A DNA stretch of 64,000 nt from the NCBI GenBank assembly GCA_050250895.1, contig JBFWNU010000003.1:523302-587301 (forward strand). Direction: 5' to 3'. The stretch comes from Vulcanimicrobiota bacterium. GTDB lineage: Bacteria > Vulcanimicrobiota > Xenobia > Xenobiales > JADMJV01. Both the position numbers and the translations under genes were made by a program. The stretch's first letter is position 1. Each line of letters opens with the position of its first letter. The notes beneath the pieces are model-generated. The model was not told where the DNA came from. It searched no databases and saw nothing but the letters and a program-made list of their open reading frames with translations. Below, in pieces: positions 1-64,000 of this stretch.

Positions 1-969
1 GTGGGCCAGATAGATGCGAGCCGCTTTGACATAGGCTTCGGCCGCCTTTTGCGATTCGCCCATCCGCTCTTCGGAGCGGGCATAGGCGCTCCAGTAGCGG
101 GCCTGGTCGGGGGCCTTGGCCACAGCCTGTCGATATTGCGAGCGGGCCTGCAACGGTTGTCCTTTGGCCAGCAGCAGGTTGCCCTTCTGATAGTGGGCCA
201 CCGCTCGGCGAGCCAGGACCGCACCGCGGCTCGAGGCGTTGGGAGCCCGGTCGACCGCGAACACTCCTACCAGGTTGGTCTGGCGTCGTCCCGGTCGGAC
301 GATGGTGTCACCACCGTAGGACATCGCCGTCGAAGTGCCGCCGTCAAGATTGATGGCCTGACGGGCGCCCAGGGTCTTCATGATGCGGGCCAGTTCCCAC
401 AGGCTGACATCGCGGGTCACGCTGACCATCAACAACTTGTTGGAGGCGGTCAGCCCGAGGGCCGTTCTGGGTCTGGGCACATACAACGATGGGTCGCTAA
501 AGCCCTCGGGTTGGGTGACCAGATACTCGCCCGAAACCAGCAACGTGGGACCCCCCGAAACGGCAAACTGGGTGTCGCTCCACTCTTGATATCGACCCAG
601 TCGCCCGGCCGAGTTGATGATGTCGCCGCGGCCCTGGTTGTCGATGACGAGACTGGTCCCGATGGCTCCCTCGGCCAACAGACGGCCGTCGGCCACCAGA
701 TTGCCGACCACCACCGAACTGCGGGTGTCAAAGAAGGTGCCGTTGATGGCGGCCAGAGGATGACTCTGGGTCACCATCCGGTCGAAGTCCATCGTCTTAC
801 CGGCCGGGGCCATGATGGGCCGCACCACGATCGACTTCGAATTGAGGTCGACCTTGACCACATGCACCGGGGTCTCGTAGAGGAAATGCTTCTGGTAGAC
901 TACCGGATCGGCCCAGCCCTTGCTAAAAAGCAATAAAGCCATCAACCACATCAGGTAACCTCGGGACAT
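1..969 (-). CDS. Exported phosphodiester glycosidase (NAGPA/DUF2233) family protein with C-terminal TPR-like helices; 3' end runs off the window
   Basis: Translated by hand (not in the ORF track because it has no stop in the window). MSRGYLMWLMALLLFSKGWAD signal peptide; motifs AAINGTFF, SGGP, PRTALG, AINLDGGTST; C-terminal AHYQKGNLLLAKGQPLQARSQYRQAV is TPR-like. Confidence 0.8.
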   Translation of the reverse strand, partial: MSRGYLMWLMALLLFSKGWADPVVYQKHFLYETPVHVVKVDLNSKSIVVRPIMAPAGKTMDFDRMVTQSHPLAAINGTFFDTRSSVVVGNLVADGRLLAEGAIGTSLVIDNQGRGDIINSAGRLGRYQEWSDTQFAVSGGPTLLVSGEYLVTQPEGFSDPSLYVPRPRTALGLTASNKLLMVSVTRDVSLWELARIMKTLGARQAINLDGGTSTAMSYGGDTIVRPGRRQTNLVGVFAVDRAPNASSRGAVLARRAVAHYQKGNLLLAKGQPLQARSQYRQAVAKAPDQARYWSAYARSEERMGESQKAAEAYVKAARIYLAH

Positions 970-976
970 ACGCTTA

Positions 977-1918
977 TTATAACTCAGCCGATGGCCTTTT
1001 GTCTCGCATCCAGGGCTGCTGAAAATAGCGATCCCAAGAGTCGGCGAGCAGCGCCACTACGGGCCCCCGCACGCGCCCGCTACGCGCCAATCGCACCGCC
1101 GCGACCACCGCCGTGCCCGAAGAACCACCCACCAGCAAGCCGGCTTTTTGCTGCAGCCTCAAGGCAGTGCCGAAGCTCTCTTCGTCAGAGACCGAAAAGG
1201 CCTCGTCGATCACCTCGCGCTCCAGAATATCCGGAGCCCTACTCGAGCCGATGCCTTCCACCTGATAGCTGCCGTCGGGTCCATAGTGACCGGTGCGAAC
1301 CCACTCGGCCAGCGACGATCCTTCCGGGTCGGCCAGGGCTATCCGCGTCGACCCCTGCTCTTTGAGATAACGTCCCACTCCAGTGATGGTTCCCCCCGTG
1401 CCCACTCCGGCCACGAACGCTCCCACCTCACCATTTAGCTGCCGATGGATCTCAGGCCCGGTGGTCCGATAGTGAGCCTCGACATTGGCCGGATTGCGGA
1501 ACTGATCGGCCAGAAACCAGCCTCGCTCTCGGGCCAGGCGGTCGGCGGTCTGGCGAAAGTTGTCGGGGGAATCGAGCGGAGCGTTGGGCACCACCATCAC
1601 TTCGGTCCCCAGCGCCGCCAGGGCCTGGCGCTTGTCCACCGACATCTTGGCCGGCAGCACGCAGACCAGCGAATAGCCTCTCGAGGCGGCTACCAGGGCC
1701 AGTCCCATCCCGGTGTTGCCGGCGGTGGCCTCGACGATGGTCGCACCCGGACCCAACCGCCCCTCGGCCTCGGCCGCCTCGACGATGGCCAGGGCCAGGC
1801 GGTCCTTCACACTGCCTCCGGGGTTGAGATATTCACACTTTCCGTAGAGGGGAACGGGGGTGTCGAAGCCTTGGAGTTCGACCAGGGGCGTATTGCCGAT
1901 GGCATCCAGAATGGTCAC
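977..1918 (-). CDS. PLP-dependent cysteine synthase / cystathionine beta-synthase family protein
   Basis: IGNTPL, KCEYLNPGGSVKDR (PLP lysine), EATAGNTG, GVGTGGT, EGIG, GGSSG motifs. Confidence 0.93.
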   Translation of the reverse strand: MTILDAIGNTPLVELQGFDTPVPLYGKCEYLNPGGSVKDRLALAIVEAAEAEGRLGPGATIVEATAGNTGMGLALVAASRGYSLVCVLPAKMSVDKRQALAALGTEVMVVPNAPLDSPDNFRQTADRLARERGWFLADQFRNPANVEAHYRTTGPEIHRQLNGEVGAFVAGVGTGGTITGVGRYLKEQGSTRIALADPEGSSLAEWVRTGHYGPDGSYQVEGIGSSRAPDILEREVIDEAFSVSDEESFGTALRLQQKAGLLVGGSSGTAVVAAVRLARSGRVRGPVVALLADSWDRYFQQPWMRDKRPSAEL

Positions 1919-1942
1919 TTGGGCCTGCTATGACGGGGAGGT

Positions 1943-2464
1943 TTGCCTCTCCTGCCGAAGAGCCCCTCGGTGCTCGAGCGACATCAGGAAAAACGCCAGG
2001 ACTGGGAGGGCCCCGGCCCCGGCCCCAGGCGAAAGAAGAGGCGCCTGCGCAAAGTGCGCGATTGGGTGACACGCATGTTTTTCACCTGGCCTTACTTCCT
2101 CTTTTCTTACACCCTGCTGGCCGCTCTGTGCGCGACCATCTACTGGGGCCTCATCCACCGCCGTTCCCTCGAGCAGAAATTTGAACGCCAGTCCGCCTAT
2201 TACAAGTCGGAAGTGCGCCTGGCCACGGTGACCAAAATGGTGAGGCGCCAATGCGAAGCCACCGGACGCCCGCCCTCGGATCTACAAGAGTTCTTGAAGG
2301 ACGAGTTTCCGGTGGTGGACGGCATTCAACCTCACCAGGACTTCTGGGGAGGCGATTTCTTCATCGTGGTCGCGCCCCACATGGTGATGATCTACAGCCC
2401 CGGCCCCGACGGCGAACGCTACACGGTCGACGACCTCATGATGCAGTTCGACCGCAAGGGCTAG
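1943..2464 (+). CDS. Single-pass membrane protein with GspG-like (T2SS major pseudopilin) C-terminal motif; start uncertain
   Basis: Basic N-terminus, one hydrophobic segment, C-terminal DFWGGDF...YSPGPDG..YT.DD resembling GspG DPWG..Y...S.GPDG..GT.DD. Confidence 0.6.
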   Translation: MPLLPKSPSVLERHQEKRQDWEGPGPGPRRKKRRLRKVRDWVTRMFFTWPYFLFSYTLLAALCATIYWGLIHRRSLEQKFERQSAYYKSEVRLATVTKMVRRQCEATGRPPSDLQEFLKDEFPVVDGIQPHQDFWGGDFFIVVAPHMVMIYSPGPDGERYTVDDLMMQFDRKG

Positions 2465-2485
2465 CGCGTCGGCCTGGCTGGCGCT

Positions 2486-2905
2486 CTAGATGTCGAGGAG
2501 TTCGACTTCGAAGACCAGGGTGGCGTTGGGGGGGATGACGCCGCCGGCTCCGCGGGCTCCGTAGCCGAGCTCGGGCGGAATAGTGAGCTTGCGCTTTTCG
2601 CCGACCTTCATTCCGGCCACCCCTTCATCCCAACCTTTGATGACCTGGCCGGCCCCTAGATTGAACTGGAAAGGCTGGCCGCGGTCGACGCTGGAGTCGA
2701 ATTTCTTGCCGTCGGTGAGCCAACCGGTGTAGTGGACTTTCACCTTGTCTCCCGCTTTGGCGACAGCACCGTCGCCCTCTTTAATCACTTCGTATTTGAG
2801 ACCTGAATCAGTAGTCACGACTTTCGTCTCTCCTTCCTTGGCAAACGCCGCTCCCGCCACCAGAGTAAGGGTGAGAAGGAGGGTTAGAAATCTAGTGATC
2901 TGCAT
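2486..2905 (-). CDS. FKBP-type peptidyl-prolyl cis-trans isomerase, exported
   Basis: Signal peptide; VHYTGWLTDGKKFDSS, GQVIKGWDEG, IPPELGYG, IPPNATLVFEVELL. Confidence 0.96.
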   Translation of the reverse strand: MQITRFLTLLLTLTLVAGAAFAKEGETKVVTTDSGLKYEVIKEGDGAVAKAGDKVKVHYTGWLTDGKKFDSSVDRGQPFQFNLGAGQVIKGWDEGVAGMKVGEKRKLTIPPELGYGARGAGGVIPPNATLVFEVELLDI

Positions 2906-2995
2906 GGAAATGTCCTTTCGTTTGCTCCCCCCCCGTTCGGGACCCGCAGCAGCGGACCTCCAGGGTTTGTCCGACCGGTCAAGAATTCATCGGGT

Positions 2996-5305
2996 ATGCT
3001 CGAGCAGATCAACCCCAGTCCATCGGTCCAGTTTCGCCAGGACCAACACAATTTCGCGAGAGTGCTCAGTCTTGACCTGTTGGTCGACTTCTGGCGCCAG
3101 GAGGTGACCACGAACGCCCACGGTCTGGCCACGTTAGGTCGCGACCTGGTGCGTCAGGTCGAGGCCGTTCCCGAATTGCGAGGGGCGATTCCCGACCGCA
3201 ACCTGCTGTGGCGGCATCAAGAGCTGCTGACCGCCTTGATGGCGGCCGTCTTTCCGCCCGCCATGAAAGCACTGGCCTTCGCCGGCGCCGCCGTGCCCGC
3301 CACTTTCGATTTCTTCCACGGCACGCCGCGTTTCGAGCGCGAGTTGCTCGACGAGAACCACAGCCTCCTGGGGCGATTGGCTCTCGACGATCTCGAGTGG
3401 CCCTTCCTGCGCGCCCTGTTCGGCTATCTGGCGATTCTGCGCCGCTGTTACGGCATCGACTTTCCCTTCGAGAAGTCGGTCATCGTCGAATTGAGCGACC
3501 CGAAAAGCGGTCTGGACCGCTACTTCCAAATGCGAGGCCAATTCGATATGGCTCAGGTCCGTCCCATCGGCGAGCTGCCCGTTCTGCCCGACGACATCGA
3601 GTGTATCCTGGCCCGCGATCTGACCAACCTCGAACTCTTCCGCCAGTATCTGCCGCCCGAGAAGTTCGAGTTCTACGGCTTCATGGTGCACGAAGCCACT
3701 GACGTGACCGAAGAGATCGTGCTGTCGCGATTAAAGCAAGAATTGATCGAACGCGATCCTCTCATCAGCTCCGAACGGTTTGCCAAGCTGCAGCAACGGC
3801 TGCGCACTCTGCTGGGTTTGCCAGGCCTGAAGGCGGCCGTGATCGGGCTCGAGGGCGACTCGGGTTTTCAGGTCAACAGTGAGCGAGGCTATCAACTCGA
3901 CGATCATTCCACCGCCGTCAGTGAGTGGCTGAGCGGGCCCTGCGTCGAGCATTTGCGCCGGGGCCAACCCATGGTGCTCGAAGACCTGCGCAACGCCCAT
4001 CTGTGCTCGCCCGTCATGCGCGAGTATCAATTACGCGGCGAGGGCAGTCTGCTGATGTGCCCGCTGCTTCACGAAGGGCGGCTGGTCGGCCTTTTGCTGC
4101 TGGTCGCCGGGCAACCCCACGCCCTCAACGCCTTGACCGTGTTGCGGCTGGGCAGCGTGCTGCCTCTCTTTACGCTGGCCCTGCTGCGCACCAGCGAGTC
4201 GTTTCGACACCGTGTCCAGGCGGCCATGAAAGAGCAGTTCACGGCCATCCATCCGGCCGTCGAGTGGCGCTTTCGCGAAGCCGCCAGTCGCTACGTGCGC
4301 ACCGGCGACGTGGTCGACATCAACTTCAACGAGGTCTTCTCGCTGTTTGCCAGTTCTGACATTCGCTCTTCCTCGACCATTCGCAATCAGGCCATCCAGC
4401 AGGACCTGCTCTCGCAAGTGGCGCTGGCGCGCGACGTGGTGCGGGCCGCTTACGAGGTTCGCCCGCTGGCCTATCTCGAAAGCCAGGAGTATCGTCTCAG
4501 CGGCTGGCTCAGCCACCTCGAACCCGGTCTGACCTCGGGCGACGAGGCCCGCGCCATCGAGTTCTTGCGTCACGAGATCGAGCCCCTGTTCGTCAGCCTC
4601 GAGACCTTCGGCGAGTCGGTAGCGCGTCAGGTGGCGCTCTATCGCCAGGCCCTCGACCCCCACCTCGGCTTTCTCTATGCCCAACGCAAAGCTTATGAGG
4701 ATAGCGTCAACATCCTTACCGACACCATCGCCGACATCCTCACCGAAGAGCAGGCCGAGGCCCAGGCCATCTTTCCTCACTATTTCCAGATGTACAAGAC
4801 CGATGGGGTTGACCACACCATCTACGTGGGCGACTCGCTCACCGAGCGCACCGACTTCGACCCGCTTTATCTGAGGAATTTGCGTCTCTGGCAGTTGATG
4901 GCCACCTGTCGGGTGGTGCGCGTGACTCATCGCCTGGAGGGCGAGCTACCCATGCCGCTGACCACGGCGCATCTCATCCTGGCTCAGCGGGCCTCGATCT
5001 CGCTGTTCTACTCGCACGAAGAGAAGAAGTTCTCGGTCGACGGGGCTTATAACACCCGCTACGAAATCATCAAGAAGCGCATAGACAAGGCCGAGGTTCG
5101 GCCCACCAACGAGCGTCTGACGCAACCGGGCAAAGTGGCGGTGGTCTATTCGCATCCGACCGAGGCCGACGAGTACCGCGAGTATCTCGATTTTCTCGAG
5201 CATCAGGGCCTGGTCGGCAAAGACATCGAAGACCTCGAACTGCAAGACCTGCCCGGAGTGAGCGGCCTGAGGGCGCTGCGCGTCGAGGTTCGCCCTGAAT
5301 CTTGA
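2996..5305 (+). CDS. Conserved ~770-aa GAF-domain-containing protein of unknown function
   Basis: Central GAF-like segment (SLLMCPLLHEGRLVGLLLLVA); conserved-looking C-terminal blocks FTAIHPAVEWRF, SDIRSSS, FPHYFQMYKTDGVDHTIY, VDGAYNTRYEIIKKRIDKA. Confidence 0.75.
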   Translation: MLEQINPSPSVQFRQDQHNFARVLSLDLLVDFWRQEVTTNAHGLATLGRDLVRQVEAVPELRGAIPDRNLLWRHQELLTALMAAVFPPAMKALAFAGAAVPATFDFFHGTPRFERELLDENHSLLGRLALDDLEWPFLRALFGYLAILRRCYGIDFPFEKSVIVELSDPKSGLDRYFQMRGQFDMAQVRPIGELPVLPDDIECILARDLTNLELFRQYLPPEKFEFYGFMVHEATDVTEEIVLSRLKQELIERDPLISSERFAKLQQRLRTLLGLPGLKAAVIGLEGDSGFQVNSERGYQLDDHSTAVSEWLSGPCVEHLRRGQPMVLEDLRNAHLCSPVMREYQLRGEGSLLMCPLLHEGRLVGLLLLVAGQPHALNALTVLRLGSVLPLFTLALLRTSESFRHRVQAAMKEQFTAIHPAVEWRFREAASRYVRTGDVVDINFNEVFSLFASSDIRSSSTIRNQAIQQDLLSQVALARDVVRAAYEVRPLAYLESQEYRLSGWLSHLEPGLTSGDEARAIEFLRHEIEPLFVSLETFGESVARQVALYRQALDPHLGFLYAQRKAYEDSVNILTDTIADILTEEQAEAQAIFPHYFQMYKTDGVDHTIYVGDSLTERTDFDPLYLRNLRLWQLMATCRVVRVTHRLEGELPMPLTTAHLILAQRASISLFYSHEEKKFSVDGAYNTRYEIIKKRIDKAEVRPTNERLTQPGKVAVVYSHPTEADEYREYLDFLEHQGLVGKDIEDLELQDLPGVSGLRALRVEVRPES

Positions 5306-5690
5306 GGCTTTCCAGCGAGCCCGGGTAGGGCGGCTGGCGACTTGCGATGGCCAGGGGCGGCCCCACTGCGTGCCCGTCTGCTTCGTGGTCCATCGGGGCC
5401 AACTGGTCATTCCCCTCGACGAAAAACCCAAGAGCGTCGGCTTCGAAAAGCTGCGTCGGGTGCGCAACATCCGGCAGAATCCTCAGGTGACGGTGCTGGT
5501 GGACCATTACGAAGAGGACTGGTCCCAGTTGGGATTTGTCTTTGTCGAGGGTGAGGCTGCCATCGCAGAACTGGGAGCCGAGGCCACCCGCGCTCTGCAC
5601 GAGAAATACCCTCAGTATGAGAAAATGGATCTGGAGGTTGGGGTGTGGATCTCTCCCCACAGAACCTCCGGCTGGGGTAGCTTGAAATAA
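5295..5690 (+). CDS. PPOX-class (pyridoxamine 5'-phosphate oxidase-like, TIGR03668/Rv0121-type) oxidoreductase; probable CTG start
   Basis: RVGRLATCDGQGRPHCVPVCF lies in frame upstream of the 5370 GTG; DEKPK, LRRVRNIRQNPQVTVLVDHYEEDW; GAGGT Shine-Dalgarno at 5285-5289 before CTG 5295. Confidence 0.8.
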   Translation: MNLEAFQRARVGRLATCDGQGRPHCVPVCFVVHRGQLVIPLDEKPKSVGFEKLRRVRNIRQNPQVTVLVDHYEEDWSQLGFVFVEGEAAIAELGAEATRALHEKYPQYEKMDLEVGVWISPHRTSGWGSLK

Positions 5691-5767
5691 ATTCCACAAG
5701 AGTTCCTCTTTGCGCGTCGAAGGGGGTGGGGCAAAAGCAATTGCGATAGCGACACGGAAGGTATGCC

Positions 5768-7354
5768 ATGAGTGCTGTAGACGAGAAAGAAGGAATCGCC
5801 GTAGGGGAATCGGTGGACTATGGCGAGTTGATGGAAGAGGGCCAGCAGCTGGTCGAAAAGCTCGACTACAGCGCCGCTCTCAAAGTTTATGATCGGGCCC
5901 TCAAAGCGGCCCAGAAGATGACGGGGGACGAGAAGGCCCTGCTGGTGGCCCGCGCCCGCAATGGCTATGCCGAGTGTTGTGAAGTGGTGGGCCGGTGGGA
6001 CCGCGCTCAACGCGAACTGCGCCGCACCGTGGAGTCTGAACTCGAAGGCGAAGAGCGCTTCGAGGTAGCCCGAGCCTTACTCGAGCTTGGCACCGTGCTC
6101 AGCCGCCGGGGGGAACGCGACGAGGCCCGTGACCACTATCAGGAAGCCATGGAGGTGGCCGGCGAGATCGGGGCCGTGCGCCTCAAGACCATCGCCCAGT
6201 GTCACCTGGGCGCCAACTCGGGTCGCACCGGCGAGATGGATAGCTCGTATCGTCACCTCGAAGACGCCACCCGGGCCGTCAACGAACTGCCCGACGACCC
6301 CGAAAACGCCGAGGTCAAAGCCTTGCTCGAGAGCCAGTATGGGCTCTACTACTTCCGCACGGGCCAGAACAAGAAGGCCGAAGAACACTTCCAGGCGGCC
6401 CTCAAAGCTCTCGACGGCAAGCCCAGCCTCGAGGAAGCCTCGGTTCGCCGCTTTCTGGGCGTCATGGCCGGGCTGCGTCGCGAACATCGCGAGGCTCTCA
6501 ACAATCACCTGGTGGCTCTCAAGATCTACAAGGAAGCCGGCTGCCGTTACGGTCAGGCCAAGGTCTATGACAGCATCGGTCGCACCTTCCTGGCCGTCAA
6601 CCGCATGGAAGAGGCCATCTTCTCGTTCAAGAAGGCGGAATCGATCTGCCGTCGCCTGGGCGCCAACTCCGAGCTGGCCACCCTCTACGGCAAGCTGGGC
6701 CAGGTCTACATGATTCGCGAAGACTACGAGACGGCCGTCAAATACTTCCGCCGCGACCTCGACATCAGCTCGCGCTATCGTAACTATTACGCCCTGGGCT
6801 ATTCCTACCGCAACCTGGGCCGCTCGCTCATCCAGGTGGGCATCATGGAAGAGGCCATCGCCAATCTCAAGGAAAGCCTCGGCCTGTTCCAATACGTCGA
6901 GGACAGCATCAATCTGGCCCGCGTCTACATGGACCTGACCCAGGCCTACGTCAAGGCCGAGAAGCCGGCCGAAGCCAAAGAGACGGCCGGCAAAGCCCGG
7001 GCCATCTTCGAAGAGAGCCAGCTCGATCGCGAGCTTGCCTATCTCAAGGGCCTGCAGGCCACGATCCACCGCCTCGAGCGCGAGTTCGAGCAGTCCGAGT
7101 CGCTCTTCAAAGAGGCCATCGACGAGTTGCCCGACAAAGGCTTTGATGCCTGGCGGGCCGAGACGAGCTACGAGATGGGTATCCTCTATCGCGAACTCGA
7201 CCGCCTGCCCGAGGCCGTCTCGGCCTTCCGCGACGCCCTCGAGATCGCCCGCGCCGCCGGCCTCAACCGCCACACCGGTCGCTATCTGCGCGACATCGAG
7301 TCGCTCGACGAGACCGAACTCTTCCGGGCCTGGATGGAGGACCTGCCGAGCTAG
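5768..7354 (+). CDS. Tetratricopeptide repeat protein
   Basis: Serial TPR-like units (e.g. AKVYDSIGRTFLAVNRMEEAIFSFKKAESI, ATLYGKLGQVYMIREDYETAVKYFRRDL). Confidence 0.88.
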   Translation: MSAVDEKEGIAVGESVDYGELMEEGQQLVEKLDYSAALKVYDRALKAAQKMTGDEKALLVARARNGYAECCEVVGRWDRAQRELRRTVESELEGEERFEVARALLELGTVLSRRGERDEARDHYQEAMEVAGEIGAVRLKTIAQCHLGANSGRTGEMDSSYRHLEDATRAVNELPDDPENAEVKALLESQYGLYYFRTGQNKKAEEHFQAALKALDGKPSLEEASVRRFLGVMAGLRREHREALNNHLVALKIYKEAGCRYGQAKVYDSIGRTFLAVNRMEEAIFSFKKAESICRRLGANSELATLYGKLGQVYMIREDYETAVKYFRRDLDISSRYRNYYALGYSYRNLGRSLIQVGIMEEAIANLKESLGLFQYVEDSINLARVYMDLTQAYVKAEKPAEAKETAGKARAIFEESQLDRELAYLKGLQATIHRLEREFEQSESLFKEAIDELPDKGFDAWRAETSYEMGILYRELDRLPEAVSAFRDALEIARAAGLNRHTGRYLRDIESLDETELFRAWMEDLPS

Positions 7355-7530
7355 CGCTCGCTGCGCTCGGAGAGGGGAGCGCTCGCTGTGCTCGCGAGAA
7401 GGGAGCGCTCGCTGTGCTCGGAGAGGGGAGCCTCGCTGCGCTCGGAGAGGGGAGCCGCTTCGCGGAGAGGGGAGCGCTGGCTCGCTTGCGCTCGCCAGCG
7501 AGAAGGGAGCGAGGCTCGCAAGCTCGCCTC
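7354..7530. repeat. REP-like cluster: four ~25-nt tandem units GCGCTCGCTG(C/T)GCTCGGAGAGGGGA followed by short hairpins joined by GAG(G/A)GGGAG linkers
   Basis: Units at 7354-7378, 7379-7404, 7405-7429 and 7430-7453, then hairpins CCGC-TTC-GCGG, CGCTGGC...GCCAGCG, CGAGGC...GCCTCG. Confidence 0.8.
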
Positions 7531-7594
7531 GAGTTTTTGAGGCACTCGACGCTTCGCGTCGTTATTCTGGGCGGCTTCGCCGCGGTCCGGGCTG

Positions 7595-7966
7595 GCCGGG
7601 CCACTCCCGCGCGGAAGAGGAGCGGCCATAGCCGCCACGATTTCGGCGTACCACGCTGCCAAATGGCCGGCCTCGCCGGCCGGGCTTGGGCCGGCAGCTC
7701 GCCGGGGCCCAGCCGCACGGAAGAAGCTGGCCCCGAAGGGCAGCCCTGCCGGGCCGAACGCCTGCTCGCTGTCTCCCGGCGGGTGTGCGCCGTACAGTCC
7801 GGTTCAGCCAGTGTGCGGCGCAAGTGTGCGCCGCACAGGGCGGTTTGCCTGGTGTGCGGCGCACAACGTTGCTCACGGTCGCCGCCCCGCCCGTCGGCCT
7901 CGCCGGGGCCGGGCCCTGCCGGCAAGCTCGCCCGGGCCACTTCCGCCCGGAAGACGAGCTGGCCCC
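7595..7966. repeat. Degenerate triplicated GC-rich unit carrying CTTCC-N4-GGAAG-type cores, plus TGTGCGGCGCA inverted repeats
   Basis: GCCGGGCCACTCCCGCGCGGAAGAGGAGCGGCC (~7595), GCCGGGGCCCAGCCGCACGGAAGAAGCTGGCCCC (~7701), GCCCGGGCCACTTCCGCCCGGAAGACGAGCTGGCCCC (~7930); located between convergent genes. Confidence 0.65.
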
Positions 7967-7985
7967 AGCCGAAACCGGTCCAGCC

Positions 7986-9164
7986 CTAGCTGCGCTTGAC
8001 GAAATAGGCGGCCTCTTGGTCGCCTTGACGGAGCACGACTTTGCCGCCCTTGGCCCCGGTCAAGAGCCAGAAGTTGGCTTTGGCCTCGATTCCTTTGAGG
8101 GGGTTCTTGCGCCCTTTGTCGGGTTTGAAGTCGCTATAGGTCAGGTAGGAGTCGTCGATGGTGGGGCTTGAGATCTTGCCAGTGTAGCTCTGACCGTCGA
8201 TGACCAGCTTGAGGGTCTCTTTCTCGGTGGTCACCTCGACCTCGCGCGGCAGGCCCGCCGGCGCGTTCTTGTTCTTGCCGGCGTAGGTGAAGGCGGGCAG
8301 ACGGTCGGCGGGGGTGCTGGTGGGGGGAATTGTCTTGTCGAGCCCGGGCACGTCGACATAGATGTTGTCGCGGGCGGCCAGATAGTCGGCTAGCGAAGCC
8401 ACCATGTCCATCTTGTTGTCGGGGATGGCCGGGTTCGGCTCGCCTTTGGCGGTCTTGCGCCACAAAGCCATGTGGTTCGAGGCGATCTGCGCGGCCGTCT
8501 TCTTGACGTCGGCCGGGCCTTTCAAGCCTTTGATGAGTTCGCCGGCCAACTCGCCGTGGTCGTTGGCGTAACCGTTCCACGGCACCCCACCCTTGACCGT
8601 GTCGTGCAGGAGCAGCCCGGCTCGCAGGGTGTCCTGTTCGCGTTCGCTGAGCCCGAAGAACTCACCCAGGTGCTCGCCCATCTGCACCACTCGCGCGGTA
8701 TGCAGGGCCAGCCCGCCATCGTTGATCTCGTCGGCCGGATGGAACATCCCTGAAGAAGACGAGGGAGCCCGGAAGAACTCGCTGTCGACCTCTTTGAACC
8801 CGGCCACGACCATGGCTCGGATGGAGGGGTCGACGATCAGGTCGGTGGCCGTCTGCAAAGCCACTTTGCCGCAGGCTTTCACCCAACCCGACGAGGCCGC
8901 GGCGACCTCGGCCCGGTCCTCGATGCGGCCCTGGCCGAAGACCGGGGTGGGACGAAAGTTGATGCCAGGCTTCTTGGAGAGAAAGTCTGAGAGCTTGTCG
9001 ACTCGAGCTTCGAGAGCAACGTCGTCGTGGGGCTGGAGGTCGGGAGGATAGATGGTGCCATCGAGGCCACTTCCATTCTTTTCACCGTGCATCTGGTGGT
9101 ATCCGTGGAGTTCGGTTTGAAACTCCTGGCGAAGCCTGGTCCGCGGGCTGACAGCGTTCATCAT
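7986..9164 (-). CDS. HD-domain phosphohydrolase (YhaM-like/phage-type HD) with N- and C-terminal extensions
   Basis: FFRAPSSSSGMFHP...GGLALHT, LLLHDTVK, DHGE, NHM, ADYLAAR; GGAGGA before ATG ATG at 9164/9161 (ORF track start 9320 is probably too long). Confidence 0.8.
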   Translation of the reverse strand: MMNAVSPRTRLRQEFQTELHGYHQMHGEKNGSGLDGTIYPPDLQPHDDVALEARVDKLSDFLSKKPGINFRPTPVFGQGRIEDRAEVAAASSGWVKACGKVALQTATDLIVDPSIRAMVVAGFKEVDSEFFRAPSSSSGMFHPADEINDGGLALHTARVVQMGEHLGEFFGLSEREQDTLRAGLLLHDTVKGGVPWNGYANDHGELAGELIKGLKGPADVKKTAAQIASNHMALWRKTAKGEPNPAIPDNKMDMVASLADYLAARDNIYVDVPGLDKTIPPTSTPADRLPAFTYAGKNKNAPAGLPREVEVTTEKETLKLVIDGQSYTGKISSPTIDDSYLTYSDFKPDKGRKNPLKGIEAKANFWLLTGAKGGKVVLRQGDQEAAYFVKRS

Positions 9165-9274
9165 TTCCTCCTGGCGTGGTAGGACGGTAACCGGACTATT
9201 TTGACCGTGTATCCTCAAAGAATCCTGAAACCGTCTCTTAACGGGCTGATGACAGCGGTGGGCTAGACTGAGGT

Positions 9275-9898
9275 ATGAGAATCCAACCTGCCACTCCCTT
9301 TCTCGACTTCGCCAAGGCACGCGCCGCCGAGCGCCAACGAGACGAATTGCCGGCCGCTGCCGTCGACAGCTGGGAGAGCGTCGGCCGCGACCAGCTCGAA
9401 AACCTGCACGGCCAGCTTCAGCCTCAGAGCAAGGACTTTCCTAACCTTCAGGCCGCCTGGGTGTTGGGGCTGGGCAATCCTATCCTGGGAGCGGTCTTGC
9501 GGGGTGAGCAAGAGCGGATGAAGAGCTATGACTTCGCCTCGAGCCTGACCGAGGTGGGTGGAGTCAACGCCCGCGAGATTCGCCAGGCGGCAAGCCTTCG
9601 CCAGGAGAGATTGCGCCAATCGGCTGAGCGCCTCGAGTCACTGGCTGGGGTCGGCTCGATGGTGGGCTGGGCCGGAGCCTTCTGCGCTATCGGAGGCTGT
9701 CTGCTCGACGGGATGACCAACCCGGTCACCCTGACCGGTGCGGCCGCCACGGTGGCCGGGATAACCACCAACGCCCTGGCCCACCGCGCCCGCGAGGGCA
9801 AGCTGGAGCAGGCGCACCACCTCGGGACGATGGCCGGCCAGATCAAGACTTACGCCGAACTGACCGCCCGCCTCGAGACCTCAACCCTGGCCTGCTAA
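9275..9898 (+). CDS. Hypothetical protein with two C-terminal hydrophobic segments
   Basis: 207-aa ORF; hydrophobic GVGSMVGWAGAFCAIGGCLL and VTLTGAAATVAGI; TAGACT -10-like hexamer 5 nt upstream. Confidence 0.6.
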   Translation: MRIQPATPFLDFAKARAAERQRDELPAAAVDSWESVGRDQLENLHGQLQPQSKDFPNLQAAWVLGLGNPILGAVLRGEQERMKSYDFASSLTEVGGVNAREIRQAASLRQERLRQSAERLESLAGVGSMVGWAGAFCAIGGCLLDGMTNPVTLTGAAATVAGITTNALAHRAREGKLEQAHHLGTMAGQIKTYAELTARLETSTLAC

Positions 9899-9965
9899 CT
9901 TCCCGGGGTCGACTACCGGCCTCTACTCTAGCGAGTTTGGGACGGACGTGGTAAACTCGAGGCGC

Positions 9966-10307
9966 ATGCTTGAATTGCCATCCAGGACCGACCACGTTCA
10001 TCTTGTCAGGGACTCTCACGGCGGGGTTCGCATTGGCAAAACCCGGGTTTCCCTGGACAGTGTGGTCCACGCTTACCTGCTTGGCGCCACTGCCGAAGGA
10101 ATTGCGGAGCAGTTTCCTTCTCTCGGCTTGGCCGACGTTCACTCCGTGCTAGGATTCTATCTTCGTCATCGTGACCAGGTGGATGCTTATTTGGCGGAGC
10201 GACAGGCCGAAGGACAAGCCCTGCGAGAGAACTACGAGCAAAGCGATGAGCTTCAGGGCTATCGGCAGCGCCTGCTTGCGCGGCAGGCTCAACGGAGGGG
10301 TAAATAG
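9966..10307 (+). CDS. DUF433-family antitoxin (VapB45-like)
   Basis: GGVRIGKTRVSLDSVVHAYLLGATAEGIAEQFPSLGLADVHSVLGFY is typical DUF433; TG-G-TAAACT extended -10 at 9949-9957. Confidence 0.88.
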   Translation: MLELPSRTDHVHLVRDSHGGVRIGKTRVSLDSVVHAYLLGATAEGIAEQFPSLGLADVHSVLGFYLRHRDQVDAYLAERQAEGQALRENYEQSDELQGYRQRLLARQAQRRGK

Positions 10308-10642
10308 ATTCGCCTGTTGTCGAGTTCGCCGGGGGCGCTGCAACTAGCTAAGAGCCAAAGGTCTTCAATGATGGCTGCTACGAACGCTGGTTGCGGGACC
10401 AGCACGAGACCGGGGCTCGGCAACCCGAGCATCATTCGCTCGTCAAAGTAGTATATCATCGTGTTCACGTCGTGGGTGAGCACGATTCGCCTTTCGTTGG
10501 TGGCCCACTCTAGGAGTTCCGGATCTTCGGAGCCGGCCATCACTGTGTCTTGGACCCGAACGATATCTATGGCGGGGTGACGACGCTCAAGCCCTCGCAG
10601 GATGTGGTTGTTGAAATTCTCGTCGGCGGCGAACCTGAGCAT
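10289..10642 (-). CDS. DUF5615-family PIN-like toxin (VapC45-like)
   Basis: MLRFAADENFN...GSEDPELLEWATNERRIVLTHD; the ATG overlaps the upstream stop (TGATG). Confidence 0.88.
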   Translation of the reverse strand: MLRFAADENFNNHILRGLERRHPAIDIVRVQDTVMAGSEDPELLEWATNERRIVLTHDVNTMIYYFDERMMLGLPSPGLVLVPQPAFVAAIIEDLWLLASCSAPGELDNRRIYLPLR

Positions 10643-11508
10643 CAGAGGAAACCGGCGGGCTTTGCGGTTCCCGTCGCGAACCATCCGGGTCGTGGCAGTG
10701 CCGGGGTCAAAAAGTATGTGACTGACGGAGAGGCAAACACTCGGTCCACCAGGCCTTCTGGGGTGAAGGTAACCAGAATGAAGAGCGAATCGTCAACCTC
10801 GATAAAGCCAGACTTCGCAACAGGGCCAAACGCTCGCTCTACAACAGATCGGCTCATTCCCGCTTCGACCACTCGGCCGTCGCGCAAGCGAAGACTGCGA
10901 CCCTCAAGAGCTTGTAGGGTGCGATTGAGGTAGAAATACCCAATCTGCAAAGGCCACATGGAACAGAATTGGCCCTCGACCGGGATCCCTAGTCTGGATA
11001 TGACCTCCGCTCGGGTGGCTCCTAGTGGGACCTCGTCGACCACGCACCCGACCGGCAACTTTAGCTTGGCGCCCTCGGGCTCCGACAACCAATCCTGGGG
11101 TAGTTCGGCCTTAACGGCGCTCCACACTTTGAGAAAGGCCTGCAGTTCCGGGTCAAAGATGGCTTCCTCAGCCCGATTGGTCGACCAGCAGCGTTCTCTG
11201 CCTCCCGCGCTCACGGTGATATTCCGGTGCAAGTTGCCGCAAAGATACGGAATCCAGGAGGGGTAATCCGTCTGTAAACTTTGAAACTCTGGCGACCCCA
11301 CGGCTGACCGTATTCGCTGGAGCGCTTCAGGCGTTAGCCGAACAGCTCCACCGCGCCGGCGCGCAAGCCCGCTAGCGTCAACGGTAACGAGCTCATAGCT
11401 TCCCGCGAACCCTCGATAGTTGAGTTCGAGATTGCACTGCCAGGCGTCATCTTGGGCCAAAACCGGCAGGCCGAGGAGCAGTAACAGACCGAGTATTGTT
11501 CTGGCCAC
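10642..11508 (-). CDS. Exported hypothetical protein
   Basis: 288-aa ORF; signal peptide MARTILGLLLLLGLPVLAQ. Confidence 0.65.
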   Translation of the reverse strand: MARTILGLLLLLGLPVLAQDDAWQCNLELNYRGFAGSYELVTVDASGLARRRGGAVRLTPEALQRIRSAVGSPEFQSLQTDYPSWIPYLCGNLHRNITVSAGGRERCWSTNRAEEAIFDPELQAFLKVWSAVKAELPQDWLSEPEGAKLKLPVGCVVDEVPLGATRAEVISRLGIPVEGQFCSMWPLQIGYFYLNRTLQALEGRSLRLRDGRVVEAGMSRSVVERAFGPVAKSGFIEVDDSLFILVTFTPEGLVDRVFASPSVTYFLTPALPRPGWFATGTAKPAGFL

Positions 11509-11610
11509 GGCTACCTGTTCGGCTTAGGAGGCCTCAACCCTGGCCTGCTAACTTCCGCGCGGAAGTCGGCGGCTGTGCAATCGGGCCCGCATTTTGCTAC
11601 ACTGTCTGAG

Positions 11611-13401
11611 GTGGGGTTGAGTGTGAGGAGAGGGAACGCTCTGCTGACCATCATCACGTTGATGATGGTCATGTTTGTTCTTCTCAACGCCCTGGTCGCG
11701 CTGTCTGCCGACCGGTCCAGTCAGGCCACCCTCTACTACCAGGAAGTAGCCAGCCTCGAACTGACCGAAGCCGCCGTCACCGATGTCCTGGTCCAACTCG
11801 AGGCCGATCCCGATTGGACCGAAGGCTTTGACCAGAAGAAGATCGATGCCAAAATGCCGGGTCACTACACGGTCACTTTCAACACCAGTGGGGCGGGTTT
11901 TGCAGCTGAGGATTCGATCAACAATCTGCTCGGTGATGAACCGGCGGACAGCTATCTGGGCACCGACAGTGTGCCACCCCACACGGTTTTTCTGGTAGTC
12001 ACCACCCAGGTGGGCAGCCAGGTGGTTCAATCGCAGGTCGTGCTCGGGTCGGCGGGAGGGTCGCTGGGGGACTACGCGATTGCTGCCTCCCGCAACATCA
12101 TCATGGTGGGCGACGTCAAAGTCAGCGGCATCAAGAGTCTGTCCGAAACCGACCCCATCAAGGCCAACATCCATTCCAACCGCTCCGAACTCAGTAGCGA
12201 TATCATCCAGTGGTATCCCAAGAAGACGGGGGACACGGTTGAAGTGGACGGCAGTCTGAGCGTCACCAGCGAGCATCCCTCGGCCATCGGGTTGCACGGC
12301 CCGGTCGGCAGTTTCAACGTCGACGAACTGATTGTGGGGGCGCCCGCCAAACCTCCCCCGACGTTCGATATCCAGAGCCAATTGATGGCGAATCGAGGGC
12401 ATCCAAGACCACCGCTGATCGCTGGCGATAACGTCCTATCACCGGGAAAATACTACGTTCCCGGGGATATCGAGATGCTGGGCGACCTGACTCTTGACGG
12501 AGCAACCCTGTATGTAGAAGGCCAATTGGTCATGGGAGGCAGCCTGAAGGGGGACGGCTCGGTCTTCGTGGGCGAGGAGACCATCGTGGCCGGGGATTCC
12601 GTGGTGGCTTCCAACAACGACCAGGGCATCGCCTTGTATAGTCGGGGACCGGTCACCCTCACCGGGTTCGCCCTCGAGATCTACATCGACGAACTGGGCA
12701 ACAGCGACCCCCAACTCGGTGTTTTGATGGACCAGATTCAGGGGGTCCTGGGTGAACTCGAGTCAGCTTCCGACATGAATCAGGTGACCCGCTTGCTCAA
12801 CGCCGCGGGCAATCCCACTGGCCCGACGCCCCCTGGTCTACCCAACGACCTTTTGGGCAAGATTGCCGAGAGGGTGCAGCAGGCGCCTGCCACCAGTACC
12901 CGAGACAGCCTGCTGACCCGCCTCGACAACCTCAAGAAAGTGTACTCTCCCGTAGATGGCAATGCCAGCAACCCCGCCGGGACCACCGCCCAGCAGATTC
13001 TCGATAGCTGGCGCGACCCGGATCAGCCCGACCTTTCTGGTCTGATGGGGGCGGGGTTGGAGATCTATTTGACGACCCACGACGCGGAGATCCTGGAATT
13101 GCTCGAGCATTACAGTCTGGAGTATCAAGACCCCTGGGGGAGCGCTCGCTCTTACTTCCAGGGCATCGTCTATAGCAACAGCTGGGTGGCCATCGACAAC
13201 CAGGTCGAGCTGCTGGGTTCGGTCTGGGCTTTTGACGACGGCAGCCAGCTTCAAAACGGCGACTTCGACGGATACACCGCCCGACCCGGCGACATCTTGC
13301 TGCTCAATAACAGCCGTCTGACTCTCAACCGCGAGTACGCCGACAAAATGAGCGCCGAGAGCGGGTCCTTTCTGGGGGTGCGAAGTTGGACCACCCGGTA
13401 G
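11611..13401 (+). CDS. Large PilX/GspK-like minor pilin (cluster 1); start 11611 or 11623
   Basis: RRG|NALLTIITLMMVMFVLL prepilin-like N-terminus lacking E5, followed by A..L.EA; beta-helix-like repeats (PGKYYVPGDIEMLGDLTL...LYVEGQL; FQGIVYS). Confidence 0.75.
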   Translation: MGLSVRRGNALLTIITLMMVMFVLLNALVALSADRSSQATLYYQEVASLELTEAAVTDVLVQLEADPDWTEGFDQKKIDAKMPGHYTVTFNTSGAGFAAEDSINNLLGDEPADSYLGTDSVPPHTVFLVVTTQVGSQVVQSQVVLGSAGGSLGDYAIAASRNIIMVGDVKVSGIKSLSETDPIKANIHSNRSELSSDIIQWYPKKTGDTVEVDGSLSVTSEHPSAIGLHGPVGSFNVDELIVGAPAKPPPTFDIQSQLMANRGHPRPPLIAGDNVLSPGKYYVPGDIEMLGDLTLDGATLYVEGQLVMGGSLKGDGSVFVGEETIVAGDSVVASNNDQGIALYSRGPVTLTGFALEIYIDELGNSDPQLGVLMDQIQGVLGELESASDMNQVTRLLNAAGNPTGPTPPGLPNDLLGKIAERVQQAPATSTRDSLLTRLDNLKKVYSPVDGNASNPAGTTAQQILDSWRDPDQPDLSGLMGAGLEIYLTTHDAEILELLEHYSLEYQDPWGSARSYFQGIVYSNSWVAIDNQVELLGSVWAFDDGSQLQNGDFDGYTARPGDILLLNNSRLTLNREYADKMSAESGSFLGVRSWTTR

Positions 13402-13799
13402 GCAAGGGCTTCACCCTGGTCGAGGTGCTGATCGTGGCGGCCGTCGGGGCCGTCGCGCTCTTGACCTTGATTGGAGTGTTTTTGCTCGGCTATCGCTGGT
13501 CCACCGAAAGCCAGAGTCGACTGCTGGCCGCCCAGTTGGCCCGCAATGGCCTGGAGGCAGTCCGAGCCACCCCTTTCGAAGACTTGCCCGACACGGCTCG
13601 CACCTTCGACGGCAGCCGGTCCGATCCGGCCGACGGTCCCTTTCCCCCGGCTCCCTACCCGAGTCTCAGCCTCGACGGCCAGGAATTTACCTTCGTCTAT
13701 GTCATCGAGCCACTTTCGGACAGAGCCCGTGACGTGCGCGTCGAGGTGCGTCCGCGCGGCAAACAACCCGTTGTGTTGAGAACCTATGTCCGGCCCTGA
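13386..13799 (+). CDS. Prepilin-type N-methylation domain protein (PilV/GspI-like)
   Basis: KG|FTLVEVLIVAAV; AAQLARNGLEAVR. Confidence 0.88.
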   Translation: MDHPVGKGFTLVEVLIVAAVGAVALLTLIGVFLLGYRWSTESQSRLLAAQLARNGLEAVRATPFEDLPDTARTFDGSRSDPADGPFPPAPYPSLSLDGQEFTFVYVIEPLSDRARDVRVEVRPRGKQPVVLRTYVRP

Positions 13800-14379
13800 G
13801 CGACGCTTCGGCTTCAGCCTGCTGGAGGTGCTCGTGAGCGTGGCCATCCTCAGTCTCGTCTTCACCGCTTTGCTGGCTGTCTACGCCTTTGGGATCCGCC
13901 TTTTCACGCGAACCGACCAGCGCAGCGAACTCATTCGTAACGCTCAATTGGCCGTCACCACCCTCCAGCACGACCTGATGGATAGCAGCTTCGCCAGCCT
14001 CGAGATCGACGGTTCGACGCTGGCCTTTCTCGCTCCCAGTCCGGCCTCGCTCGATTCTTCAGGCCGAGCCACCTGGAAGAGCTACCTCATCTATTCGCTG
14101 GAGGAGAGAACCCTGCGACGCCGGGTGGTGGAGATTCCGGCCGGCGCTCCGCAGGTGGAGAGCCCGGGACCGATCTCGGGCTTTGATCCCGGCAGCGGAC
14201 CTCAAGAGCTATCTGCTTACCTCACCAGCGTTCCCCAAAGTCGGGTGATGGCCCGCGAACTCGACCAATTCATCGTCTATCCCGACGAGCAATCGCAATC
14301 GGTCAAGGTCGAGCTTCTTTTCAGCCGGCAAGGCAGCCAGCTGACTATCCCTGTCTCGGTCCGTCTTCACAATGACTAG
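13786..14379 (+). CDS. Prepilin-type protein (PilW/GspJ-like)
   Basis: RFG|FSLLEVLVSVAILSLV; AQLAVTTLQHDL. Confidence 0.88.
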   Translation: MSGPERRFGFSLLEVLVSVAILSLVFTALLAVYAFGIRLFTRTDQRSELIRNAQLAVTTLQHDLMDSSFASLEIDGSTLAFLAPSPASLDSSGRATWKSYLIYSLEERTLRRRVVEIPAGAPQVESPGPISGFDPGSGPQELSAYLTSVPQSRVMARELDQFIVYPDEQSQSVKVELLFSRQGSQLTIPVSVRLHND

Positions 14380-15424
14380 GCCCTCGTTTCCAGGCGATCA
14401 GCTGACGGTGGTCTTGCGGATGCTGAGTACCCTGCTGACCTCGGGGGTGCCGGTGCATCGGGCTCTGGAACTCGTGGTCGAAGGCTGCTCGACGGGCCCG
14501 GTTCGCGACACCCTGGCCTCCGTTTCTGCCTCGGTCTCGCAAGGCCAACGGTTGAGCATGGCCCTGGCTCAAGCGCCTCAAGCCTTTCCCCCGCTCCTGG
14601 AAAGCCTGGTCCGCGCTGGAGAGGATTCAGGTCAATTGGACGCCTTACTGGCGCGCTATGTGGTCTTTCACGAAAGTTCGGCGCGAACGGCCCGCCAGCT
14701 ACGCGCAGCTCTGACTTACCCGGCCATCGTGCTGGTTCTGACCGTGGTGGTGGTGGCCATCATGGCCGTGGTCGTCTTTCCCCGCCAACGCGAGCTGTAT
14801 CAGTCCCTGGGCGTCACTGAGGTCTCGGTGCTGACGCGCCTGCTGGAGGGTCTGCTCGGATTGGCCGCCTGGCTTCCCTGGTTGGCGGTGGCATCGCCTT
14901 TGCTGGTGTTGGCCAATTCGACCCTGGACGCCTCGACCCGCCAGAAGCTCCGCGAAGCGTTCGACGGAGCTCTCCTGCGCCTGCCCTTGCTGGGCTCGGT
15001 GATCCACAAGGCCGCCACCGTTCGTCTGCTGATAGGGTTGGCCATCTTCTTCGAAGCCGGAATTACTCTCGGTCCCGCCTTTCGGCCGCTGGGCAAGATG
15101 CTCGGGAACGCGATCCTGGAGAACCGTTTTGCTCAGTTCCTCGAGAGCATCGCTAAAGGCGGTTGCAGCCTGTCGCTGGCAGCCTCGCAGTCGGAGGCCT
15201 TCTTGCCGGTGGTGGTAGCCCTCTTTCGGGTCGGAGAAGAGCAAGGTTCCCTGAGCCACCTCTGCCGCCAGACAGCCGACATCGTAGAACTCGAGGTCGA
15301 ATCCAGCTTCAGGACCCTGGAGACCCTCCTCGAGCCGCTGGCGATGGCGGTGATGGGGCTGGTCGTGGGTTTCGTGGTGCTGGCCTCCTCGCTGCCCATG
15401 TTGGGAGTCCTGCAGCAACTCTAG
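14372..15424 (+). CDS. Type II secretion system F / PilC family platform protein (short form)
   Basis: LSTLLTSGVPVHRAL, GQRLSMAL, AGEDSGQL, AALTYP, VGEEQGSL, TLLEP; two T2SSF domains. Confidence 0.92.
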   Translation: MTRPSFPGDQLTVVLRMLSTLLTSGVPVHRALELVVEGCSTGPVRDTLASVSASVSQGQRLSMALAQAPQAFPPLLESLVRAGEDSGQLDALLARYVVFHESSARTARQLRAALTYPAIVLVLTVVVVAIMAVVVFPRQRELYQSLGVTEVSVLTRLLEGLLGLAAWLPWLAVASPLLVLANSTLDASTRQKLREAFDGALLRLPLLGSVIHKAATVRLLIGLAIFFEAGITLGPAFRPLGKMLGNAILENRFAQFLESIAKGGCSLSLAASQSEAFLPVVVALFRVGEEQGSLSHLCRQTADIVELEVESSFRTLETLLEPLAMAVMGLVVGFVVLASSLPMLGVLQQL

Positions 15425-15484
15425 CGCCGGGGGCAGCCAGCCGGCTAGCAGGCACCGGGGCCTCCTTGTCGTAAGGGCTAGCCC

Positions 15485-15964
15485 ATGAGTATCGGGCTTG
15501 CCTTCAAGGCCTTTTTTAAAGTGCTCGGCGACAAGGAAGTGGCCGAGAAAGTCTCGGCCATTCTGGGCGAGGCTCCTAAAGAGTTGGCGGCGCCGCCGGT
15601 CGATTCGGCCGGCCAGTTGCTTTCGACTCTCCAGCGCGAGGGTCGGTTTATCGACTTTCTGCAAGAGGACCTGACCGGGTTCCAGGACGCCCAGATCGGA
15701 GCCGTGGCTCGTGATGTCCACGGCGGTTGTCGCAAGGCGCTCGATCAGTATCTGACCATCAAACCGGTGATGGCCGAATCCGAAGGGGATAGCGTGACCG
15801 TGTCCGAGGGTTTTGACCCCAACACCATTCGCCTGGTGGGCAAAGTCGAAGGGGACCCGCCCTTTGACGGCACCCTGCGTCACCACGGTTGGAAGCTCGT
15901 CGCTTCCAAGCTGCCCCCGATGGCCAACGCCGAAATTTTGCTGCCCGCGGAGGTAGAATTATGA
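15485..15964 (+). CDS. DUF2760 domain protein
   Basis: LLSTLQREGRFIDFLQEDL...DAQIGAVARDVHGGCRKAL...GFDP..IRLVG...PPFDGTLRHHGW; directly upstream of two Hsp70 genes. Confidence 0.88.
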   Translation: MSIGLAFKAFFKVLGDKEVAEKVSAILGEAPKELAAPPVDSAGQLLSTLQREGRFIDFLQEDLTGFQDAQIGAVARDVHGGCRKALDQYLTIKPVMAESEGDSVTVSEGFDPNTIRLVGKVEGDPPFDGTLRHHGWKLVASKLPPMANAEILLPAEVEL

Positions 15965-17703
15965 CCTGGGTTATCGGAATTGATTTAGGCACGACCAACA
16001 CCACGCTGGCTTATGCCGAGCCAGCCGAAGAAGAGGGCGAAGAGTATACGCAAGAGGTCTTCGAGATCCCGCAGTTGGTCGCTCCCAACACGGTGGAGGG
16101 GCGCACCAGTCTGCCCTCGTTTCTATATTTGCCAAGCGAACACGAGGTAGGGGCGGGAAGTTTGTCGCTGCCCTGGGACGAGGTGGCCCTGCATGCCGTG
16201 GGCACCTATGCTCGCGACGAGGGCGTGAAGGTGCCCGACCATCTCATCTCGTCGGCCAAGTCGTGGCTCAGTCAGGAGGGGGTCGACCGCAAGGGGAAGA
16301 TCCTGCCCTGGAAGGCTCCCGAGGACGTCGAACAGCAGTCGCCGGTAGAGGCCTCGACCAACTATCTGCGGCACCTGGCCGACTCCTGGAAGTGGAAGCA
16401 CAAGGACGCTCCCCTGCCCGATCAAGAGGTGGTTCTGACGGTGCCGGCCTCGTTTGACGCGGTGGCCCGCGAGTTGACCGCCGAGGCGGCACGGGCGGCC
16501 GGGTTGGCCAACATCACCTTGCTCGAAGAGCCTCAGGCCGCCTTTTATGCCTGGCTTGACAAGGCTGGTGAAGACTGGCGCTCGCAGGTGGGCAAAGGCG
16601 ATCTGGTGCTGGTCTGCGACATCGGCGGCGGGACCACCGACCTGAGCTTGATTAAAGTGTATGAAGAAGAGGGTGACCTGGCCCTCGAGCGCGTGGCCGT
16701 GGGCGAACACATCCTGCTGGGCGGCGACAACATGGACCTGACCCTGGCCGTTTCGGTGCGGGCTCGCCTGAAGAAAGAGGGCACCAAGCTCGATTCGTGG
16801 CAGTTCCAGGTGCTCACCCACGGTTGCCGGGCGGCCAAGGAGGCCCTGCTCGGTGGCAGTGACGAGGATACCTTTCAGGTCACCATCCCCGGTCGCGGCA
16901 GTAAGCTCATCGGCGGGGCTCTGCAGGTCGACATCGAGCGCGACGAGGTCGAGAAGCTGCTGATGGAGGGATTTTTCCCTGAGGTCGAGGCCGACGAACG
17001 ACCGGCTCAAAAGACCCGCGTCGGTCTCACCGAGTTGGGTTTGCCTTACGAGGCCGACCCGGCCATTACCCGTCACCTGGCCGGCTTTCTCAAGGAAGAG
17101 TACGAGCCCACCGCCATCTTGTTCAACGGCGGCGTGTTCAAGGCCACCCAGCTGCGCGACCGGCTGGTGGACGTGGTCAACAGCTGGGTGGAAGAGCCGG
17201 TCAAAGTGCTGGAAGGCACCGACCTCGATCTGGCCGTAGCTCGCGGAGCGGTGCGCTATGGATTGGTCAAGAAGGGCCACGGCATCCGCATTCGCGGCGG
17301 CCTGTCGCGGTCGTACTACATCGGCGTCGAGGTGGCTATGCCGGCCGTGCCGGGGATGGAGCCGCCCATCAAAGCCGTGTGTGTGGCTCCCAAGGGCATG
17401 GAGGAGGGCTCGGAGCTCGACGTGCCCGACCAGGAGTTTGGATTGGTGCTGGGCGAGGATGTCGAGTTCCCTTTCCTGGCTTCCAGCGAGGCCGACGAGG
17501 TGGGCACCGTCCACGAGGACTGGGAAGACGAGGAGATCGAGGAGTTGGCCAAAGTGGGCGCAACCCTCAAGGGCGATGGGGGAGTGGTGCCGGTGCGGTT
17601 GCAGACGGTGGCCACCGAGATCGGCACCCTCGAGCTGTACTGCGTCGAGCGCGACGGCGAGGGGCGCTGGAAGCTCGAATTCGAGGTTCGGGAGTCAGAG
17701 TAG
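15961..17703 (+). CDS. Hsp70-family protein (non-DnaK)
   Basis: GIDLGTTN, TVPASFD, LLEEPQAA, DIGGGTTD, LGGDNMD; ATGA overlap with the DUF2760 stop. Confidence 0.92.
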   Translation: MTWVIGIDLGTTNTTLAYAEPAEEEGEEYTQEVFEIPQLVAPNTVEGRTSLPSFLYLPSEHEVGAGSLSLPWDEVALHAVGTYARDEGVKVPDHLISSAKSWLSQEGVDRKGKILPWKAPEDVEQQSPVEASTNYLRHLADSWKWKHKDAPLPDQEVVLTVPASFDAVARELTAEAARAAGLANITLLEEPQAAFYAWLDKAGEDWRSQVGKGDLVLVCDIGGGTTDLSLIKVYEEEGDLALERVAVGEHILLGGDNMDLTLAVSVRARLKKEGTKLDSWQFQVLTHGCRAAKEALLGGSDEDTFQVTIPGRGSKLIGGALQVDIERDEVEKLLMEGFFPEVEADERPAQKTRVGLTELGLPYEADPAITRHLAGFLKEEYEPTAILFNGGVFKATQLRDRLVDVVNSWVEEPVKVLEGTDLDLAVARGAVRYGLVKKGHGIRIRGGLSRSYYIGVEVAMPAVPGMEPPIKAVCVAPKGMEEGSELDVPDQEFGLVLGEDVEFPFLASSEADEVGTVHEDWEDEEIEELAKVGATLKGDGGVVPVRLQTVATEIGTLELYCVERDGEGRWKLEFEVRESE

Positions 17704-20352
17704 TTGCGACAGGTAGTTGGTCTGGATCTGGGCACCTCGAACTCGACTCTGGCTCGAGTGCTGCCCGATTCGAACCAGCTCGAGACGGTTCCCATTCTGC
17801 AGCGGGTGTCAGCCACCGAGACGGCTACCCGCAACCTGTTGCCGTCGTTTTTGTATCTGCCCGGCGGCCACGAGCTGGCCGCCGACGCCATGACCTTGCC
17901 CTGGGACGAAGACCGCGACTATCTGGTGGGCGAGTTCGCCCGCGAGCAGGGGGCCCGGGTGCCGGGGAGGGTGGTCTCGTCGGCCAAGAGCTGGCTGGCT
18001 CATCGCAAGCTCGATCCCACCGAGCCGATCTTGCCCTGGGAGCGGGCCAAGGACCTCGACCCCATCAGCCCGGTCGAGGCCACCTCGCGCTATCTGCTAC
18101 ACCTGGTCGAATCCTGGAATCATCAGTTTCCCGAAGAAAGCCTGCAAAATCAAGAAGTCATCCTGACCGTTCCCGCCTCGTTTGACGAGCTGGCCCGCAA
18201 GCTCACCGCCGGAGCGGCGGCCGAGAACGGTCTGGCCGTGCGCCTGTTGGAAGAGCCGCAGGCGGCCTTCTATTCGTGGTTGTGGCGCCATCCCAAAGAC
18301 TGGAAGAAGCTGGTCGAGGTCGACGAGCATATCCTGGTCTGCGACATCGGCGGCGGAACCACCGACTTCACCCTCATCAAGTTGGGCGAAGGCGGCTTCG
18401 AGCGCGTGGCCGTGGGCGACCACCTGATGCTCGGCGGCGACAATCTCGACATCGCCCTGGCCCATCACGTCGAGCCGCGCCTGGGAGCCAAGCTCGATCT
18501 CTTGCAGTGGGGCGTGTTGCGCCACCAGTGCCGGCGGGCCAAAGAGCTGTTGCTCTCAGACGACCCGCCCGACGAAGCCAACATCACCGTGCCCGGCAGC
18601 GGCGCTCGCATGTTGAAAGGGGCGCTCACCGACACCCTCCGCCGCGAAGAGGTGGAAAGGCTGGTGCTCGACGGCTTCTTTCCCACCCTCGCCAAAGACG
18701 ACATCGAGTCGCCGGAGGCGGCCCGCAAAGGCTTGAAGGAGTGGGGTCTTCCCTATGAGTCGGATGCGGCCGTGCCGCGCCATCTGGCCCGCTTTCTGGC
18801 CGTGCAGAAGGCCCCCGTGCCGGCCAAAGTCTTGTTCAACGGCGGGGCCTGCCGGCCGCCGGCCCTGCGCCGGCGGTTGCTCGACATCTTGAGCGAGTGG
18901 CGCGGGCAAGAGGTGAGCGAACTCGAAAACCCCGAGTCGGATTTGGCTGTGGCCCGGGGAGCGGCCTGGTTTGGCCATCTGCGCCGCAGCGGCGGCATGC
19001 GGATCGGGGGCGGCAGCGCCCGCTCCTACTACCTCGGTCTGGCCGACCAGAAGGCCCTGTGCGTGGTGCCGCGCAACCTGGTTGAAGGCCACCGCATCGA
19101 CCTGGCCGAGCCCGAGTTGAAACTGCTGGTCAACCAGCCCGCCCGCTTTCCGCTGTTTTCTAGCTCCAACCGGGTCGAGGACGAACCGGGCGATCTGGTG
19201 GATATCGAGGCCTTGGCCGACCTGGGGCCGCTCGAGACGGTGGTCAAGGCCACCAAAGCGCGCAAGAACGAGGTCTCTGTCCATCTGTCGGCCGAGGTCA
19301 CCGAGGTAGGCACCCTCGACCTGTGGGCCCAGAGCGACAGCCATCGCTATTCGCTGGAGTTTCCTATTCGCGAGGGTTCGGCCGCCGGAGCCGCAGTCGA
19401 GTTGCAGTCGCGCAAAGTGCGCGAGGCCCGTGCTTTGATCGAGGAGACCTTCAATCTCAAGCCGTCCAAGCTGGGCAAGGCTCTGGCCCGCCCGCGCACG
19501 ATGCTCAGTGTGCTCGAGAGCCAGATGGGGCCGCGCGAGGAGTGGTCGCTGCCGCTCAACCGGGCCTTCTGGGACAGCCTCAACGCGGTGGCCCGGCGGC
19601 GCCGGGTCGAGCCCGAGTACGAGGCCGGCTGGTTCAACGCGGTGGGTTACTGTTTGCGGCCGGGGTTCGGGGTAGCCCTCGACGAGTGGCGCATCGACCA
19701 GATGGCCGAGGTGCTCGACGGTTGGATGCAGTTTCCCAAGGACGACAAGGTCAAGGTTCAGTTCTGGATCATGTGGCGAAGGTTGGCTCCCGGCTTGCCC
19801 ACTTCGGTGCAACTCGAGCTATGGAACCAGCTCCACCCGGTGCTCTTGCCCGGACGCAAGCACATCAAGACTCGCAACAAAGGCCAGCGGGGAGCTGACG
19901 AAGAGAAAGAGATGCTGCGCCTGGCCGTTAGCCTCGAGCGGGTGCCTCCCGACGAGAAGGTGGCCCTGGGCGGGCTGCTGATGAGTCGCTTTAGCGGGGC
20001 TGACGAGGATTTCTGGCTGATGGCCCGGCTGGCCACCCGCGAGCCGCTGGGCGGTTCGGTCGACCGGGTGGTCGAGCCGGCGGTGGTCGAGGGTTGGGTG
20101 GACCAGATGTTGGCCTCGAGCTGGCAGTCCAAGCGACTGGCCTGTCTGGCTCTGGTCGAGACGGTCAGAATCACCGGTGACCGTGGTCGCGACGTCGATC
20201 CGGCCCTGGTGGACCGCGTCTCGGAGCGGCTGGTCAAAGCCGGTCAGGCCGAGCGCTTCGAGCCCGTGCTGCGAGGTGAGGCCCTCGAGCAGCAAGAGGA
20301 CCGGGCGGCCCTGCTGGGCGATGCCCTGCCGGTGGGCCTGCGGCTCGCCTGA
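17704..20352 (+). CDS. Hsp70-family protein with long C-terminal helical extension (DUF3731-like)
   Basis: GLDLGTSN, TVPASFD, LLEEPQAA, DIGGGTTD; C-terminal WFNAVGYCLRPGFG..LDEWR, WIMWRR, TGDRGRD, GDALPVGLRL. Confidence 0.92.
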   Translation: MRQVVGLDLGTSNSTLARVLPDSNQLETVPILQRVSATETATRNLLPSFLYLPGGHELAADAMTLPWDEDRDYLVGEFAREQGARVPGRVVSSAKSWLAHRKLDPTEPILPWERAKDLDPISPVEATSRYLLHLVESWNHQFPEESLQNQEVILTVPASFDELARKLTAGAAAENGLAVRLLEEPQAAFYSWLWRHPKDWKKLVEVDEHILVCDIGGGTTDFTLIKLGEGGFERVAVGDHLMLGGDNLDIALAHHVEPRLGAKLDLLQWGVLRHQCRRAKELLLSDDPPDEANITVPGSGARMLKGALTDTLRREEVERLVLDGFFPTLAKDDIESPEAARKGLKEWGLPYESDAAVPRHLARFLAVQKAPVPAKVLFNGGACRPPALRRRLLDILSEWRGQEVSELENPESDLAVARGAAWFGHLRRSGGMRIGGGSARSYYLGLADQKALCVVPRNLVEGHRIDLAEPELKLLVNQPARFPLFSSSNRVEDEPGDLVDIEALADLGPLETVVKATKARKNEVSVHLSAEVTEVGTLDLWAQSDSHRYSLEFPIREGSAAGAAVELQSRKVREARALIEETFNLKPSKLGKALARPRTMLSVLESQMGPREEWSLPLNRAFWDSLNAVARRRRVEPEYEAGWFNAVGYCLRPGFGVALDEWRIDQMAEVLDGWMQFPKDDKVKVQFWIMWRRLAPGLPTSVQLELWNQLHPVLLPGRKHIKTRNKGQRGADEEKEMLRLAVSLERVPPDEKVALGGLLMSRFSGADEDFWLMARLATREPLGGSVDRVVEPAVVEGWVDQMLASSWQSKRLACLALVETVRITGDRGRDVDPALVDRVSERLVKAGQAERFEPVLRGEALEQQEDRAALLGDALPVGLRLA

Positions 20353-20353
20353 C

Positions 20354-20376
20354 GGTGGACGGCCGAGCCGTCCACC
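20354..20376. terminator. Hairpin between convergent genes (probable terminator)
   Basis: GGTGGACGGC-CGA-GCCGTCCACC 10-bp stem; weak U tail. Confidence 0.55.
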
Positions 20377-20383
20377 AGGGGGT

Positions 20384-20671
20384 TTAGTGCGCCACGAGTT
20401 GGCGACCGAGTTTCTCGAAGGCCTCGATGGCTGCCTGTTCGAGCTGCTGCTTCATGGTCGGGTCGAAGATGTCGGCATACTTGAAGTAGCCTCGATCGTC
20501 GTCGAGCTTGCGACCCGGCATCCCTAGAAAGTAGCCGTTGTCGTTCTTGTACAGCTTGGCCCGAATACGAAACGGCCCGTAGCCAATGGAAACCGCGGCC
20601 ACTCCGCTTCCTTCACCGTCCTTCGAGAAGGGGGTGATTTTCAGGATCTGCGGTTCTACTTTGTCGTTCAT
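20384..20671 (-). CDS. spoVG: SpoVG-like nucleic-acid-binding protein
   Basis: 95 aa; A.VSI....F.IR....NGYFLGMPGRK...G.F..ADI.....QQLEQAAIEAF parallels SpoVG NGLFVAMPSKR...GEFRDI. Confidence 0.65.
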   Translation of the reverse strand: MNDKVEPQILKITPFSKDGEGSGVAAVSIGYGPFRIRAKLYKNDNGYFLGMPGRKLDDDRGYFKYADIFDPTMKQQLEQAAIEAFEKLGRQLVAH

Positions 20672-20818
20672 GATACGCTCCAGTTGTATGTTGTGGCGAG
20701 ACTTGTCTTGTCTCGCTAGCAGTCTAGCAGCGTCTTTCGGACCGTCAGTTTGCCGTCGGATGACAGGCTGATTGCAACGGTATGAACTTTGTATGAACAG
20801 CGAACGGCCGTGTGTTCG

Positions 20819-21310
20819 CTAACGAACCAGCTGGTCGAGATCGACGCCGTAGAGCTTCGCATTCTTGTGCATCAGGCCTTTGCGGCTCACGTCGTTTTGG
20901 CCGCGGACACCGGCCTCTACCAGGTCGAGAAAGGTGTGCCAGCCCATGGCGTTCTGTTTTTCGAACCGCTCCAGGATGGGCAGGTGCGTCAGGCGTAGCC
21001 AGACTTCATCCCCTTCGGGCTCGAGTTCGAGGGTGAGGTACGACTCGGGATACTCTGACCTTTCCTGGCCCGGCTCGAAGACATTCCAGGTGTAGACCAG
21101 TTTGCGAGGAGGGTGCCATTGGGTGACGGTGCCGCGAATGTGCCCGCCCATCAAGCTCACCGCGCCGCCGACCCGAGGTTCTATCGAACCTTCTCCGAAC
21201 CACTCCGGCAGCAGTTCGGCCTTGGTCAGATAGTCCCAAACGCGCTCGATGGGGCCGGGCAATCGTCGCTCGAAGCTGACTTTGAGAACTCGTGAACTTT
21301 CGCCTTTCAT
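20819..21310 (-). CDS. SRPBCC/AHSA1 domain protein
   Basis: FERRLPGPIERVWDYLT..ELLPEWF, PPRKLVYTW, LRLTH, GWHTFLD; ATGA-coupled to the ArsR gene. Confidence 0.9.
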   Translation of the reverse strand: MKGESSRVLKVSFERRLPGPIERVWDYLTKAELLPEWFGEGSIEPRVGGAVSLMGGHIRGTVTQWHPPRKLVYTWNVFEPGQERSEYPESYLTLELEPEGDEVWLRLTHLPILERFEKQNAMGWHTFLDLVEAGVRGQNDVSRKGLMHKNAKLYGVDLDQLVR

Positions 21311-21615
21311 GACGACTCCTTTCGTTTGAGCGCGTCTTCCAACGCATCAAGTCGCGGGACCCAAAAGGCCCGCATCTGGTCGACCCAGGCGACCAGTTCC
21401 AGCATGCCCATCGGTTCGAGTTCGTAGATGCGCCGCTGGGCCTCGGGCCTGACTTTTACCAGTCCGGCTTGCCTGAGGGTCTTGAGGTGTTGAGAGATGG
21501 CGGGGGCGCTGACCTCGAACTGCTCGGCCAATTCGCCAGAGCTACGCGGTCCTCGGGCTAAAATCTCGACCAGCCGTCGCCGGGTGGGATCGGCCAACGC
21601 TCTCATTGCCTCCAT
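21307..21615 (-). CDS. ArsR/SmtB-family transcriptional regulator
   Basis: ALADPTRRRLVEIL...SGELA..F..SAPAISQHLKTLRQAGLV...AQRRIY; true start ATG 21615 inside the longer track ORF. Confidence 0.93.
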   Translation of the reverse strand: MEAMRALADPTRRRLVEILARGPRSSGELAEQFEVSAPAISQHLKTLRQAGLVKVRPEAQRRIYELEPMGMLELVAWVDQMRAFWVPRLDALEDALKRKESS

Positions 21616-21621
21616 TGTGGA

Positions 21622-21650
21622 ATAATAAACCACTTGCTTAATTAAGTCAA
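21622..21650 (-). promoter_or_regulatory. Sigma70-type promoter for the arsR-SRPBCC operon (leaderless), overlapping a probable ArsR operator
   Basis: Minus strand TTGACT-N17-TATTAT, then 6 nt to the ATG; palindrome CTTAATTAAG overlapping the -35/spacer. Confidence 0.75.
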
Positions 21651-21693
21651 TGCTAAAATAGGAAGAGATCGGACCAGCGCGAAGTCGCTCGGC

Positions 21694-22752
21694 TTGAACG
21701 TCTTCGATGAGCAGCTTCGGGTCAACCTTGGCTCGACCACCGTACCCCCGGCGCCGACCCTGGTAGGGGCACCCCAAATAAGCTGGTTCCATGAGTCGGG
21801 GCGCTCGAAGGGCCGCTACGTGGCCCTGGCCGGTAGTCTGGCGGTGGTGGGCGTGCATGGCGAGCAGCCAACCTGGGACTATTACGAAGACATCGATTTT
21901 CAGACTCAGGTGATCGACCTGGTTGATGGCGTTCGCCGTTGGCACCGGGACGATTGCGTGCCCCGGGGAGTGGTGGAGGGAGTGGTGGTGGTCAGTCCCC
22001 CTGGTTCGGGAGAACTCGAAGGGCACGCGCTAGAGACCGGGTCCAGCCTGTGGAAGGCCAGACTGCCCGGAGACCACTTCAAGCTGGTGGAAGGCTCCAT
22101 CTATAGCTGGCGCGACAACACCCTTTACCAGGCATCCTGGGCGGACCCGAACAGGGCCCCCGAGGCGCCCACCAAACGCCAGCTCGAGCTGGTCTCGGAC
22201 GTGCGCCGGCGCGATGGTCTGGTGCTGGTGACCAGTTGGCGGGCAAAGCCCCAGGTCACCGTCTTTCACCGGGTCTGGCGCGGGGAGCAGGCTGTCTGGG
22301 AGTGGGATTCAAGCCAGGCCGGCGACAGCGACGTTCTGCTCGACGAACACGGCTGGGTCTTGCGCACCTCGCAGGTGCTCGAGGGCTACTCTGGCCTGGG
22401 CGAGCGGCTGTGGGCGGGACCGGGCTACGGCCGTTGCTGGATGTCGCCGAGCTGGGTTGTCGGGGTTGACTCTCACGAGCAGCTTTGGGCGGTGGAGCGC
22501 CTGACCGGCCAGCGCCATCCAGGACCGGCGTGCCCAGGCGGCTGCTGGGAGGTGACCATCAGCGGCGATTCTGGCTGGCTGGTCGAACGCCGGACTCGCA
22601 TGCTGACCGGTTTTCGGCTCAGGGGCGAGGTATTCCATCGAGAACGCCAACCGGAGGGGCTGGGTACCTATGGAATCAACCGGCTCTACCCGTGGAATGG
22701 CGGCCTGATCGCGGCGGGCGACGGAGGAAACCTCGCTTTTCTGACCGTCTGA
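21694..22752 (+). CDS. Hypothetical protein, PQQ-like beta-propeller repeats
   Basis: Blade-end motifs IDLVDGVRRW, ALETGSSLWK, GLGERLW, AVERLTGQR. Confidence 0.6.
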   Translation: MNVFDEQLRVNLGSTTVPPAPTLVGAPQISWFHESGRSKGRYVALAGSLAVVGVHGEQPTWDYYEDIDFQTQVIDLVDGVRRWHRDDCVPRGVVEGVVVVSPPGSGELEGHALETGSSLWKARLPGDHFKLVEGSIYSWRDNTLYQASWADPNRAPEAPTKRQLELVSDVRRRDGLVLVTSWRAKPQVTVFHRVWRGEQAVWEWDSSQAGDSDVLLDEHGWVLRTSQVLEGYSGLGERLWAGPGYGRCWMSPSWVVGVDSHEQLWAVERLTGQRHPGPACPGGCWEVTISGDSGWLVERRTRMLTGFRLRGEVFHRERQPEGLGTYGINRLYPWNGGLIAAGDGGNLAFLTV

Positions 22753-22829
22753 GTACGAGAGGTCGGTGTCGGACGCTCGTCGAAACCTATAATCTGGAAG
22801 TATTCTGACTATCATCACAGGGGGACCGG

Positions 22830-24998
22830 ATGGCTCGCAAATCCCGTGGCTTTAGCTTCATCGAGGTGATGGTGGTCATCTTCTTGCTGAGTTTGATGCT
22901 CGGGGCGGGCTCTCTCACCCTGCGCAAGTCGGTGAACCGGCAGGGCTCCAAGGGTCTGGCTCTGTCGCTTGCTTCCGAACTGCGAGCCGTGCGGGCCCAG
23001 GCTCAGCGAAAGCAGCACTACGTGGCCGCTTGTTTTCCCAACGACGGCGGCACTACTCCGCTCAGTCTTGCTTTCGCCCAGCGCGAGGGGGCCGATCAGG
23101 GGCGCTTGACCCGCGTTCGCGATTTCGACCGCGACTACCACGCCGTCTTCTTTATCGGGACATGGCCCGTGGCGGGCACGCCCATGGCTGCTGCCACCAC
23201 CTCAGGCTACACCTCGGGAGGCACCCTCGACCTGACCGGTTGGATGGCCGGCGCCGACGAGTATGCCGTGGTCTTCGGGCCTGACGGCTCGGTGCGCAGC
23301 AACGGCCTGCCGACCGTCGACGGCGAGATCGTGGTGCTAGTGTGTGGGGGTGCCCAGGCGACGCCTGGTCCCGACGGTTATTTCCAGGCCAGCGGCGCGG
23401 TCGACCCGATGTCGGTGGTGATCAGTCCCACCGGCACCATTCGGGTCGTGCCTGGTGTCTATCGCTCCACCGGCCTGGCCGCTACTTCGGGCAACCTGGC
23501 CGTAGCTGCCACCCCCAAGCTACCCGCCGTGGCCGGTAACACGCCCCCGAGCATTGACGAGGTCAGCTTCTTTCCCACCGAGAATCCGGCCCTGAAGCAC
23601 TCCTCGTTGAGTCAGACCTATATTCGAATTCATCCCCAACCCCCCGGCGAAGAGTCCCTCGAATATGGTCTCATGACTTTGGTGATCAAGGCTAGCGACC
23701 CTGAGGGCGGACCCTTGTACTTCGATTGTCAATGTGATTCGACCGATGGGTTGGCCGGCAACTTCAGCACGCCCAACACCGGACGGATGGAGTGGGTGAA
23801 GGACCACTGGGAAGCGAGCGTCAGCTGGCGTCCTTCCAATGAGTCCAAGCCCGGCACGACCTTCGAGTATGTCTTGACGGTGACCGACCCCGCCGGCCTG
23901 ACGACCGTGGCGGACAGCGGTAGCAAATTGCCCACGCTGGATACCATCGCGGCCGGACGTCTGGCCGTCGAGTCTTATGACGGCGTCGTGCGTATCGGTA
24001 ATCTCGATGGCTCTGACCTGGCCCGCCTGACGCCCGAGGGCGAAGAAGACCGCGCGCCTCATTTCACCTTCGACGGAACCCACCTGGTCACGCTCTCGGG
24101 CACTGAGCTTCGAGACGTCATGGTCCAGAACTCCGACGGCACCGACCGCCATCTGGTCAAGACTTTGCCGGAGCACGTCGAAGCCCTCACCCTCGACCCC
24201 AGCTCCACCCAGCTCGCCTATGCCGTCGAGGGCGAGCCCCAGCTCGTCATCACCACGAGCGGCGATGAGTTTAGCAACGACGCCTACGCTATCGGCACTT
24301 TGCATGTGGTCAGCGGGGCCGGACGCGAAATCACCGACAAAGCTAACGCGCCGGGTGTGTGGCTGCCGACCAAACCCAAGACGCTTCTCTACGCCGAGCC
24401 GGCAGCAGACGATGACGACCCTCAGGGCTGGTCCCTCTCGAAGTTCGTGCTCGAATTGTCGGGCTATCCTCCCCGGGGCAGCGGGGTCGGCCTGCCCGAA
24501 GACAGTGATACCAACTACATCGAAGGGGCTGTCTACAATCCCGCTTATCCTCTATACGCGGTGTTCTTCAGCATGCGCTTCGATGAAGCCGATCCTGAAG
24601 CGCCCGGAACGGCGGTTCTGAAGATGGCCGGGCCGGACGGCTTTCAGGTCACCGTGGCCGAACTCCAATCGATGCCTCTGGACCCGCTCAAAGCCGTCTC
24701 GTGGTCAGGCAACGGTAGAGCCCTGGTCTATCTCGACGGCTCGACCATCTACGTGGCCCCGTCGGGGTTGGGGTCGTCCGGAGACCCCGACCCACCGGTC
24801 GGAGAGGCCATCGACACCGGCTCGCTCGAAACGATTTCTCCGCGCCTGTCACCCGACGGCCGCTATGCGTATTTCTTGGGCCGCACCGACAGCGAAAGCC
24901 CCTATGATCTTTACCGTATCGTGGTCGGGTCCGGTGTGGCCCCGATTCAGCTAACCTATGGCCTGGGCGGAGCCGTCAATTATGACATTACGCGCTAG
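22830..24998 (+). CDS. Large GspH/FimT-like minor pilin with Ig-like segment and TolB/PD40-like propeller (cluster 2)
   Basis: RG|FSFIEVMVVIFLL; LASELRAVRAQA; NTPPSI...ASDPEG...VTDPAGLT; PHFTFDG, VSWSGNG, PRLSPDG. Confidence 0.82.
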   Translation: MARKSRGFSFIEVMVVIFLLSLMLGAGSLTLRKSVNRQGSKGLALSLASELRAVRAQAQRKQHYVAACFPNDGGTTPLSLAFAQREGADQGRLTRVRDFDRDYHAVFFIGTWPVAGTPMAAATTSGYTSGGTLDLTGWMAGADEYAVVFGPDGSVRSNGLPTVDGEIVVLVCGGAQATPGPDGYFQASGAVDPMSVVISPTGTIRVVPGVYRSTGLAATSGNLAVAATPKLPAVAGNTPPSIDEVSFFPTENPALKHSSLSQTYIRIHPQPPGEESLEYGLMTLVIKASDPEGGPLYFDCQCDSTDGLAGNFSTPNTGRMEWVKDHWEASVSWRPSNESKPGTTFEYVLTVTDPAGLTTVADSGSKLPTLDTIAAGRLAVESYDGVVRIGNLDGSDLARLTPEGEEDRAPHFTFDGTHLVTLSGTELRDVMVQNSDGTDRHLVKTLPEHVEALTLDPSSTQLAYAVEGEPQLVITTSGDEFSNDAYAIGTLHVVSGAGREITDKANAPGVWLPTKPKTLLYAEPAADDDDPQGWSLSKFVLELSGYPPRGSGVGLPEDSDTNYIEGAVYNPAYPLYAVFFSMRFDEADPEAPGTAVLKMAGPDGFQVTVAELQSMPLDPLKAVSWSGNGRALVYLDGSTIYVAPSGLGSSGDPDPPVGEAIDTGSLETISPRLSPDGRYAYFLGRTDSESPYDLYRIVVGSGVAPIQLTYGLGGAVNYDITR

Positions 24999-25767
24999 AA
25001 CCGGCTTCACGCTGGTCGAAGCGCTGATCGCCACCTTCGTCATCACGACCGCTTTGTTGCTTTGCATCTGGCTGATCGATGCCTCGCTACGCCACATGGC
25101 CGAAAGCGAGCGGCGACAGTTGGGAACGGTGCTGGCCGAGAACGCTCTCGAGGAGATGCGCCAGTTCGCGGATGCTAATTTCGGGGCCGGCCTGACCTCT
25201 TTTGACGGCGTTACCCGGCAGCATCCCGAATACCCCCAGTTCGAGGTCAAGACTCACGCCGCGCTGCAGCCTCTCTCGAGCCCCTGCACTTCGCTGGAAT
25301 GGGATTTTACCTCTGGCCTGGGATTTCCGGGTCTCGAGCGTAAGGTGCTCGAAGAATCGGCCTGGCTGGTCGAGGCCGAAGTCAGCTGGTCACCGAGAGC
25401 GGCCGATCGGGTGGTGCTGACTTCTCTCATCGGAGACTGGCGCAACCCAAGCTTCTCTGTGGCCGTCGACCCCGATGAGGCTACTGTCGCCGCCGACGGA
25501 GAGGTCACCTTCAAAGCCACCGCCAGTGATGCCTATGGCGCACCGCTACCCGACCTGGTCTTCACCTGGTACGTTCGACCCCGCGATGGCAATGGGACGA
25601 TGTGGAAGGTGAGCCGTGACGGCCGCATCAGTATCTACCGTAATACCGTCCGGACCTATACGGGCGAGTGGGCCACCGTGCCTGGTGCCTGCGAGGTGGT
25701 TGCTCTCGGCTTCTACCGGGGCGAGTTGGTGGAGGGAGTGGCCGTTGTCACCAATGAAGGGGAATAG
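24982..25767 (+). CDS. Prepilin-type protein (PilV-like) with C-terminal Ig-like domain
   Basis: RTG|FTLVEALIATF; LAENALEEMR; V.PDEATVAADGEVTFKATASDAYG. Confidence 0.85.
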   Translation: MTLRARTGFTLVEALIATFVITTALLLCIWLIDASLRHMAESERRQLGTVLAENALEEMRQFADANFGAGLTSFDGVTRQHPEYPQFEVKTHAALQPLSSPCTSLEWDFTSGLGFPGLERKVLEESAWLVEAEVSWSPRAADRVVLTSLIGDWRNPSFSVAVDPDEATVAADGEVTFKATASDAYGAPLPDLVFTWYVRPRDGNGTMWKVSRDGRISIYRNTVRTYTGEWATVPGACEVVALGFYRGELVEGVAVVTNEGE

Positions 25768-26251
25768 GCGGGCGGGGGTGACCTTGTTGGAGGCGCTGAT
25801 CGCGCTCACCCTCTTTTTCTTGCTGCTCTCGAGCATTGCGTTCACTATTCAACAGGCGCTGGCAGCGGCGCGCTTTCAAGAGACTCGAGTCAAGATGGGA
25901 GAACTCTCCCAGGTCGGTCAGCGGCTACGTCAGGACGCCGTCACGGCCATCGCGGTGGACCGCCCAGCCGGTGTGACCGAGCTGCTGCTGACTCGGATCA
26001 ATCCCGAAGTGGGTCTGGCTGATCGCCTCTCGAGTCCCTTTGACACCACCCAGCAGATTCAGGTTCGCTATCGCGAAGAGAACGGGACTTTGCTGCGGAT
26101 CGTCGAGGATATGACGGGGGCTGAGCTGGTTCGTCAGGCGATGCTGCCGGTCAAGTCGTTCACCGTGCCCGAGGTCGACCCTCTGCGAGTCACGGTGGTG
26201 ATGGACGACGACCGTCCTTTGACCTTCGAGATCTGGAGGGCCACCCGATGA
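25754..26251 (+). CDS. Prepilin-type protein (PilW/GspJ-like)
   Basis: MKGNRRAG|VTLLEALIALTLFF; ATG 25754 within the track ORF 25616-26251. Confidence 0.82.
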   Translation: MKGNRRAGVTLLEALIALTLFFLLLSSIAFTIQQALAAARFQETRVKMGELSQVGQRLRQDAVTAIAVDRPAGVTELLLTRINPEVGLADRLSSPFDTTQQIQVRYREENGTLLRIVEDMTGAELVRQAMLPVKSFTVPEVDPLRVTVVMDDDRPLTFEIWRATR

Positions 26252-26703
26252 GGCGACGCCGCGGATTTATCATCATTCTGGCCTTGATCCTCTGTTTGCT
26301 GATCGTGGTCATCGGCCTCGGTTTTCTAGGCATGCGACGCGGCGAGTATGAGGCCGGCGCGTCGGCTGTGGCCGTGGCCGAGGCTCGCAGCGTGGCCCGA
26401 GCCGGCATGGAAGACGCCAAGGTCAAGCTGGCCAAAGACCAGTTCTTTCCCACCGGGGTGGGCGATGAGCAGCTACTCTTCAGCTACTCTGAGGACCTAC
26501 CCGGCTTTACCCGCACCAGTGCCGGGTCCTATCAGGTCACCGTCGACCGCACCCGCAAGTCGAAGGGAGTGGTGGTCATCGAGTCGGTGGGCACGGCGGG
26601 CAGCTTGAAGAGTCCACGCGGCCGCTATGCCATCTCGGCCGAACTCGACCTCGAAGACTATCGTTTCAAGAATTGGAATGAAGGTGTTCTGTCTCAGCGA
26701 TGA
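26248..26703 (+). CDS. PilX/GspK-like minor pilin (short)
   Basis: RRRG|FIIILALIL lacking E5; ARSVARAGMEDA; IESVG. Confidence 0.78.
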   Translation: MRRRRGFIIILALILCLLIVVIGLGFLGMRRGEYEAGASAVAVAEARSVARAGMEDAKVKLAKDQFFPTGVGDEQLLFSYSEDLPGFTRTSAGSYQVTVDRTRKSKGVVVIESVGTAGSLKSPRGRYAISAELDLEDYRFKNWNEGVLSQR

Positions 26704-27752
26704 GGCTCTTTCGTTCTCAGCTGCGCTGCCCACCGGCCCTGGTGGGACTACTGACCCGTCAACTCGCCGCTCTGGTCGAGGGCGGTGTGCCTCTGGCTCG
26801 GGCCCTTGACTCGCTGGCCGAATATGCCGAGGACAACGACCTGCGTCAGGCCCTGGAAGAGGTGCTCATCAAGGTCGAGCAAGGCCACGCTTTTAGCCGC
26901 TCTCTGGCGGACTTTCCCGGAGTCTTTCCGTCCACTTACGTGGCCATGGTTTCGGCCGGCGAACAGACCGGGCAGCTCAATCAGGTCCTCGACAATCTGG
27001 CCACCTGGCTCGAGCGTGACGAGGCCGTCGCACGCCAGGTCCGCAAAGCGATGGTCTATCCCAGCGTGGTTCTTTCGCTGGCAATCGGAATGCTGGCCGT
27101 GCTCTTCTGGACCATCATCCCGGGCATGCTCGAGACGGTCCAGAGTCTGGGCGGAGAATTGCCCCTTCCTACCATCCTTTTGGCCAAGTTCTCGGCCTGT
27201 CTCAACCAGCCGATTTTGCTGGTGATGGGTCCCCTTTCGCTGCTTCCGGTAATGGCCTACCTGCGCACGCCCGGTGGTAAAGCCGACCTCTACTTACGTC
27301 TGCGCGCCGTTCCGGGGCTGGGGCCTGTCCTGCTTTACGGCAGCGCCTCGCGCTACGCGGCTGCCCTGGGTATGTTGCTGGACTCGGGCAACAACTTGAT
27401 GTCGGCCACTCGCATCGCCGCCGAGGCCAGCGGAAATCCGATCCTTCGCGATGATTGCCGCCGATTGAGCGATGGCCTAGAGCAAGGCCAGACCCTGTCC
27501 GACCTGTGGGCCGGAAGGGTGCCCGACTACCCCTTGCCCCTGATTCACATGATGCGAGCCGGCGAAGAGGCTTCCGAGGTCGTGGCCGTCCTGCGCAAGA
27601 ACTCGGAGATGATGGCCGAGGAGGCGGGTTATCGCCTGGAACGCATGACGGCCATGCTCGAGCCGGCCCTGCTGGGGGCAGTGGCTGTGGTCATTGGGTT
27701 CATCGTCGTGGCCCTGTTGATGCCCCTGGCGAACGTGGTCGGGAACCTTTGA
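26700..27752 (+). CDS. Type II secretion system F / PilC family platform protein (second paralog)
   Basis: TRQLAALVEGGVPLARAL, FPGVFP..YVAMVSAGEQTGQL, KAMVYP, AGEE, MLEP. Confidence 0.93.
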   Translation: MRLFRSQLRCPPALVGLLTRQLAALVEGGVPLARALDSLAEYAEDNDLRQALEEVLIKVEQGHAFSRSLADFPGVFPSTYVAMVSAGEQTGQLNQVLDNLATWLERDEAVARQVRKAMVYPSVVLSLAIGMLAVLFWTIIPGMLETVQSLGGELPLPTILLAKFSACLNQPILLVMGPLSLLPVMAYLRTPGGKADLYLRLRAVPGLGPVLLYGSASRYAAALGMLLDSGNNLMSATRIAAEASGNPILRDDCRRLSDGLEQGQTLSDLWAGRVPDYPLPLIHMMRAGEEASEVVAVLRKNSEMMAEEAGYRLERMTAMLEPALLGAVAVVIGFIVVALLMPLANVVGNL

Positions 27753-28614
27753 GCCGGCGCGGTAGGGACACCTGACCGGCATCCAGGTCGGCACTGCTGC
27801 CGTCCAGGCTGGTCGTGACCGGTTCATAGCCGGGCACCTGCACAAACAGCTCGACGTTGGGGCTCGCGGCGGTGCGCACGCTCACCGAAAAGTCGCCGTC
27901 ACCCCCGGTCGTGATGTCGGTCCGTTCCGCCGCCACCTTCTTCTTGCTCGAGATCAGCACGAAGCGTCCAGCCTCGATAGCGCTAGCCGGCACCGGAGCG
28001 CCGTCGTCACTTGTCAGGCGCCCTCGCAGACGAACACTCGGCGCGCTTTTGACCTCTCGAACTTGAGGTTTCGGTTGATAGACCGCTCCGTAGAGGACGG
28101 CCAGAGCGAGAATGATGGCCGGTGCCATCAGGCTTCGGGTCAGGCCGCCCCTGGTGCTCGCCGGCTGGGTCACCAGATCCCCAGCCCAATCCAGCTTCTC
28201 TAGCTTCTCGGTCAACCTGGCCGCGTAGCCCTCGACCCGATTCAGGCTGGAGTAGGAGAAGGTGCCGGGCGCGTGGTCGATGGCACAAAGCAAACCGATG
28301 GTCTCGCCCTGGGAGCGTAAAGGGACGCAAAGGGCCGACCGAAAGCCGGTCTCGACCCCTTTGAATTTGTCCTTGGTGGCGTCGAGCACCAGCACGCCCT
28401 TGCTTGCTTCCTCGACCTCGGCCAGCAGGGGTCCCTCGGTGAGCAGTGCCATCTGCTCGGCCTCGACCCCGCGGGCTTTGCGGACCACCATCTCTCCCCC
28501 TCGCCCCTGCCGAAGCGAGACCACCGCCCCGGTGCAGCCAGGCAGTTTCAACAAGAACTCTCTGGCCTCGGATAACAGCCTGGCGACCGATGGACTCAAA
28601 CGCTGACCTCCCAC
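27700..28614 (-). CDS. GAF-domain membrane protein with extracytoplasmic beta-sandwich; start uncertain
   Basis: GVLVLDATKD...FRSALCVPLRSQGETIGLLC (GAF), TM segment APAIILALAVLYGAVY. Confidence 0.7.
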   Translation of the reverse strand: MGGQRLSPSVARLLSEAREFLLKLPGCTGAVVSLRQGRGGEMVVRKARGVEAEQMALLTEGPLLAEVEEASKGVLVLDATKDKFKGVETGFRSALCVPLRSQGETIGLLCAIDHAPGTFSYSSLNRVEGYAARLTEKLEKLDWAGDLVTQPASTRGGLTRSLMAPAIILALAVLYGAVYQPKPQVREVKSAPSVRLRGRLTSDDGAPVPASAIEAGRFVLISSKKKVAAERTDITTGGDGDFSVSVRTAASPNVELFVQVPGYEPVTTSLDGSSADLDAGQVSLPRRLKGSRPRSPGASTGPRR

Positions 28615-28754
28615 CTCCTATTTTCCATCCCACGGTGCCCCTTTCCTCGAGACAACCCCAAAGGGACCCGGCTGGACGCTCTATCTGCAGGCCCTTCAGC
28701 TAGAGGACTCGCCCCTGCTTCGCTGGGAGATCGAGCGGGTGCGACTCAAGCGTG

Positions 28755-28788
28755 AAAAGCAAAAAAGCCCCGGCGGCTAGCCGGGGCT
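28755..28788 (-). terminator. Intrinsic terminator of the 28803-29270 gene
   Basis: AGCCCCGGC-GGCTA-GCCGGGGCT stem-loop followed on the minus strand by TTTTTGCTTTT. Confidence 0.85.
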
Positions 28789-28802
28789 CTTCTCGAGGTT
28801 GT

Positions 28803-29270
28803 CTAAAAAAGATTGTTGAACTGGTTCTGGACGTGGTCTCCCACGATGCCGCCGGCGTTCTTCCAGCCGTCGACGTAGGCTCCGCCGGCTCCGCTGAGGT
28901 TGCCCTCGCCCAGGTTGGTGAGCACGTTGCCGGTGCTCGACAGGCCGTTGCCGGTCAGGCGTACGCCGGTGCGAATGGGCTCGCCGATCAGGCCTACGCC
29001 ACCGCGGACTGCTTCGCCATATCCACCGGCCGCGTCTTTGACGTTGCCAATCTGTTCTTGGTAGTAGCCGGTGACATTGCCGACTTGCTCTTTGAAGCCG
29101 TTGCCAGCGGCGGCGGCGGCGCCTTTGAGGTCGCCGTCGGCCAGTTCGCCCAGCACGTTACCGCCGGTTTTGAGCCCGGTGCCGACCATCTGTACAGCCG
29201 TGCGAGCGGGAGCGGTGACGAATTCGAAAGCGTTCTTGCCTACGTTAGCTAGTCCGGAGAAGAGTCCCAT
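28803..29270 (-). CDS. Gly-rich small protein made of two ~65-aa internal repeats
   Basis: GAGG Shine-Dalgarno, AT-rich upstream region, strong terminator; P.RT.V...G.GL...GNVL..L..G.L.GA repeated twice. Confidence 0.8.
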   Translation of the reverse strand: MGLFSGLANVGKNAFEFVTAPARTAVQMVGTGLKTGGNVLGELADGDLKGAAAAAGNGFKEQVGNVTGYYQEQIGNVKDAAGGYGEAVRGGVGLIGEPIRTGVRLTGNGLSSTGNVLTNLGEGNLSGAGGAYVDGWKNAGGIVGDHVQNQFNNLF

Positions 29271-29365
29271 TGGTTAAAACCTCGTTTCTTTTTCTACAAA
29301 CTAACCTACCGAGCTTTCAGCTTTAGTTAAGGGTTGGTTTGTAAACAACGTGTTTCTTTTGTTGA

Positions 29366-29938
29366 CTATTCGTGTCTTCCGGGATGTTTCTCCAAGATTT
29401 CTTCAAGCTGTTTCTGACGCTCGTCCATTAACTCAAGTCCCAGGCAGATATGGTTGTTTCCGTCCTGCAGTGCTTGGCAGGCCTCCACGAACGGCTCCTC
29501 GGTCTCGGCCTCTTCCAGCGCCAGGGTGAGGTTGTCCAGGCCCTGCCGATAGAGTCCTACGCCCTTCTTCAGTAAATACGAGACCTGGGTGTGGAAGTCA
29601 TCGGCCGGCAGACGCTGGGCTTCCTGGGCCAGCAGGCTCAACGAATCGGGTAGGGGACCCGCCTCGTAGGCGTCAAGCCGCGCTCGATGCGCCTCGATCT
29701 CGGCCATCACCGCCTCGGGGTCGACCCCGTCGTCGAGAAACAGTTCGACGACCTCGAACAGTGTCATCAGGTGGACGGTCTCGTAGTTGATCTGAGGAGC
29801 CAGATACTCTCGGCCCTCCTCGATAGCTACACTCTGATTGGGCACCCCCGTCGGTGCCAGGCGAAGCAAGCGGGCCTGGCACCCCGAACAGACCTTGGTG
29901 CCTTCCGGATTCTCATGGCCACAGCGAATACATTGCAT
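29366..29938 (-). CDS. Zinc-ribbon domain protein
   Basis: MQCIRCGHENPEGTKVCSGCQARL followed by a helical domain. Confidence 0.78.
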   Translation of the reverse strand: MQCIRCGHENPEGTKVCSGCQARLLRLAPTGVPNQSVAIEEGREYLAPQINYETVHLMTLFEVVELFLDDGVDPEAVMAEIEAHRARLDAYEAGPLPDSLSLLAQEAQRLPADDFHTQVSYLLKKGVGLYRQGLDNLTLALEEAETEEPFVEACQALQDGNNHICLGLELMDERQKQLEEILEKHPGRHE

Positions 29939-30070
29939 GGACCTGGCCTTCGACGACAGGCAGGAGGGGCGCCTGCTACGCGCACCCCAGTCTGGCTAGC
30001 GCGTCGGGTCGCGGTCACGACTTCCAGCTGGAAGGGCCCGTCCACGCAGCCTCCTCGAGGCGCCAGCGAG

Positions 30071-31957
30071 CTAGGTGGCCGAGACGTAGCGGCCGAGGAC
30101 GCGGAAGAAGGGGGCGATCTCTTTGAGCTTGTCGAGGGCCGCCTCGAGTTGCTCGGGCTCGTCAGGCACGCGCAGGTCGACATAGAACATATACTCCCAC
30201 GGCTTGCCGGGGATGGGGCGCGACTCGAGCTTCATCATGTTGATGCCGAACTCGGCGAAGATGGCCAGGCATTTGTGCAGGGCGCCGGGCTCGTGGGCCG
30301 TGTCGAAGACGATCGAGACCTTGTCGGCCTGCTGGTCGGGGGGAGCCTGGCGGCTCACGATGACGAAGCGGGTGAAGTTGCGCGGGTGAGATTCGATGCC
30401 TTCGGCCAGCAGCTTCATGCCCAGGCGCTCGGCTGCCTCGGTGGAGGCGATGGCGGCCGCGTCGACCAGCTGATTGTCGCGCACGTAGAGGGCGCTGCCA
30501 GCCGTGTCATACATGTTGACTACCTGCCATTCGTGGCTGCGGAGGAAGGCGTCACACTGAGCCGCCGCCTGGGGGTGCGAATAAACCCGGCGCACATCCT
30601 CGAGTTCGACGCCGGTGTTGGCCACCAGATTGTGCACGATGCGCACTTTCAGTTCGCCCACGATAGCCAGCTCGGAGTGCTCGAGCAGCAGATCATAGTT
30701 GATGTGGATGCTGCCGGTCAGTGAATTCTCGACCGGCACCATGCCGTAGCGACAGTGGCCGCTCGAGACGTTCTCGAACAGCTCTTGGAAGGTCTCGCAA
30801 CTGACCGTTTCGACCTCGGAGCCGAAGTGCTGGCGGACCGCCTTTTCACTGAAGCTGCCCGAGACACCTTGCAGGGCGACTCGGGTCTGAGCCGGAGCTT
30901 CGAAACTGGCTGCCTCGTGATAGCGGCGATGGCGACCCTCGAGCTGGCGGCCCACCACAGGGGCGATCACGGCCACATCGCGCAAGACCTTTTTCAGCTC
31001 TTCGGGATAGAGGCTCTGGGCGCCGTCAGAGAAGGCTTCGGGCGGGTTCTGGTGGCACTCGATCATGAGGCCGTCGGCGCCGGCAGCCACCGCGGCCAGG
31101 GCCATGGCCGGCACATAGGTGCGATTGCCGGTGCCGTGGCTGGGGTCGGCCACGATGGGCAGATGCGACAGCTTGCGCAACACCGGAATCGCTGAAAGAT
31201 CGAGGGTGTTGCGGGTGCTCGATTCGAACGTGCGAATGCCGCGCTCGCACAAGATGACGTGGGCTTTGCCCGGCCCCGAGAGAATGTACTCCGCCGACAT
31301 CAGCAGTTCTTCGATGGTGGCCGCCAGACCGCGCTTGAGCAGCACCGGCTTATCTTGCATGCCCACCTCTTTGAGCAGCTCGAAGTTCTGCATGTTGCGA
31401 GCGCCGATCTGGAGGATATCGGCATACCTGGTGATGACCTCGACCTGGCTGGGCGCCACCACCTCGGTGACCGTAGGCAGGCCGTAACGCTCGCCCGCCT
31501 CGGCCAGAATCTGCAGTCCTTCTTCGCCCATTCCCTGGAAGGAATAGGGGGAACTGCGAGGCTTGTAGGCGCCCCCGCGCAACACGCTGGCACCGGCTTC
31601 GTAGACCAATTTGGCAATCTCGAGCATCGGCTCGCGGCCCTCGACCGAGCAGGGGCCTGACATGACAATGACCTGGGGGCCACCGATCACCAGTCCGCTT
31701 TTGCCCAGGGGCACACGGGTCGTCTCGGGCACCGCCTCGCGCGAGGCGAGTTTGTAGGGGCGCGAAACCCGGATGACCTTGGAGACGCCGGGAAAGAGGC
31801 CCACTTCGCGGGGGTCGGGTAGTTCGGTGCCGATGACGGCCAGCACCGAGCGCTCGGCGCCCACGACCGAACGGGTCTGCAGGCCGCGACGTTGCAGTTT
31901 TTGTTCGATCCACTGAATCTGCTCGTCAGTGGCGGTGGGATGCAGGACGACGATCAC
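30071..31957 (-). CDS. aroF-pheA: Fusion of DAHP synthase (type I-beta, N-terminal ACT-like domain) and prephenate dehydratase + ACT
   Basis: GPCSVE, LRGGAYKPRSSPYSFQG, QIGARNMQNF, DPSHG; then ALQGVSGSFSE, PVENS, SHPQA..QC, NFTRF, PGAL, KLESRP. Confidence 0.93.
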   Translation of the reverse strand: MIVVLHPTATDEQIQWIEQKLQRRGLQTRSVVGAERSVLAVIGTELPDPREVGLFPGVSKVIRVSRPYKLASREAVPETTRVPLGKSGLVIGGPQVIVMSGPCSVEGREPMLEIAKLVYEAGASVLRGGAYKPRSSPYSFQGMGEEGLQILAEAGERYGLPTVTEVVAPSQVEVITRYADILQIGARNMQNFELLKEVGMQDKPVLLKRGLAATIEELLMSAEYILSGPGKAHVILCERGIRTFESSTRNTLDLSAIPVLRKLSHLPIVADPSHGTGNRTYVPAMALAAVAAGADGLMIECHQNPPEAFSDGAQSLYPEELKKVLRDVAVIAPVVGRQLEGRHRRYHEAASFEAPAQTRVALQGVSGSFSEKAVRQHFGSEVETVSCETFQELFENVSSGHCRYGMVPVENSLTGSIHINYDLLLEHSELAIVGELKVRIVHNLVANTGVELEDVRRVYSHPQAAAQCDAFLRSHEWQVVNMYDTAGSALYVRDNQLVDAAAIASTEAAERLGMKLLAEGIESHPRNFTRFVIVSRQAPPDQQADKVSIVFDTAHEPGALHKCLAIFAEFGINMMKLESRPIPGKPWEYMFYVDLRVPDEPEQLEAALDKLKEIAPFFRVLGRYVSAT

Positions 31958-32493
31958 GACTTGAAGGTCTTCACCAGCTCGCGCATTTTGTCATGCAGGG
32001 CCTCGATGGTCGAGTCGTTGTTGATGCGGTGCTCGTAGGTCCACTTCTCGGAGGCGCGGTCGGAAAGATGCTCGTTGACCGGGCCAAATCCCGGCCGTTC
32101 GATGCGCACCAGGATGCCACCGTGGCGCCGCACCAATCGGGCCTCGTTGGGGAAGCGCGTGTCGGTCACCACGGTGCGGTCGTCAAGCTTGCGCTCGGCC
32201 AGTTGCACCCACAGGTCGTGGCTTAGGATGTTGCGACCCACTTCAGTGCCCATGGCCTGAGACAGACGGCGCACCTCTTCGTTGGTCTTGACTGCCTCCC
32301 AGCCGCCGTCCCGCTCCATCATCTCGGACAGGCGGATGAAGCCCGCTTCTTCTTTGACATAAGGATCGAGCGCGATGATGGCATCGCGAATGGGGTCGGC
32401 GATGGCCACTCTCTTATAACCGAACTCTTCTACTAAAACCACGGCCGCCGTGTCTTTGCCGACACCGGCGTAACCACACAATCCGATAAGCAC
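31954..32493 (-). CDS. Phage-type deoxynucleoside monophosphate kinase
   Basis: IGLCGYAGVGKDT P-loop, ADPIR, RRLSQAMGTEVGR, VVTDTRFPNE; GTGA overlap with aroF-pheA. Confidence 0.82.
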   Translation of the reverse strand: MLIGLCGYAGVGKDTAAVVLVEEFGYKRVAIADPIRDAIIALDPYVKEEAGFIRLSEMMERDGGWEAVKTNEEVRRLSQAMGTEVGRNILSHDLWVQLAERKLDDRTVVTDTRFPNEARLVRRHGGILVRIERPGFGPVNEHLSDRASEKWTYEHRINNDSTIEALHDKMRELVKTFKS

Positions 32494-32593
32494 CGCTCAC
32501 CATTCAAGCCCGAGGCTGCTCCCCCTGCCCACGGCGTCTACTGTCTGCCGTCTCGGGGGAGGGTATTGAGGAGCCGCGCTCAATTACTCGATC

Positions 32594-34711
32594 GTGGCCC
32601 CCGAGAAACCGAAAAAGCGACGAAAATCCGGCTGTCTGAAAGTGCTCGGTTGCCTCTTCTGGCTGGCGCTTGTGGCCATGGTGGCGGCCGGGGTGGGAGC
32701 AGCCTTTCTCTATCAGAAGTACAGCCAGGGGTTGCCTTCAGTGGCGGGGCTCGAGAACTACAAGCCGGCCGAGACCACCCGCATTCTCTCCTCAGACGGC
32801 AAGGTGATCGCGACCCTGTTCAAAGAGAACCGGGTCTATCAGCCGTTGGACAAAATCTCTCCCCACGTGGTTAAAGCGTTGCTGGCCATCGAAGACTCGC
32901 GCTTCTACGACCACCCGGGAGTCGACCCGGTGGGGGTGGTGCGGGCCGTCTATGTCGCCACGACTTCGGGCCAGGTGCGTGAGGGTGCCAGCACCATCAC
33001 CATGCAGCTGGCTCGCAACCTCTTTCTCAACAACGATGCCACTGCCGAGCGCAAGATCCGAGAGATGTTGCTGGCCCTTCGCCTCGAGAAAGAGTACGAC
33101 AAGAACAAGATTCTCGAACTTTATCTCAACCAGGTCTATTTCGGAGCCGGCGCTTACGGCATCCACTCGGCCTCGCGACTCTACTTCAACAAAGGCTGCG
33201 AGAACCTGACCCCGGCCCAGGCGGCTCTGCTGGTGGGGCTGTTGCAGGCTCCCTCGAGCTTTTCTCCGCTGGTCGATGCCAAAGCCGCCCGGGCCCGCCA
33301 GGGTCAGGTGCTCAACCGCATGCTGGGGCTGGGCTTTCTGACCAAGGAACAGTATGATCGGGCCGTGGAGCAGGCCGACGCCATGACCTTCAAAGAGGTC
33401 GAGCAGCGACGCTTCGAGGTGCTGAAGTATCCCTACTTCACCAGCTACGTCATCAAGGAGCTATCGGAGCGCTATCCTGAGGACACGCTTTATCGAGGCG
33501 GGCTCGAGATCACCACCACCCTCGACCGCGAACTGCAGGGCCGAGCCGAGGAGATCCTCGAGGCTCGGGTGCATGAGTTGGCCAACGTGCTCAACGTGGA
33601 TAACGGCGCCCTGGTCATGGTCGAGAACGAGAACGGTTACATCCGGGCCATGGTGGGCGGGGTGAATTGGAGCGAGAAGGACCAGTTCAACCGCGCCTGG
33701 CAGGCCCGGCGCCAGCCCGGCTCGTCGTTCAAAGCGGTGGTCTACTCCACGGCGCTCGAAGAGGGTTATACTCCCGACAGCGTGGTGGATGATTCGAAGA
33801 CCAGCTACAACGACGGTTGGGGCAAGGACTGGACTCCCAAGAATTCGGACGGTCGCTTCTTGGGTCGCATCACCCTGCGCCAGGCCTTGACCGGCTCGCG
33901 CAACGTGCCGGCCGTCAAGGTGTGTTCGCAGGTCGGGGTCGATCGGGTGGTCAGCATGGCCTATCGCATGGGCATTCGCGGCAAGATCTCGCCGAGTCTG
34001 TCCATCGCCCTGGGGGCGGTCGAGGCCACTCCGCTCGAGATGGTCGAGGTCTTTTCGATCTTGGCTAACAGCGGGGTCGACCGGCGGCCGACGGCGGTCA
34101 AGCTGGTCAAAGCTCCCAACGGGGTGGTGCTCGAGGATAACCGCAACCGCCTGGGCGACAACGTCATGAACTACAACTCGGCCCGCGGCATGATCTCGAT
34201 GCTGCGCGGGGTGGTCGAGCAGGGCACCGGGACCAACGCCCGCGTCTACGGTCACGCCATCGCCGGCAAGACGGGCACCACCGACAGCTATCGCGACGCC
34301 TGGTTCTGCGGTTTCTCGGCTTACTACACGCTGGCCGTGTGGGTGGGCAACGACGACAACACGCCCATGTGGCGCTCTTACGGCGGAGACCTGCCGGCTA
34401 CCATCTTTCGCGAACTGATGACCTATGCTCTTTCAGACAAGAAGCCCCGCGACTTTCCGGCCTATGAGGCTCCGCGCAAGAAGAGCAAAGATGTCTCGCC
34501 CCAGGTCCAGGTCACACCCACGCCAACGGTAGAGGAACGGCCGGAGGAAATCCCCGAGGAGCCGGTCGAAGAGTCGTTCGAGGAGCCGCCTCCGCCTCAG
34601 GAGGTCGACCTCGACGATCCCCGATGGACCGAGCCCGAAGCCGTTCCTGAGCCCACGCCCGGAGTCATCGAAAACTCCCCTTCGGAAGGTAACGATTGGT
34701 TTACTGAATGA
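32594..34711 (+). CDS. Class A penicillin-binding protein (PBP1A family)
   Basis: EDSRFYDH, GASTITMQ, RKIRE, ILELYLN (transglycosylase); GSSFK, SRN, GKTGT (transpeptidase); N-terminal TM. Confidence 0.95.
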   Translation: MAPEKPKKRRKSGCLKVLGCLFWLALVAMVAAGVGAAFLYQKYSQGLPSVAGLENYKPAETTRILSSDGKVIATLFKENRVYQPLDKISPHVVKALLAIEDSRFYDHPGVDPVGVVRAVYVATTSGQVREGASTITMQLARNLFLNNDATAERKIREMLLALRLEKEYDKNKILELYLNQVYFGAGAYGIHSASRLYFNKGCENLTPAQAALLVGLLQAPSSFSPLVDAKAARARQGQVLNRMLGLGFLTKEQYDRAVEQADAMTFKEVEQRRFEVLKYPYFTSYVIKELSERYPEDTLYRGGLEITTTLDRELQGRAEEILEARVHELANVLNVDNGALVMVENENGYIRAMVGGVNWSEKDQFNRAWQARRQPGSSFKAVVYSTALEEGYTPDSVVDDSKTSYNDGWGKDWTPKNSDGRFLGRITLRQALTGSRNVPAVKVCSQVGVDRVVSMAYRMGIRGKISPSLSIALGAVEATPLEMVEVFSILANSGVDRRPTAVKLVKAPNGVVLEDNRNRLGDNVMNYNSARGMISMLRGVVEQGTGTNARVYGHAIAGKTGTTDSYRDAWFCGFSAYYTLAVWVGNDDNTPMWRSYGGDLPATIFRELMTYALSDKKPRDFPAYEAPRKKSKDVSPQVQVTPTPTVEERPEEIPEEPVEESFEEPPPPQEVDLDDPRWTEPEAVPEPTPGVIENSPSEGNDWFTE

Positions 34712-35781
34712 GCCGAGCCGAGATTCGGGAAAAGGTGGAACTGGCCCCCATGACCACTTTGGGGGTAGGTGGGGCGGCCGACTACTTTACCGAGGTTCGC
34801 AGCCCGACCGAGCTGCTCGAGGCCATGCACTGGGCCAAGCACAAGAGCCAGCCGGTCTATCTGATTGGGGGCGGCAGCAATCTGCTGGTGTCGGATGCCG
34901 GCTTCTCGGGACTAGTAGTCCGCTATGGCGACGACCGGATCGAGCGCCTCGAGGTCGATGGCGACCGGGTCTGGCTGCGGGTGGGAGCGGGCCGCAACTG
35001 GGATGAACTGGTGGCTCAAACCGTCGCCTGGAATCTGGCCGGGATCGAGTGCCTGAGCGGCATTCCCGGGATGGTGGGAGCGGCCCCCATTCAGAACATC
35101 GGCGCCTACGGCCAGGAGGTGGCCGACGTGATCGAGTCGGTCGAGGTGATCGAGCGCTCGACCGGCGAGCTGCACCTGATCAGCAATCGGCATTGTGGCT
35201 TCGGCTATCGCGACAGCCACTTCAAAGGCAAGTGGAACGGGCTGTATGTGGTGGTGGCCGTGCACCTCAAGCTAACCGAAGGGGGCTCGCCCACCATCCG
35301 TTACGGTGATTTGACTCGCCGGCTTGGGCCGGGGCGGCCCACCCTGCAAGAGGTGCGCGACACCGTGCTCGAGGTGCGCCGCTCCAAGTCGATGGTCTAT
35401 GATACCAGCGATCCCAACCACCGCAGCGCCGGCTCGTTCTTTACCAATCCGATCGTCGAGGAATCGCTGGCGGATTTGGTCGACGCGCGCTTCGCCGAGG
35501 ACTCGATGCCACGCTATCCCGCCGAAGGAGGGGTCAAGCTTTCGGCCGCGTGGCTGATCGAGCGAGCGGGCTTCGAAAAGGGCTTCGTGTTGGGCGAGGC
35601 GGGCTTGTCCACCAACCACGTATTGGCTCTGATCAACCGCGGCGAGGCCACCGCCGAAGACCTGTTGAACCTGGCCAAACTGGTGCGCCGCCAGGTGCGC
35701 GAGCGCACCGGAGTGACCCTGGTGCCCGAGCCGAACCTGCTGGGCTTTGGGGCCGAGGCCTTCGAGCTACTGGGCCGTTAG
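34708..35781 (+). CDS. murB: UDP-N-acetylmuramate dehydrogenase
   Basis: TTLGVGGAA, GGGSNLL, GIPG.VGAAPIQNIGAYG, FGYRDSHFK, SAGSFFTNP, KLSAAWLIE. Confidence 0.96.
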   Translation: MSRAEIREKVELAPMTTLGVGGAADYFTEVRSPTELLEAMHWAKHKSQPVYLIGGGSNLLVSDAGFSGLVVRYGDDRIERLEVDGDRVWLRVGAGRNWDELVAQTVAWNLAGIECLSGIPGMVGAAPIQNIGAYGQEVADVIESVEVIERSTGELHLISNRHCGFGYRDSHFKGKWNGLYVVVAVHLKLTEGGSPTIRYGDLTRRLGPGRPTLQEVRDTVLEVRRSKSMVYDTSDPNHRSAGSFFTNPIVEESLADLVDARFAEDSMPRYPAEGGVKLSAAWLIERAGFEKGFVLGEAGLSTNHVLALINRGEATAEDLLNLAKLVRRQVRERTGVTLVPEPNLLGFGAEAFELLGR

Positions 35782-35785
35782 CTGC

Positions 35786-35948
35786 TCGGCGCTTCGCGCC
35801 GCGCCGCTGGGCCGACTCCTGATGAGCGTCGGCCCGGCCGCGGCTTGACGGGAACGACGAGAGCGTATGTTCAGGGGATTGGACTGAGGCGTCAGCGGCG
35901 CTCTCGTCGCTCCCTATCGGCGCTTCGCGCCGCGCCGCTGGGCCGACT
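35786..35948. repeat. 32-nt perfect direct repeat pair between convergent genes
   Basis: TCGGCGCTTCGCGCCGCGCCGCTGGGCCGACT at 35786-35817 and 35917-35948. Confidence 0.85.
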
Positions 35949-37047
35949 AGAGAGCGAAATCGCGCCAGGGGTCGACCAGGGGAGCCTGGTTACCGGCCAT
36001 CCTCACGCGCACCAGATCGGCCTCGCGGTGCAGTCCGTGCCGCGAGAGCATCTCGAGAAAGAGCTTGCCCACCTCGCGTTCGAAGCTCGAGCTGAGCTTG
36101 CACAGTTCTCCCCAGGCTTCTTGAGCCTGAGTGTAGTCGCCCACCAGCGAAGCCGCCCAGGCGATGCCGTCGAGGGCCAGACAACGGCGGGAAGGATCCG
36201 AGGTCAGGAATTCGGCGGCGGCCATGGCGCGCAGAGCCGACTCGCCGTCACCCTCGCGAATCTTGGCCAGGCCCAGCTCCATGGCCTCGTCCCAACTGGT
36301 GGGCCCGGCCGGTCCGGCCCCGGTGTGACCCTCCATCTGCATGCCCAGGTCACGACTCCAGGCCGACCAGGGGTCGATGGGACCCCCGGATTGTAGCGAA
36401 AGCGCCGAGCGCTCCCAGCCGTGGCCGCGCAGTTGGCCGGCCAGGAACTCGAGGCTGGCCGAGTCCGGAGGAGTCTGGCGCCAAAGACCTTCGCACTCGC
36501 CAAAGGCCTCGGCCGCTCCGGCATAATCGCCGATCACGAAGCAGGCCATGGCGATGGCATTGAGGGCCAGCGCCCCGCGTCCACCTCCGTGCTTGGCCGC
36601 GCTCGAGAGCGAGAAGGCCGCCCGCTGGCCCTGACCGGCGGCCAACTCGTCAATGGCTTCTCGCATGGCCATTTGCCAGTCCGAGGCACCGTCGTCGGCG
36701 GCCGCCGTCTCGGTGGCCTCGAGGGCGGCCGTCTGTTGCCAATCATTGAAGGGATCGAGCAGTTCGCGGGCGGGGGCCAGACCGTTGCCGGTGAGCACCT
36801 GGTTGAACTCGGCCAGGGCGGCGGTTTGCTCTGGTTGGCTGGCCTGACCCCAAAGCTGACGGGCCTCGTCCCAATACTCCTGGGCGGACTGATAGTCTCC
36901 GTCCCGGGCCGAGACCATGGCCATCAGGTTCGAGACGACTGCCTTCTGCGAGTTCGAGTCGGCTTGACCGTGGGCGTGGGCCAGCCAGCGCTCAGCGTTT
37001 TGACCCGAGGACTGCAATCCCCAGTTGGCCGATTCGGTCCAACTCAT
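35947..37047 (-). CDS. Helical TPR-like protein with three ~120-aa internal repeats
   Basis: Each unit runs W...G/A....A...GDY..A.E.W/F.E...L...L...G...DP(F/W)..(W/F). Confidence 0.72.
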   Translation of the reverse strand: MSWTESANWGLQSSGQNAERWLAHAHGQADSNSQKAVVSNLMAMVSARDGDYQSAQEYWDEARQLWGQASQPEQTAALAEFNQVLTGNGLAPARELLDPFNDWQQTAALEATETAAADDGASDWQMAMREAIDELAAGQGQRAAFSLSSAAKHGGGRGALALNAIAMACFVIGDYAGAAEAFGECEGLWRQTPPDSASLEFLAGQLRGHGWERSALSLQSGGPIDPWSAWSRDLGMQMEGHTGAGPAGPTSWDEAMELGLAKIREGDGESALRAMAAAEFLTSDPSRRCLALDGIAWAASLVGDYTQAQEAWGELCKLSSSFEREVGKLFLEMLSRHGLHREADLVRVRMAGNQAPLVDPWRDFAL

Positions 37048-37646
37048 CTTTCGGGTTTAGACGGGTTCTCGCGCAGAACCTTCCGGGCGAAGGCTGCGGC
37101 GGCTGAGGCGGCGGCTTCTAGATGCGCGTCGAGGGTGTAGCCTGACTTCTTTCGGGGTGTTAATGAGTGGTCGCCGTCAGTCATGAATTGCACCTCGACG
37201 GCGGGAGAGAGCGTATAGCTCTCTATCTCGGCTCGAGTGCCAAAGGTGTCGCGCTCACCCTGGAGGATGAGCGTGGGCGTGGTCAGGGACTCGAGGTGGG
37301 CCGTGCGCAGCTTTTCGGGTCGGCCGGGTGGATGGAAAGGGTATCCGAAGACGATGACGCCAGCCACTCCCAGCTCGTCGGCCGCCATGGTGGCCATTCG
37401 GCCCCCCATCGACTTGCCTCCGATAAAGAGCGGTGGTGGGTGGGCGGCAACTTGCTCGGCAAAGGCCTGGCGCAGCACCGGCTCGCGGTCCGGGGGTTTG
37501 CGGCTGCGGCTGTCGATGGCCCTCTGCATGTAGGGAAAGTTGAAGCGGATCACATCAAAGCCGTGTCGTTCGAGCGCCTCGGCTGCCTGGACCATCCAGT
37601 CGGAGTCGGCCGAGGCGCCGGCCCCGTGAGCCATCAGATAAATCAC
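37044..37646 (-). CDS. Alpha/beta hydrolase (KANL3/Tex30-like)
   Basis: [40 protein letters not shown]. Confidence 0.9.
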
Positions 37647-40531
37647 GGCGTGCCGTTTTGCAAGAAGGCTCGGATCGCCTCTTTGAGGCGCACGGTTTCG
37701 GCTTCGAGCTGTTCAAAGGCCAGGTCCGAACCGTCCAGGCGTTCATCCCGCCCCATCTCTTCCAGGCGGCGGGCTACCCGTTCTACGTCGCGGGCGTCAA
37801 AGGCCGCCACCGTGCCTTTGAAGGTGTGGGCGGTGGTGGCCAGGGCCAGAGCCTGTCCCCCCTCGACCGCCTGGCGCACGCCAGCCAGCTGCTGGTCGGC
37901 GAGTTCGAGAAACATCTCCATCACCATCCTGAGGTTTTTGGGGTCACCGCCTACCCGGGCCAGGCTGGTCTGGGGGTCGAAGGCCTGCTCGGCGGAGCGC
38001 GGCGTGGTGATAGGGGACGCGACCGGCCGGCGGGTGCCCTGGGTCAACCGCTCGGCCGGCAGCAGTTCCACCAATGCTCGAAAGAGGGCTCCCTCGTCGA
38101 TGGGCTTGGACAGATAGCCGTCCATCCCGGCCTTCAGACAGCGTTCGCGGTCGCCTTTGAGCGCGTGGGCCGTCAGGGCGATGATCGGAGTGCGCACCAG
38201 ACCCTGCTCCTTCTCGAGAGCGCGGACCCGGGCGGTAGCCTCCAGGCCGTCGACCCGGGGCATCTGCACATCCATCAAGATCACGTCAAAACGCTGACCC
38301 CTCACCAGCGGAGGCACTTCGCTGCCGTCGTTGGCCAGCACTACGCGGTGGCCGCGACTCTCGAGCAGGATGGTGGCCAGCTTCTGGTTGACCGGATTGT
38401 CCTCGGCCAACAAGATCTCCAGGGGACAGATCTGGACCTCCTCTTCCTCGTTCTCCTGGGTCGAGGCGGTGACCGGGCCGGCGCCCATGGCGCAGCTCAG
38501 GGCGTTGAGCAGTTCCCAGGCGTGGACCGGCCGGGTCAACTGAAAGACTTCGCCCAGCTTTTTGCTGGCTCTGGCCTCGGGCTCGAGCCTGGCCGGATTG
38601 AGCAGCATCACGGTGGGCATTGCCTTGTGAGCCCGCACCTGGGCGGCAAGCTCGAAGCCGTCGCGGCTCGAATCGCATACCAGAAGGTCGAATTTTTCGA
38701 CTCCCTCGAGGGTCTGGCCGGGCTCGGGAGCCTCGGCTTCGAGCCCCCAATGGCGCAGGGTCTGTTCGAGGTTGCCACGGGCCGTGACATTGTGACACAA
38801 GACCAGAGCCCGCCGGCCCTGCAACTCTTCGGGCACGGCCGGAAGTTCTTGGGATTCAACCTCGAGGCGAGCCGTGAAGCGAAAAGTGCTGCCGTTGCCG
38901 GGCGTGCTCTCGGCCCAGACCTCACCGCCCATCAGAGCCACCAGCCGGGCGGTGATGGCCAGCCCGAGGCCCGTTCCTCCATACACCCGGGTAGTCGAGG
39001 AATCGGCCTGCTCGAAAGCTTTGAAGACGCTCTTGAGTTTGTCCTGAGGAATGCCGATCCCGGTGTCACGAACCGAGAACAGGAAGAGCGCCTGGTTCCC
39101 GTCTTGCTGTTTGACAGCCACCTGGACCGCGACTTCGCCTTCTTCGGTGAACTTGACGGCGTTGCCGACCAGGTTCAAAAGCACTTGTCGTATACGAACC
39201 GGGTCAGCCTTGACGTGGTCGGGCACGGCCGGGTCGAAACAGACCACCAGCTCTAGCCCTTTCTCGTGAAACTTGGGACTCAAGGACTTGAGGATGCCAT
39301 CCACCTCTTCCCGTAGCGAGATCGAGACCGGCGCAATGTCGAGCGCTCCGGCTTCGATCTTGGAAAAATCGAGAATGTCGTTGATGACTCCCAGTAGCGA
39401 TTCGGCTGAACTCGAGACTGCTCGCAGATATTCGCGCTGGACCGGAGTAAGGTCGGTGCGCAGGGCCAGGCGAGTCATGCCGAGGATGCCGTTCATGGGT
39501 GTCCGGATCTCGTGGCTCATGTTGGCCAGGAACTCGCTCTTGGCCCGGTTGGATTGGACGGCCGCCTCGCGAGCGGCAAAGAAGTGGGCCCCCAGCAGGG
39601 CCAGCAAGACCATCACCAGGCCCAGCAAGGCAGAATAGCGAGCCGTGAGCACGTCGCTGCGGGCCCAGAAAAACTCGTCAGGGCGCGTCACCAAAAGGGC
39701 CCAGCCTCCTGAATAGTCGGCCCAGGGTAGCGAGAAGAACTGGTCATAGACACGTCCCTCGGGAAGTTTGCCCTGACTCAGGAGTTCGGCGTCAGAGGTG
39801 CTGCCACTCTCGTGGTCGTGCACCACCGGCATCGAGAGCAAAGCGGTGCCGGTGACGGCGTTGACCATTGCGCACCAGTTGGGACCCATGCCGGTCCGCA
39901 GGTGGAACGCCCACAGGACCACGGTCACGTCGCCCAGCAGTTCGCCCTCTTCGGAATAGATCGGCATGGCATAGAGAATGCCGTCGGACTGCACCGGGCG
40001 GGCCCTGTCGTAGACTGGGAACAGGCTGCTGGTCAGGCCCTTGCGCTTGCGTAGCTCGCCGGGCGGATGGGGGGCTAACTGGGCGAAGCGCCCTGGCAAT
40101 TCGGCCAGGGCCTCGCGCTCGCCCTGGTGGATTCGGGATTCCGGCTGGTCGCGTCGGCTCAGGCGCGTTTGGCGGTCAAAGTTCAGCCAGATCTCAGATT
40201 GAGGTTGGTAACGGTTGACGTAGACGCTCAGCACCGGCAGGCGAGGGTGAAGCTCGAGCCAATCCTTAAGGCGGACCTCGAGGTCGGGCGGGGGAGCCCC
40301 GCCGGTCTCGAGAGCACGGGCCACCTCGGGATCGACGGCCACCGAAGCCAGACCCGATTGCAGCTGATGGAACTGAGCGCTGAGAGCCTCGCGACTGACC
40401 GAGGCCCGCAATTGGCATTCGTTGGCATAGTTGACCTTGGAGGCGTCGAGGTTGATCTTATAGACGACCAGGATACCGATCAGCAGGGCCAATCCCAATA
40501 GCTCGACCCAACGCAAGCGGCGGGTTCTCAT
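37643..40531 (-). CDS. Hybrid sensor histidine kinase (periplasmic sensor, HisKA, HATPase, degenerate REC, REC, Hpt)
   Basis: [45 protein letters not shown]...MDVQMP..DG, AHTFKG. Confidence 0.95.
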
Positions 40532-40589
40532 GGGTTCGTTTTCGCCTGGGCGAAGGAGGCGACCTTTCGGATGCGAAGGCCCGCAGGGG

Positions 40590-42986
40590 ATGTCGGGATT
40601 TCGCCATATCTTCCGCGGTTGGCTGGCAATTGGCCTCGGCCTGCTGCTTTTTTCCTCAGGCCAGGCCCAGGAGCGCCTGGGCGACTATCAGGTGGAGTTT
40701 TTGGATGCTTCCACTTTTCGCTTTGCCTACAAGGTTCCCCTGAAGGCCGGCGACTATCTGGACCCGGAGGGCCTGCGCAGTTTCGCTGGTAGCCAGGTCG
40801 AGCGCCGGCCCGGGGGGCTGGCGACCTCGGCCTGCCAGCTGCGACTCGAGGGCTCGGAGCTGATCGTCACCAGTCAAGGCAAAGTGGTTACCCGCTTGCG
40901 ACCGACCGAGGACGGCGTCTGGCTTTTGCCTGAGGGCCGGCCCTTCTTGTACGGATTGGGCGAGCAGTTTCCTTACGATCGTTTCGGCCAGTTCGACGGC
41001 GATTGGCGCGGTCGTTTGCGGTCCGGTGGTCCCTACGGCAACGAGATGCAGTCCTACTATGGAGGAGCTGTCGGCAACGCCCAGTTTCCCGTGCTCTACG
41101 CCGTCGACCCCGAGGCTGCCGATTGGATGCTGCTGCTCGATAACCCCTACGGGCAGCAGTGGGATTTTCGCCAGCGGCCCTGGCGTGTCCTCAGCCTGGG
41201 CGGGCCGTTGCAAGGCGTCCTGTCGGTAGACGAGCTGCCCGCCTTGCGGCGTCGCCTGATGCAGCTCACCGGTCGCCCTCCGGTGCCGCCCCGCAAAGCC
41301 TTTGGACTGTGGGTTTCGGAGTATGGCTTTGACGACTGGGCCGAGATTGAAGACAAGCTGGCCAGCCTGCGGGCCCACCAGTTTCCTGTCGATGGCTTCG
41401 TGCTCGACCTGCAGTGGTTTGGAGGCATCACCACCGATTCGGGCGATACGGCCATGGGCAAGCTTACCTTCGACCTGACCCATTTCCCCGACCCGGCCGC
41501 CACCATCGCCGACTTCGCCCGCCGTCACCTGGGAATCATCGCCATCGAAGAGGCTTATGTGGGCGAGAATCTAGCCGAGCATCGCGCCCTGGCCGAACGC
41601 GGCTATCTGGTGCGGGCGCCCGGTCTGACCGACCAGCCGCTCTTGATCAACAAGACCCCCTGGTGGGGGGTGGGCGGCATGATCGACTACACCTCGGCGG
41701 CGGCCGCCGGTTTCTGGCACGATTGGAAGCGCCAGCCCCTGGTCGAGATGGGGCTGACCGGCCATTGGACCGATCTGGGCGAGCCCGAGATGTATCTGCA
41801 TCAGCGCCCGGACGGTAGCACCGAGACCGGCCTCTACGCAGGCGACCAGCCCGAGGCCGCCGTGCACAATCTCTTTGCCCATCGCTGGGCTCGTAGCATC
41901 GCCGAGGGCTACCGTCGCCATCAGGTGACCCGGCGGCCCTTTATTCTGACCCGCACCGGCGGCCTGGGCATCCAGCGCTTCGGGGCCGCTCTGTGGTCGG
42001 GCGACATTCCGACCCATTTTGGCAGTCTCGCCTCGCACTTCAATGCGGCCATGCACCTGGGATTGTCGGGGATCGACTATTTCGGCTCGGACGTGGGTGG
42101 TTTTTACCGGCGCGCCTTCAAAGGCGATCAGGCCCAACTCGACGATCTCTACACCCAGTGGTTCGCGGCCGCCTGCGCCTTCGATGTGCCCATCCGGCCC
42201 CATACCGTCAATCTCGAGAACAATCGCGAAACCGCCCCTGACCGTATCGGGGATGTCGCGAGCAACCTCGAGAACCTGCGCGAGCGTTATCGTCTGCTGC
42301 CTTACTACTATTCGCTTGCTCACCAGGCCCGGCGCGTGGGGGACCCGGTCTTTGCCCCCGTCTTCTTCTATGACGCCGTTCCCGAGGGCCAACGCGAGCA
42401 GGTCTACACGATGGGCGACGAGCGCTTCATCGGGGCGGACATGTTGGTCAAGCTGGTGGCTTCGTCGGGGGCCAGAACGGCCAGCGTCTATCTGCCTCCG
42501 GGAGGCTGGTTCGACTATCACACCGACACCTATCATGCCAGCCAGGGCACCACCCTCGGTCGCTATCCTCTCTATCGCCAGGGGCGCTTCCAACTGCCCC
42601 GATTCGTGCGGGCTGGGGCCATCATTCCCACCGCCGATATCGAGGCTCCCGCGCACACCGACGAGGTGGCCCAGGCGCCTCTGCTGGTGAAGGTGTATCA
42701 GGGGCCTCCGGACAGCTCTCGCGAGTTCGTGGTCTCTCACGACGATGGGGTCACCCTCGACGGCCCCGTCCGCCAAACCACCTTCCGGGCCAGCTACGGT
42801 CAGAGGTCGGCCCGATTGCAGGTGACTTCCGCCGGCAGGGCCGTCAGGGTGGAATTCTTCCCCACGGGGTCGAACAGGTTGTCGGGTGTCACCATCGACG
42901 GAGTCTATCAGCCTGCCAGTCAGGGGCCACTGGTGATCCGCGAGGGCGACCACCGTATCGACTTCGAGTTGGAGCCGTCGCGATGA
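40590..42986 (+). CDS. Exported glycoside hydrolase family 31
   Basis: Signal peptide from ATG 40590; [22 protein letters not shown] (nucleophile), [22 protein letters not shown]. Confidence 0.92.
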
Positions 42987-43381
42987 ATCGTCGGAGGGGA
43001 TCCTCCACCATCGAGTTTTTGCTGGCCGTGGCTATCGTGGCCCTCTATGGCCTGGGACTGCTCGGTGTGGCCGGTCGGGCGGCCATGGCCGAAGAAGACG
43101 GACGCTTGCTGTCGGTGGCCGAACAGATGGCCCGCACCCAGATCGAGAAAGCCGTCTGGGAGGCCAACCAGCCGGGCGGCTTTCAAGCGGTGGATAATGT
43201 CGGTTTCACGTATCTCGACTCGGGCAAGCGACTGATCTATTCTCGCCAGGTGACCGAGGTCGACAACCGTCTAAAGCAGATCAAAATTCGCGTCTTTCGC
43301 AGCCAGACTTCGTCCAGCCGGCCACTACCTCAGAATGAAGAACCGATCTTTCAGATCGCTACGCTGGTGGGTGGGCCTTGA
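42983..43381 (+). CDS. Prepilin-type protein (PilV-like; cluster 3)
   Basis: RRRG|SSTIEFLLAVAIV; AEQMARTQIE; ATGA overlap with GH31. Confidence 0.75.
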   Translation: MNRRRGSSTIEFLLAVAIVALYGLGLLGVAGRAAMAEEDGRLLSVAEQMARTQIEKAVWEANQPGGFQAVDNVGFTYLDSGKRLIYSRQVTEVDNRLKQIKIRVFRSQTSSSRPLPQNEEPIFQIATLVGGP

Positions 43382-43914
43382 GCAGGCGGGCTTATAGCCT
43401 GGCCCCGGCGGTCATCATCGGGCTGCTCTTGATGGTCGTCACCTACGTGGCCTTCAAAAGCTGGCGCAACCTTAGCCAGGAAGGCCGTGAGGTGGTACTG
43501 CATCGGCGTCAAAGCCAGGTACTGCTGGCTGACCTGGGCAACCAGCTGGTTGGCGGCTCGCATTGTTACTATGGCTACAAGGGCAAGTTCGGAGAGCGCG
43601 ACTACCAGGTGGGCGGGCTCGGGGCCAGGGGCTCCCAGGCGCTGGTGGCGGTACCCGAGCCAGACGGACAGTACACCATCATCGGGGTTCAAACCCAGGA
43701 CAACCAGGTGGTGGTGGCCCGCACTGAAGGGGTCGAGGCCCAGGACCCGGCCGCTATCGATCTCGCTGCCCTCAAAGCCAAGGAGAAGACCTATCAGACG
43801 GGCAGTATCGACCTGCAGGTGCGCAGTCTGGGCAGGGGCGAGGCCCTTCTACTCGAGATTCCCGACCCCCGGGAGACCCTCAAAGCTCTGATCTGGCTGA
43901 GGAACGTCCAGTGA
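43378..43914 (+). CDS. Degenerate pilin-like membrane-anchored protein
   Basis: RRA|YSLAPAVIIGLLLMVV; coupled between two pilin-like genes. Confidence 0.6.
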   Translation: MSRRAYSLAPAVIIGLLLMVVTYVAFKSWRNLSQEGREVVLHRRQSQVLLADLGNQLVGGSHCYYGYKGKFGERDYQVGGLGARGSQALVAVPEPDGQYTIIGVQTQDNQVVVARTEGVEAQDPAAIDLAALKAKEKTYQTGSIDLQVRSLGRGEALLLEIPDPRETLKALIWLRNVQ

Positions 43915-45566
43915 GACGACGACCCCGAGGCTTTCTTTTGATCCTGGTGATCGCACTCTTGCCGGGGATTCTCTTTCTGGCCTACGTCATCAATCGCTCG
44001 CTGGCCCAGGAGACGGTCACCGCCCAGCAAGAACTGGCCCGGACCCGCGCCTTCTACCTGGCCGAAGCGGGTCTGGAGGTGGGCTTTCGGGCCCTGGCGG
44101 CCGAGAACTTTCGGGCCGCAACGTTGGCCCCGGACGGCTACCACCTGGCCGATTCGGACCTGCGCGAACTGGCCTGGACAAACCGCGTCGAGAGCCGTTT
44201 CCCTCTCCGTTTCGACAAGCGGAGCGGATACTATTACTGGGTCTCGGACCCGGATTCTCCGCAGTCTTCCATGAACGGGTCGCAGGTGCCCGAGTCTTTT
44301 CGATTCGCCATCTTCTTCCCTGACGAAACCCACTATGTCATCCGCTCCGAGGGCACCTTCGCCCACCTGACGGCGGCCCAGGAGCTGCGAGGCAGTCTCG
44401 CCCCGGTGACCGATTTCGCCGTCTTTGATGCCGGCGATCTGAGTGATTTCGTACTCGACGCGGATCAGTCCATCAAAGGCCGCGTCCACGCCAACGGAGA
44501 CCTCTATCTCAGGCCGGGCCAGAAGAGCCTGACCATCGACGGCTCGCTTGCGGCCGGTGGCCGATTGGTGCGTTTTCGCGATGCCTGGCAGCGGCCCGAC
44601 GCGGGGGGAACGGTCAAGGTCGGCGGGCAGGTGATGGCCGGCAAGAGCCAGTCGGCCCCAGGCAAAGGCAAGGCCTTCGACTCGTTCCATCCAAAGTTCA
44701 CGGCCGAGGCAGAAAAGCGCTTCAAAGGAGCGGTCAGGGACGGGGTCGGGCGGTTGTATCCTCCCGACCCGTCGGCCTTCGGGCCGGGCGGCTTCTATGC
44801 TCGCCAGGCAGGGCTGACCATCGACCCCGAGGCCGAGACCAAGGGCGTCACTTCGGCCAGCTTCTACAACCCCGCCGAAGAGCACGAGGTCAAGTGTCGC
44901 GACCTGGACCTGACCGCTCTCGAGCTGCCCGAGAACGGCCTCATCTATAGCCCCGTTCCGGTGCGCCTGCGCGCAGGCCAAAAGCTGTCGGCCCCGCTGA
45001 CCGTGGTGGCGCCCACCATCTACACGCTGGGGTCCTTCAATCGAGACAAGCCGGTGCCGGCCGCCCTCATCGCCCGTGATCGGGTCTATCACCTGAGTTC
45101 CAAGTTCGCCGACCTCAAACAGGGCAGCAAGGCCCCGGCCCGGGCCAAAGAGGCCGGCAACGCCCTAGCCATCCACTCCCTGGTGGTCGACGGTGTGCCC
45201 ACCGTGGATGAACTTAAGTTCGTTGGCTCCTACAACGGCCAGGCTGCCCCCCCGGTCAAAGCTAACGTGCGGGCCAATTCGCAGGACTTTCTCGAGGACG
45301 TGAGCGGCCTCCAGGTGGTGCGGCGGGGCACGGTGGCCCACTTTCAGGGAGCCCGCATGGCCGACTTCAAGAATTCGGATCTCGACGAGGGTAAAGCGGC
45401 CTGGGTAATGCGCACCTTTGCCAACTATAGCAAACTAGACTACGGCTACGATGCCGCCTTCGCCGAAAACCCGCCGCCCTTCGTGCCCCGGCTGGCCAGC
45501 CGCGACCGCTGGTTTGACCTGGGCCTGCGCCAGACCGGCTACAACTACAAAGGCCGCAAGCGCTAG
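43911..45566 (+). CDS. Large PilX-like minor pilin
   Basis: RG|FLLILVIALL; RAFYLAEAGLE; IRSEG; GRVHANGDL; YGYD...PPP. Confidence 0.8.
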   Translation: MRRRPRGFLLILVIALLPGILFLAYVINRSLAQETVTAQQELARTRAFYLAEAGLEVGFRALAAENFRAATLAPDGYHLADSDLRELAWTNRVESRFPLRFDKRSGYYYWVSDPDSPQSSMNGSQVPESFRFAIFFPDETHYVIRSEGTFAHLTAAQELRGSLAPVTDFAVFDAGDLSDFVLDADQSIKGRVHANGDLYLRPGQKSLTIDGSLAAGGRLVRFRDAWQRPDAGGTVKVGGQVMAGKSQSAPGKGKAFDSFHPKFTAEAEKRFKGAVRDGVGRLYPPDPSAFGPGGFYARQAGLTIDPEAETKGVTSASFYNPAEEHEVKCRDLDLTALELPENGLIYSPVPVRLRAGQKLSAPLTVVAPTIYTLGSFNRDKPVPAALIARDRVYHLSSKFADLKQGSKAPARAKEAGNALAIHSLVVDGVPTVDELKFVGSYNGQAAPPVKANVRANSQDFLEDVSGLQVVRRGTVAHFQGARMADFKNSDLDEGKAAWVMRTFANYSKLDYGYDAAFAENPPPFVPRLASRDRWFDLGLRQTGYNYKGRKR

Positions 45567-47038
45567 ACCTCGACCACCACGCCCTGGCTCTCGACGCCCT
45601 GGCGGCTGGCGGCAGCGATGGCCCAACGGCCCGGACCCAGCTCCAAGCTAGAGTTTTCGCCCGGCTCGATGCGATCGAGTTTCCAACCGTCGCCGTCCTG
45701 GCGATAGACGGTCCAGGCCCGCAGGGCCTGCTGGTCGCGATTGCGCAGCTCGATTTTGCCCTGGCTCTGGCTCACCTCCGGGTGGGCCATCGTCTGGGCG
45801 CGCGCTTTCGCCATGACCGGGGTCAAAGCCGGCTCGGCGTAGAGCTCGTTGCGGAAGGTATCCGCAATGCCCTGGCGGTTCTCCATCAGGGGGGCGATGT
45901 TGTACCAGATGTTGCCCTGGCAGCCTGCCTCATGCTTGGCTCGAGAAAGGGCCACCTGCTGGCGAAACTCGTCGGGGGTCCAACGCCGGCCGCTGCCTAG
46001 CGCCGAAAGGTTGTTGCCGGCGAAGATGTAGCGCCCGCCGCTGGTGTGGTCGGCCCACCAATTGACCAGCGGCTCATAGGCCTGCGCTGTCTGGGTGGTT
46101 GGCCAGTAGAGTTGGGGAGCCAAATAGTCGACCCAGCCTTCATCCATCCAGTGCTGGGTGTCGGCATAGAGCTTCTCATACTGGTCAAAGCCCCGGATGC
46201 CTTCGGGCCGGTCGGGAGCCGGCAGCCCGAACGGAGAGATGCCGAAACGAACGTTGGGATTGACCTCGGTCACCGCCTGGTTGACTCTCTGGATGGCCTC
46301 GTTGACGTTCTGGCGACGCCAGTCAGCCCTGGATAGGGTGCCCCCACCCCGGCGATACTCGTTCCAGGTGCGGCTGTCGGGAAAGTCAACGTTGGTAGGG
46401 TACGGATAAAAATAGTCGTCAAAGTGGATGCCGTCGATGTTGTAGCGGCCGGCCAGGTCCTTGCAGACATCGACCAGGCGCTGCTTGACCACCTCGGCCC
46501 CGGGGTCCATCCATTTGTAGCTGTCGTAGCGGTGGACATGCTCGGGATGGTCGACGGCCAGATGCGGCGAGACCTGGCGACGGGCCGCCGCCTGAGCCCG
46601 ATAAGGGTTGAGCCAGGCATGCACCTCGAGGTTGCGCTGGTGGGCTTCTTCGACCAGGAAGGCGAGCGGATCGTAGCCCGGGTCCATGCCCTGGACCCCC
46701 GTCAACGAACTGCTCCACGGCTCGAGATCCGAGCGATAGAGTGCATCACCTTCGGGTCGGACCTGGAAGAAGATTGAATTGAAGCCCGAGTCTTTCAGGC
46801 GGTCGAGCATAGCCACCAATTCACGCTTTTGGGCGGCCGCGCCGCTGCCGGCGTGACCGGGAAAGTTGATGTTCCAGACGGTGGCCACCCAGGCTCCGCG
46901 CAACTCGCGAGTGTGGTTCACGTTGACCAATTGGGGCTGGCTCAACTCTACCCGGTCGGCAGGCTGGGCAGACCCGGCCTGGGGGCGCGGTCGATGCAGT
47001 GGCTTTGGCGTGCTAGGCAGAGCCGGACGGATCCTCAT
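45563..47038 (-). CDS. Glycoside hydrolase GHL10/DUF187 family (YddW/DigH-like)
   Basis: ELRGAWVATVWNINFP, FQVRPEGDALY, GYDPL, VHAWLNPYR, DGIHFDDYFY, FGISPFG, DYLAPQLYW. Confidence 0.92.
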   Translation of the reverse strand: MRIRPALPSTPKPLHRPRPQAGSAQPADRVELSQPQLVNVNHTRELRGAWVATVWNINFPGHAGSGAAAQKRELVAMLDRLKDSGFNSIFFQVRPEGDALYRSDLEPWSSSLTGVQGMDPGYDPLAFLVEEAHQRNLEVHAWLNPYRAQAAARRQVSPHLAVDHPEHVHRYDSYKWMDPGAEVVKQRLVDVCKDLAGRYNIDGIHFDDYFYPYPTNVDFPDSRTWNEYRRGGGTLSRADWRRQNVNEAIQRVNQAVTEVNPNVRFGISPFGLPAPDRPEGIRGFDQYEKLYADTQHWMDEGWVDYLAPQLYWPTTQTAQAYEPLVNWWADHTSGGRYIFAGNNLSALGSGRRWTPDEFRQQVALSRAKHEAGCQGNIWYNIAPLMENRQGIADTFRNELYAEPALTPVMAKARAQTMAHPEVSQSQGKIELRNRDQQALRAWTVYRQDGDGWKLDRIEPGENSSLELGPGRWAIAAASRQGVESQGVVVEV

Positions 47039-47122
47039 GGCTGAACTTTATCTCGGCGGAAATTCCATGGCTTTGCCGGGTTGTTAAAAGGTGAGTGGGG
47101 TGCGTCGGCGGAAAGCCTGCCG

Positions 47123-47359
47123 ATGCAGAAGTGTCCCAAGTGCGACCACAAGATGGAACCCGGTTTCGTCATCGATTTCAGCCGCACCGCAGTGCGCCAG
47201 TCGGTGTGGCACCCGGGCAACCCGACCCCGGCCGAAGACAAGGTGTTCGGCATCAACCTGGCTCCCGAGGATGCCATCGAGTTTGATGCCGAGGCCTGCA
47301 AGCCGGTGGTGACCTGGCGCTGTCTCGAATGCGGCTACCTGGAGTTTTACGGCTACTGA
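47123..47359 (+). CDS. Small Zn-binding protein (DUF6487/PF20097-like)
   Basis: MQKCPKC..KMEPGFV...W.PG...TWRCLECGYLEFY. Confidence 0.75.
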   Translation: MQKCPKCDHKMEPGFVIDFSRTAVRQSVWHPGNPTPAEDKVFGINLAPEDAIEFDAEACKPVVTWRCLECGYLEFYGY

Positions 47360-47360
47360 C

Positions 47361-47813
47361 ATGAGACGGCTGCCCATCGACCTCGACGAGGTCGCCGAAG
47401 CGCTCACCTGCCACGTCGTCGACTTCACCTGGTATCTCGATACCGACACGGGGCGGGTCTTCTTGCTCGACAACCTGACCCTCGAGGCGGTGGAAGAGGG
47501 TGACATCGACGACCTGCCCGACGAGGATCTGGGCATCGCCCGCAGCATCCTATCCGGCGAGCCCCGCTACCTGCCGGTAGACGAGCCTGGCTGGGACCCC
47601 TACCAGATCATGGACGAGTTCATCGGAACGGTCGATGATTTCGAGCTGGTCGATAGCCTCAATGAAGCCATCGCCTCGCCCCAGGCCTTTCGCGAGTTGC
47701 TCGAGGAGTATCCCAAGTGGCACAAGCGTTGGGAAGAGTTCGAAGAGCAACGCAGCCTCGAGATCGCTCGCGAATGGCTTCGCCAGCACGATATCGAGCC
47801 GCTTTCGCTCTAG
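47361..47813 (+). CDS. UPF0158 family protein
   Basis: WYLDTDTGRV, RYLPV, YQIMDEFI, AFRELL...W..F....AREWL. Confidence 0.85.
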   Translation: MRRLPIDLDEVAEALTCHVVDFTWYLDTDTGRVFLLDNLTLEAVEEGDIDDLPDEDLGIARSILSGEPRYLPVDEPGWDPYQIMDEFIGTVDDFELVDSLNEAIASPQAFRELLEEYPKWHKRWEEFEEQRSLEIAREWLRQHDIEPLSL

Positions 47814-48124
47814 CTCCAGTGGCGAGCCTGGTTGGCCTCTTCCTTGGCGCGCAAGGCCGCCTCCAGATCGACGCCGAAGCGATTGGCCAGGTCGAGCAGG
47901 TAACTCAGTACGTCGGCCATCTCCTCGGCCAGGCCCGAATTGGCCGGTCGAGCCGACTCGGCGAACAGGCCACGCTCGTTGCGAATGGCCTTGGCCAGTT
48001 CACCGACTTCTTCGCTAAACAGCAAGAAAGTTTCGAGGTCGTCGGCCTGGTCCCAGCCGCGGGCCCGGCAGACCTCGGCCATGTAGGCCTGCAGGGTGGG
48101 TAGATCGGCTCCATCAGCAAACAC
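47810..48124 (-). CDS. MazG-like nucleotide pyrophosphohydrolase
   Basis: LFSEEVGELAKAIR...LAEEMADVLSYLLDLANRFGVDLE. Confidence 0.88.
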   Translation of the reverse strand: MFADGADLPTLQAYMAEVCRARGWDQADDLETFLLFSEEVGELAKAIRNERGLFAESARPANSGLAEEMADVLSYLLDLANRFGVDLEAALRAKEEANQARHWS

Positions 48125-48136
48125 GAGGCCACCTTC

Positions 48137-48165
48137 TTGAAATCGAGGGCGCGATCCTATACAGT
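48137..48165 (+). promoter_or_regulatory. Sigma70-type leaderless promoter of the peptidase gene
   Basis: TTGAAA-N17-TACAGT, then 6 nt to ATG 48172; no Shine-Dalgarno. Confidence 0.65.
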
Positions 48166-48171
48166 CCCCGC

Positions 48172-49827
48172 ATGCGAAAACTGTCGATTCTTCTTCTGCT
48201 CATGTTCTGCTCGGGCACGGTTCTGGCCGACCCGACGGCCGATTTTATCCAACTGCGTGACGCCTATCTCGAGAAGGTCAAGCCCCTCGAACGAGAGGCC
48301 AACGACGCCTGGTGGCAAGCCAGCACTACCGGCTCGGAAGAGGCCTACGCCCGCCGCACCAAAGCCGACAACGCCCTGGCCGCCCTGCAGAGCGACCGCG
48401 AGGTGTTCGCCAAGCTCAAGGCCCTCAAAGCCCAGGGCCTGCCCGACCCCGGTCTTCAGCGGCAGTTGACCATGATGTATCTGGCCTTCTTGCCCAAGCA
48501 GGCCGACCCCGAACTCAATCGGCAGATCAATGCCCTCGAGGCCGACGTGGAGAAGATCTTCAACACCCACCGATCCGAGGTCAACGGCCAGCGCCTGACC
48601 GAGAACGACGTGCGCAAGATTTTGCACGAGACCAGCGACACCAACGAGGCCAAAGCCGCCTGGACCGGCTACATGGAAGTCGGCAGTAAGGTGGAACCCA
48701 AGCTCAAAGAGCTGGTCAAATTGCGCAACCAGGTGGCCCAGAGGCTGGGTTTCGAGAACTACTTCCAGCTCAAGCTGGCCCAGCAGGAATTAAGCCAGGA
48801 CGAGCTGTTTGCCATCTTCGACGAACTCGACGAGTTGACCCGAGGCCCCTTCGGTGAACTCAAAGCCGAGATCGACGCCCACATGATGAAGCGGTTCTCG
48901 CTGACCAGGGACCAGTTGCGTCCCTGGCACACCGACGACCTGTTCTTTCAAGAAGCTCCTCACCTGGCCACCGTCAACCTCGATCAGATCTACGAGGGTC
49001 GCGACCCGGTGAAGCTCTCTGAGCAGCACTACGAGAGCATGGGGATGAGGGTCGAAGCGATCATCGCCCGCAGCGATCTCTACGAGAAGGAAGACAAGAG
49101 CCCTCACGCTTTCTGCACCAACATCGACCGGGGCCAGGACATTCGCGTGCTGTGCAACGTCAAACCCAACGCCAACTGGATGGACACCATGCATCACGAG
49201 CTGGGGCACGGTGTTTATGACCAGTACATCGGCAAAGACGTACCCTTTTTGCTACACGAGCCGGCCCACATCCTGACCACCGAGGGAATGGCCATGCTAT
49301 TCGGGGCCCTGACCAAGAATCCCGAGTTTATCAAAGACGTTGTGGGTGTCGACGACCCGGCTCTGTTGGCCGAGTCGCAGCGCAGCCTGCGGGCCGAGAA
49401 GCTGATCTTCTCTCGCTGGACCCAGGTGATGCTTCGCTTCGAGCGCGGCATGTACGAAAATCCCGACCAGGACCTCAACGCCCTGTGGTGGTCGCTCAAG
49501 AAGCAATATCAGAACCTCAATCCGCCCGACGACCTGAGCGGTGCCGACTATGGAGCCAAGCTGCACATCGTGGGAGCGCCTTGCTATTACCACAACTACA
49601 TGCTGGGCGAACTGTTCGCTTCTCAGGTGCGGGCCTACGCGGCCAAGAAGTATCTGGGTCTGGACAATCCCCTCAAAACCAGCTTCTATGGGAATAAAGA
49701 GGCGGGAGAGTACTTCCGCGATCAGATCTTCGCTCCCGGCAACACCTATGATTGGCGCGAGTTGACCAAACGGGCTACGGGCGAGCCGCTAACGGCTCGT
49801 TACTACGCCAAGCTCTACGTCAAGTAG
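48172..49827 (+). CDS. Exported M2/M3-type (ACE-like) zinc metallopeptidase
   Basis: Signal peptide; HHELGH (HExxH), downstream TEG ligand, HIV...YYHNY. Confidence 0.88.
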   Translation: MRKLSILLLLMFCSGTVLADPTADFIQLRDAYLEKVKPLEREANDAWWQASTTGSEEAYARRTKADNALAALQSDREVFAKLKALKAQGLPDPGLQRQLTMMYLAFLPKQADPELNRQINALEADVEKIFNTHRSEVNGQRLTENDVRKILHETSDTNEAKAAWTGYMEVGSKVEPKLKELVKLRNQVAQRLGFENYFQLKLAQQELSQDELFAIFDELDELTRGPFGELKAEIDAHMMKRFSLTRDQLRPWHTDDLFFQEAPHLATVNLDQIYEGRDPVKLSEQHYESMGMRVEAIIARSDLYEKEDKSPHAFCTNIDRGQDIRVLCNVKPNANWMDTMHHELGHGVYDQYIGKDVPFLLHEPAHILTTEGMAMLFGALTKNPEFIKDVVGVDDPALLAESQRSLRAEKLIFSRWTQVMLRFERGMYENPDQDLNALWWSLKKQYQNLNPPDDLSGADYGAKLHIVGAPCYYHNYMLGELFASQVRAYAAKKYLGLDNPLKTSFYGNKEAGEYFRDQIFAPGNTYDWRELTKRATGEPLTARYYAKLYVK

Positions 49828-50674
49828 ACTCTTCCAGCCGACGGAGCCTCTCCTCCAGGGCCGCCGCGTGCTCGCGGGCGGCCCTTGCTTCGGCCTGGGC
49901 CTTTTCGGCTTCGGCCTGGGCCTTTTCGGCTTCGGCCTGGGCCTTTTCGGCTTCGGCCTGGGCCTTTTCGGCTTCGGCCTGAGCCTTTTCGGCTTCGGCC
50001 TGAGCCTTCTCGGCCAGGGCCTGGCTTTGGGCCGCCCGTTCGGCTCCTGTCAGGAGGAGGTTGCCTTGCTCGTCGCACCACCGCAGCCAGGTCGCCTGGT
50101 AGCCTTCGTACTCTCCCTCCCAGGTCGTAAGACCGAGCAGGGCATCGGGAAGCCATCCCGGCGTCAAGAGGTCGATGTAGCTTCTGCCATTAAGCTGGTA
50201 AGCGCGCAGAGCACGACTGCCGTAGCGTTTGAGGGGGTCATAGATGATGTAGTATCCGATGCCCTGTTCACCGTAGGTTTTGAACTTGCGTTCGGTTTCT
50301 CCGCCTTTGGTGTTGGAGACGATTTCGATGACGATGTCTGGCGGCTTACCATAGACCCACGTCATGTAAGCTCGGTTGCCCTTCTCCCAAATGTCTGCAG
50401 GGAGGCTCACGTCCAAACTGACCATGACATCCGGTACCAGTGCGGGATTCTTCGGCACGAAGAAGAGGCCGACGTTGGCAAAGGCCACAAACGGCCGTCC
50501 CTGCCGCATCTCGTCGCTCCAGGACTCATATAACGACCCCGCCAGCAGCCGTTGCTGCTTTTCGGAGAAAGGGTTATCCATCGGCTCGTCGTCCTCGGTG
50601 ATGAGGTGCGAGATATCGGGGACGGGTGGATAGTCGTCCTGAATGGCTGGGTCCACGGCGGGCTCCTTCGGCAT
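49820..50674 (-). CDS. Uma2/DUF820 family endonuclease-fold protein with heptad-repeat tail
   Basis: EDDEPMDN, VPDVMVS, GKPPDIVIEIVS, IGYYIIYDP, WLRWCD..G.LLLTG.ERA. Confidence 0.92.
   Translation of the reverse strand: MPKEPAVDPAIQDDYPPVPDISHLITEDDEPMDNPFSEKQQRLLAGSLYESWSDEMRQGRPFVAFANVGLFFVPKNPALVPDVMVSLDVSLPADIWEKGNRAYMTWVYGKPPDIVIEIVSNTKGGETERKFKTYGEQGIGYYIIYDPLKRYGSRALRAYQLNGRSYIDLLTPGWLPDALLGLTTWEGEYEGYQATWLRWCDEQGNLLLTGAERAAQSQALAEKAQAEAEKAQAEAEKAQAEAEKAQAEAEKAQAEAEKAQAEARAAREHAAALEERLRRLEEST
49887..50012. repeat. 21-bp coding tandem repeat x6 (encodes EKAQAEA)
   Basis: GCTTCGGCCTG(G/A)GCCTT(T/C)TCG repeated six times; the first four copies are identical. Confidence 0.95.
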
Positions 50675-50708
50675 CTTTCGAGTATATCACGATGCCGGCG
50701 ATGCCGGC

Positions 50709-50795
50709 AGAGGGGAGCCACGCTGCGCGTGGGGAGGGGAGCGGAGCAAGCTCCGGGATGGGAGCGAAGCTCGCCTTCGGCTCGCTTCGAGAGGG
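50709..50795. repeat. REP-like hairpin cluster of the same style as 7354-7530
   Basis: CCACGC-TGC-GCGTGG, CGGAGC-AA-GCTCCG and CGAAGC...GCTTCG separated by GAGGGGAG/GATGGGAG. Confidence 0.65.
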
Positions 50796-50840
50796 ATTTG
50801 GCGGCCCTCGGCGGGGCCATCAACGTGGCCCGCAGTCGGT

Positions 50841-52604
50841 CTAGGAGCCCGTCAGGGCCGCCTTTAGGCGGGCGGCTTCGGCGGTGTCATTGCGGGCTTG
50901 GGCCAAGCCCAATAAGCGGGCCAGCACCTGCTTGTCTTGAGGATAGTGCTCGCGCAGGCGTTCGAGGTGAGCGCGGGCCAGCTCGGCCTTGCCGGCGCCC
51001 AATTCTGCGTCGGCCAGATTGGTGAGCAGCTGATAGAGCAAGCGGAGATCGCCGTCCTGGGTGCGGTCGAAGGTCTCGACGGCCTTGCTGAGGACCGCCT
51101 CGGCTTTGGCATACTTGGAAGCAGCCAGATAGACCCGGCCGAGAGCCGCCTGGCGACGAATCATCTCCGGGTGGTCGGGACCCAGTGCCTGGATGCGGCG
51201 GTCGACTAGTTCGCCGTAGTAAAGTTCGGCCTCGGGATAGCGCCCTGACTCTTCCGCCCGCAATCCGAGCGTGTTGAGTCGCTCGATGACCGAAGGGGCG
51301 TTGGCCCCGTGCAGGGTGGCGTCGGCTTCGGCCTGCTGCCAGTGGATGTAGCGGTCGCCGCTGAGCACGATGCCATTGGGCATCGTGATCTGCAGACGGG
51401 CCAGCCGTTCGCCTAGCGAACTCCAGATGCTCTGGGATTGCTTGTAGAACTGGTCGGCCACCGTGACCTTGCCGAGCTTGCGCAAGAGCAGCGAATACTT
51501 GTAGAGAAAGTTGGCGTGCTCGGGGTCGTTGCTGCTGGTCTGGCGCATCCAGTTCATCTGCAGCCATTGGCCGATATGGGCGGCCTGGTTGAAGTGACCA
51601 TGGCGAGTGTTGAGGTCCATCAGTTGTTCGAGCAGAGTCAGCGAGGCCACTCGGCTGACGGGATCGAGTTCTTCGCGATAGTGGAACAGTTGATGGAGGG
51701 TGTCGAGATATTCGCCCCACAGCGTCTTCAGCAGGGCTTTCCAGGCCTGGTTGCGGACGATCTTCATGCCCGTGAGGTCGGTGGTCAGGGCAGGGTCACA
51801 CACGATGGCGCGGCAGCCTTTCCACTTGATGGGGACCGCGTGGGTCAGGCCGTGGCGCACCACCACGATCTCGGAGTGGCGAGGAGCGCCCACCGTCATC
51901 ACCGCCGAGAAGGGTCCGGGGGACGGTTTGACCAGCGACTGGCCCTGCCCGGGCGACTGGGCAATCAGGGGCAGGTCGGGATTGTGCAGATGGCGCCAGG
52001 CCAACCCGTCGGTTAGCCGGATGGGGCCGCTCAGGCACCGCCCGTCGAGTTCGATGGGTATCGGGGCGTAATGGCAGTGTTTGGCTAGCAGATCCCGCTC
52101 GGGAGCCTCGACGGAGCGGGCGAAGAAGCCTTTCTTGCGTCGCTCGAGCCGAATCACCGTGGGACCCTGGCCTGCGTGTTTAGCGGTCGAGGGAGTCTCG
52201 GGCAGGAAGTCGACTCGAAGCCCGGCCTGTTCGAGCACCAGGGTCTCGAGCTCGAGGCTCCGGGCGGCATTGACGGCCAGGGCCAGGTGGCGCGCCTGCT
52301 CGTTGCGGTCATCGAGCAAATAGCTGTAGAGGCGGAGGAGTTCGTCCTCTTCCAGGCGTCGCGTGTCGGCCTCGAAAGTCAGGCTACGCTCGTGTTGGTT
52401 GATGCGAACATAGGTGGCGCCACCCGCCACCAACGAAGCCACCAGCGGTAGAATGTACTGCTCGGGTTTCTCAAGGCGATAGCGAGCCAGCATCTCGCGG
52501 GCCCGCTCGGGATTGAAGGTAAACGAACCACTTGACTCGACCGCACCGCCAGTTCGGTACTCGTCGAGTAGCGACTCGAGATAACTCTCGGCTGGGGCAT
52601 GCAC
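50841..52604 (-). CDS. Protein with degenerate GHKL/ATPase-like N-terminal region and C-terminal kinesin-light-chain-type TPRs
   Basis: ESSGSFTF..ERAREML..Y.L..P..YIL.LV...V..GA N-terminus; GRYPEAELYY...LGPDHP TPRs. Confidence 0.7.
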   Translation of the reverse strand: MHAPAESYLESLLDEYRTGGAVESSGSFTFNPERAREMLARYRLEKPEQYILPLVASLVAGGATYVRINQHERSLTFEADTRRLEEDELLRLYSYLLDDRNEQARHLALAVNAARSLELETLVLEQAGLRVDFLPETPSTAKHAGQGPTVIRLERRKKGFFARSVEAPERDLLAKHCHYAPIPIELDGRCLSGPIRLTDGLAWRHLHNPDLPLIAQSPGQGQSLVKPSPGPFSAVMTVGAPRHSEIVVVRHGLTHAVPIKWKGCRAIVCDPALTTDLTGMKIVRNQAWKALLKTLWGEYLDTLHQLFHYREELDPVSRVASLTLLEQLMDLNTRHGHFNQAAHIGQWLQMNWMRQTSSNDPEHANFLYKYSLLLRKLGKVTVADQFYKQSQSIWSSLGERLARLQITMPNGIVLSGDRYIHWQQAEADATLHGANAPSVIERLNTLGLRAEESGRYPEAELYYGELVDRRIQALGPDHPEMIRRQAALGRVYLAASKYAKAEAVLSKAVETFDRTQDGDLRLLYQLLTNLADAELGAGKAELARAHLERLREHYPQDKQVLARLLGLAQARNDTAEAARLKAALTGS

Positions 52605-52620
52605 ATCCCACTACTTCCAG

Positions 52621-53682
52621 ATGTTCGGGCTCTCTTCCCGGTTGTTCGGGAGGAACGCTGCAAGCCCCGGCAAAGCGGCTGGCGTGGCGGCCCGCGACAC
52701 CATACCCGGTCAGCTCGACCTTTTCGGGGACGAAGAAGAGCCGGCTCCCGAGCCGACCGGGGTTACGGCCCATCCGGCCACCGCCGACCTGGTCGAGTTG
52801 GGGCGACGCCTACCCGACCATCTTTACCTCGGCACTTCCTCTTGGAACTTTCCCGGCTGGAAGGGTCTGGTCTATGGCGCCAATTCTCCTGATAAGCACC
52901 TTTCCGCCGAGGGTTTGCCGGCCTATTCACGTCATCCGCTCTTGGGCACGGTGGGCCTCGACCGCACCTACTACGGCCCCCTCGAGGCCGGCCAGTTTCG
53001 CCATCTGGCCCTGAACCTACCCGAGCGTTTTCGCTTGCTGGTGAAGGCGCATGAGGACTGCAGCCTGGCGCGCTTTCCCAAGCACAAGCGCTACGGCCGC
53101 CGAGCCGGCGAGAAGAACCCGCTTTTTCTTGACCCGGTCTATGCTCGCGAGATGGTGGTCGAACCCGCCCTCGAGGGCCTGGGTCCGCATCTAGGGCCGA
53201 TTCTCTTTCAGTTTCCCCCGCAGAACATCGCCGAGTTCGGCGGGCCGGTCGGCTTTGCCCAGCAACTCTATTCCTTCCTCGAAGCTCTGCCCGACGGGGT
53301 GCTCTATGCGATCGAACTGCGCAATCCCGAGCTGTTGACCCCGACCTATGCGGCCGTGTTGGATCGGCTCGAGGCCAACCACTGCTTCAACGTCCACCCT
53401 ACTATGCCCGATCTGGCCCGCCAGCGGGCGGTGGTGGGGGAGGGTCCCGCCCTGGTGGTGCGCTGGATGCTGGGCCAACAGCAAGCTTACGGAACGGCCC
53501 AGAGCCGCTACGCTCCTTTCAACCGGGTGGTCGACCCCGATCCGACCAGCCTGGAAAGCATCGCCGGCTTGTGCCGCGAGGCCATCGAGACAGGTCGGCC
53601 CGCCTACGTCGTCGCCAACAACAAGGCCGAGGGCTGCGCCCCCCTCAGCCTCGAGCGACTGGCCCGGGCTCTGGCCAGATAA
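52621..53682 (+). CDS. DUF72 domain protein
   Basis: LGTSSWNFPGWKG, DRTYY, LFQFPP, YAIELRN, VANNKAEG. Confidence 0.92.
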   Translation: MFGLSSRLFGRNAASPGKAAGVAARDTIPGQLDLFGDEEEPAPEPTGVTAHPATADLVELGRRLPDHLYLGTSSWNFPGWKGLVYGANSPDKHLSAEGLPAYSRHPLLGTVGLDRTYYGPLEAGQFRHLALNLPERFRLLVKAHEDCSLARFPKHKRYGRRAGEKNPLFLDPVYAREMVVEPALEGLGPHLGPILFQFPPQNIAEFGGPVGFAQQLYSFLEALPDGVLYAIELRNPELLTPTYAAVLDRLEANHCFNVHPTMPDLARQRAVVGEGPALVVRWMLGQQQAYGTAQSRYAPFNRVVDPDPTSLESIAGLCREAIETGRPAYVVANNKAEGCAPLSLERLARALAR

Positions 53683-53721
53683 GCATACTTTCAGGCCGGG
53701 CGGCTAGGTTGGTCAAAAAGC

Positions 53722-55446
53722 ATGATCAACCATCTCACTCACTCAGGCGGTTGCCCGTTTCGGCGCGACCGCGTTAACCCTGGCACGCTGGCCGAGACCG
53801 CCGAGCAAGCCGACTTGCAGGCCCGTCATGAAACGCGAGGCCTTGACTTCTGGCGGACAAAGTGGAAGCCACTGTCGCCCAACGAGGCCATCGAGATGGC
53901 CGCCCGTTATCGCCACTTCGAGGCTCGCGACGGCCAGGGCAACTGGTCACCCATTCGCTCCTTCGAAGAGCTACAGGGGTTGATCACCTCGCTCGAGCAG
54001 CAGGCCGCGTCGCTCGAGTCGCTGGGGCAGACGGGCCAGGCCACCGCCGAACGTGCGGCCGGACTGGTCCGCGAACCTCAGGAGCCTGCGGTGGGACTGC
54101 TCGACTTTGCTCGCGGAATGTTGGCTCATCGCGACAGTCCGGTGGGCTTTCTGCAAGAGTTCCATGCCCGCTACGGCAACCGCTTCAAAGTGAACACTCC
54201 CACCCACGGCAACTTCGTGTTTGACCTGGATTCAGAAGTCTTGAAGGAGGCCCTGCGCAACACCGACGGCGGAGAGGATAGCTGGGAGAAGTGCCCGCTC
54301 CAGGGCCACGGAGCCGCCTTCTTGCTGGGCAAGAAGAACATGTTTCTCAGCAGCGGCGAAGACTGGGCCGGCGTCCAGGGCGCCCTCAAGAGCCACTTTT
54401 CGGCTCGCACCATCCACGGTCCCGAAACCACCGCTCTGCTCGAGTCCATCTTCGACGATCATCTCGACGACCTGGCTGCCCGGGTCTCGGCGGCGGATGG
54501 GCAACTCGAGATCGACCCCCGCCTCGAGATGCAGTTGCCCATCCTCGACGTGGCCTTACAGCTGTTTCTTGATACCAAGCTGAGCAAGGCCGAACTGGTC
54601 GAGCTGCGTGAGGCCTTTAACACCCAGATGAAGTCGCTTCCCATCGAGACGGTCAACCCCTTTCCCGTCAGCCTCCAGCATCTTCCCGGCCAGGGCGAGC
54701 TCAAGCAGGCCCATCAGGTTCTCAACCGCGTGGCCGACCAGATCGTCGCCCGGGCCAAGCAAGAACGCAAGCCCGACTCGATCGTCACTAGCCTGCTCGA
54801 GGTCAACGACCCTGCCACCAGCCAACCGCTTAGCGATGAGCGCCTGCGCCACGAGGTGCTGTCACTGATGGAGGCCGGCCATGAGACCACCGCCACTTTG
54901 CTGGGCTGGACCATGACCCTGCTCGCGCGCGAGCCCGGGGTCTATGCCCACCTCACGCAAGAGGTCTCGCAGGGCTTTGACGACGACGGCGTGATGAGCC
55001 TCAAGGAGGTGCGCGGCCTCGACTATGCCGGGCAGGTAGTGGACGAGTCGCTGCGCATGTATCCGCCTTTCTATCTGTTCATGCGCCGGGCCAAAGAGGA
55101 CACGGTGGCCGGGGGAGTCGATTTCAAGCAGGGCACGACCCTGGTCTCGACCCTTTACAGCGCCAACCGCCGTGAGGACGAATGGGGAGTCGAGAAGACC
55201 GGCTTTCCGGCTCATGAATTCCACCCCGAACGCTTCGGGCAGGGCGGCGCCAGGCCGTCGATGGCTTTCGGCACTGGCCGGCGCCAATGCCTGGGCCAGG
55301 CTCTGGGTCGCCTCGAGGCTGGCATGATGCTGGCCAAGTTTGCCGAGCGTTTCGAATTGGCCAGCGAACACGAACCCATCAAGCTACTTTCGGACCTTTC
55401 CATCCACCCCGAGAACGGCCAGGTGCGCGTCAGTCTGCGCGCCTGA
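53722..55446 (+). CDS. Cytochrome P450 with N-terminal extension
   Basis: I-helix AGHETT, ExxR (ESLR), PERF, heme motif FGTGRRQCLG. Confidence 0.94.
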   Translation: MINHLTHSGGCPFRRDRVNPGTLAETAEQADLQARHETRGLDFWRTKWKPLSPNEAIEMAARYRHFEARDGQGNWSPIRSFEELQGLITSLEQQAASLESLGQTGQATAERAAGLVREPQEPAVGLLDFARGMLAHRDSPVGFLQEFHARYGNRFKVNTPTHGNFVFDLDSEVLKEALRNTDGGEDSWEKCPLQGHGAAFLLGKKNMFLSSGEDWAGVQGALKSHFSARTIHGPETTALLESIFDDHLDDLAARVSAADGQLEIDPRLEMQLPILDVALQLFLDTKLSKAELVELREAFNTQMKSLPIETVNPFPVSLQHLPGQGELKQAHQVLNRVADQIVARAKQERKPDSIVTSLLEVNDPATSQPLSDERLRHEVLSLMEAGHETTATLLGWTMTLLAREPGVYAHLTQEVSQGFDDDGVMSLKEVRGLDYAGQVVDESLRMYPPFYLFMRRAKEDTVAGGVDFKQGTTLVSTLYSANRREDEWGVEKTGFPAHEFHPERFGQGGARPSMAFGTGRRQCLGQALGRLEAGMMLAKFAERFELASEHEPIKLLSDLSIHPENGQVRVSLRA

Positions 55447-55479
55447 GGGAATGGGCCCGCCGAGGGCGAAACGGGGGCA

Positions 55480-55818
55480 ATGCGTTACCTGGTCATGCTA
55501 GTCACTCTCACTTGTTGGCTGGTCGCCTGTGGCTCCAAGCCGACCCCCCAGGTGCCGGCCCCGCCCATCCAGGGCCCAGGGGCGACCACCGTCGAGGTCA
55601 ACCAGGCTGGCCAGCGAGTGGTCAAGATGACCTTTCGAGAGGAAGAATATCAGGCCTGGCGGCGCGAGCTCGGGGACGAGGCATTCACCAAAGAAGGCTG
55701 GACGGCCACCCAGGTGCGCGGCGGGGGCTGGACGGTCGAACGGGTTCTGCCCGATTCCGACGAGACGCGATCTGACCCGAGCACCCCTGCCGAAGCCGAG
55801 AGCCCCAAAACGCCTTGA
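55480..55818 (+). CDS. Small lipoprotein
   Basis: Lipobox LVAC after a hydrophobic signal. Confidence 0.75.
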   Translation: MRYLVMLVTLTCWLVACGSKPTPQVPAPPIQGPGATTVEVNQAGQRVVKMTFREEEYQAWRRELGDEAFTKEGWTATQVRGGGWTVERVLPDSDETRSDPSTPAEAESPKTP

Positions 55819-58181
55819 CCCGCTACATCTACGGCCTGCAAGAACTCGATGCGTCGATGGTCGAGCTGGTGGGCGGCAAGGCGGCCAATCTGGGCGAACT
55901 TCTCAAGCTGCCCAGCGTTCGGGTGCCCGACGGCTTCTGCGTCTCGACCGAGGCGTTCGAGGCCGTGGCGGGGTCAGCCCTCCCGGCCGCCTCCTTTCCC
56001 CCAGACCTGGCCGAGCAGATCCTCTCTAGACTGAGCCCGGGGCAAGCCTATGCGGTGCGCTCGAGCGCCACCGCCGAAGACCTCCCCACCGCCTCCTTTG
56101 CCGGTTTGCACGATAGCTTTCTCGACCTGGGCCGTGAGGCGGTCCTCGAGCACATCAGCAAGTGCTGGGCTTCGCTGTTTTCCCCACGGGCGGTGGCCTA
56201 TCGAAGCCAGCACGGCTTCGACCATGGGCCGGTTCGCCTGGCCGTCATTGTCCAGCAGATGGTGGCCGCCCGGTCGGCCGGAGTGATGTTCACTGCCGAC
56301 CCCGTTAGCGGCGACCGCCGGGTAGTCTCCATCGAGGCCGGGGCCGGTCTGGGCGAGGCGCTGGTCTCGGGACTGGTCACCCCGGACCGCTACCGGCTGC
56401 GCGACGGTCAGGTCATCGAGCGGCAAGGCGAGCTGTTATCGGCTGACCAGCTCCTGCAGCTCGAAGGCATCGGTCGGGCCATCGAAACCCACTTTGGATG
56501 TCCTCAGGACATCGAGTGGTGCCTTGATGAGGACGGCTTCTGGGTGGTCCAGAGCCGGCCCATCACCACGCTTTTTCCGGTGCCCGAACGAGACGACCAG
56601 GACTACCACGTCTATCTCTCGGTGGGTCATCAACAGATGATGACGGCGCCTTTTCGACCGCTGGGGCTCTCGGTCTGGCAGATGCTGGCCGCGCGCCCGA
56701 TGTACGCGGCCGGAGGGCGGCTTTTCGTCGACGTGACCCAGGCTCTGGCGTCGGCCGGCCGGTTTGCCCTGCTCGACGCGATGGGCCAGCACGACCCGCT
56801 CATCAAGACCGCCCTCGAGTGGCTCATCGAGCGCGACTTCGAGCCCCTCGAACCGGCCCCCCGGGGCGAGGCTCCACCAACCCCGCCCGACCCCGACCCG
56901 GCCGAGGCTGGCGAGTTGATCGAGCACATCCAGGCCGGTGTGCAAGAGCTGGCCGAGAGCATCCAATCCAGGTCGGGGCCAGAACTGTTCGACTTCATCC
57001 GCCAGGACATCCAGCAGCTCTTGCAGCGTCGCCTGGCCTCGCGCGGCCTTGTCCTCATCATGGCTGCCATCGAAGCCTCTCGTTGGCTCAACGAGAAGAT
57101 GGACCAGTGGCTGGGCGAGAAGAACGCTGCCGACCTCCTTTCCCAGTCGGTGCCCCACAACGTCACCTCCGAGATGGGTCTGGCCCTGCTCGATGTGGCC
57201 GATGCTGTAAGACCTCACCCCGAGGCGATTGCGGCCCTCGAGCAAGCCGGCGACGACTTTCTAGAAGACCTGGCCGAGCCCGAGCCTCGCCAGGCCGCCC
57301 GGGAGTTTCTTGACCGCTTCGGCATGCGCTGCGGAGGAGAGATCGACCTCACCAACCCGCGCTGGAGCGAAGAGCCCTCCAGACTGGCGCCCCTGATTCT
57401 CGCCAATGTCAAGAACTTCGAGCCAGGCGAGAGCAAGCGGCGCTTTGACCAGGGCCTGGCTCAGGCCAGGCGTCAAGAACATGCGTTGCTCGAACGGCTG
57501 AGAGTGCTACCGGACGGTGAGGCCAAAGTCGGCGAGACGCGGCGAAGGATCGGCCTGCTCAGGAGCTTCCTCGGCTATCGCGAGTATCCCAAATACGCCA
57601 TCGTGAGTTGCCTGTTCCTCTACAAGCAGGCGCTGATGAAAGAGATCGACGAGCTGGTCCGCGAAGGCGTGCTGAGCCAGTCTGAGGATGCCTTCTTTCT
57701 CACCTTCGACGAACTGGATCAGGTGGTGCGCAGCCGTTGCTGCGAGACCGACATCGACCGGCGCAAAGACGAGTTCAGGCGCTTCGAGAAGCTGACCCCG
57801 CCGCGCGTGCTCACCTCGAATGGCGAGATGGTGACAGGCTCCTACAACCACCAGAACCTGCTCTCCGGGGCCCTGGTCGGACTGGCTGTTTCGGCCGGTG
57901 TAGTCGAGGGTCGGGCCCGGGTTCTGGCTCGCCTGGACGAGGCCGAGCTCGGCCCTGAGGACATCCTGGTGACGGCCTTTACCGACCCCAGTTGGACTCC
58001 GCTGTTCGTCTCGCTCAAAGGGTTGGTAACCGAGGTCGGAGGGTTGATGACCCACGGGGCCGTCATCGCCCGGGAGTATGGCTTGCCAGCGGTGGTGGGA
58101 GTGGTCGATGCCACCCGGCAAATCCAGGATGGACAACGTATTCGTGTGCATGGCACCCTGGGCTATGTCGAGTTGCTCTAA
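55815..58181 (+). CDS. rph: Rifamycin-inactivating phosphotransferase (PEP-synthase-like)
   Basis: ATP-grasp (VGGKAANLGEL, AVRSSATAED, QSRPIT), middle domain with YLSVGHQQMMT..F.PLGLS, FGMRCGGEID, REYPKY, C-terminal His-swivel GGLMTHGAVIAREYGLPAVVGV. Confidence 0.88.
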   Translation: MTRYIYGLQELDASMVELVGGKAANLGELLKLPSVRVPDGFCVSTEAFEAVAGSALPAASFPPDLAEQILSRLSPGQAYAVRSSATAEDLPTASFAGLHDSFLDLGREAVLEHISKCWASLFSPRAVAYRSQHGFDHGPVRLAVIVQQMVAARSAGVMFTADPVSGDRRVVSIEAGAGLGEALVSGLVTPDRYRLRDGQVIERQGELLSADQLLQLEGIGRAIETHFGCPQDIEWCLDEDGFWVVQSRPITTLFPVPERDDQDYHVYLSVGHQQMMTAPFRPLGLSVWQMLAARPMYAAGGRLFVDVTQALASAGRFALLDAMGQHDPLIKTALEWLIERDFEPLEPAPRGEAPPTPPDPDPAEAGELIEHIQAGVQELAESIQSRSGPELFDFIRQDIQQLLQRRLASRGLVLIMAAIEASRWLNEKMDQWLGEKNAADLLSQSVPHNVTSEMGLALLDVADAVRPHPEAIAALEQAGDDFLEDLAEPEPRQAAREFLDRFGMRCGGEIDLTNPRWSEEPSRLAPLILANVKNFEPGESKRRFDQGLAQARRQEHALLERLRVLPDGEAKVGETRRRIGLLRSFLGYREYPKYAIVSCLFLYKQALMKEIDELVREGVLSQSEDAFFLTFDELDQVVRSRCCETDIDRRKDEFRRFEKLTPPRVLTSNGEMVTGSYNHQNLLSGALVGLAVSAGVVEGRARVLARLDEAELGPEDILVTAFTDPSWTPLFVSLKGLVTEVGGLMTHGAVIAREYGLPAVVGVVDATRQIQDGQRIRVHGTLGYVELL

Positions 58182-58540
58182 GCCGATGCTCAAAGTAAAT
58201 GACCCGCGAGATTCGCGGGTCATTGAGGTCCGTATGGTCATCTATGAGTGCCGCAAGAGTCCACGCCAATTTCCTCTTGCGACTGGACACGACTTCGATT
58301 GTGCAGGAGGGTCGTCGTCGTGTCCGCTGTATGTGCCCTTAGCTTACCCCGCGCAAGTCGGACAGAGCGTGGAACGGGCCAGGGATTGTTGATTTACTGT
58401 TGCAGGCGTGTTAACAGCTTTCTCGGGTCGGGACGGTCGCAAACGGAGGCTGGCCAGTCGGAGCCCCGCCAAAGCGCGATGTCACCCGCGAGCACGAAGA
58501 AGCTCGCCATCCGGGCTAAGCCAGTGGGGCTTGGGTGGGG

Positions 58541-59188
58541 ATGACCCTCGAGCAGATAGCCGCGAAGATCGCCGCTGGCGAGTGGGATGGGTTAGCCGAG
58601 TTGCTTCGTCCGCACGCGGCCGCCGACGACCTGGAAGCCCAGTACTTGCTCGGAAGCCTGCTACTGACGGACTGTTCCGCGTCGAATCTCGAGCTGTTGG
58701 GCTGGCTGGACCGGGCCGTTTCCAAGGGGCACGCGGGAGCACTCTATCTGAAATCGATGCTGGGGGAGGTCAGTGAGGATTCGTTGTGCACCGGCGGGCC
58801 CCAGACCGACGAGCAACGAGAGCTGCTGCAAAGAGCGGCTCAACTGGGTTGGGCTGATGCCCAGAGAGACCTCGGCTGCCTGCTCGCGACGGGAGAGGGC
58901 GGGTTCGCCCAGGACGGTGAACGAGGCCGCTACTGGTATCAGCAGGCGGCCGAGCAAGGCCACTCTGATGCTCAATACAATCTGGCCATCATGCTTCTGG
59001 CTGGCGAAGGGGGTCCCCCCGACCCGGTGGAGGGGATGCGGTGGCTTGGCCTCGCTGCCCGCGCGCCCGATGGTGGCTACTTTGCGGGGGTCGCCGCCGA
59101 CATCCTGAGTGCGGGGGCCTTCGGCGTAAGGCCAGACCCGCAGCGGGCGGCCTTCTATCGTCAGCTTGAGAGCAACTCTCACCGCTAG
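58541..59188 (+). CDS. Sel1-like repeat protein
   Basis: AQYLLG, AAQLGWADAQRDLG, WYQQAAEQGHSDAQYNLA. Confidence 0.88.
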   Translation: MTLEQIAAKIAAGEWDGLAELLRPHAAADDLEAQYLLGSLLLTDCSASNLELLGWLDRAVSKGHAGALYLKSMLGEVSEDSLCTGGPQTDEQRELLQRAAQLGWADAQRDLGCLLATGEGGFAQDGERGRYWYQQAAEQGHSDAQYNLAIMLLAGEGGPPDPVEGMRWLGLAARAPDGGYFAGVAADILSAGAFGVRPDPQRAAFYRQLESNSHR

Positions 59189-59248
59189 GGTTGCCCGGCG
59201 CGGCGCTCACTGGAGGTCCGGTCTGGACGGCCGGGGAATTTGAGTTGG

Positions 59249-59854
59249 ATGAGGACCGTCGGGATCAGAAGGCCGGGAGACGGCTGGTTTTACATCCTGC
59301 GCGATCGCTTCTACTTCGTTTGGCTGTCGACCCTGGTCTTTTGCCTTATCGCCGGCATCTTCCGCTGGGAGGATCTATTCTATCTGGGGTTCGTGCTCTT
59401 CCTCGCGCTTTGTCCCGTCGGACTGAGCCTGGCTGTTCTCTACCTCTATCGCAACGTGACCTGTGAGTATTGGGCCTATGACCTGGAACTGGGGCAGGTC
59501 TTGCGCGTGGCGAATTGGCCCGCTCGCTATCGGCTGGTGGCTCGCGTGGATGAGCTGACCGAAGTGGTGGTGGCCGCCGAGGAGACAGCGGCCGTCTGGG
59601 TGGCCGATGGCTCAAATCGCAGCGCCGAGCAGGTGGTCTACCTGCTGCGGGGCTTGCTGCCGCCACTGGCTGTGTCGCGCACAAAGTTCTCGGAGCGCCT
59701 GCTCGTCGGGCCGGACGGCCGGGCGACTTTTCTCGCCTATGACTACAATTGGGCCTGGCTGCGGGCGGCGATGGGGCTGGGAGTCTCCTTTAGCTGGCCG
59801 GCCCTGTTGTTGGGCGGGTTGACGTTGCCCGGCTTTTTGATGGTGGGTTACTGA
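59249..59854 (+). CDS. Hypothetical membrane protein
   Basis: Two N-terminal and one or two C-terminal hydrophobic segments; start 59240 or 59249. Confidence 0.6.
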   Translation: MRTVGIRRPGDGWFYILRDRFYFVWLSTLVFCLIAGIFRWEDLFYLGFVLFLALCPVGLSLAVLYLYRNVTCEYWAYDLELGQVLRVANWPARYRLVARVDELTEVVVAAEETAAVWVADGSNRSAEQVVYLLRGLLPPLAVSRTKFSERLLVGPDGRATFLAYDYNWAWLRAAMGLGVSFSWPALLLGGLTLPGFLMVGY

Positions 59855-60107
59855 GACCGTCTTCCAGCTGGAAGTACCCTCGTCCTCGCCCGTTGCGAGA
59901 AAATGTTGTGGTATCCTAATATTTGCGCACCGAGAGATTGTTCCGGTTGGAGTCCAACCTCAAAACATCGCTTCTAAAGTCCCCAGAGACCCTGTCCGGT
60001 ATCCTGGCGCCAGAATGCTTCGCAGAACGGATTTTGGCGCCGCAAGGCCTTCTCGCGGCCACCTGCGAGTCGCCTCGAAAAACCCGTAATCAAGCCGTTT
60101 TCTTGCG

Positions 60108-60136
60108 TTGATCGGGATGGCGATCTTGAGTAAAAT
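60108..60136 (+). promoter_or_regulatory. Sigma70-type promoter of the HNH gene
   Basis: TTGATC-N17-TAAAAT; GGAGG Shine-Dalgarno at 60166-60170. Confidence 0.6.
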
Positions 60137-60176
60137 AGGAGTATCCCTTGATTCTTCTTCTAACCGGAGGTCGGCT

Positions 60177-61364
60177 ATGTCTTCAACGCTAACTGGGCTT
60201 TCCCAAACACTGCAACAACTCTCTCACCAGGAACTGCACCGGCGAAACCAACAGGCTAGCCAGCGCTCCTTTGGCTGCGAGTGGGAGCTGGCCGCCCACC
60301 TTCTAGCTACCGAGCGCAGCGGTCTCTACCGTCACATGGGTAGTGGAAGCGTGGTTGGCTACGCCATCAATCATCTCAATCTGCATCCCCAGAAGGCCGG
60401 TGAACTGCTTAGCCTGGCCAGGGTCTTCGAGCAACTGCCTCTGATATCAGAGGCCTTTCGCGAGGGGAGACTTTGCTGGAGCAAGGCCCGTGCTCTCAAG
60501 CGCATCACCACTCCCGAGAACGAGGCTGAAATGCTCGAATTTGCTTTGAAGAACAAGGCCCAGGCAGTCGAGCGCGCCGTCGCTCTGACTCCCGCCCAGC
60601 ATAAGCGTGGCCAGGCTTTGAAAGCCTCCCTCGAAGCACGTCAGAGTCAGCCCGCGCTGACCTTCGCTGAACAACGCACCGAGGCAGTTCACAAGCCAGC
60701 GCCGCCCCCCGGGCCAGAGGCTCCGAAGTTGAGACAGGTCGTCCTGCTGATGACCTCCGAGCAATACGCCATCTATGAGCAAGCCAAGAGAATGGTCGAG
60801 GCCCGCCAGGGCAAGCGCGTCAGCAAAGAAACGGCTGTGACCGAGATGAGCCGAGCCCTTCTCGCCTCGGCAGACAACCGCAGCAAAGTGCGACATCAGG
60901 TCATTGTTCACGTGAACGGTGAGACCGGCCAGGGCTTCTATGATACCGATCGAGGACTGTTGCCAGCCGAGCCTGCGGCCGTTGACGAGGCGATGAAGCA
61001 AACCGGCATCGTGGTGTCCGGGGCCCCCAGCGTACTTCCAGCTGGAAGTACTCAGGCCGAACAGTTGCCGTTGCTGCCGAGTCGCTCCCAAGGCCGTACG
61101 GGCATTCCGGTGGGTTTGGTGCGAGCGGTCTACGCCCGCGCTTTCGGCCGCTGTGAGCGATGCTCGTGCACAGGCGGCAATCTGGTAATTCATCACGTCC
61201 GTGCCTGGTCCGATACCAGGCGGCATCGGCTGGAAGATCTGGAACTGCTGTGCCCGGGTTGCCACGCCAACGAGCACGTCAAAGACTATGAAAGTCGGCC
61301 CGAGTGGCAGGCAGCGCGAGACGCGGGGGTGCAGCGCCGGCGCATCAGGTCGCGCTCGGGGTGA
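60177..61364 (+). CDS. HNH endonuclease with DUF222-like N-terminal helical domain
   Basis: LAAHL...GLY...GSGSVVGYA...LARVFEQLPLISEAFREGRLCWSKAR N-terminus; C-terminal CERC...IHHV.AWS.....LEDLELLCPGCH..EH. Confidence 0.88.
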   Translation: MSSTLTGLSQTLQQLSHQELHRRNQQASQRSFGCEWELAAHLLATERSGLYRHMGSGSVVGYAINHLNLHPQKAGELLSLARVFEQLPLISEAFREGRLCWSKARALKRITTPENEAEMLEFALKNKAQAVERAVALTPAQHKRGQALKASLEARQSQPALTFAEQRTEAVHKPAPPPGPEAPKLRQVVLLMTSEQYAIYEQAKRMVEARQGKRVSKETAVTEMSRALLASADNRSKVRHQVIVHVNGETGQGFYDTDRGLLPAEPAAVDEAMKQTGIVVSGAPSVLPAGSTQAEQLPLLPSRSQGRTGIPVGLVRAVYARAFGRCERCSCTGGNLVIHHVRAWSDTRRHRLEDLELLCPGCHANEHVKDYESRPEWQAARDAGVQRRRIRSRSG

Positions 61365-61635
61365 CGTCGCCCGGTGCCTTGTCACCGCCGTCCGGGGCGC
61401 CTTATTGGCCGCGCTTCGCCCCTGGACTGTCTTCCATCTGGAAGTACTCGCGCGAATAGTGTTGTGTTCGACTGCGCTGGGCGCCTGGCAGGCTTAGTCG
61501 GCCAACTCATCGGGGGTTACGCCGTTGCGGCCCAGGGGCATCCTCGCTAGACCAAAGACATCGACATTTGGATAGACGCGCAACGACTGATAGTTTCAAG
61601 CTTCTTTCAGGCGGTGCGGCTAGGCTGGCAATACC

Positions 61636-62736
61636 ATGCCAATCACTTTCACTCATCGTGCGGTATCGCTCGAGCAAGCCACGCGCGTCACCCAGCAGGC
61701 CAGCACCGACAAGCATATCCTGTGGGCCTTCGACCCCGAGGATAGCTGGGAAGGCGAAGGCGGCGTGTGGGGACCCGAACCCCGCTTCTTTCCCTCGGCC
61801 GACGGCTCGAAGCTCATCCTGGGAGCGGGCAATCGCCTGGCCGTGCTCGACGCCGGCACTGGCAAACTCGAGTCCGAGCAGAAGTCGCAACTCTACTTCA
61901 ACGATTGGCAGACCTTCGATCCCAAAGGTCGCTATCTCTACAGCTCGGACGACAAGGCCATCAAGGCCCTCAAGGTCTCTGACGGCAAGGTCAAGTGGAC
62001 CTGTCGCTCCCACAACGACGAGTGGTTCGGTCGCACCGCCCCCTGCGTGGGCTCCGACGGCACCGTCTATGTGGGCACTACCCGTGGGTCGGTGCTGGCC
62101 CTCGATGGCGAGACGGGCAAGAAGAAGTGGAAGATCAGCACCGGCATCTACGGTCGAGCCGTGCCGGCCATCGACAAGCAGGGCCATCTCTTCGTCGGTT
62201 TTCTCGGCGTGTCTGGCGATGAGAAGGTGCCTATTCTGGCCCTCGACCCCGCCGACGGCAAGACTTTGCGCAGTCTCGATGTGCCCAATCTCAGCGACGA
62301 ATTGCTGATCGGGCCGGATGGGTTGTTGGTGACCCAGACCACCGAGAGTTTCGACCTCAAGGCGCTCGACCCGGTGACCGGGGCCGAACGCTGGAGCTTT
62401 GACCCTCCTGACCAGGGCGGAGTGCGCTCGTTTGTCAAAGGGCCCAGGAGCGAACTCTGGGTGTCCACTTCCGAGGGCACCCTCTATCGACTCGACGGCC
62501 AGGGTCAGGTGGCTGACACCATCGCCACTGGCGAAGACCTGCGCGGCGCTCCCACGATCACTTCTGACGGGCGCATCTATGCCCGCACCTTCGACAACGA
62601 GGTGCTGGCCGTGGTGCGCGACACGGCTGCCTATCAGAGCAACCACTTCACCGTCACGGCCGAGCCGAAGAAGCAACTGGTGGATGACGGGGTCACCATC
62701 ACCATCGCCGGCATCGAGATCCCGATCGGGGATTAG
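61636..62736 (+). CDS. PQQ-binding-like beta-propeller repeat protein (no signal peptide)
   Basis: ALKVSDGKVKW, GSDGTVYVG...ALDGETGKKKW, ALDPVTGAERW. Confidence 0.88.
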   Translation: MPITFTHRAVSLEQATRVTQQASTDKHILWAFDPEDSWEGEGGVWGPEPRFFPSADGSKLILGAGNRLAVLDAGTGKLESEQKSQLYFNDWQTFDPKGRYLYSSDDKAIKALKVSDGKVKWTCRSHNDEWFGRTAPCVGSDGTVYVGTTRGSVLALDGETGKKKWKISTGIYGRAVPAIDKQGHLFVGFLGVSGDEKVPILALDPADGKTLRSLDVPNLSDELLIGPDGLLVTQTTESFDLKALDPVTGAERWSFDPPDQGGVRSFVKGPRSELWVSTSEGTLYRLDGQGQVADTIATGEDLRGAPTITSDGRIYARTFDNEVLAVVRDTAAYQSNHFTVTAEPKKQLVDDGVTITIAGIEIPIGD

Positions 62737-62872
62737 GCGCGGCACCTCTCGACGGTTGGGGCGAAGGTCCAGACCTGAGGTGATCCTGGAGTGACCAACC
62801 CGCTTTATGCGGCTCAGAAAGAACTCACGGGAATCTGGCCAGTTCCTCATTTAACAGACGTAGAATGAGGGC

Positions 62873-63181
62873 ATGGACGCCCTGACCAACAAACGTCAAA
62901 CGACCCGAAAGCGAATTGTCGTGTCGGTTAAGGGCCTCGCTCTAGCGTCCTCAAGCGTAGCTTCCCTCGACTTGAGTCGAAACGGGCTGAGGCTGGCTCC
63001 GGCTGAAGGGCTGAGGCGGGGCCAGTACGTCGAACTGGTGCTTAAGTCGGAGCGGTTCGAGGTGTTCGTGGGCGGGGTCGTTCGCTGGCTGGCCGATGGG
63101 CATGCCGGCATCGAGTTTGTGGGTCTCTCTCGCCAGTCAGCCTTGAAGCTCAAGGCAGCCCTCGAGGCTTCGCCCACCTAG
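62873..63181 (+). CDS. Stand-alone PilZ domain protein
   Basis: RxxxR (RQTTR) and DxSxxG (DLSRNG) c-di-GMP motifs; VVRW...GIEF. Confidence 0.85.
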   Translation: MDALTNKRQTTRKRIVVSVKGLALASSSVASLDLSRNGLRLAPAEGLRRGQYVELVLKSERFEVFVGGVVRWLADGHAGIEFVGLSRQSALKLKAALEASPT

Positions 63182-63209
63182 CGGGTCACTCAGCTCCTCT
63201 GACGAAGAG

Positions 63210-63632
63210 TTGGCCGTGGTCCTGATCGAAGACGGCAGCAACCAGCTGAGGTTCGAAGTGCTCGAACGGCTCGAGGTGCCTCAGGCCAGCGGCGACCTGC
63301 GGGTGCGGCTCGAGGTGCGTTCGCAAGGCTTTAGCGGGGTTCACACCGTCTGGTTTCAGGCGCACGCCTTTGACCAGTTCCTGGTCGCTCTCGACGACCT
63401 CGAACGTAGCCGTCGCGGCGAGGCCGTTTTGGCGAGTCTGAGTGACGAAGAGTTCAGGCTGACGCTCTTCGCCCGGGACCCGGCCGGGCACATCCAGGCC
63501 GACGGCCACCTGACTCAGGCCGACGGGAGACGGCCCAAAGACCTCTGGAGCCGCCTCGGGTTTGCCCTCGAAGTCGATCCCACCACTCTACCCCAGTTGG
63601 CCGAGGACTTCCGCGCGGAAGTCCTCGGCTAG
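63210..63632 (+). CDS. Hypothetical protein, possibly WapI-like immunity family
   Basis: GFSG...WF....F.QF...L..L...RRGEA.L...F.L......GHI...G.L...F..DPTTL pattern; family call tentative. Confidence 0.55.
   Translation: MAVVLIEDGSNQLRFEVLERLEVPQASGDLRVRLEVRSQGFSGVHTVWFQAHAFDQFLVALDDLERSRRGEAVLASLSDEEFRLTLFARDPAGHIQADGHLTQADGRRPKDLWSRLGFALEVDPTTLPQLAEDFRAEVLG
63600..63629. repeat. 30-nt perfect palindrome centred on CTTCCGCGCGGAAG
   Basis: GCCGAGGACTTCCGCGCGGAAGTCCTCGGC; extends to 63595-63634 with two G:T pairs. Confidence 0.9.
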
Positions 63633-64000
63633 CTTCACGATTCTGAAGCCATAGCGAGCTTCTCCTTTTGCTTGAGCAGCCAGGCCGCGTGGGCGGCCGG
63701 CGAACGCGGGTCGCTGGTGTCCACGCTGCAACTCCAGGCGTCCTCGTTCCCACGGGCCCCATGAAGGTTCCCCCGGTAGAGCGACGCGACTGCGGCGTGC
63801 GGGTTCGGGGAACCTCAAGACCAAGAATACCAGGGTCGGGGTTGACCGTCGGTGAGATTTTCCCTAAAGCTCGGCCGAAAAGCGTCGAGTGTTTCGCCTA
63901 GGACCGCTGCCGCTCTACCAGGTCGGGCTCGACTCTGGGGCCCCGCCGGCAAGACAAGATTTTGGCTATGCGGACGAGCCTCCGGAAGCTAGCCCGGACG

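Follow-up and report, generated by a model that had tools for sequence, protein, structure and literature searches.

What is the palindrome CTTCC-N4-GGAAG, and how does a single stretch of DNA come to hold so many copies of it? The window (i.e., the whole 64-kb stretch analyzed here) contains seven perfect copies versus 0.13 expected from 100 dinucleotide-preserving shuffles, none of which reached seven and the richest of which held two. All seven occur at the coordinates and with the spacers given in the original prediction, as does a degenerate copy with one mismatch, CTCCCGCGCGGAAG (7604..7617), in a repeat-rich intergenic region that harbors other repeat families too; half-sites at 9899, 22792, and 52613 are likewise present, a single half-site being uninformative by itself. 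According to crude gene calls, five of the seven copies are intergenic, one lies within an HNH nuclease gene, and one is 11 nt from the end of a WapI-like ORF (63210-63632), in line with the original description of most copies as intergenic or at gene 3' ends. The explanation that we favor as a whole, and consider rather probable, is that in this Eremiobacterota-type genome the motif acts in cis as the site of a single DUF222-HNH nuclease family, whose proteins would bind it, cut it, and build arrays of it through repair.

How far does the excess extend beyond the window? The 9.5-Mb genome carries 413 copies versus 9.8 expected from 5-mer frequencies (O/E 42), so the anticipated enrichment is genome-wide. 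Among 875 palindromes of the 5-N4-5 type, CTTCC-N4-GGAAG is the only abundant outlier in the genome (median O/E 1.13), and the same arms occur at other spacings just 5 (N0), 11 (N2), and 9 (N6) times, placing the excess at N4 only. The extended form is a 16-bp palindrome, A-CTTCC-N4-GGAAG-T. When similar flanks are counted once, the 413 copies collapse to 111 flank families, the largest with 90 sites at 20 loci. Most copies reside in approximately 40 tandem arrays, while 74 are isolated. In one of them (C12:2944-4873), all 15 spacings are multiples of 3, and this array may be coding.

A 16-bp palindrome invites comparison with the parS and NBS sites by which chromosomal ParB or Noc organizes or segregates the nucleoid, and such a site had been put forward as the alternative to a nuclease target. 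Of the eight half-site positions, four agree with parS and three with NBS (consensus sequences from PMC7383237). The distribution of the motif, however, speaks against this alternative: 30 related genomes, one of the same genus included, contain 0-2 copies each; the copies are array-borne and spread over 13 contigs, with 258 of 400 successive gaps shorter than 500 nt; and the 50-kb bin with the genome's only HTH_ParB gene (C1:1.137 Mb) has none. Unlike parS and NBS, the sites are neither at the origin nor conserved among relatives, and a chromosomal ParB or Noc site is improbable in the extreme.

Three of the window's copies (59861, 61035, and 61431) lie around or inside the HNH gene, as originally described. 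How specific is this link? The gene (60177..61364, plus strand) encodes a 395-aa DUF222-HNH (13E12-type) nuclease and has a conserved GGAGG-ATG start; an ORF listing that begins at 60108 starts inside the promoter. HNH (PF01844) scores 31.9 bits against a Pfam cut-off of 21.4 and DUF222 (PF02720) a marginal 24.9 bits against 24.4; these were the only two Pfam domains listed, with no N-terminal ParB or CTP-binding domain detected. Family genes occupy 22 loci in the genome and other DUF222-HNH paralogues a further 24, and 9 of 16 DUF222 matches in a genome scan exceed the cut-off. An exact motif is found within 750 nt upstream or inside the gene in 22/22 family copies versus 2/24 other paralogues, against a baseline of 3.4% of random 2-kb windows. 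The CxxC, HH, and CxxCH motifs of the nuclease (C326, C329, H339, H340, C359, C362, H363, and H367) do not vary across 14 sequences, and the median dN/dS of 0.12 at a dS of 0.70 (66 pairs) reveals strong purifying selection; together these features indicate that the family genes are functional. At such a dS the copies are old and do not stem from a recent burst. No match better than E 0.001 was found in the PADLOC defense libraries.

Within the family, each element opens with the motif, which is followed by a short spacer of variable sequence, the AATGTT box, about 200 nt, the promoter, and the gene. In the window, the motif at the left (upstream) boundary (59861..59874, spacer AGCT) is followed by AATGTT-N9-TAATAT (59902..59922, plus strand), a version of a second palindrome with the family consensus AATGTT-N10-AACATT, and by a promoter-like TTGATC-17-TAAAAT (60108..60136, plus strand) that is conserved in all copies. 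The AATGTT box is present at 17/17 main-clade elements and has only eight poor matches elsewhere in the genome; given this confinement it cannot be a genome-wide operator, and its identification as an SOS box was rejected. A second motif copy lies inside the gene in the main clade and at the gene 3' end in the second clade. The window element also has a copy 67 nt past the stop codon (61431..61444, spacer ATCT). Such a right-end motif follows the gene in 3/17 main-clade elements and is absent from the other 14, which a simple two-ended element therefore does not fit. Spacer type follows clade: AGCT fills 53 of 74 upstream and internal sites in the main clade, whereas all 25 second-clade sites have GTGC, GGGC, GCGC, or GGCC and never AGCT, the GTGC spacer always sharing the orientation of the gene. 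This match may in part reflect common descent.

Could the motif instead work at the RNA level, as a terminator or stabilizing hairpin or as part of a nuclease guide RNA? A total of 338 of the 413 copies (82%) are intergenic, as such a role would have it, and the HNH domain is similar to the one in IscB (26-36 bits). However, isolated intergenic copies sit between convergent (14), divergent (12), and tandem (15) genes alike, the T run of a terminator is absent, the stem is invariant and does not covary, and the IscB score is far under the cut-off of 175 bits. IscB/HEARO systems (IS200/IS605 relatives) have a similar type of HNH domain and, like the family here, a conserved noncoding leader of fixed length before the gene—276-281 nt in 17 copies, with no shared ORF and no 3-nt periodicity—but the present nuclease has no RuvC domain, and neither an Rfam match nor a conserved RNA structure accompanies it. 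A guide RNA beside the nuclease was rejected after Rfam returned no match in five loci, and one in the 280-nt leader was rejected for want of a consensus structure (sense strand, -3.4 kcal/mol; 1 of 18 pairs double-changed). We regard an RNA-level role as very improbable. The bare 5-bp stem of the motif has a predicted hairpin energy of -2.9 kcal/mol, and a stem that is both weak and invariant suggests recognition as a duplex, not as a hairpin.

The internal copy offers the sharpest view of selection on the motif itself. At 61035..61048 (spacer AGCT) it spells the codons L-P-A-G-S in a variable linker ahead of the HNH domain. It is exact in 15/17 full-length main-clade genes and stays fixed though adjacent linker codons vary even in amino acid; elsewhere in the gene, 18 of 118 fourfold sites are invariant (12 copies). 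As judged from these alignments, the internal copy is constrained at the DNA level. LPAGS is kept in 5/5 main-clade homologues from other assemblies, and two of three second-clade homologues from other assemblies end in ATS[AG]RK, the motif's own codons. The original link between motif and DUF222-like HNH gene thus holds on three counts—the 22/22 association, the clade-specific spacers, and the constrained internal copy.

Would binding be enough to account for this? A protein that bound the motif without cutting could use the upstream copy as a self-repression operator and the arrays as binding platforms or sponges grown by ordinary slippage, much as plasmid ParB proteins bind tandem centromere repeats. 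The predicted DNA-binding domain resembles those of ParB and of the repressor KorB, a palindrome lies upstream of the promoter in all subfamilies, and the weak hairpin fits duplex recognition. But the invariant catalytic and zinc residues of the HNH domain, under strong purifying selection, point to more than binding; insertions and duplications have their junctions at the motif; and copies in the gene or at its 3' end are ill-placed as operators. Binding without cleavage is in our judgment unlikely, and the reading that includes cleavage is the one developed below.

Do rearrangements actually arise at the motif, as had been proposed? Several junctions support this. A 29-nt direct repeat brackets a 1.6-kb island (9904..11527, no strand) inserted at the motif: the first repeat copy (9875..9903, plus strand) takes in the stop of ORF 9275-9898 and has the half-site CTTCC as its last letters, and the second (11528-11556), ending likewise, continues on the plus strand into a full motif (11552-11565, spacer GCGC; combined feature 11528..11565). 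The island is unique in the genome and contains DUF433 and DUF5615/PIN-like ORFs; host codon usage supports no confident gene in it. In 5/17 genes, in-frame insertions (27 nt in three genes, 24 nt in another, and 21 nt in the last) lie beside the internal motif copy, and four of the five include a second, degenerate copy. A 139-nt duplication starts immediately after a motif copy, and in a truncated gene the match begins 43 nt after one. The copy at 63608-63621 (spacer GCGC) is the center of a 30-nt perfect palindrome (63600..63629, no strand) in the last codons of the WapI-like ORF. Between the loci C5:51324 and C6:489208, similarity continues for approximately 16 nt past the motif; thus, the copied unit includes it. 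The two remaining window copies are simpler: one (7940..7953, spacer GCCC) lies between convergent genes with flanks that match an array family at C2:354117 (seven sites, two loci), and the other (30021..30034, spacer AGCT) stands alone between two minus-strand genes, without the extended palindrome.

An empty version of the HNH site was sought in several places. The same-genus genome G001 gave no nucleotide match to the 7-kb region around the gene, two scans of genome contigs found no close relatives with DNA, a metagenome scan yielded only relatives at ≤33% identity, and public sludge and wastewater metagenome runs (short contigs, shares ≤0.18) gave no contig bridging an empty site. Joints in the public runs, at 59876 to 60297 (side 21) and at 61372 back to 61035, are too weak to be of use.

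How do the arrays relate to the nuclease genes? For 12 of the 40, a family gene is found no farther than 3 kb away; 11 of these arrays are on the 5' side of the gene, where the arrays examined abut the AATGTT box, and one (C11:75996) is downstream. The other 28 arrays have no such gene, nor do the 74 isolated copies have one nearby, which counts against the favored explanation. No recurrent nuclease or transposase adjoins the gene-less arrays. The repeat units are modular and have other hairpins in common, and a second 16-bp palindrome, GTGCCGAATTCGGCAC, occurs at 128 sites (≤1 mismatch). These sites form tandem arrays too, and the CTTCC motif is missing from some of those arrays, which points to a general hairpin-repeat process here beyond what the HNH family explains. 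A hairpin used to anchor the comparison of repeat units proved to be an abundant repeat itself, and the resulting consensus has no CTTCC motif.

These observations bear on the possibility that the motif repeats are a population of small hairpin elements in their own right (REP- or MITE-like), which another enzyme or replication slippage has spread, with the HNH genes merely carrying one copy or tending to land beside them. The 28 gene-less arrays, the shared modular hairpins, the separate GTGCCGAATTCGGCAC arrays, and the top flank family all lean this way. Yet the Y1 HUH transposase (PF01797) that defines RAYT systems has no match in the genome, in a search whose control was positive in 6 of 14 known genomes, and no recurrent candidate enzyme lies by the gene-less arrays. 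The motif is moreover inherited with the gene, its spacer type tracking clade; its internal copy is fixed within a coding region; and the unit copied between C5:51324 and C6:489208 includes it. Independent hairpin repeats seem to us unlikely. There is a real likeness to REP/REPIN-RAYT systems in the short palindromic repeats flanking a nuclease gene, in the hundreds of mostly extragenic copies, and in the pairing of one repeat variant with each nuclease clade. The differences are that the enzyme here is not a Y1 HUH transposase, its gene is present in 22 copies whereas RAYT is single, the repeats are strung into long tandem arrays whose units are particular to each locus, and the invariant, weak stem suggests recognition of duplex DNA instead of a hairpin.

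What, then, might the nuclease do at the motif? Its N-terminal domain is tentatively predicted to take a ParB/Noc DNA-binding fold; of ParB, the structural match covers just the portion that binds DNA (chain residues 99-214). In sequence comparisons, hhalign gave a probability of 0.14 against this genome's own ParB, and a PDB sequence search returned HNH matches only. Because of the predicted fold, the motif's resemblance to parS and NBS is probably real. The motif is most likely the nuclease's own binding site. ParB-parS, Noc-NBS, and KorB-operator pairs share the 16-bp palindromic layout (consensus from PMC7383237) but differ from the nuclease, which has its DNA-binding domain fused to HNH, no detected CTP-binding domain, and no detectable sequence similarity to them. 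Under the cis-site explanation, the protein would consist of a ParB/Noc/KorB-type helix-turn-helix domain, a linker, and the HNH nuclease. Two such DNA-binding domains would bind the two half-sites, as ParB does on parS, and bound sites would be nicked or cut. Out-of-register repair between nearby copies could then duplicate flanking DNA together with the site, building tandem arrays and long target duplications, and both the gene-bearing unit and gene-less repeat units would spread in this way. Should the nuclease indeed act at the motif, the genome would show how arrays and long target duplications can be built without a transposase.

A broader proposal, which we offer tentatively as possible, is that DUF222-HNH proteins are ParB-fold site-specific nucleases that form self-propagating pairs with parS-like palindromes, cutting their own sites so that each site is copied during repair along with its flanks and, on occasion, the gene. 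Such pairs, if real, would be the source of new sites, of long duplications at targets, of captured islands, and of tandem arrays resembling centromeres. They would make up a class of bacterial mobile DNA that is new, and the 13E12 repeats would be explained as well.

Recognition of the DUF222-HNH (13E12) family as a repeat dates from 1999. The mycobacterial 13E12/REP13E12 genes have the same two Pfam domains (DUF222, PF02720, mostly with HNH) and are likewise multi-copy and dispersed, at about 1.2-1.5 kb. In Mycobacterium tuberculosis the family is found at the breakpoints of inversions and at hotspots of gene conversion (PMC13157036 and PMC13061034) and is reportedly induced by DNA damage (PMC13157036); both 2026 papers state that it has no defined function (PMC13061034 and PMC13157036). 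The present gene differs in its marginal DUF222 score, in its host from another phylum, and in coming with a defined 16-bp palindrome in 413 copies and some 40 tandem arrays. The searchable literature yielded no description of a cognate site or ParB-like fold for the 13E12 family and no published account of this motif-nuclease system. With 22 gene copies, two clades that have their own spacer variants, and hundreds of gene-less palindromes, this genome is the clearest natural experiment that we found, and it gives the DUF222-HNH family a testable role, with protein domain set against site variant in a harmless environmental bacterium.

Do other DUF222-HNH subfamilies have comparable sites? In every subfamily, a palindrome is found upstream of the promoter. 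Those in this genome are bounded by palindromes of their own (TGACCCGCGCGGGTCA, found at both ends; CACACGTGTG; and TCCCCCGGGGGA), and the subfamily palindromes of relatives include CGTTTCCCCGGGAAACG and AATTTCCGGCCCGGAAATT, both of which are close to the parS and NBS consensus (PMC7383237). GAAC-N4-GTTC boxes occur in a single relative (G020).

How unusual is the palindrome CTTCC-N4-GGAAG in this genome? The seven window copies listed in the original prediction (7940, 11552, 30021, 59861, 61035, 61431 and 63608) are borne out in every coordinate and spacer, as are its one-mismatch copy at 7604 and its half-sites; 100 dinucleotide-preserving shuffles of the window gave a mean of 0.13 and a maximum of 2 copies, versus the 7 observed. 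The window lies at C3:523302-587301 of the genome (G000; contigs carry C numbers), which comprises 9.50 Mb in 17 contigs at 63% G+C. The genome-wide count against background that had been proposed as a check revealed a strong excess, with 413 copies observed where 5-mer frequencies predict 9.8. The motif is the sole abundant outlier among 875 palindromes of 5-N4-5 form (observed/expected 42; median 1.13), and the same arms at other spacings occur 5 (N0), 11 (N2) and 9 (N6) times. The site extends to 16 bp, with a preceding A in 295/413 copies, a following T in 250/413 and one or both in 385/413. Collapsing similar flanks left 111 flank families, 79 of them unique. The bare motif forms a weak hairpin (-2.9 kcal/mol) whose stem does not vary. 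The motif is real and out of the ordinary. It also appears confined to one lineage: the 15-mer ACTTCCAGCTGGAAG occurs 89 times on the forward and 81 times on the reverse strand of this genome and 0 to 2 times per genome in 30 relatives, including a same-genus genome that is fragmented and in which repeats may be under-assembled.

Motif copies are strongly clustered, with successive gaps below 500 nt in 258 of 400 cases. Linkage at 1.5 kb yields 130 clusters, including 74 singletons and 40 arrays (tandem clusters) of 3 to 21 copies each, spaced roughly periodically at 20 to 320 nt. Gene calls from a crude codon-usage caller made for this analysis (7,229 genes, 87% coding) place 338/413 copies between genes. 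The isolated copies, 41/74 of which are intergenic, have no preferred neighbor orientation (14 convergent, 12 divergent, 15 tandem) and therefore no terminator signature. Repeat units are modular: their sequences differ between most array loci, some unit families recur, and the biggest flank or unit family spans 90 sites at 20 loci. Spacings in multiples of 3 are uncommon, the exception being the array at C12:2944-4873 (16 copies, 84-nt period, 15/15 spacings multiples of 3), which may encode a repeat protein with the motif read as F-R-T/A-E.

Is this multiplication tied to a nuclease? The ORF at 60108-61364 matches HNH (31.9 bits) and, marginally, DUF222 (24.9 versus a cut-off of 24.4). Because a GGAGG-ATG start is kept in all gene copies and a promoter-like TTGATC-17-TAAAAT box, found in all copies, occupies 60108-60136, we place the real start at 60177. 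A tblastn search identified 22 loci of this motif-linked DUF222-HNH (13E12-type) family in the genome: a main clade of 17 full-length copies (74-87% protein identity) plus one truncated copy, and a second clade of 4 copies, 2 of them broken (about 44-49%). The co-localization anticipated for HNH paralogs holds throughout this family, since an exact motif lies within 750 nt upstream of or inside 22/22 family copies; the figures are 2/24 for other DUF222-HNH paralogs and 3.4% for random 2-kb windows. Spacer sequence also follows clade, with AGCT at 53/74 upstream and internal main-clade sites and GTGC, GGGC, GCGC or GGCC at 25/25 second-clade sites, where the orientation of GTGC always matches the gene; array copies and related loci are part of these counts, which thus reflect co-inheritance rather than independent events. 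Divergence within the family (median dS 0.70, dN/dS 0.12; 66 pairs) shows the genes to be old and under purifying selection.

Of the 40 arrays, 12 have a family gene no more than 3 kb away; 11 of these arrays are on its 5' side and 1 is downstream (C11:75996). The other 28 have no family gene nearby, as might be seen if the nuclease had no part in the spread of the repeats, and the modularity of the units favors the same explanation. So does a second 16-bp palindrome, GTGCCGAATTCGGCAC (128 sites at no more than one mismatch), which often makes arrays of its own with a period of about 71 nt and no CTTCC motif (e.g., C1:3518793-3519403 and C1:3697402-3698659) and is also found within the biggest CTTCC repeat family. 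No nuclease or transposase recurs next to these 28 gene-less arrays, and a Y1/RAYT transposase is absent from the genome. Two further small repeat families in the window, at 7353-7455 and 7783-7863 (AGCGCTCGCTGCGCTCGGAGAGGGGAGC three times and a GTGTGCGCCGTACA-type pair), are found again on other contigs, next to arrays and HNH copies.

What is the unit that has been copied? Nucleotide similarity among main-clade elements (75-83%) stops on the right at the stop codon, and conservation on the left sets in at an AATGTT-N10-AACATT box, present in 17/17 main-clade copies and with no good match elsewhere in the genome. The motif stands 3 to 30 nt upstream of this box, exact at the aligned place in 10/17 copies and one letter off in 2; at C2:549644 the aligned motif has 3 mismatches and exact copies lie further upstream. 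An array fills the spacer between box and motif at C6:171564, C11:101708, C11:75084 and C3:231230. The elements at C5:51324 and C6:489208 share about 16 nt past the motif and about 28 nt past the stop codon, so the copied unit includes the motif. On the right, the 400 nt that follow the stop contain no motif, even with up to 2 mismatches allowed, in 14/17 main-clade copies, a further point for spread independent of the nuclease. Second-clade elements carry a motif upstream and, in 3/4 copies, another that overlaps the final codons of the gene. The main-clade leader is steady in length (276-281 nt, 17 copies), with no RNA structure or ORF; an RNA-element reading was rejected for lack of an Rfam match in 5 loci and of a conserved RNA fold on the sense strand of the leader. 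Two subfamilies whose proteins are only about 30% identical, that of L001 and the other element loci and that of the C2:343840 group, have in common a conserved box, TAACCAAGCC(G/A)TTT, which closely precedes the promoter.

The motif is also maintained inside the gene and accompanies rearrangements. The internal copy (61035-61048) is exact in 15/17 full-length main-clade genes and codes for L-P-A-G-S in the linker before the HNH domain; the four codons preceding it vary in amino acid, and only 18/118 fourfold-degenerate sites elsewhere are invariant (12 copies). The second clade lacks this linker segment. External homologs, from other assemblies (two sourced as Candidatus Eremiobacteraeota), keep LPAGS in 5/5 main-clade cases and end in ATS[AG]RK, the motif's own codons, in 2/3 second-clade cases. 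In-frame insertions beside the internal copy occur in 5/17 genes (three of 27 nt, one of 24 nt, one of 21 nt), 4/5 of them containing a degenerate second motif copy, and one external homolog has the same 9-residue duplication. Elsewhere, an array sits between two copies of a 139-nt segment, the second of which starts directly after a motif, and a 530-nt repeat insertion lies between copies of a 90-nt segment that holds the 3' end of a gene. The 1.6-kb island in the window is absent elsewhere in the genome and flanked by a 29-nt direct repeat that contains the upstream gene's stop codon and terminates in CTTCC, the second copy running into a full motif. Codon usage in the island (9904-11527) is atypical, and its DUF433 and DUF5615/PIN-like ORFs make a toxin-antitoxin-like pair. 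One external homolog, P0015 (on a 1367-nt ENA contig), joins a ribosome-recycling factor N-terminus in frame to an HNH homolog (90% identical, residues about 128-395); the joint is either a genuine rearrangement or a chimeric assembly.

Could the protein recognize the site? An AlphaFold2 model from a 14-sequence alignment is confident only at residues 1-135 (pLDDT 80-95; whole-model mean 62.8), and Foldseek ranks Spo0J/ParB and Noc highest against it, although the E-values (0.14-0.4) are weak. Sequence methods did not find ParB likeness in the family protein; the ParB link is thus structural and predicted. According to passages in PMC7383237, the sites bound by ParB and Noc are palindromes of 16 bp with the consensus TGTTTCAC-GTGAAACA and TATTTCCC-GGGAAATA, respectively; the half-site ACTTCCAG agrees with the ParB site at 4/8 positions and with the Noc site at 3/8. 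A role as the chromosomal ParB site was rejected: the 50-kb bin that contains the only HTH_ParB gene (C1:1.137 Mb) has 0 copies of the motif. IscB identity was likewise rejected, with a score far under the IscB cut-off, and defense families gave no match. The motif is best read as a putative parS-like site of a predicted ParB-fold HNH nuclease family that has multiplied, together with gene-less repeat arrays, in one lineage. Spread of the repeats by an unrelated process keeps real weight, given the gene-less arrays, modular units, second palindrome, missing right-end sites and a fold match that concerns a helical domain of a predicted model. The motif-nuclease system is akin to 13E12 repeats, REP-like repeats and ParB-parS recognition. 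Passages in three sources treat DUF222/13E12 as a family of repeats with no known function that mark hotspots of inversion and gene conversion in M. tuberculosis (PMC13157036; PMC13061034; PMC10589994). The literature searched, largely outside subscription journals, described neither a cognate palindrome nor repeat arrays nor a ParB-like fold for the family.

Other DUF222-HNH subfamilies in the genome, at C3:183582, C5:340577 and C2:343840 (with paralogs), have boundary palindromes of their own: CACACGTGTG (10 copies, about 93% identical), TGACCCGCGCGGGTCA (3 copies, with the palindrome on both ends, at -200 and +8) and TCCCCCGGGGGA (6 copies). The CTTCC site alone has multiplied, and none of the three is dispersed. 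In relatives, TCCCC-N-GGGGA, GTCCCTAGCAGGGAC, CGTTTCCCCGGGAAACG, AATTTCCGGCCCGGAAATT and ATTCCGTGCCGGAAT lie 40-130 nt before the ORFs examined, and DUF222-HNH genes at three loci of the relative G020 (L035, L040 and L060) are preceded by Gram-positive LexA-type boxes (GAAC-N4-GTTC). The window also contains, at 49866-50033, a tandem repeat of 21 nt (about 8 units, as 6 overlapping 63-nt copies) within a minus-strand ORF (49820-50674), probably a 7-residue coding repeat, and a tandem paralog pair, 15889-17703 and 17704-20352, with segments at 73-76% nucleotide identity (16413-16770 versus 18141-18483).

Follow-up and report, generated by a model that had tools for sequence, protein, structure and literature searches.

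Our analysis of a 64,000-nucleotide stretch of a Vulcanimicrobiota genome (the window) centred on a small island that follows an orphan gene and lies between two copies of a short direct repeat. The features, in window coordinates, are as follows.

9275..9898, + strand: target gene, an open reading frame for an orphan 207-aa protein; no Pfam match, GC3 0.80
9875..9903, + strand: proximal (left) repeat copy; working gene end, ETSTLAC-stop, plus CTTCC
9904..11527, no strand: putative inserted block, 1,624 bp; single copy in the genome, no terminal inverted repeats
9966..10307, + strand: DUF433 protein, putative antitoxin, 113 aa; PF04255, E 1.4e-7, 31.7 bits (cut-off 23.6)
10289..10642, - strand: DUF5615/PIN-like protein, putative toxin, 117 aa; PF18480, E 5.8e-8, 33 bits (cut-off 23.8)
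10642..11508, - strand: orphan 288-aa protein with a signal-peptide-like N-terminus; no Pfam match
11528..11556, + strand: distal (right) repeat copy; displaced pseudo-end, EASTLAC-stop, after an in-frame TAG
11551..11566, no strand: perfect 16-nt palindrome ACTTCCGCGCGGAAGT, from a CTTCC-N4-GGAAG family with 413 genomic copies

Three intact genes fill the block, and since its non-coding DNA amounts to only 44 nt and 19 nt at the two ends, there is no room for integrase debris. A preliminary description of this DNA had listed the cargo as a toxin-antitoxin (TA) pair plus an exported protein with no recombinase, and the family matches and the lack of any such enzyme bear this out, with the correction that the TA genes are convergent and do not form an operon. 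Both family domains lie on adjacent small genes whose 3' ends overlap by 19 nt instead of following each other in one direction; among six relatives' loci, the DUF433/DUF5615 layout is likewise convergent in four and co-directional in two. The putative antitoxin gene has its ATG at 9966 and an alternative GTG start at 9948, the 113-aa form being the one on record, as is the 117-aa form of the putative toxin, which has a weaker second match to PIN_10 (PF18478, E 8.7e-4). The genomic context of the TA module varies from relative to relative. Repeats of 150 nt around the module of one relative were set aside, as they belong to a dispersed family of which that genome holds seven more partial matches.

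The third gene ends in a TGA that overlaps the toxin ATG (TGATG, 10640-10644). Its 288-aa product has a hydrophobic N-terminus that resembles a signal peptide by eye, and the protein is predicted to be exported. The genome encodes a single paralogue of it, 36% identical, and it has only five matches among 1.84 billion representatives; viral contigs, 40 relatives and 400 genomes of the phylum yielded only the protein itself and one paralogue, and an ESM Atlas search gave no usable lead (best score, 0.82). PADLOC and NCBIfam assigned no name to the cargo, and a scan for consensus promoters between 9800 and 11700 found none. The protein clusters contained no relatives of the cargo at 90% identity, and the genes of the right flank (608 aa and 137 aa) are singletons at that level as well.

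The direct repeat consists of an exact 25-mer found twice, at 9879-9903 and 11532-11556, which extends to a 29-nt version with one mismatch (A at 9878 versus G at 11531; 9875-9903 and 11528-11556). In the 9.5-Mb assembly the 29-mer has these two copies only, with no third copy or look-alike even when up to 6 mismatches in 29 were allowed, and when the 1.4 kb surrounding the two copies were aligned with gaps, no other homology emerged (best other match, E = 0.30). None of 100 dinucleotide-preserving shuffles of the window contained two repeat matches, even allowing three mismatches. Its coordinates, its uniqueness and its non-randomness confirm the observation in the preliminary description of a repeat that brackets a recombinase-free island of about 1.65 kb. 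A misassembly, or a repeat that arose by chance within an ancestral order of genes, is a very improbable explanation of the arrangement. In its favour, no sequencing run was listed. Against it, the shuffles indicate that chance would not be expected to place two exact 25-nt copies at a distance of 1.65 kb, and a repeat of 25 to 29 nt is shorter than the usual assembly k-mers. Furthermore, the gene order appears to be reproduced in a second, independent assembly (Logan), where the HD, toxin, exported-protein and 608-aa genes apparently lie on one contig, as judged from an equal contig size of 8,929 bp.

The left copy holds the final seven sense codons of the 207-aa gene, its TAA stop (9896-9898) and CTTCC, beyond which the sequence is unrelated. 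Directly preceded by an in-frame TAG (11525-11527), the right copy runs on into the complete ACTTCCGCGCGGAAGT, so that the earlier reading of a left copy with a gene end and half a palindrome, and a right copy entering the full one, holds. Rfam and tRNA scans at the putative insertion site returned nothing. The 207-aa protein has three relatives with identities of at least 90% (P0002, P0004 and P0005), which their source labels Candidatus Eremiobacteraeota and whose C-termini read LEASTLAR or LEASPLGR. All three share the Ala codon of the right copy, while the working left copy encodes Thr at this position. These 92%-type relatives lie on short contigs of 3021 bp (P0002, Logan), 2191 bp (P0004, a MAG contig) and 1567 bp (P0005, Logan). 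The 3,021-bp contig carries the HD gene and the 207-aa gene, leaving about 1.1 kb unexplained; an N-terminal fragment of the 608-aa protein, sought in protein clusters for the occupancy of that contig, was not found. None of 40 relatives' genomes showed a true match to the 207-aa gene at DNA or protein level, the protein had no match in genome and metagenome contigs, and the repeat had none in genome, metagenome and viral contig collections. In a same-genus genome, the neighbour of the HD gene is a paralogue of the 608-aa gene with 31% identity, in another orientation. The relatives and contigs searched yielded no empty site, which leaves an insertion unproven against the alternative of an old arrangement.

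The interior is atypical in composition. The insert's GC content, 58.6%, ranks at the 5th percentile among genome windows of equal size, and the GC3 of its genes is 0.61 to 0.69 versus 0.74 to 0.84 for the neighbours, which corresponds to percentiles of about 5, 10 and 27 among long open reading frames. With respect to mobility genes, the genome has 15 Phage_integrase matches, none of them on the 861-kb contig of the window, and no serine recombinase or Y1 transposase matches. Inspection of open reading frames and Pfam searches of cargo and neighbours detected neither mobility genes nor pseudogene debris in or beside the insert. The block also differs from an insertion sequence or DNA transposon: its ends share an inverted repeat of at most 6 nt, it has no transposase, and the duplication is 29 nt long.

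We searched the whole genome for other repeats of this build. An exact scan for sharply bounded repeats of at least 20 nt, present in two copies 0.8 to 40 kb apart, passed 9 of 71 candidates. Seven of these had repeats of 20 to 21 nt, and the others were the island (25 nt) and C4:263118/264268 (60 nt). In a mismatch-tolerant scan, 16 of 192 pairs were sharply bounded, including the island and two look-alike cassettes.

C4:263118/264268: repeat of 60/60 nt over the stop codon of a GyrB-like gene; cargo, an AbiEii-like nucleotidyltransferase gene and a 77-aa gene
C4:612826: repeat of 29 nt over the stop codon of a caspase-domain gene; cargo, an RHH antitoxin and a PIN toxin

The genome therefore contains at least three recombinase-free TA mini-islands, with repeats of 29, 60 and 29 nt at the stop codons of different host genes. 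No end sequences are common to their inserts, each of which is single copy and without inverted termini, and their repeats are mutually unrelated. Neither integrase genes nor pseudogene debris were found in or beside any of the three. In five relatives, no homologue of the nucleotidyltransferase or the 77-aa gene was found within about 1.5 kb downstream of the GyrB-like orthologue. Three other candidates were discarded: C2:473561, where the 25-nt repeat reflects an HNH gene that has been partly duplicated, C5:84109, which proved to be an Rhs tip, and C10:4512, an element that carries IS110.

The explanation that we favor, at a probability of about one half, is that a selfish TA addiction cassette entered at the end of the 207-aa gene with duplication of 29 bp of the target. 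In this scenario, the cassette would comprise the convergent putative DUF433/DUF5615 pair together with a gene for a secreted protein that is translationally coupled to the toxin gene. Its insertion would have copied seven codons, the stop and five further nucleotides, and because these 29 bp were duplicated the 207-aa gene would have stayed whole, its old end being stranded as a pseudo-end beside the palindrome. The duplication would most likely have arisen when foreign DNA was captured at a staggered double-strand break that was then filled in; the genome does carry a Ku gene. The repeats would permit precise loss, and only those inserts whose loss is punished by a toxin may remain. For this reading speak the sharp edges, uniqueness and non-randomness of the repeat, the atypical composition and an insert full of intact genes. 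The preliminary description had likewise proposed an insertion with a long duplication and no recombinase, and the deviating GC and GC3 together with two further cassettes of the same build back that proposal. Several points argue against it. The duplication of a gene end is also a signature of integrases that target gene 3' ends, and Thr in the working copy is as compatible with a replacement end carried in by an element as with a later mutation. In addition, a homologous VapBC pair in a same-genus genome sits at another location without a flanking repeat, and neither our analysis nor the portions of the literature consulted provide a demonstrated mechanism for long target duplication.

Integrases that target gene ends classically restore the gene end and displace the old one, and prophages can enter a protein gene at its 3' end, carrying a substitute end. 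Integrase-less remnants and cis-mobilisable elements are flanked by att sites. This opens the way for another explanation, which we regard as possible but rather unlikely, namely, that the repeats are attL and attR of a site-specific integrative element whose target was the 207-aa gene at its 3' end and which supplied a new end in exchange. Its integrase would have been deleted later or would act from elsewhere, leaving a cis-mobilisable remnant in which the TA pair is kept because its loss is penalised. A restored gene end with the old end displaced to the far side is the classical geometry of such direct repeats, and the displaced copy is the one that retains the Ala of the relatives (3 of 3), the working copy having Thr. 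The right copy also contains a 5-bp inverted repeat, AGGCC-N8-GGCCT, albeit a weak one, as 14 of 200 shuffles fold equally well. The genome also has the 15 tyrosine-recombinase matches and tRNA-linked islands with repeats of 48 to 64 nt; one of these, a 5.1-kb island at a tRNA-Lys gene with a 53-nt repeat, has no Phage_integrase match and, by eye, a terminase-like remnant. Nevertheless, the integrase is missing from all three mini-islands without leaving a gene or debris, and the explanation would require three independent elements, each decayed to little beyond a TA pair. The island is only 1.6 kb long, the 29-mer has no further copy or look-alike in the genome, its sequence is absent from the genome, metagenome and viral contig collections, and we found no related integrase-bearing element with the repeat core.

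For the target-duplication reading, the closest known kind of event is the insertion with long target duplication described for restriction-modification (R-M) units, which the island resembles; its anatomy, its recurrence and its lack of shared ends and of a recombinase are direct observations. In the sections of Furuta et al. 2010 (PMC2853133) consulted, R-M units without other mobile genes are inserted with target duplications that are long and variable; examples include 46-bp repeats sharing 15 bp and 2 bp with the 3' end of a gene, and an earlier Helicobacter pylori study is cited. Like those R-M units, the island is a small addiction-type unit of atypical GC that lacks both a transposase and an integrase. 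In both cases the flanking direct repeat has no further copies in the genome and reaches into the upstream gene at its 3' end, and its length varies between events. Unlike them, the island carries a TA pair and belongs to a different phylum. Moreover, these sections use a length above 30 bp to exclude site-specific recombination; the island repeat, at 29 nt (25 exact), is shorter than this, and that of C4:263118 measures 60 nt.

The cassette behind the caspase-domain gene (C4:612826) is strikingly like a locus of Microcystis aeruginosa, where, in the part of Klemencic et al. 2021 (PMC7935541) consulted, the orthocaspase gene MaOC1 is followed by a ParE/ParD-like TA pair between two 152-bp direct repeats. 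Both loci have a TA pair directly after a host gene with direct repeats on both sides. The MaOC1 repeats begin 14 bp past the stop and contain a 16-bp inverted repeat, whereas those described here are 29 to 60 nt long and include the stop codon. The same part of that paper offers no account of how the repeats originated.

The palindrome at the right junction belongs to an abundant family. Its 413 copies compare with 11 to 20 expected, and only 13% of them lie in bodies of open reading frames versus 74% for random sites, as in a REP-like intergenic family. It is linked to a family of 16 DUF222-HNH genes, 15 of which have a palindrome within 2.5 kb, versus 8.2% of random windows. At these genes its positions are fixed, about 220 to 340 nt upstream of the start and inside the reading frame at about +920 nt. 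The palindrome lies within 35 nt of the distal repeat in two of the three islands, and the repeat of the third abuts a different repeat array.

REP sequences together with a RAYT transposase form REPtrons. The present family is similar to these, and to the REP13E12/DUF222/HNH repeats of mycobacteria named in the part of PMC10589994 consulted, in being a short palindrome with hundreds of intergenic copies and fixed places around a multicopy nuclease gene. It differs from REPtrons in that the genome has no RAYT (0 matches to PF01797), the linked gene is DUF222-HNH, and one palindrome copy lies inside its reading frame; no link of the family to the insertion of the island has been shown. The literature excerpts consulted contain no link between DUF222-HNH and palindromes.

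The preliminary description had also proposed that the palindrome defines the insertion junction, a claim for which we found no support. When all 826 palindrome arms were tested and the resulting list was read by eye, the island alone combined a spacing above 600 nt, at most one mismatch and an unrelated continuation, and both look-alikes have repeats anchored on the stop codon of the host gene. Because the junction at a palindrome arm is unique in the genome, targeting to the palindrome is not shown. The corresponding mechanism, in which the palindrome-linked DUF222-HNH family cut CTTCC-N4-GGAAG in trans and so started the insertion, with the repeat ending at the cut, appears improbable to us. 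It would explain why the repeat ends at the border of arm and loop, and it draws on the size of the REP-like family and its fixed places at 15 of 16 DUF222-HNH genes. Palindromes are also rare after stop codons (within 70 nt of only 30 of 9,394 gene ends), yet one lies 34 nt past the distal repeat of C4:612826. On the other hand, that palindrome is off the junction, C4:263118 has none within 600 nt, the geometry of the island has no second example, and the DUF222-HNH protein is without known activity. We also dropped the notion that the repeats are duplicated hairpins, as no consistent structure was found among them (z from -1.66 to +0.9).

Taken alone, the island is a modest finding in an orphan-gene neighbourhood of an uncultured soil lineage. 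The genome, however, supplies three clean cases with differing targets and repeat lengths. Mobile TA cassettes have reportedly been discussed by Pandey and Gerdes in 2005. For the entry of addiction modules, TA or R-M, into chromosomes without a transposase or integrase, we found no experimentally shown mechanism in the portions of the literature consulted. The three cases lead to two testable ideas, namely, that long target duplications stem from staggered breaks and that only inserts whose loss is punished persist between direct repeats. A bolder proposal, and a long shot, is a two-part system in which DUF222-HNH replaces RAYT in spreading or servicing the REP-like palindromes, and enzyme-less TA cassettes enter palindrome-adjacent gene ends through its breaks, with duplications of 29 to 60 nt. 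If true, such a system would for the first time make the mechanism of insertion with long target duplication accessible, and the widespread REP13E12/DUF222-HNH proteins would gain a function.

Our re-inspection of the window upheld the preliminary description in all that it had stated about the direct repeat, the gene end and the palindrome. The repeat (9875-9903 and 11528-11556) is 29 nt long with one mismatch, its final 25 nt being exact. The left copy consists of the seven final sense codons of the 9275-9898 gene, which encodes a 207-aa protein, followed by its TAA and CTTCC, after which the sequence is unrelated; the right copy is immediately preceded by an in-frame TAG and continues into a perfect 16-nt palindrome, ACTTCCGCGCGGAAGT. 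When the window was shuffled 100 times with dinucleotides preserved, two matches to the repeat never arose, even with up to three mismatches tolerated, and in the 9.5-Mb assembly (17 contigs, the window lying on one of 861 kb) the 29-nt sequence has two copies only, even at 6 mismatches in 29. Gapped alignment of the surroundings of the two copies, 1.4 kb in each case, detected no homology above noise beyond the repeat, which is sharply bounded and is not the best-preserved piece of some longer duplication.

The intervening 1,624 bp are nearly all coding, with just 44 nt and 19 nt of noncoding sequence at the ends, and hold three genes:
9966-10307, + strand, DUF433 protein, toxin-antitoxin (TA)-type gene
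10289-10642, - strand, DUF5615/PIN-like protein, TA-type gene
10642-11508, - strand, 288-aa protein without a family match

The first two genes are convergent, their 3' ends overlapping by 19 nt. This layout is no accident of the present locus, as it recurs in four of the six loci with both genes in other genomes of the order (the remaining two being codirectional), in surroundings that vary between genomes. The stop codon of the 288-aa gene overlaps the DUF5615 start (TGATG, 10640-10644), and its product carries an N terminus that, on our reading, resembles a signal peptide. One paralog (36% identity) is encoded in the same genome, and a collection of 1.84 billion representative proteins gave three further matches, two of them weak or fragmentary; a search of 400 genomes from the phylum yielded none. 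The insert contains no recombinase or transposase, nor space for remnants. Tyrosine-recombinase matches in the genome number 15, all on contigs other than that of the window, and neither serine recombinases nor Y1 transposases gave a genomic match. This agrees with the preliminary description of a TA pair accompanied by an exported protein, without a recombinase.

The interior was checked for compositional deviation, as had been proposed. The insert's GC content (58.6%) falls at the 5th percentile of same-size windows, and the GC3 values of the three cargo genes (0.61, 0.69, and 0.63, or about the 5th, 27th, and 10th percentiles of long ORFs) compare with 0.74 to 0.84 in flanking genes. The tetranucleotide distance is unremarkable (79th percentile). 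The low GC and GC3 lend mild support to a separate history of the cargo.

The 207-aa gene is absent from all 40 nearest species genomes, and a same-genus genome has the neighboring HD gene in a different arrangement. A search for an empty allele found no match to the repeat or the proteins in three contig collections. In a large protein collection, the 207-aa protein has three relatives in the same 90% cluster, on contigs of 3,021, 2,191, and 1,567 bp, two of which also carry the HD gene; at 90% identity, no relative was found there for any cargo gene or for either of the genes that follow the island on its right (encoding 608 and 137 aa), and a fragment from the N terminus of the 608-aa protein was likewise not found. 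The latter has at least seven paralogs (28 to 32% identity across most of its length) and belongs to a pseudopilin or type II secretion-like operon (11575-15424), together with two pilins with N-methyl motifs and a T2SS F protein. All three relatives of the 207-aa protein end in Leu-Glu-Ala-Ser. At their Ala position, the working left copy of the repeat encodes Thr and the displaced right copy Ala, while the final Cys codon is common to both copies and corresponds to Arg in the relatives. Since the right copy keeps the Ala codon, it represents the true old-type gene end. The difference may reflect a later mutation of the working copy, or the working copy may have arrived with the insert.

We then consider look-alike islands in the same genome. 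A scan for exact repeats present in two copies, sharply bounded and 0.8 to 40 kb apart, passed 9 of 71 candidates, seven of them of 20 to 21 nt, about the length at which, by a hand estimate of ours, one to a few pairs would arise by chance. The remaining two, which are longer, are the present locus and a 60-nt perfect repeat (C4:263118/264268, on contig C4). A mismatch-tolerant scan, from which 16 of 192 remain, adds a 29-nt repeat (26/29 identical) at C4:612826/613751, and a scan directed at gene ends classed as sharply bounded these three loci and, on C5, a repeat of 100 nt. Of the mismatch-tolerant scan, the other 12 pairs were classified in part. The units are as follows (local excerpts in parentheses):
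C4:263118-264327 (L035 2618-3827), GyrB-linked unit, 1,150 bp, 59.4% GC, after a GyrB-like gene
C4:612826-613779 (L036 1826-2779), caspase-linked unit, 925 bp, 57.1% GC, after a caspase-domain gene
C5:343475-344584 (L037), 1,009 bp, 100-nt repeat (95% identical), single 342-aa ORF
C4:517081-519656 (L044) and C2:281161-283911 (L042), two DUF222/HNH segments, 2.5-2.7 kb, sharply bounded 24-nt and 28-nt repeats

The GyrB-linked repeat comprises the final 13 codons, stop codon, and 17 nt following the GyrB-like gene, and its cargo is an AbiEii-like nucleotidyltransferase with a 77-aa gene. Five relatives were searched over about 1.5 kb downstream of their GyrB-like ortholog, and no homolog of either gene was found there; a closer relative carries them together on a 1,327-bp contig. 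The caspase-linked repeat begins 2 nt before the TGA, and the unit carries genes for a ribbon-helix-helix antitoxin and a PIN toxin, preceded by a candidate near-consensus promoter (TTGACA-17-TATCAT, read by eye). Each of the three islands (the present one and these two) is single copy; none has a recombinase or inverted termini, and they share no end sequence. As for the other units, the C5 ORF has both its start and its end within the repeat and neighbors an HNH gene, and the L044 and L042 segments hold a DUF222 or HNH gene with small overlapping ORF pairs, one small ORF being DUF433 (E 2.3e-18). One further pair of the mismatch-tolerant scan holds a WD40 gene, and its repeat abuts a stop codon.

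The genome also contains a 5.1-kb island beside tRNA-Lys(ctt) (C1:1732756-1737931), where 53 nt of the 3' end of the tRNA are repeated as a flank; it has no Phage_integrase match, and one of its ORFs by eye resembles the small subunit of a terminase. Two other tRNA-linked islands, both with an integrase, measure about 18 kb apiece; they are located on C8 and C1, with repeats of 48 and 64 nt. A large CRISPR-like array occupies C13:80700-94450 (36-nt repeat, period of about 73 to 76 nt, well over 100 copies).

The best fit to three unrelated repeats, each derived from a different host gene's end, with an addiction module as cargo in every case and neither an enzyme nor conserved ends, is insertion with long target duplication. 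The main rival is an att-site pair whose integrase has been lost or acts from afar, which would suit the 29-nt repeat length, the Thr/Ala difference between the working and displaced gene ends, and the precedent of the integrase-free tRNA-Lys island. However, there is no debris whatever, and three separate elements would have to have decayed to the same minimal form.

Insertion at the palindrome, as originally proposed, is a different matter. CTTCC-N4-GGAAG occurs 413 times in the genome (expected, 11 from base composition or 20 from a first-order model), compared with 9 to 21 occurrences for each control arrangement of the same arms; 13% of copies lie inside likely gene bodies, versus 74% of random positions. 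It is a REP-like intergenic repeat. A further copy, at 7940, lies in a spacer of 71 to 74% GC between TPR and HD genes (7200-8000), of a repeat-rich kind common in the genome. We took all 826 arms, each with 15 flanking bases, and sought a second copy up to 40 kb upstream. The palindrome was present at both copies in 1,000 of 1,105 matches; the remainder, read by eye, were degenerate palindromes in short-period arrays or low complexity, with the present locus as the sole exception. The preliminary description had itself named the absence of other islands of this geometry as a refutation, and the outcome is negative for a palindrome-defined junction; insertion with long duplication stands as the best fit, but this specific mechanism is not supported.

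The palindrome is tied to a DUF222-HNH gene family of 16 copies (about 418 aa, 42 to 91% pairwise identity): it lies within 2.5 kb of 15 of them versus 8.2% of random windows, at fixed positions about 220 to 340 nt 5' of the start codon and within the ORF near +920 nt. The window holds one of the 16 loci (59861-61444):
60108-61364, + strand, DUF222-HNH gene
59861, palindrome, 7 nt after the stop codon of the upstream gene
61035, palindrome, intragenic
61431, palindrome

The genome has no RAYT gene, and the association suggests that a REP is paired here with an enzyme of the HNH kind in place of RAYT. Such a nuclease might have made the break that admitted the cassette. Besides the family link, a palindrome lies 34 nt past the distal repeat of the caspase-linked unit, and palindromes are otherwise rare at gene ends (within 70 nt after the stop codon at only 30 of 9,394 likely ends). 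We nevertheless give this low odds. The arm junction is unique to the present locus, and the distal repeat copy of the GyrB-linked island adjoins an array of another palindromic repeat.

Insertion with long target duplication is the term that Furuta, Abe, and Kobayashi apply to restriction-modification units "with no other mobile elements"; among the cases they give are repeats of 46 bp that share 15 bp and 2 bp with the 3' end of a gene, and double-strand breakage is suggested there to take part (PMC2853133). An article on Microcystis describes direct repeats on both sides of a TA pair that immediately follows an orthocaspase gene (PMC7935541). The island is best filed under a known, mechanistically unexplained kind of event. 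In the mechanism that we propose, foreign DNA would be captured by a staggered break where a host gene ends, with subsequent fill-in; Ku is present in the genome. Because direct repeats permit precise loss, only those inserts whose toxin punishes such loss would persist.
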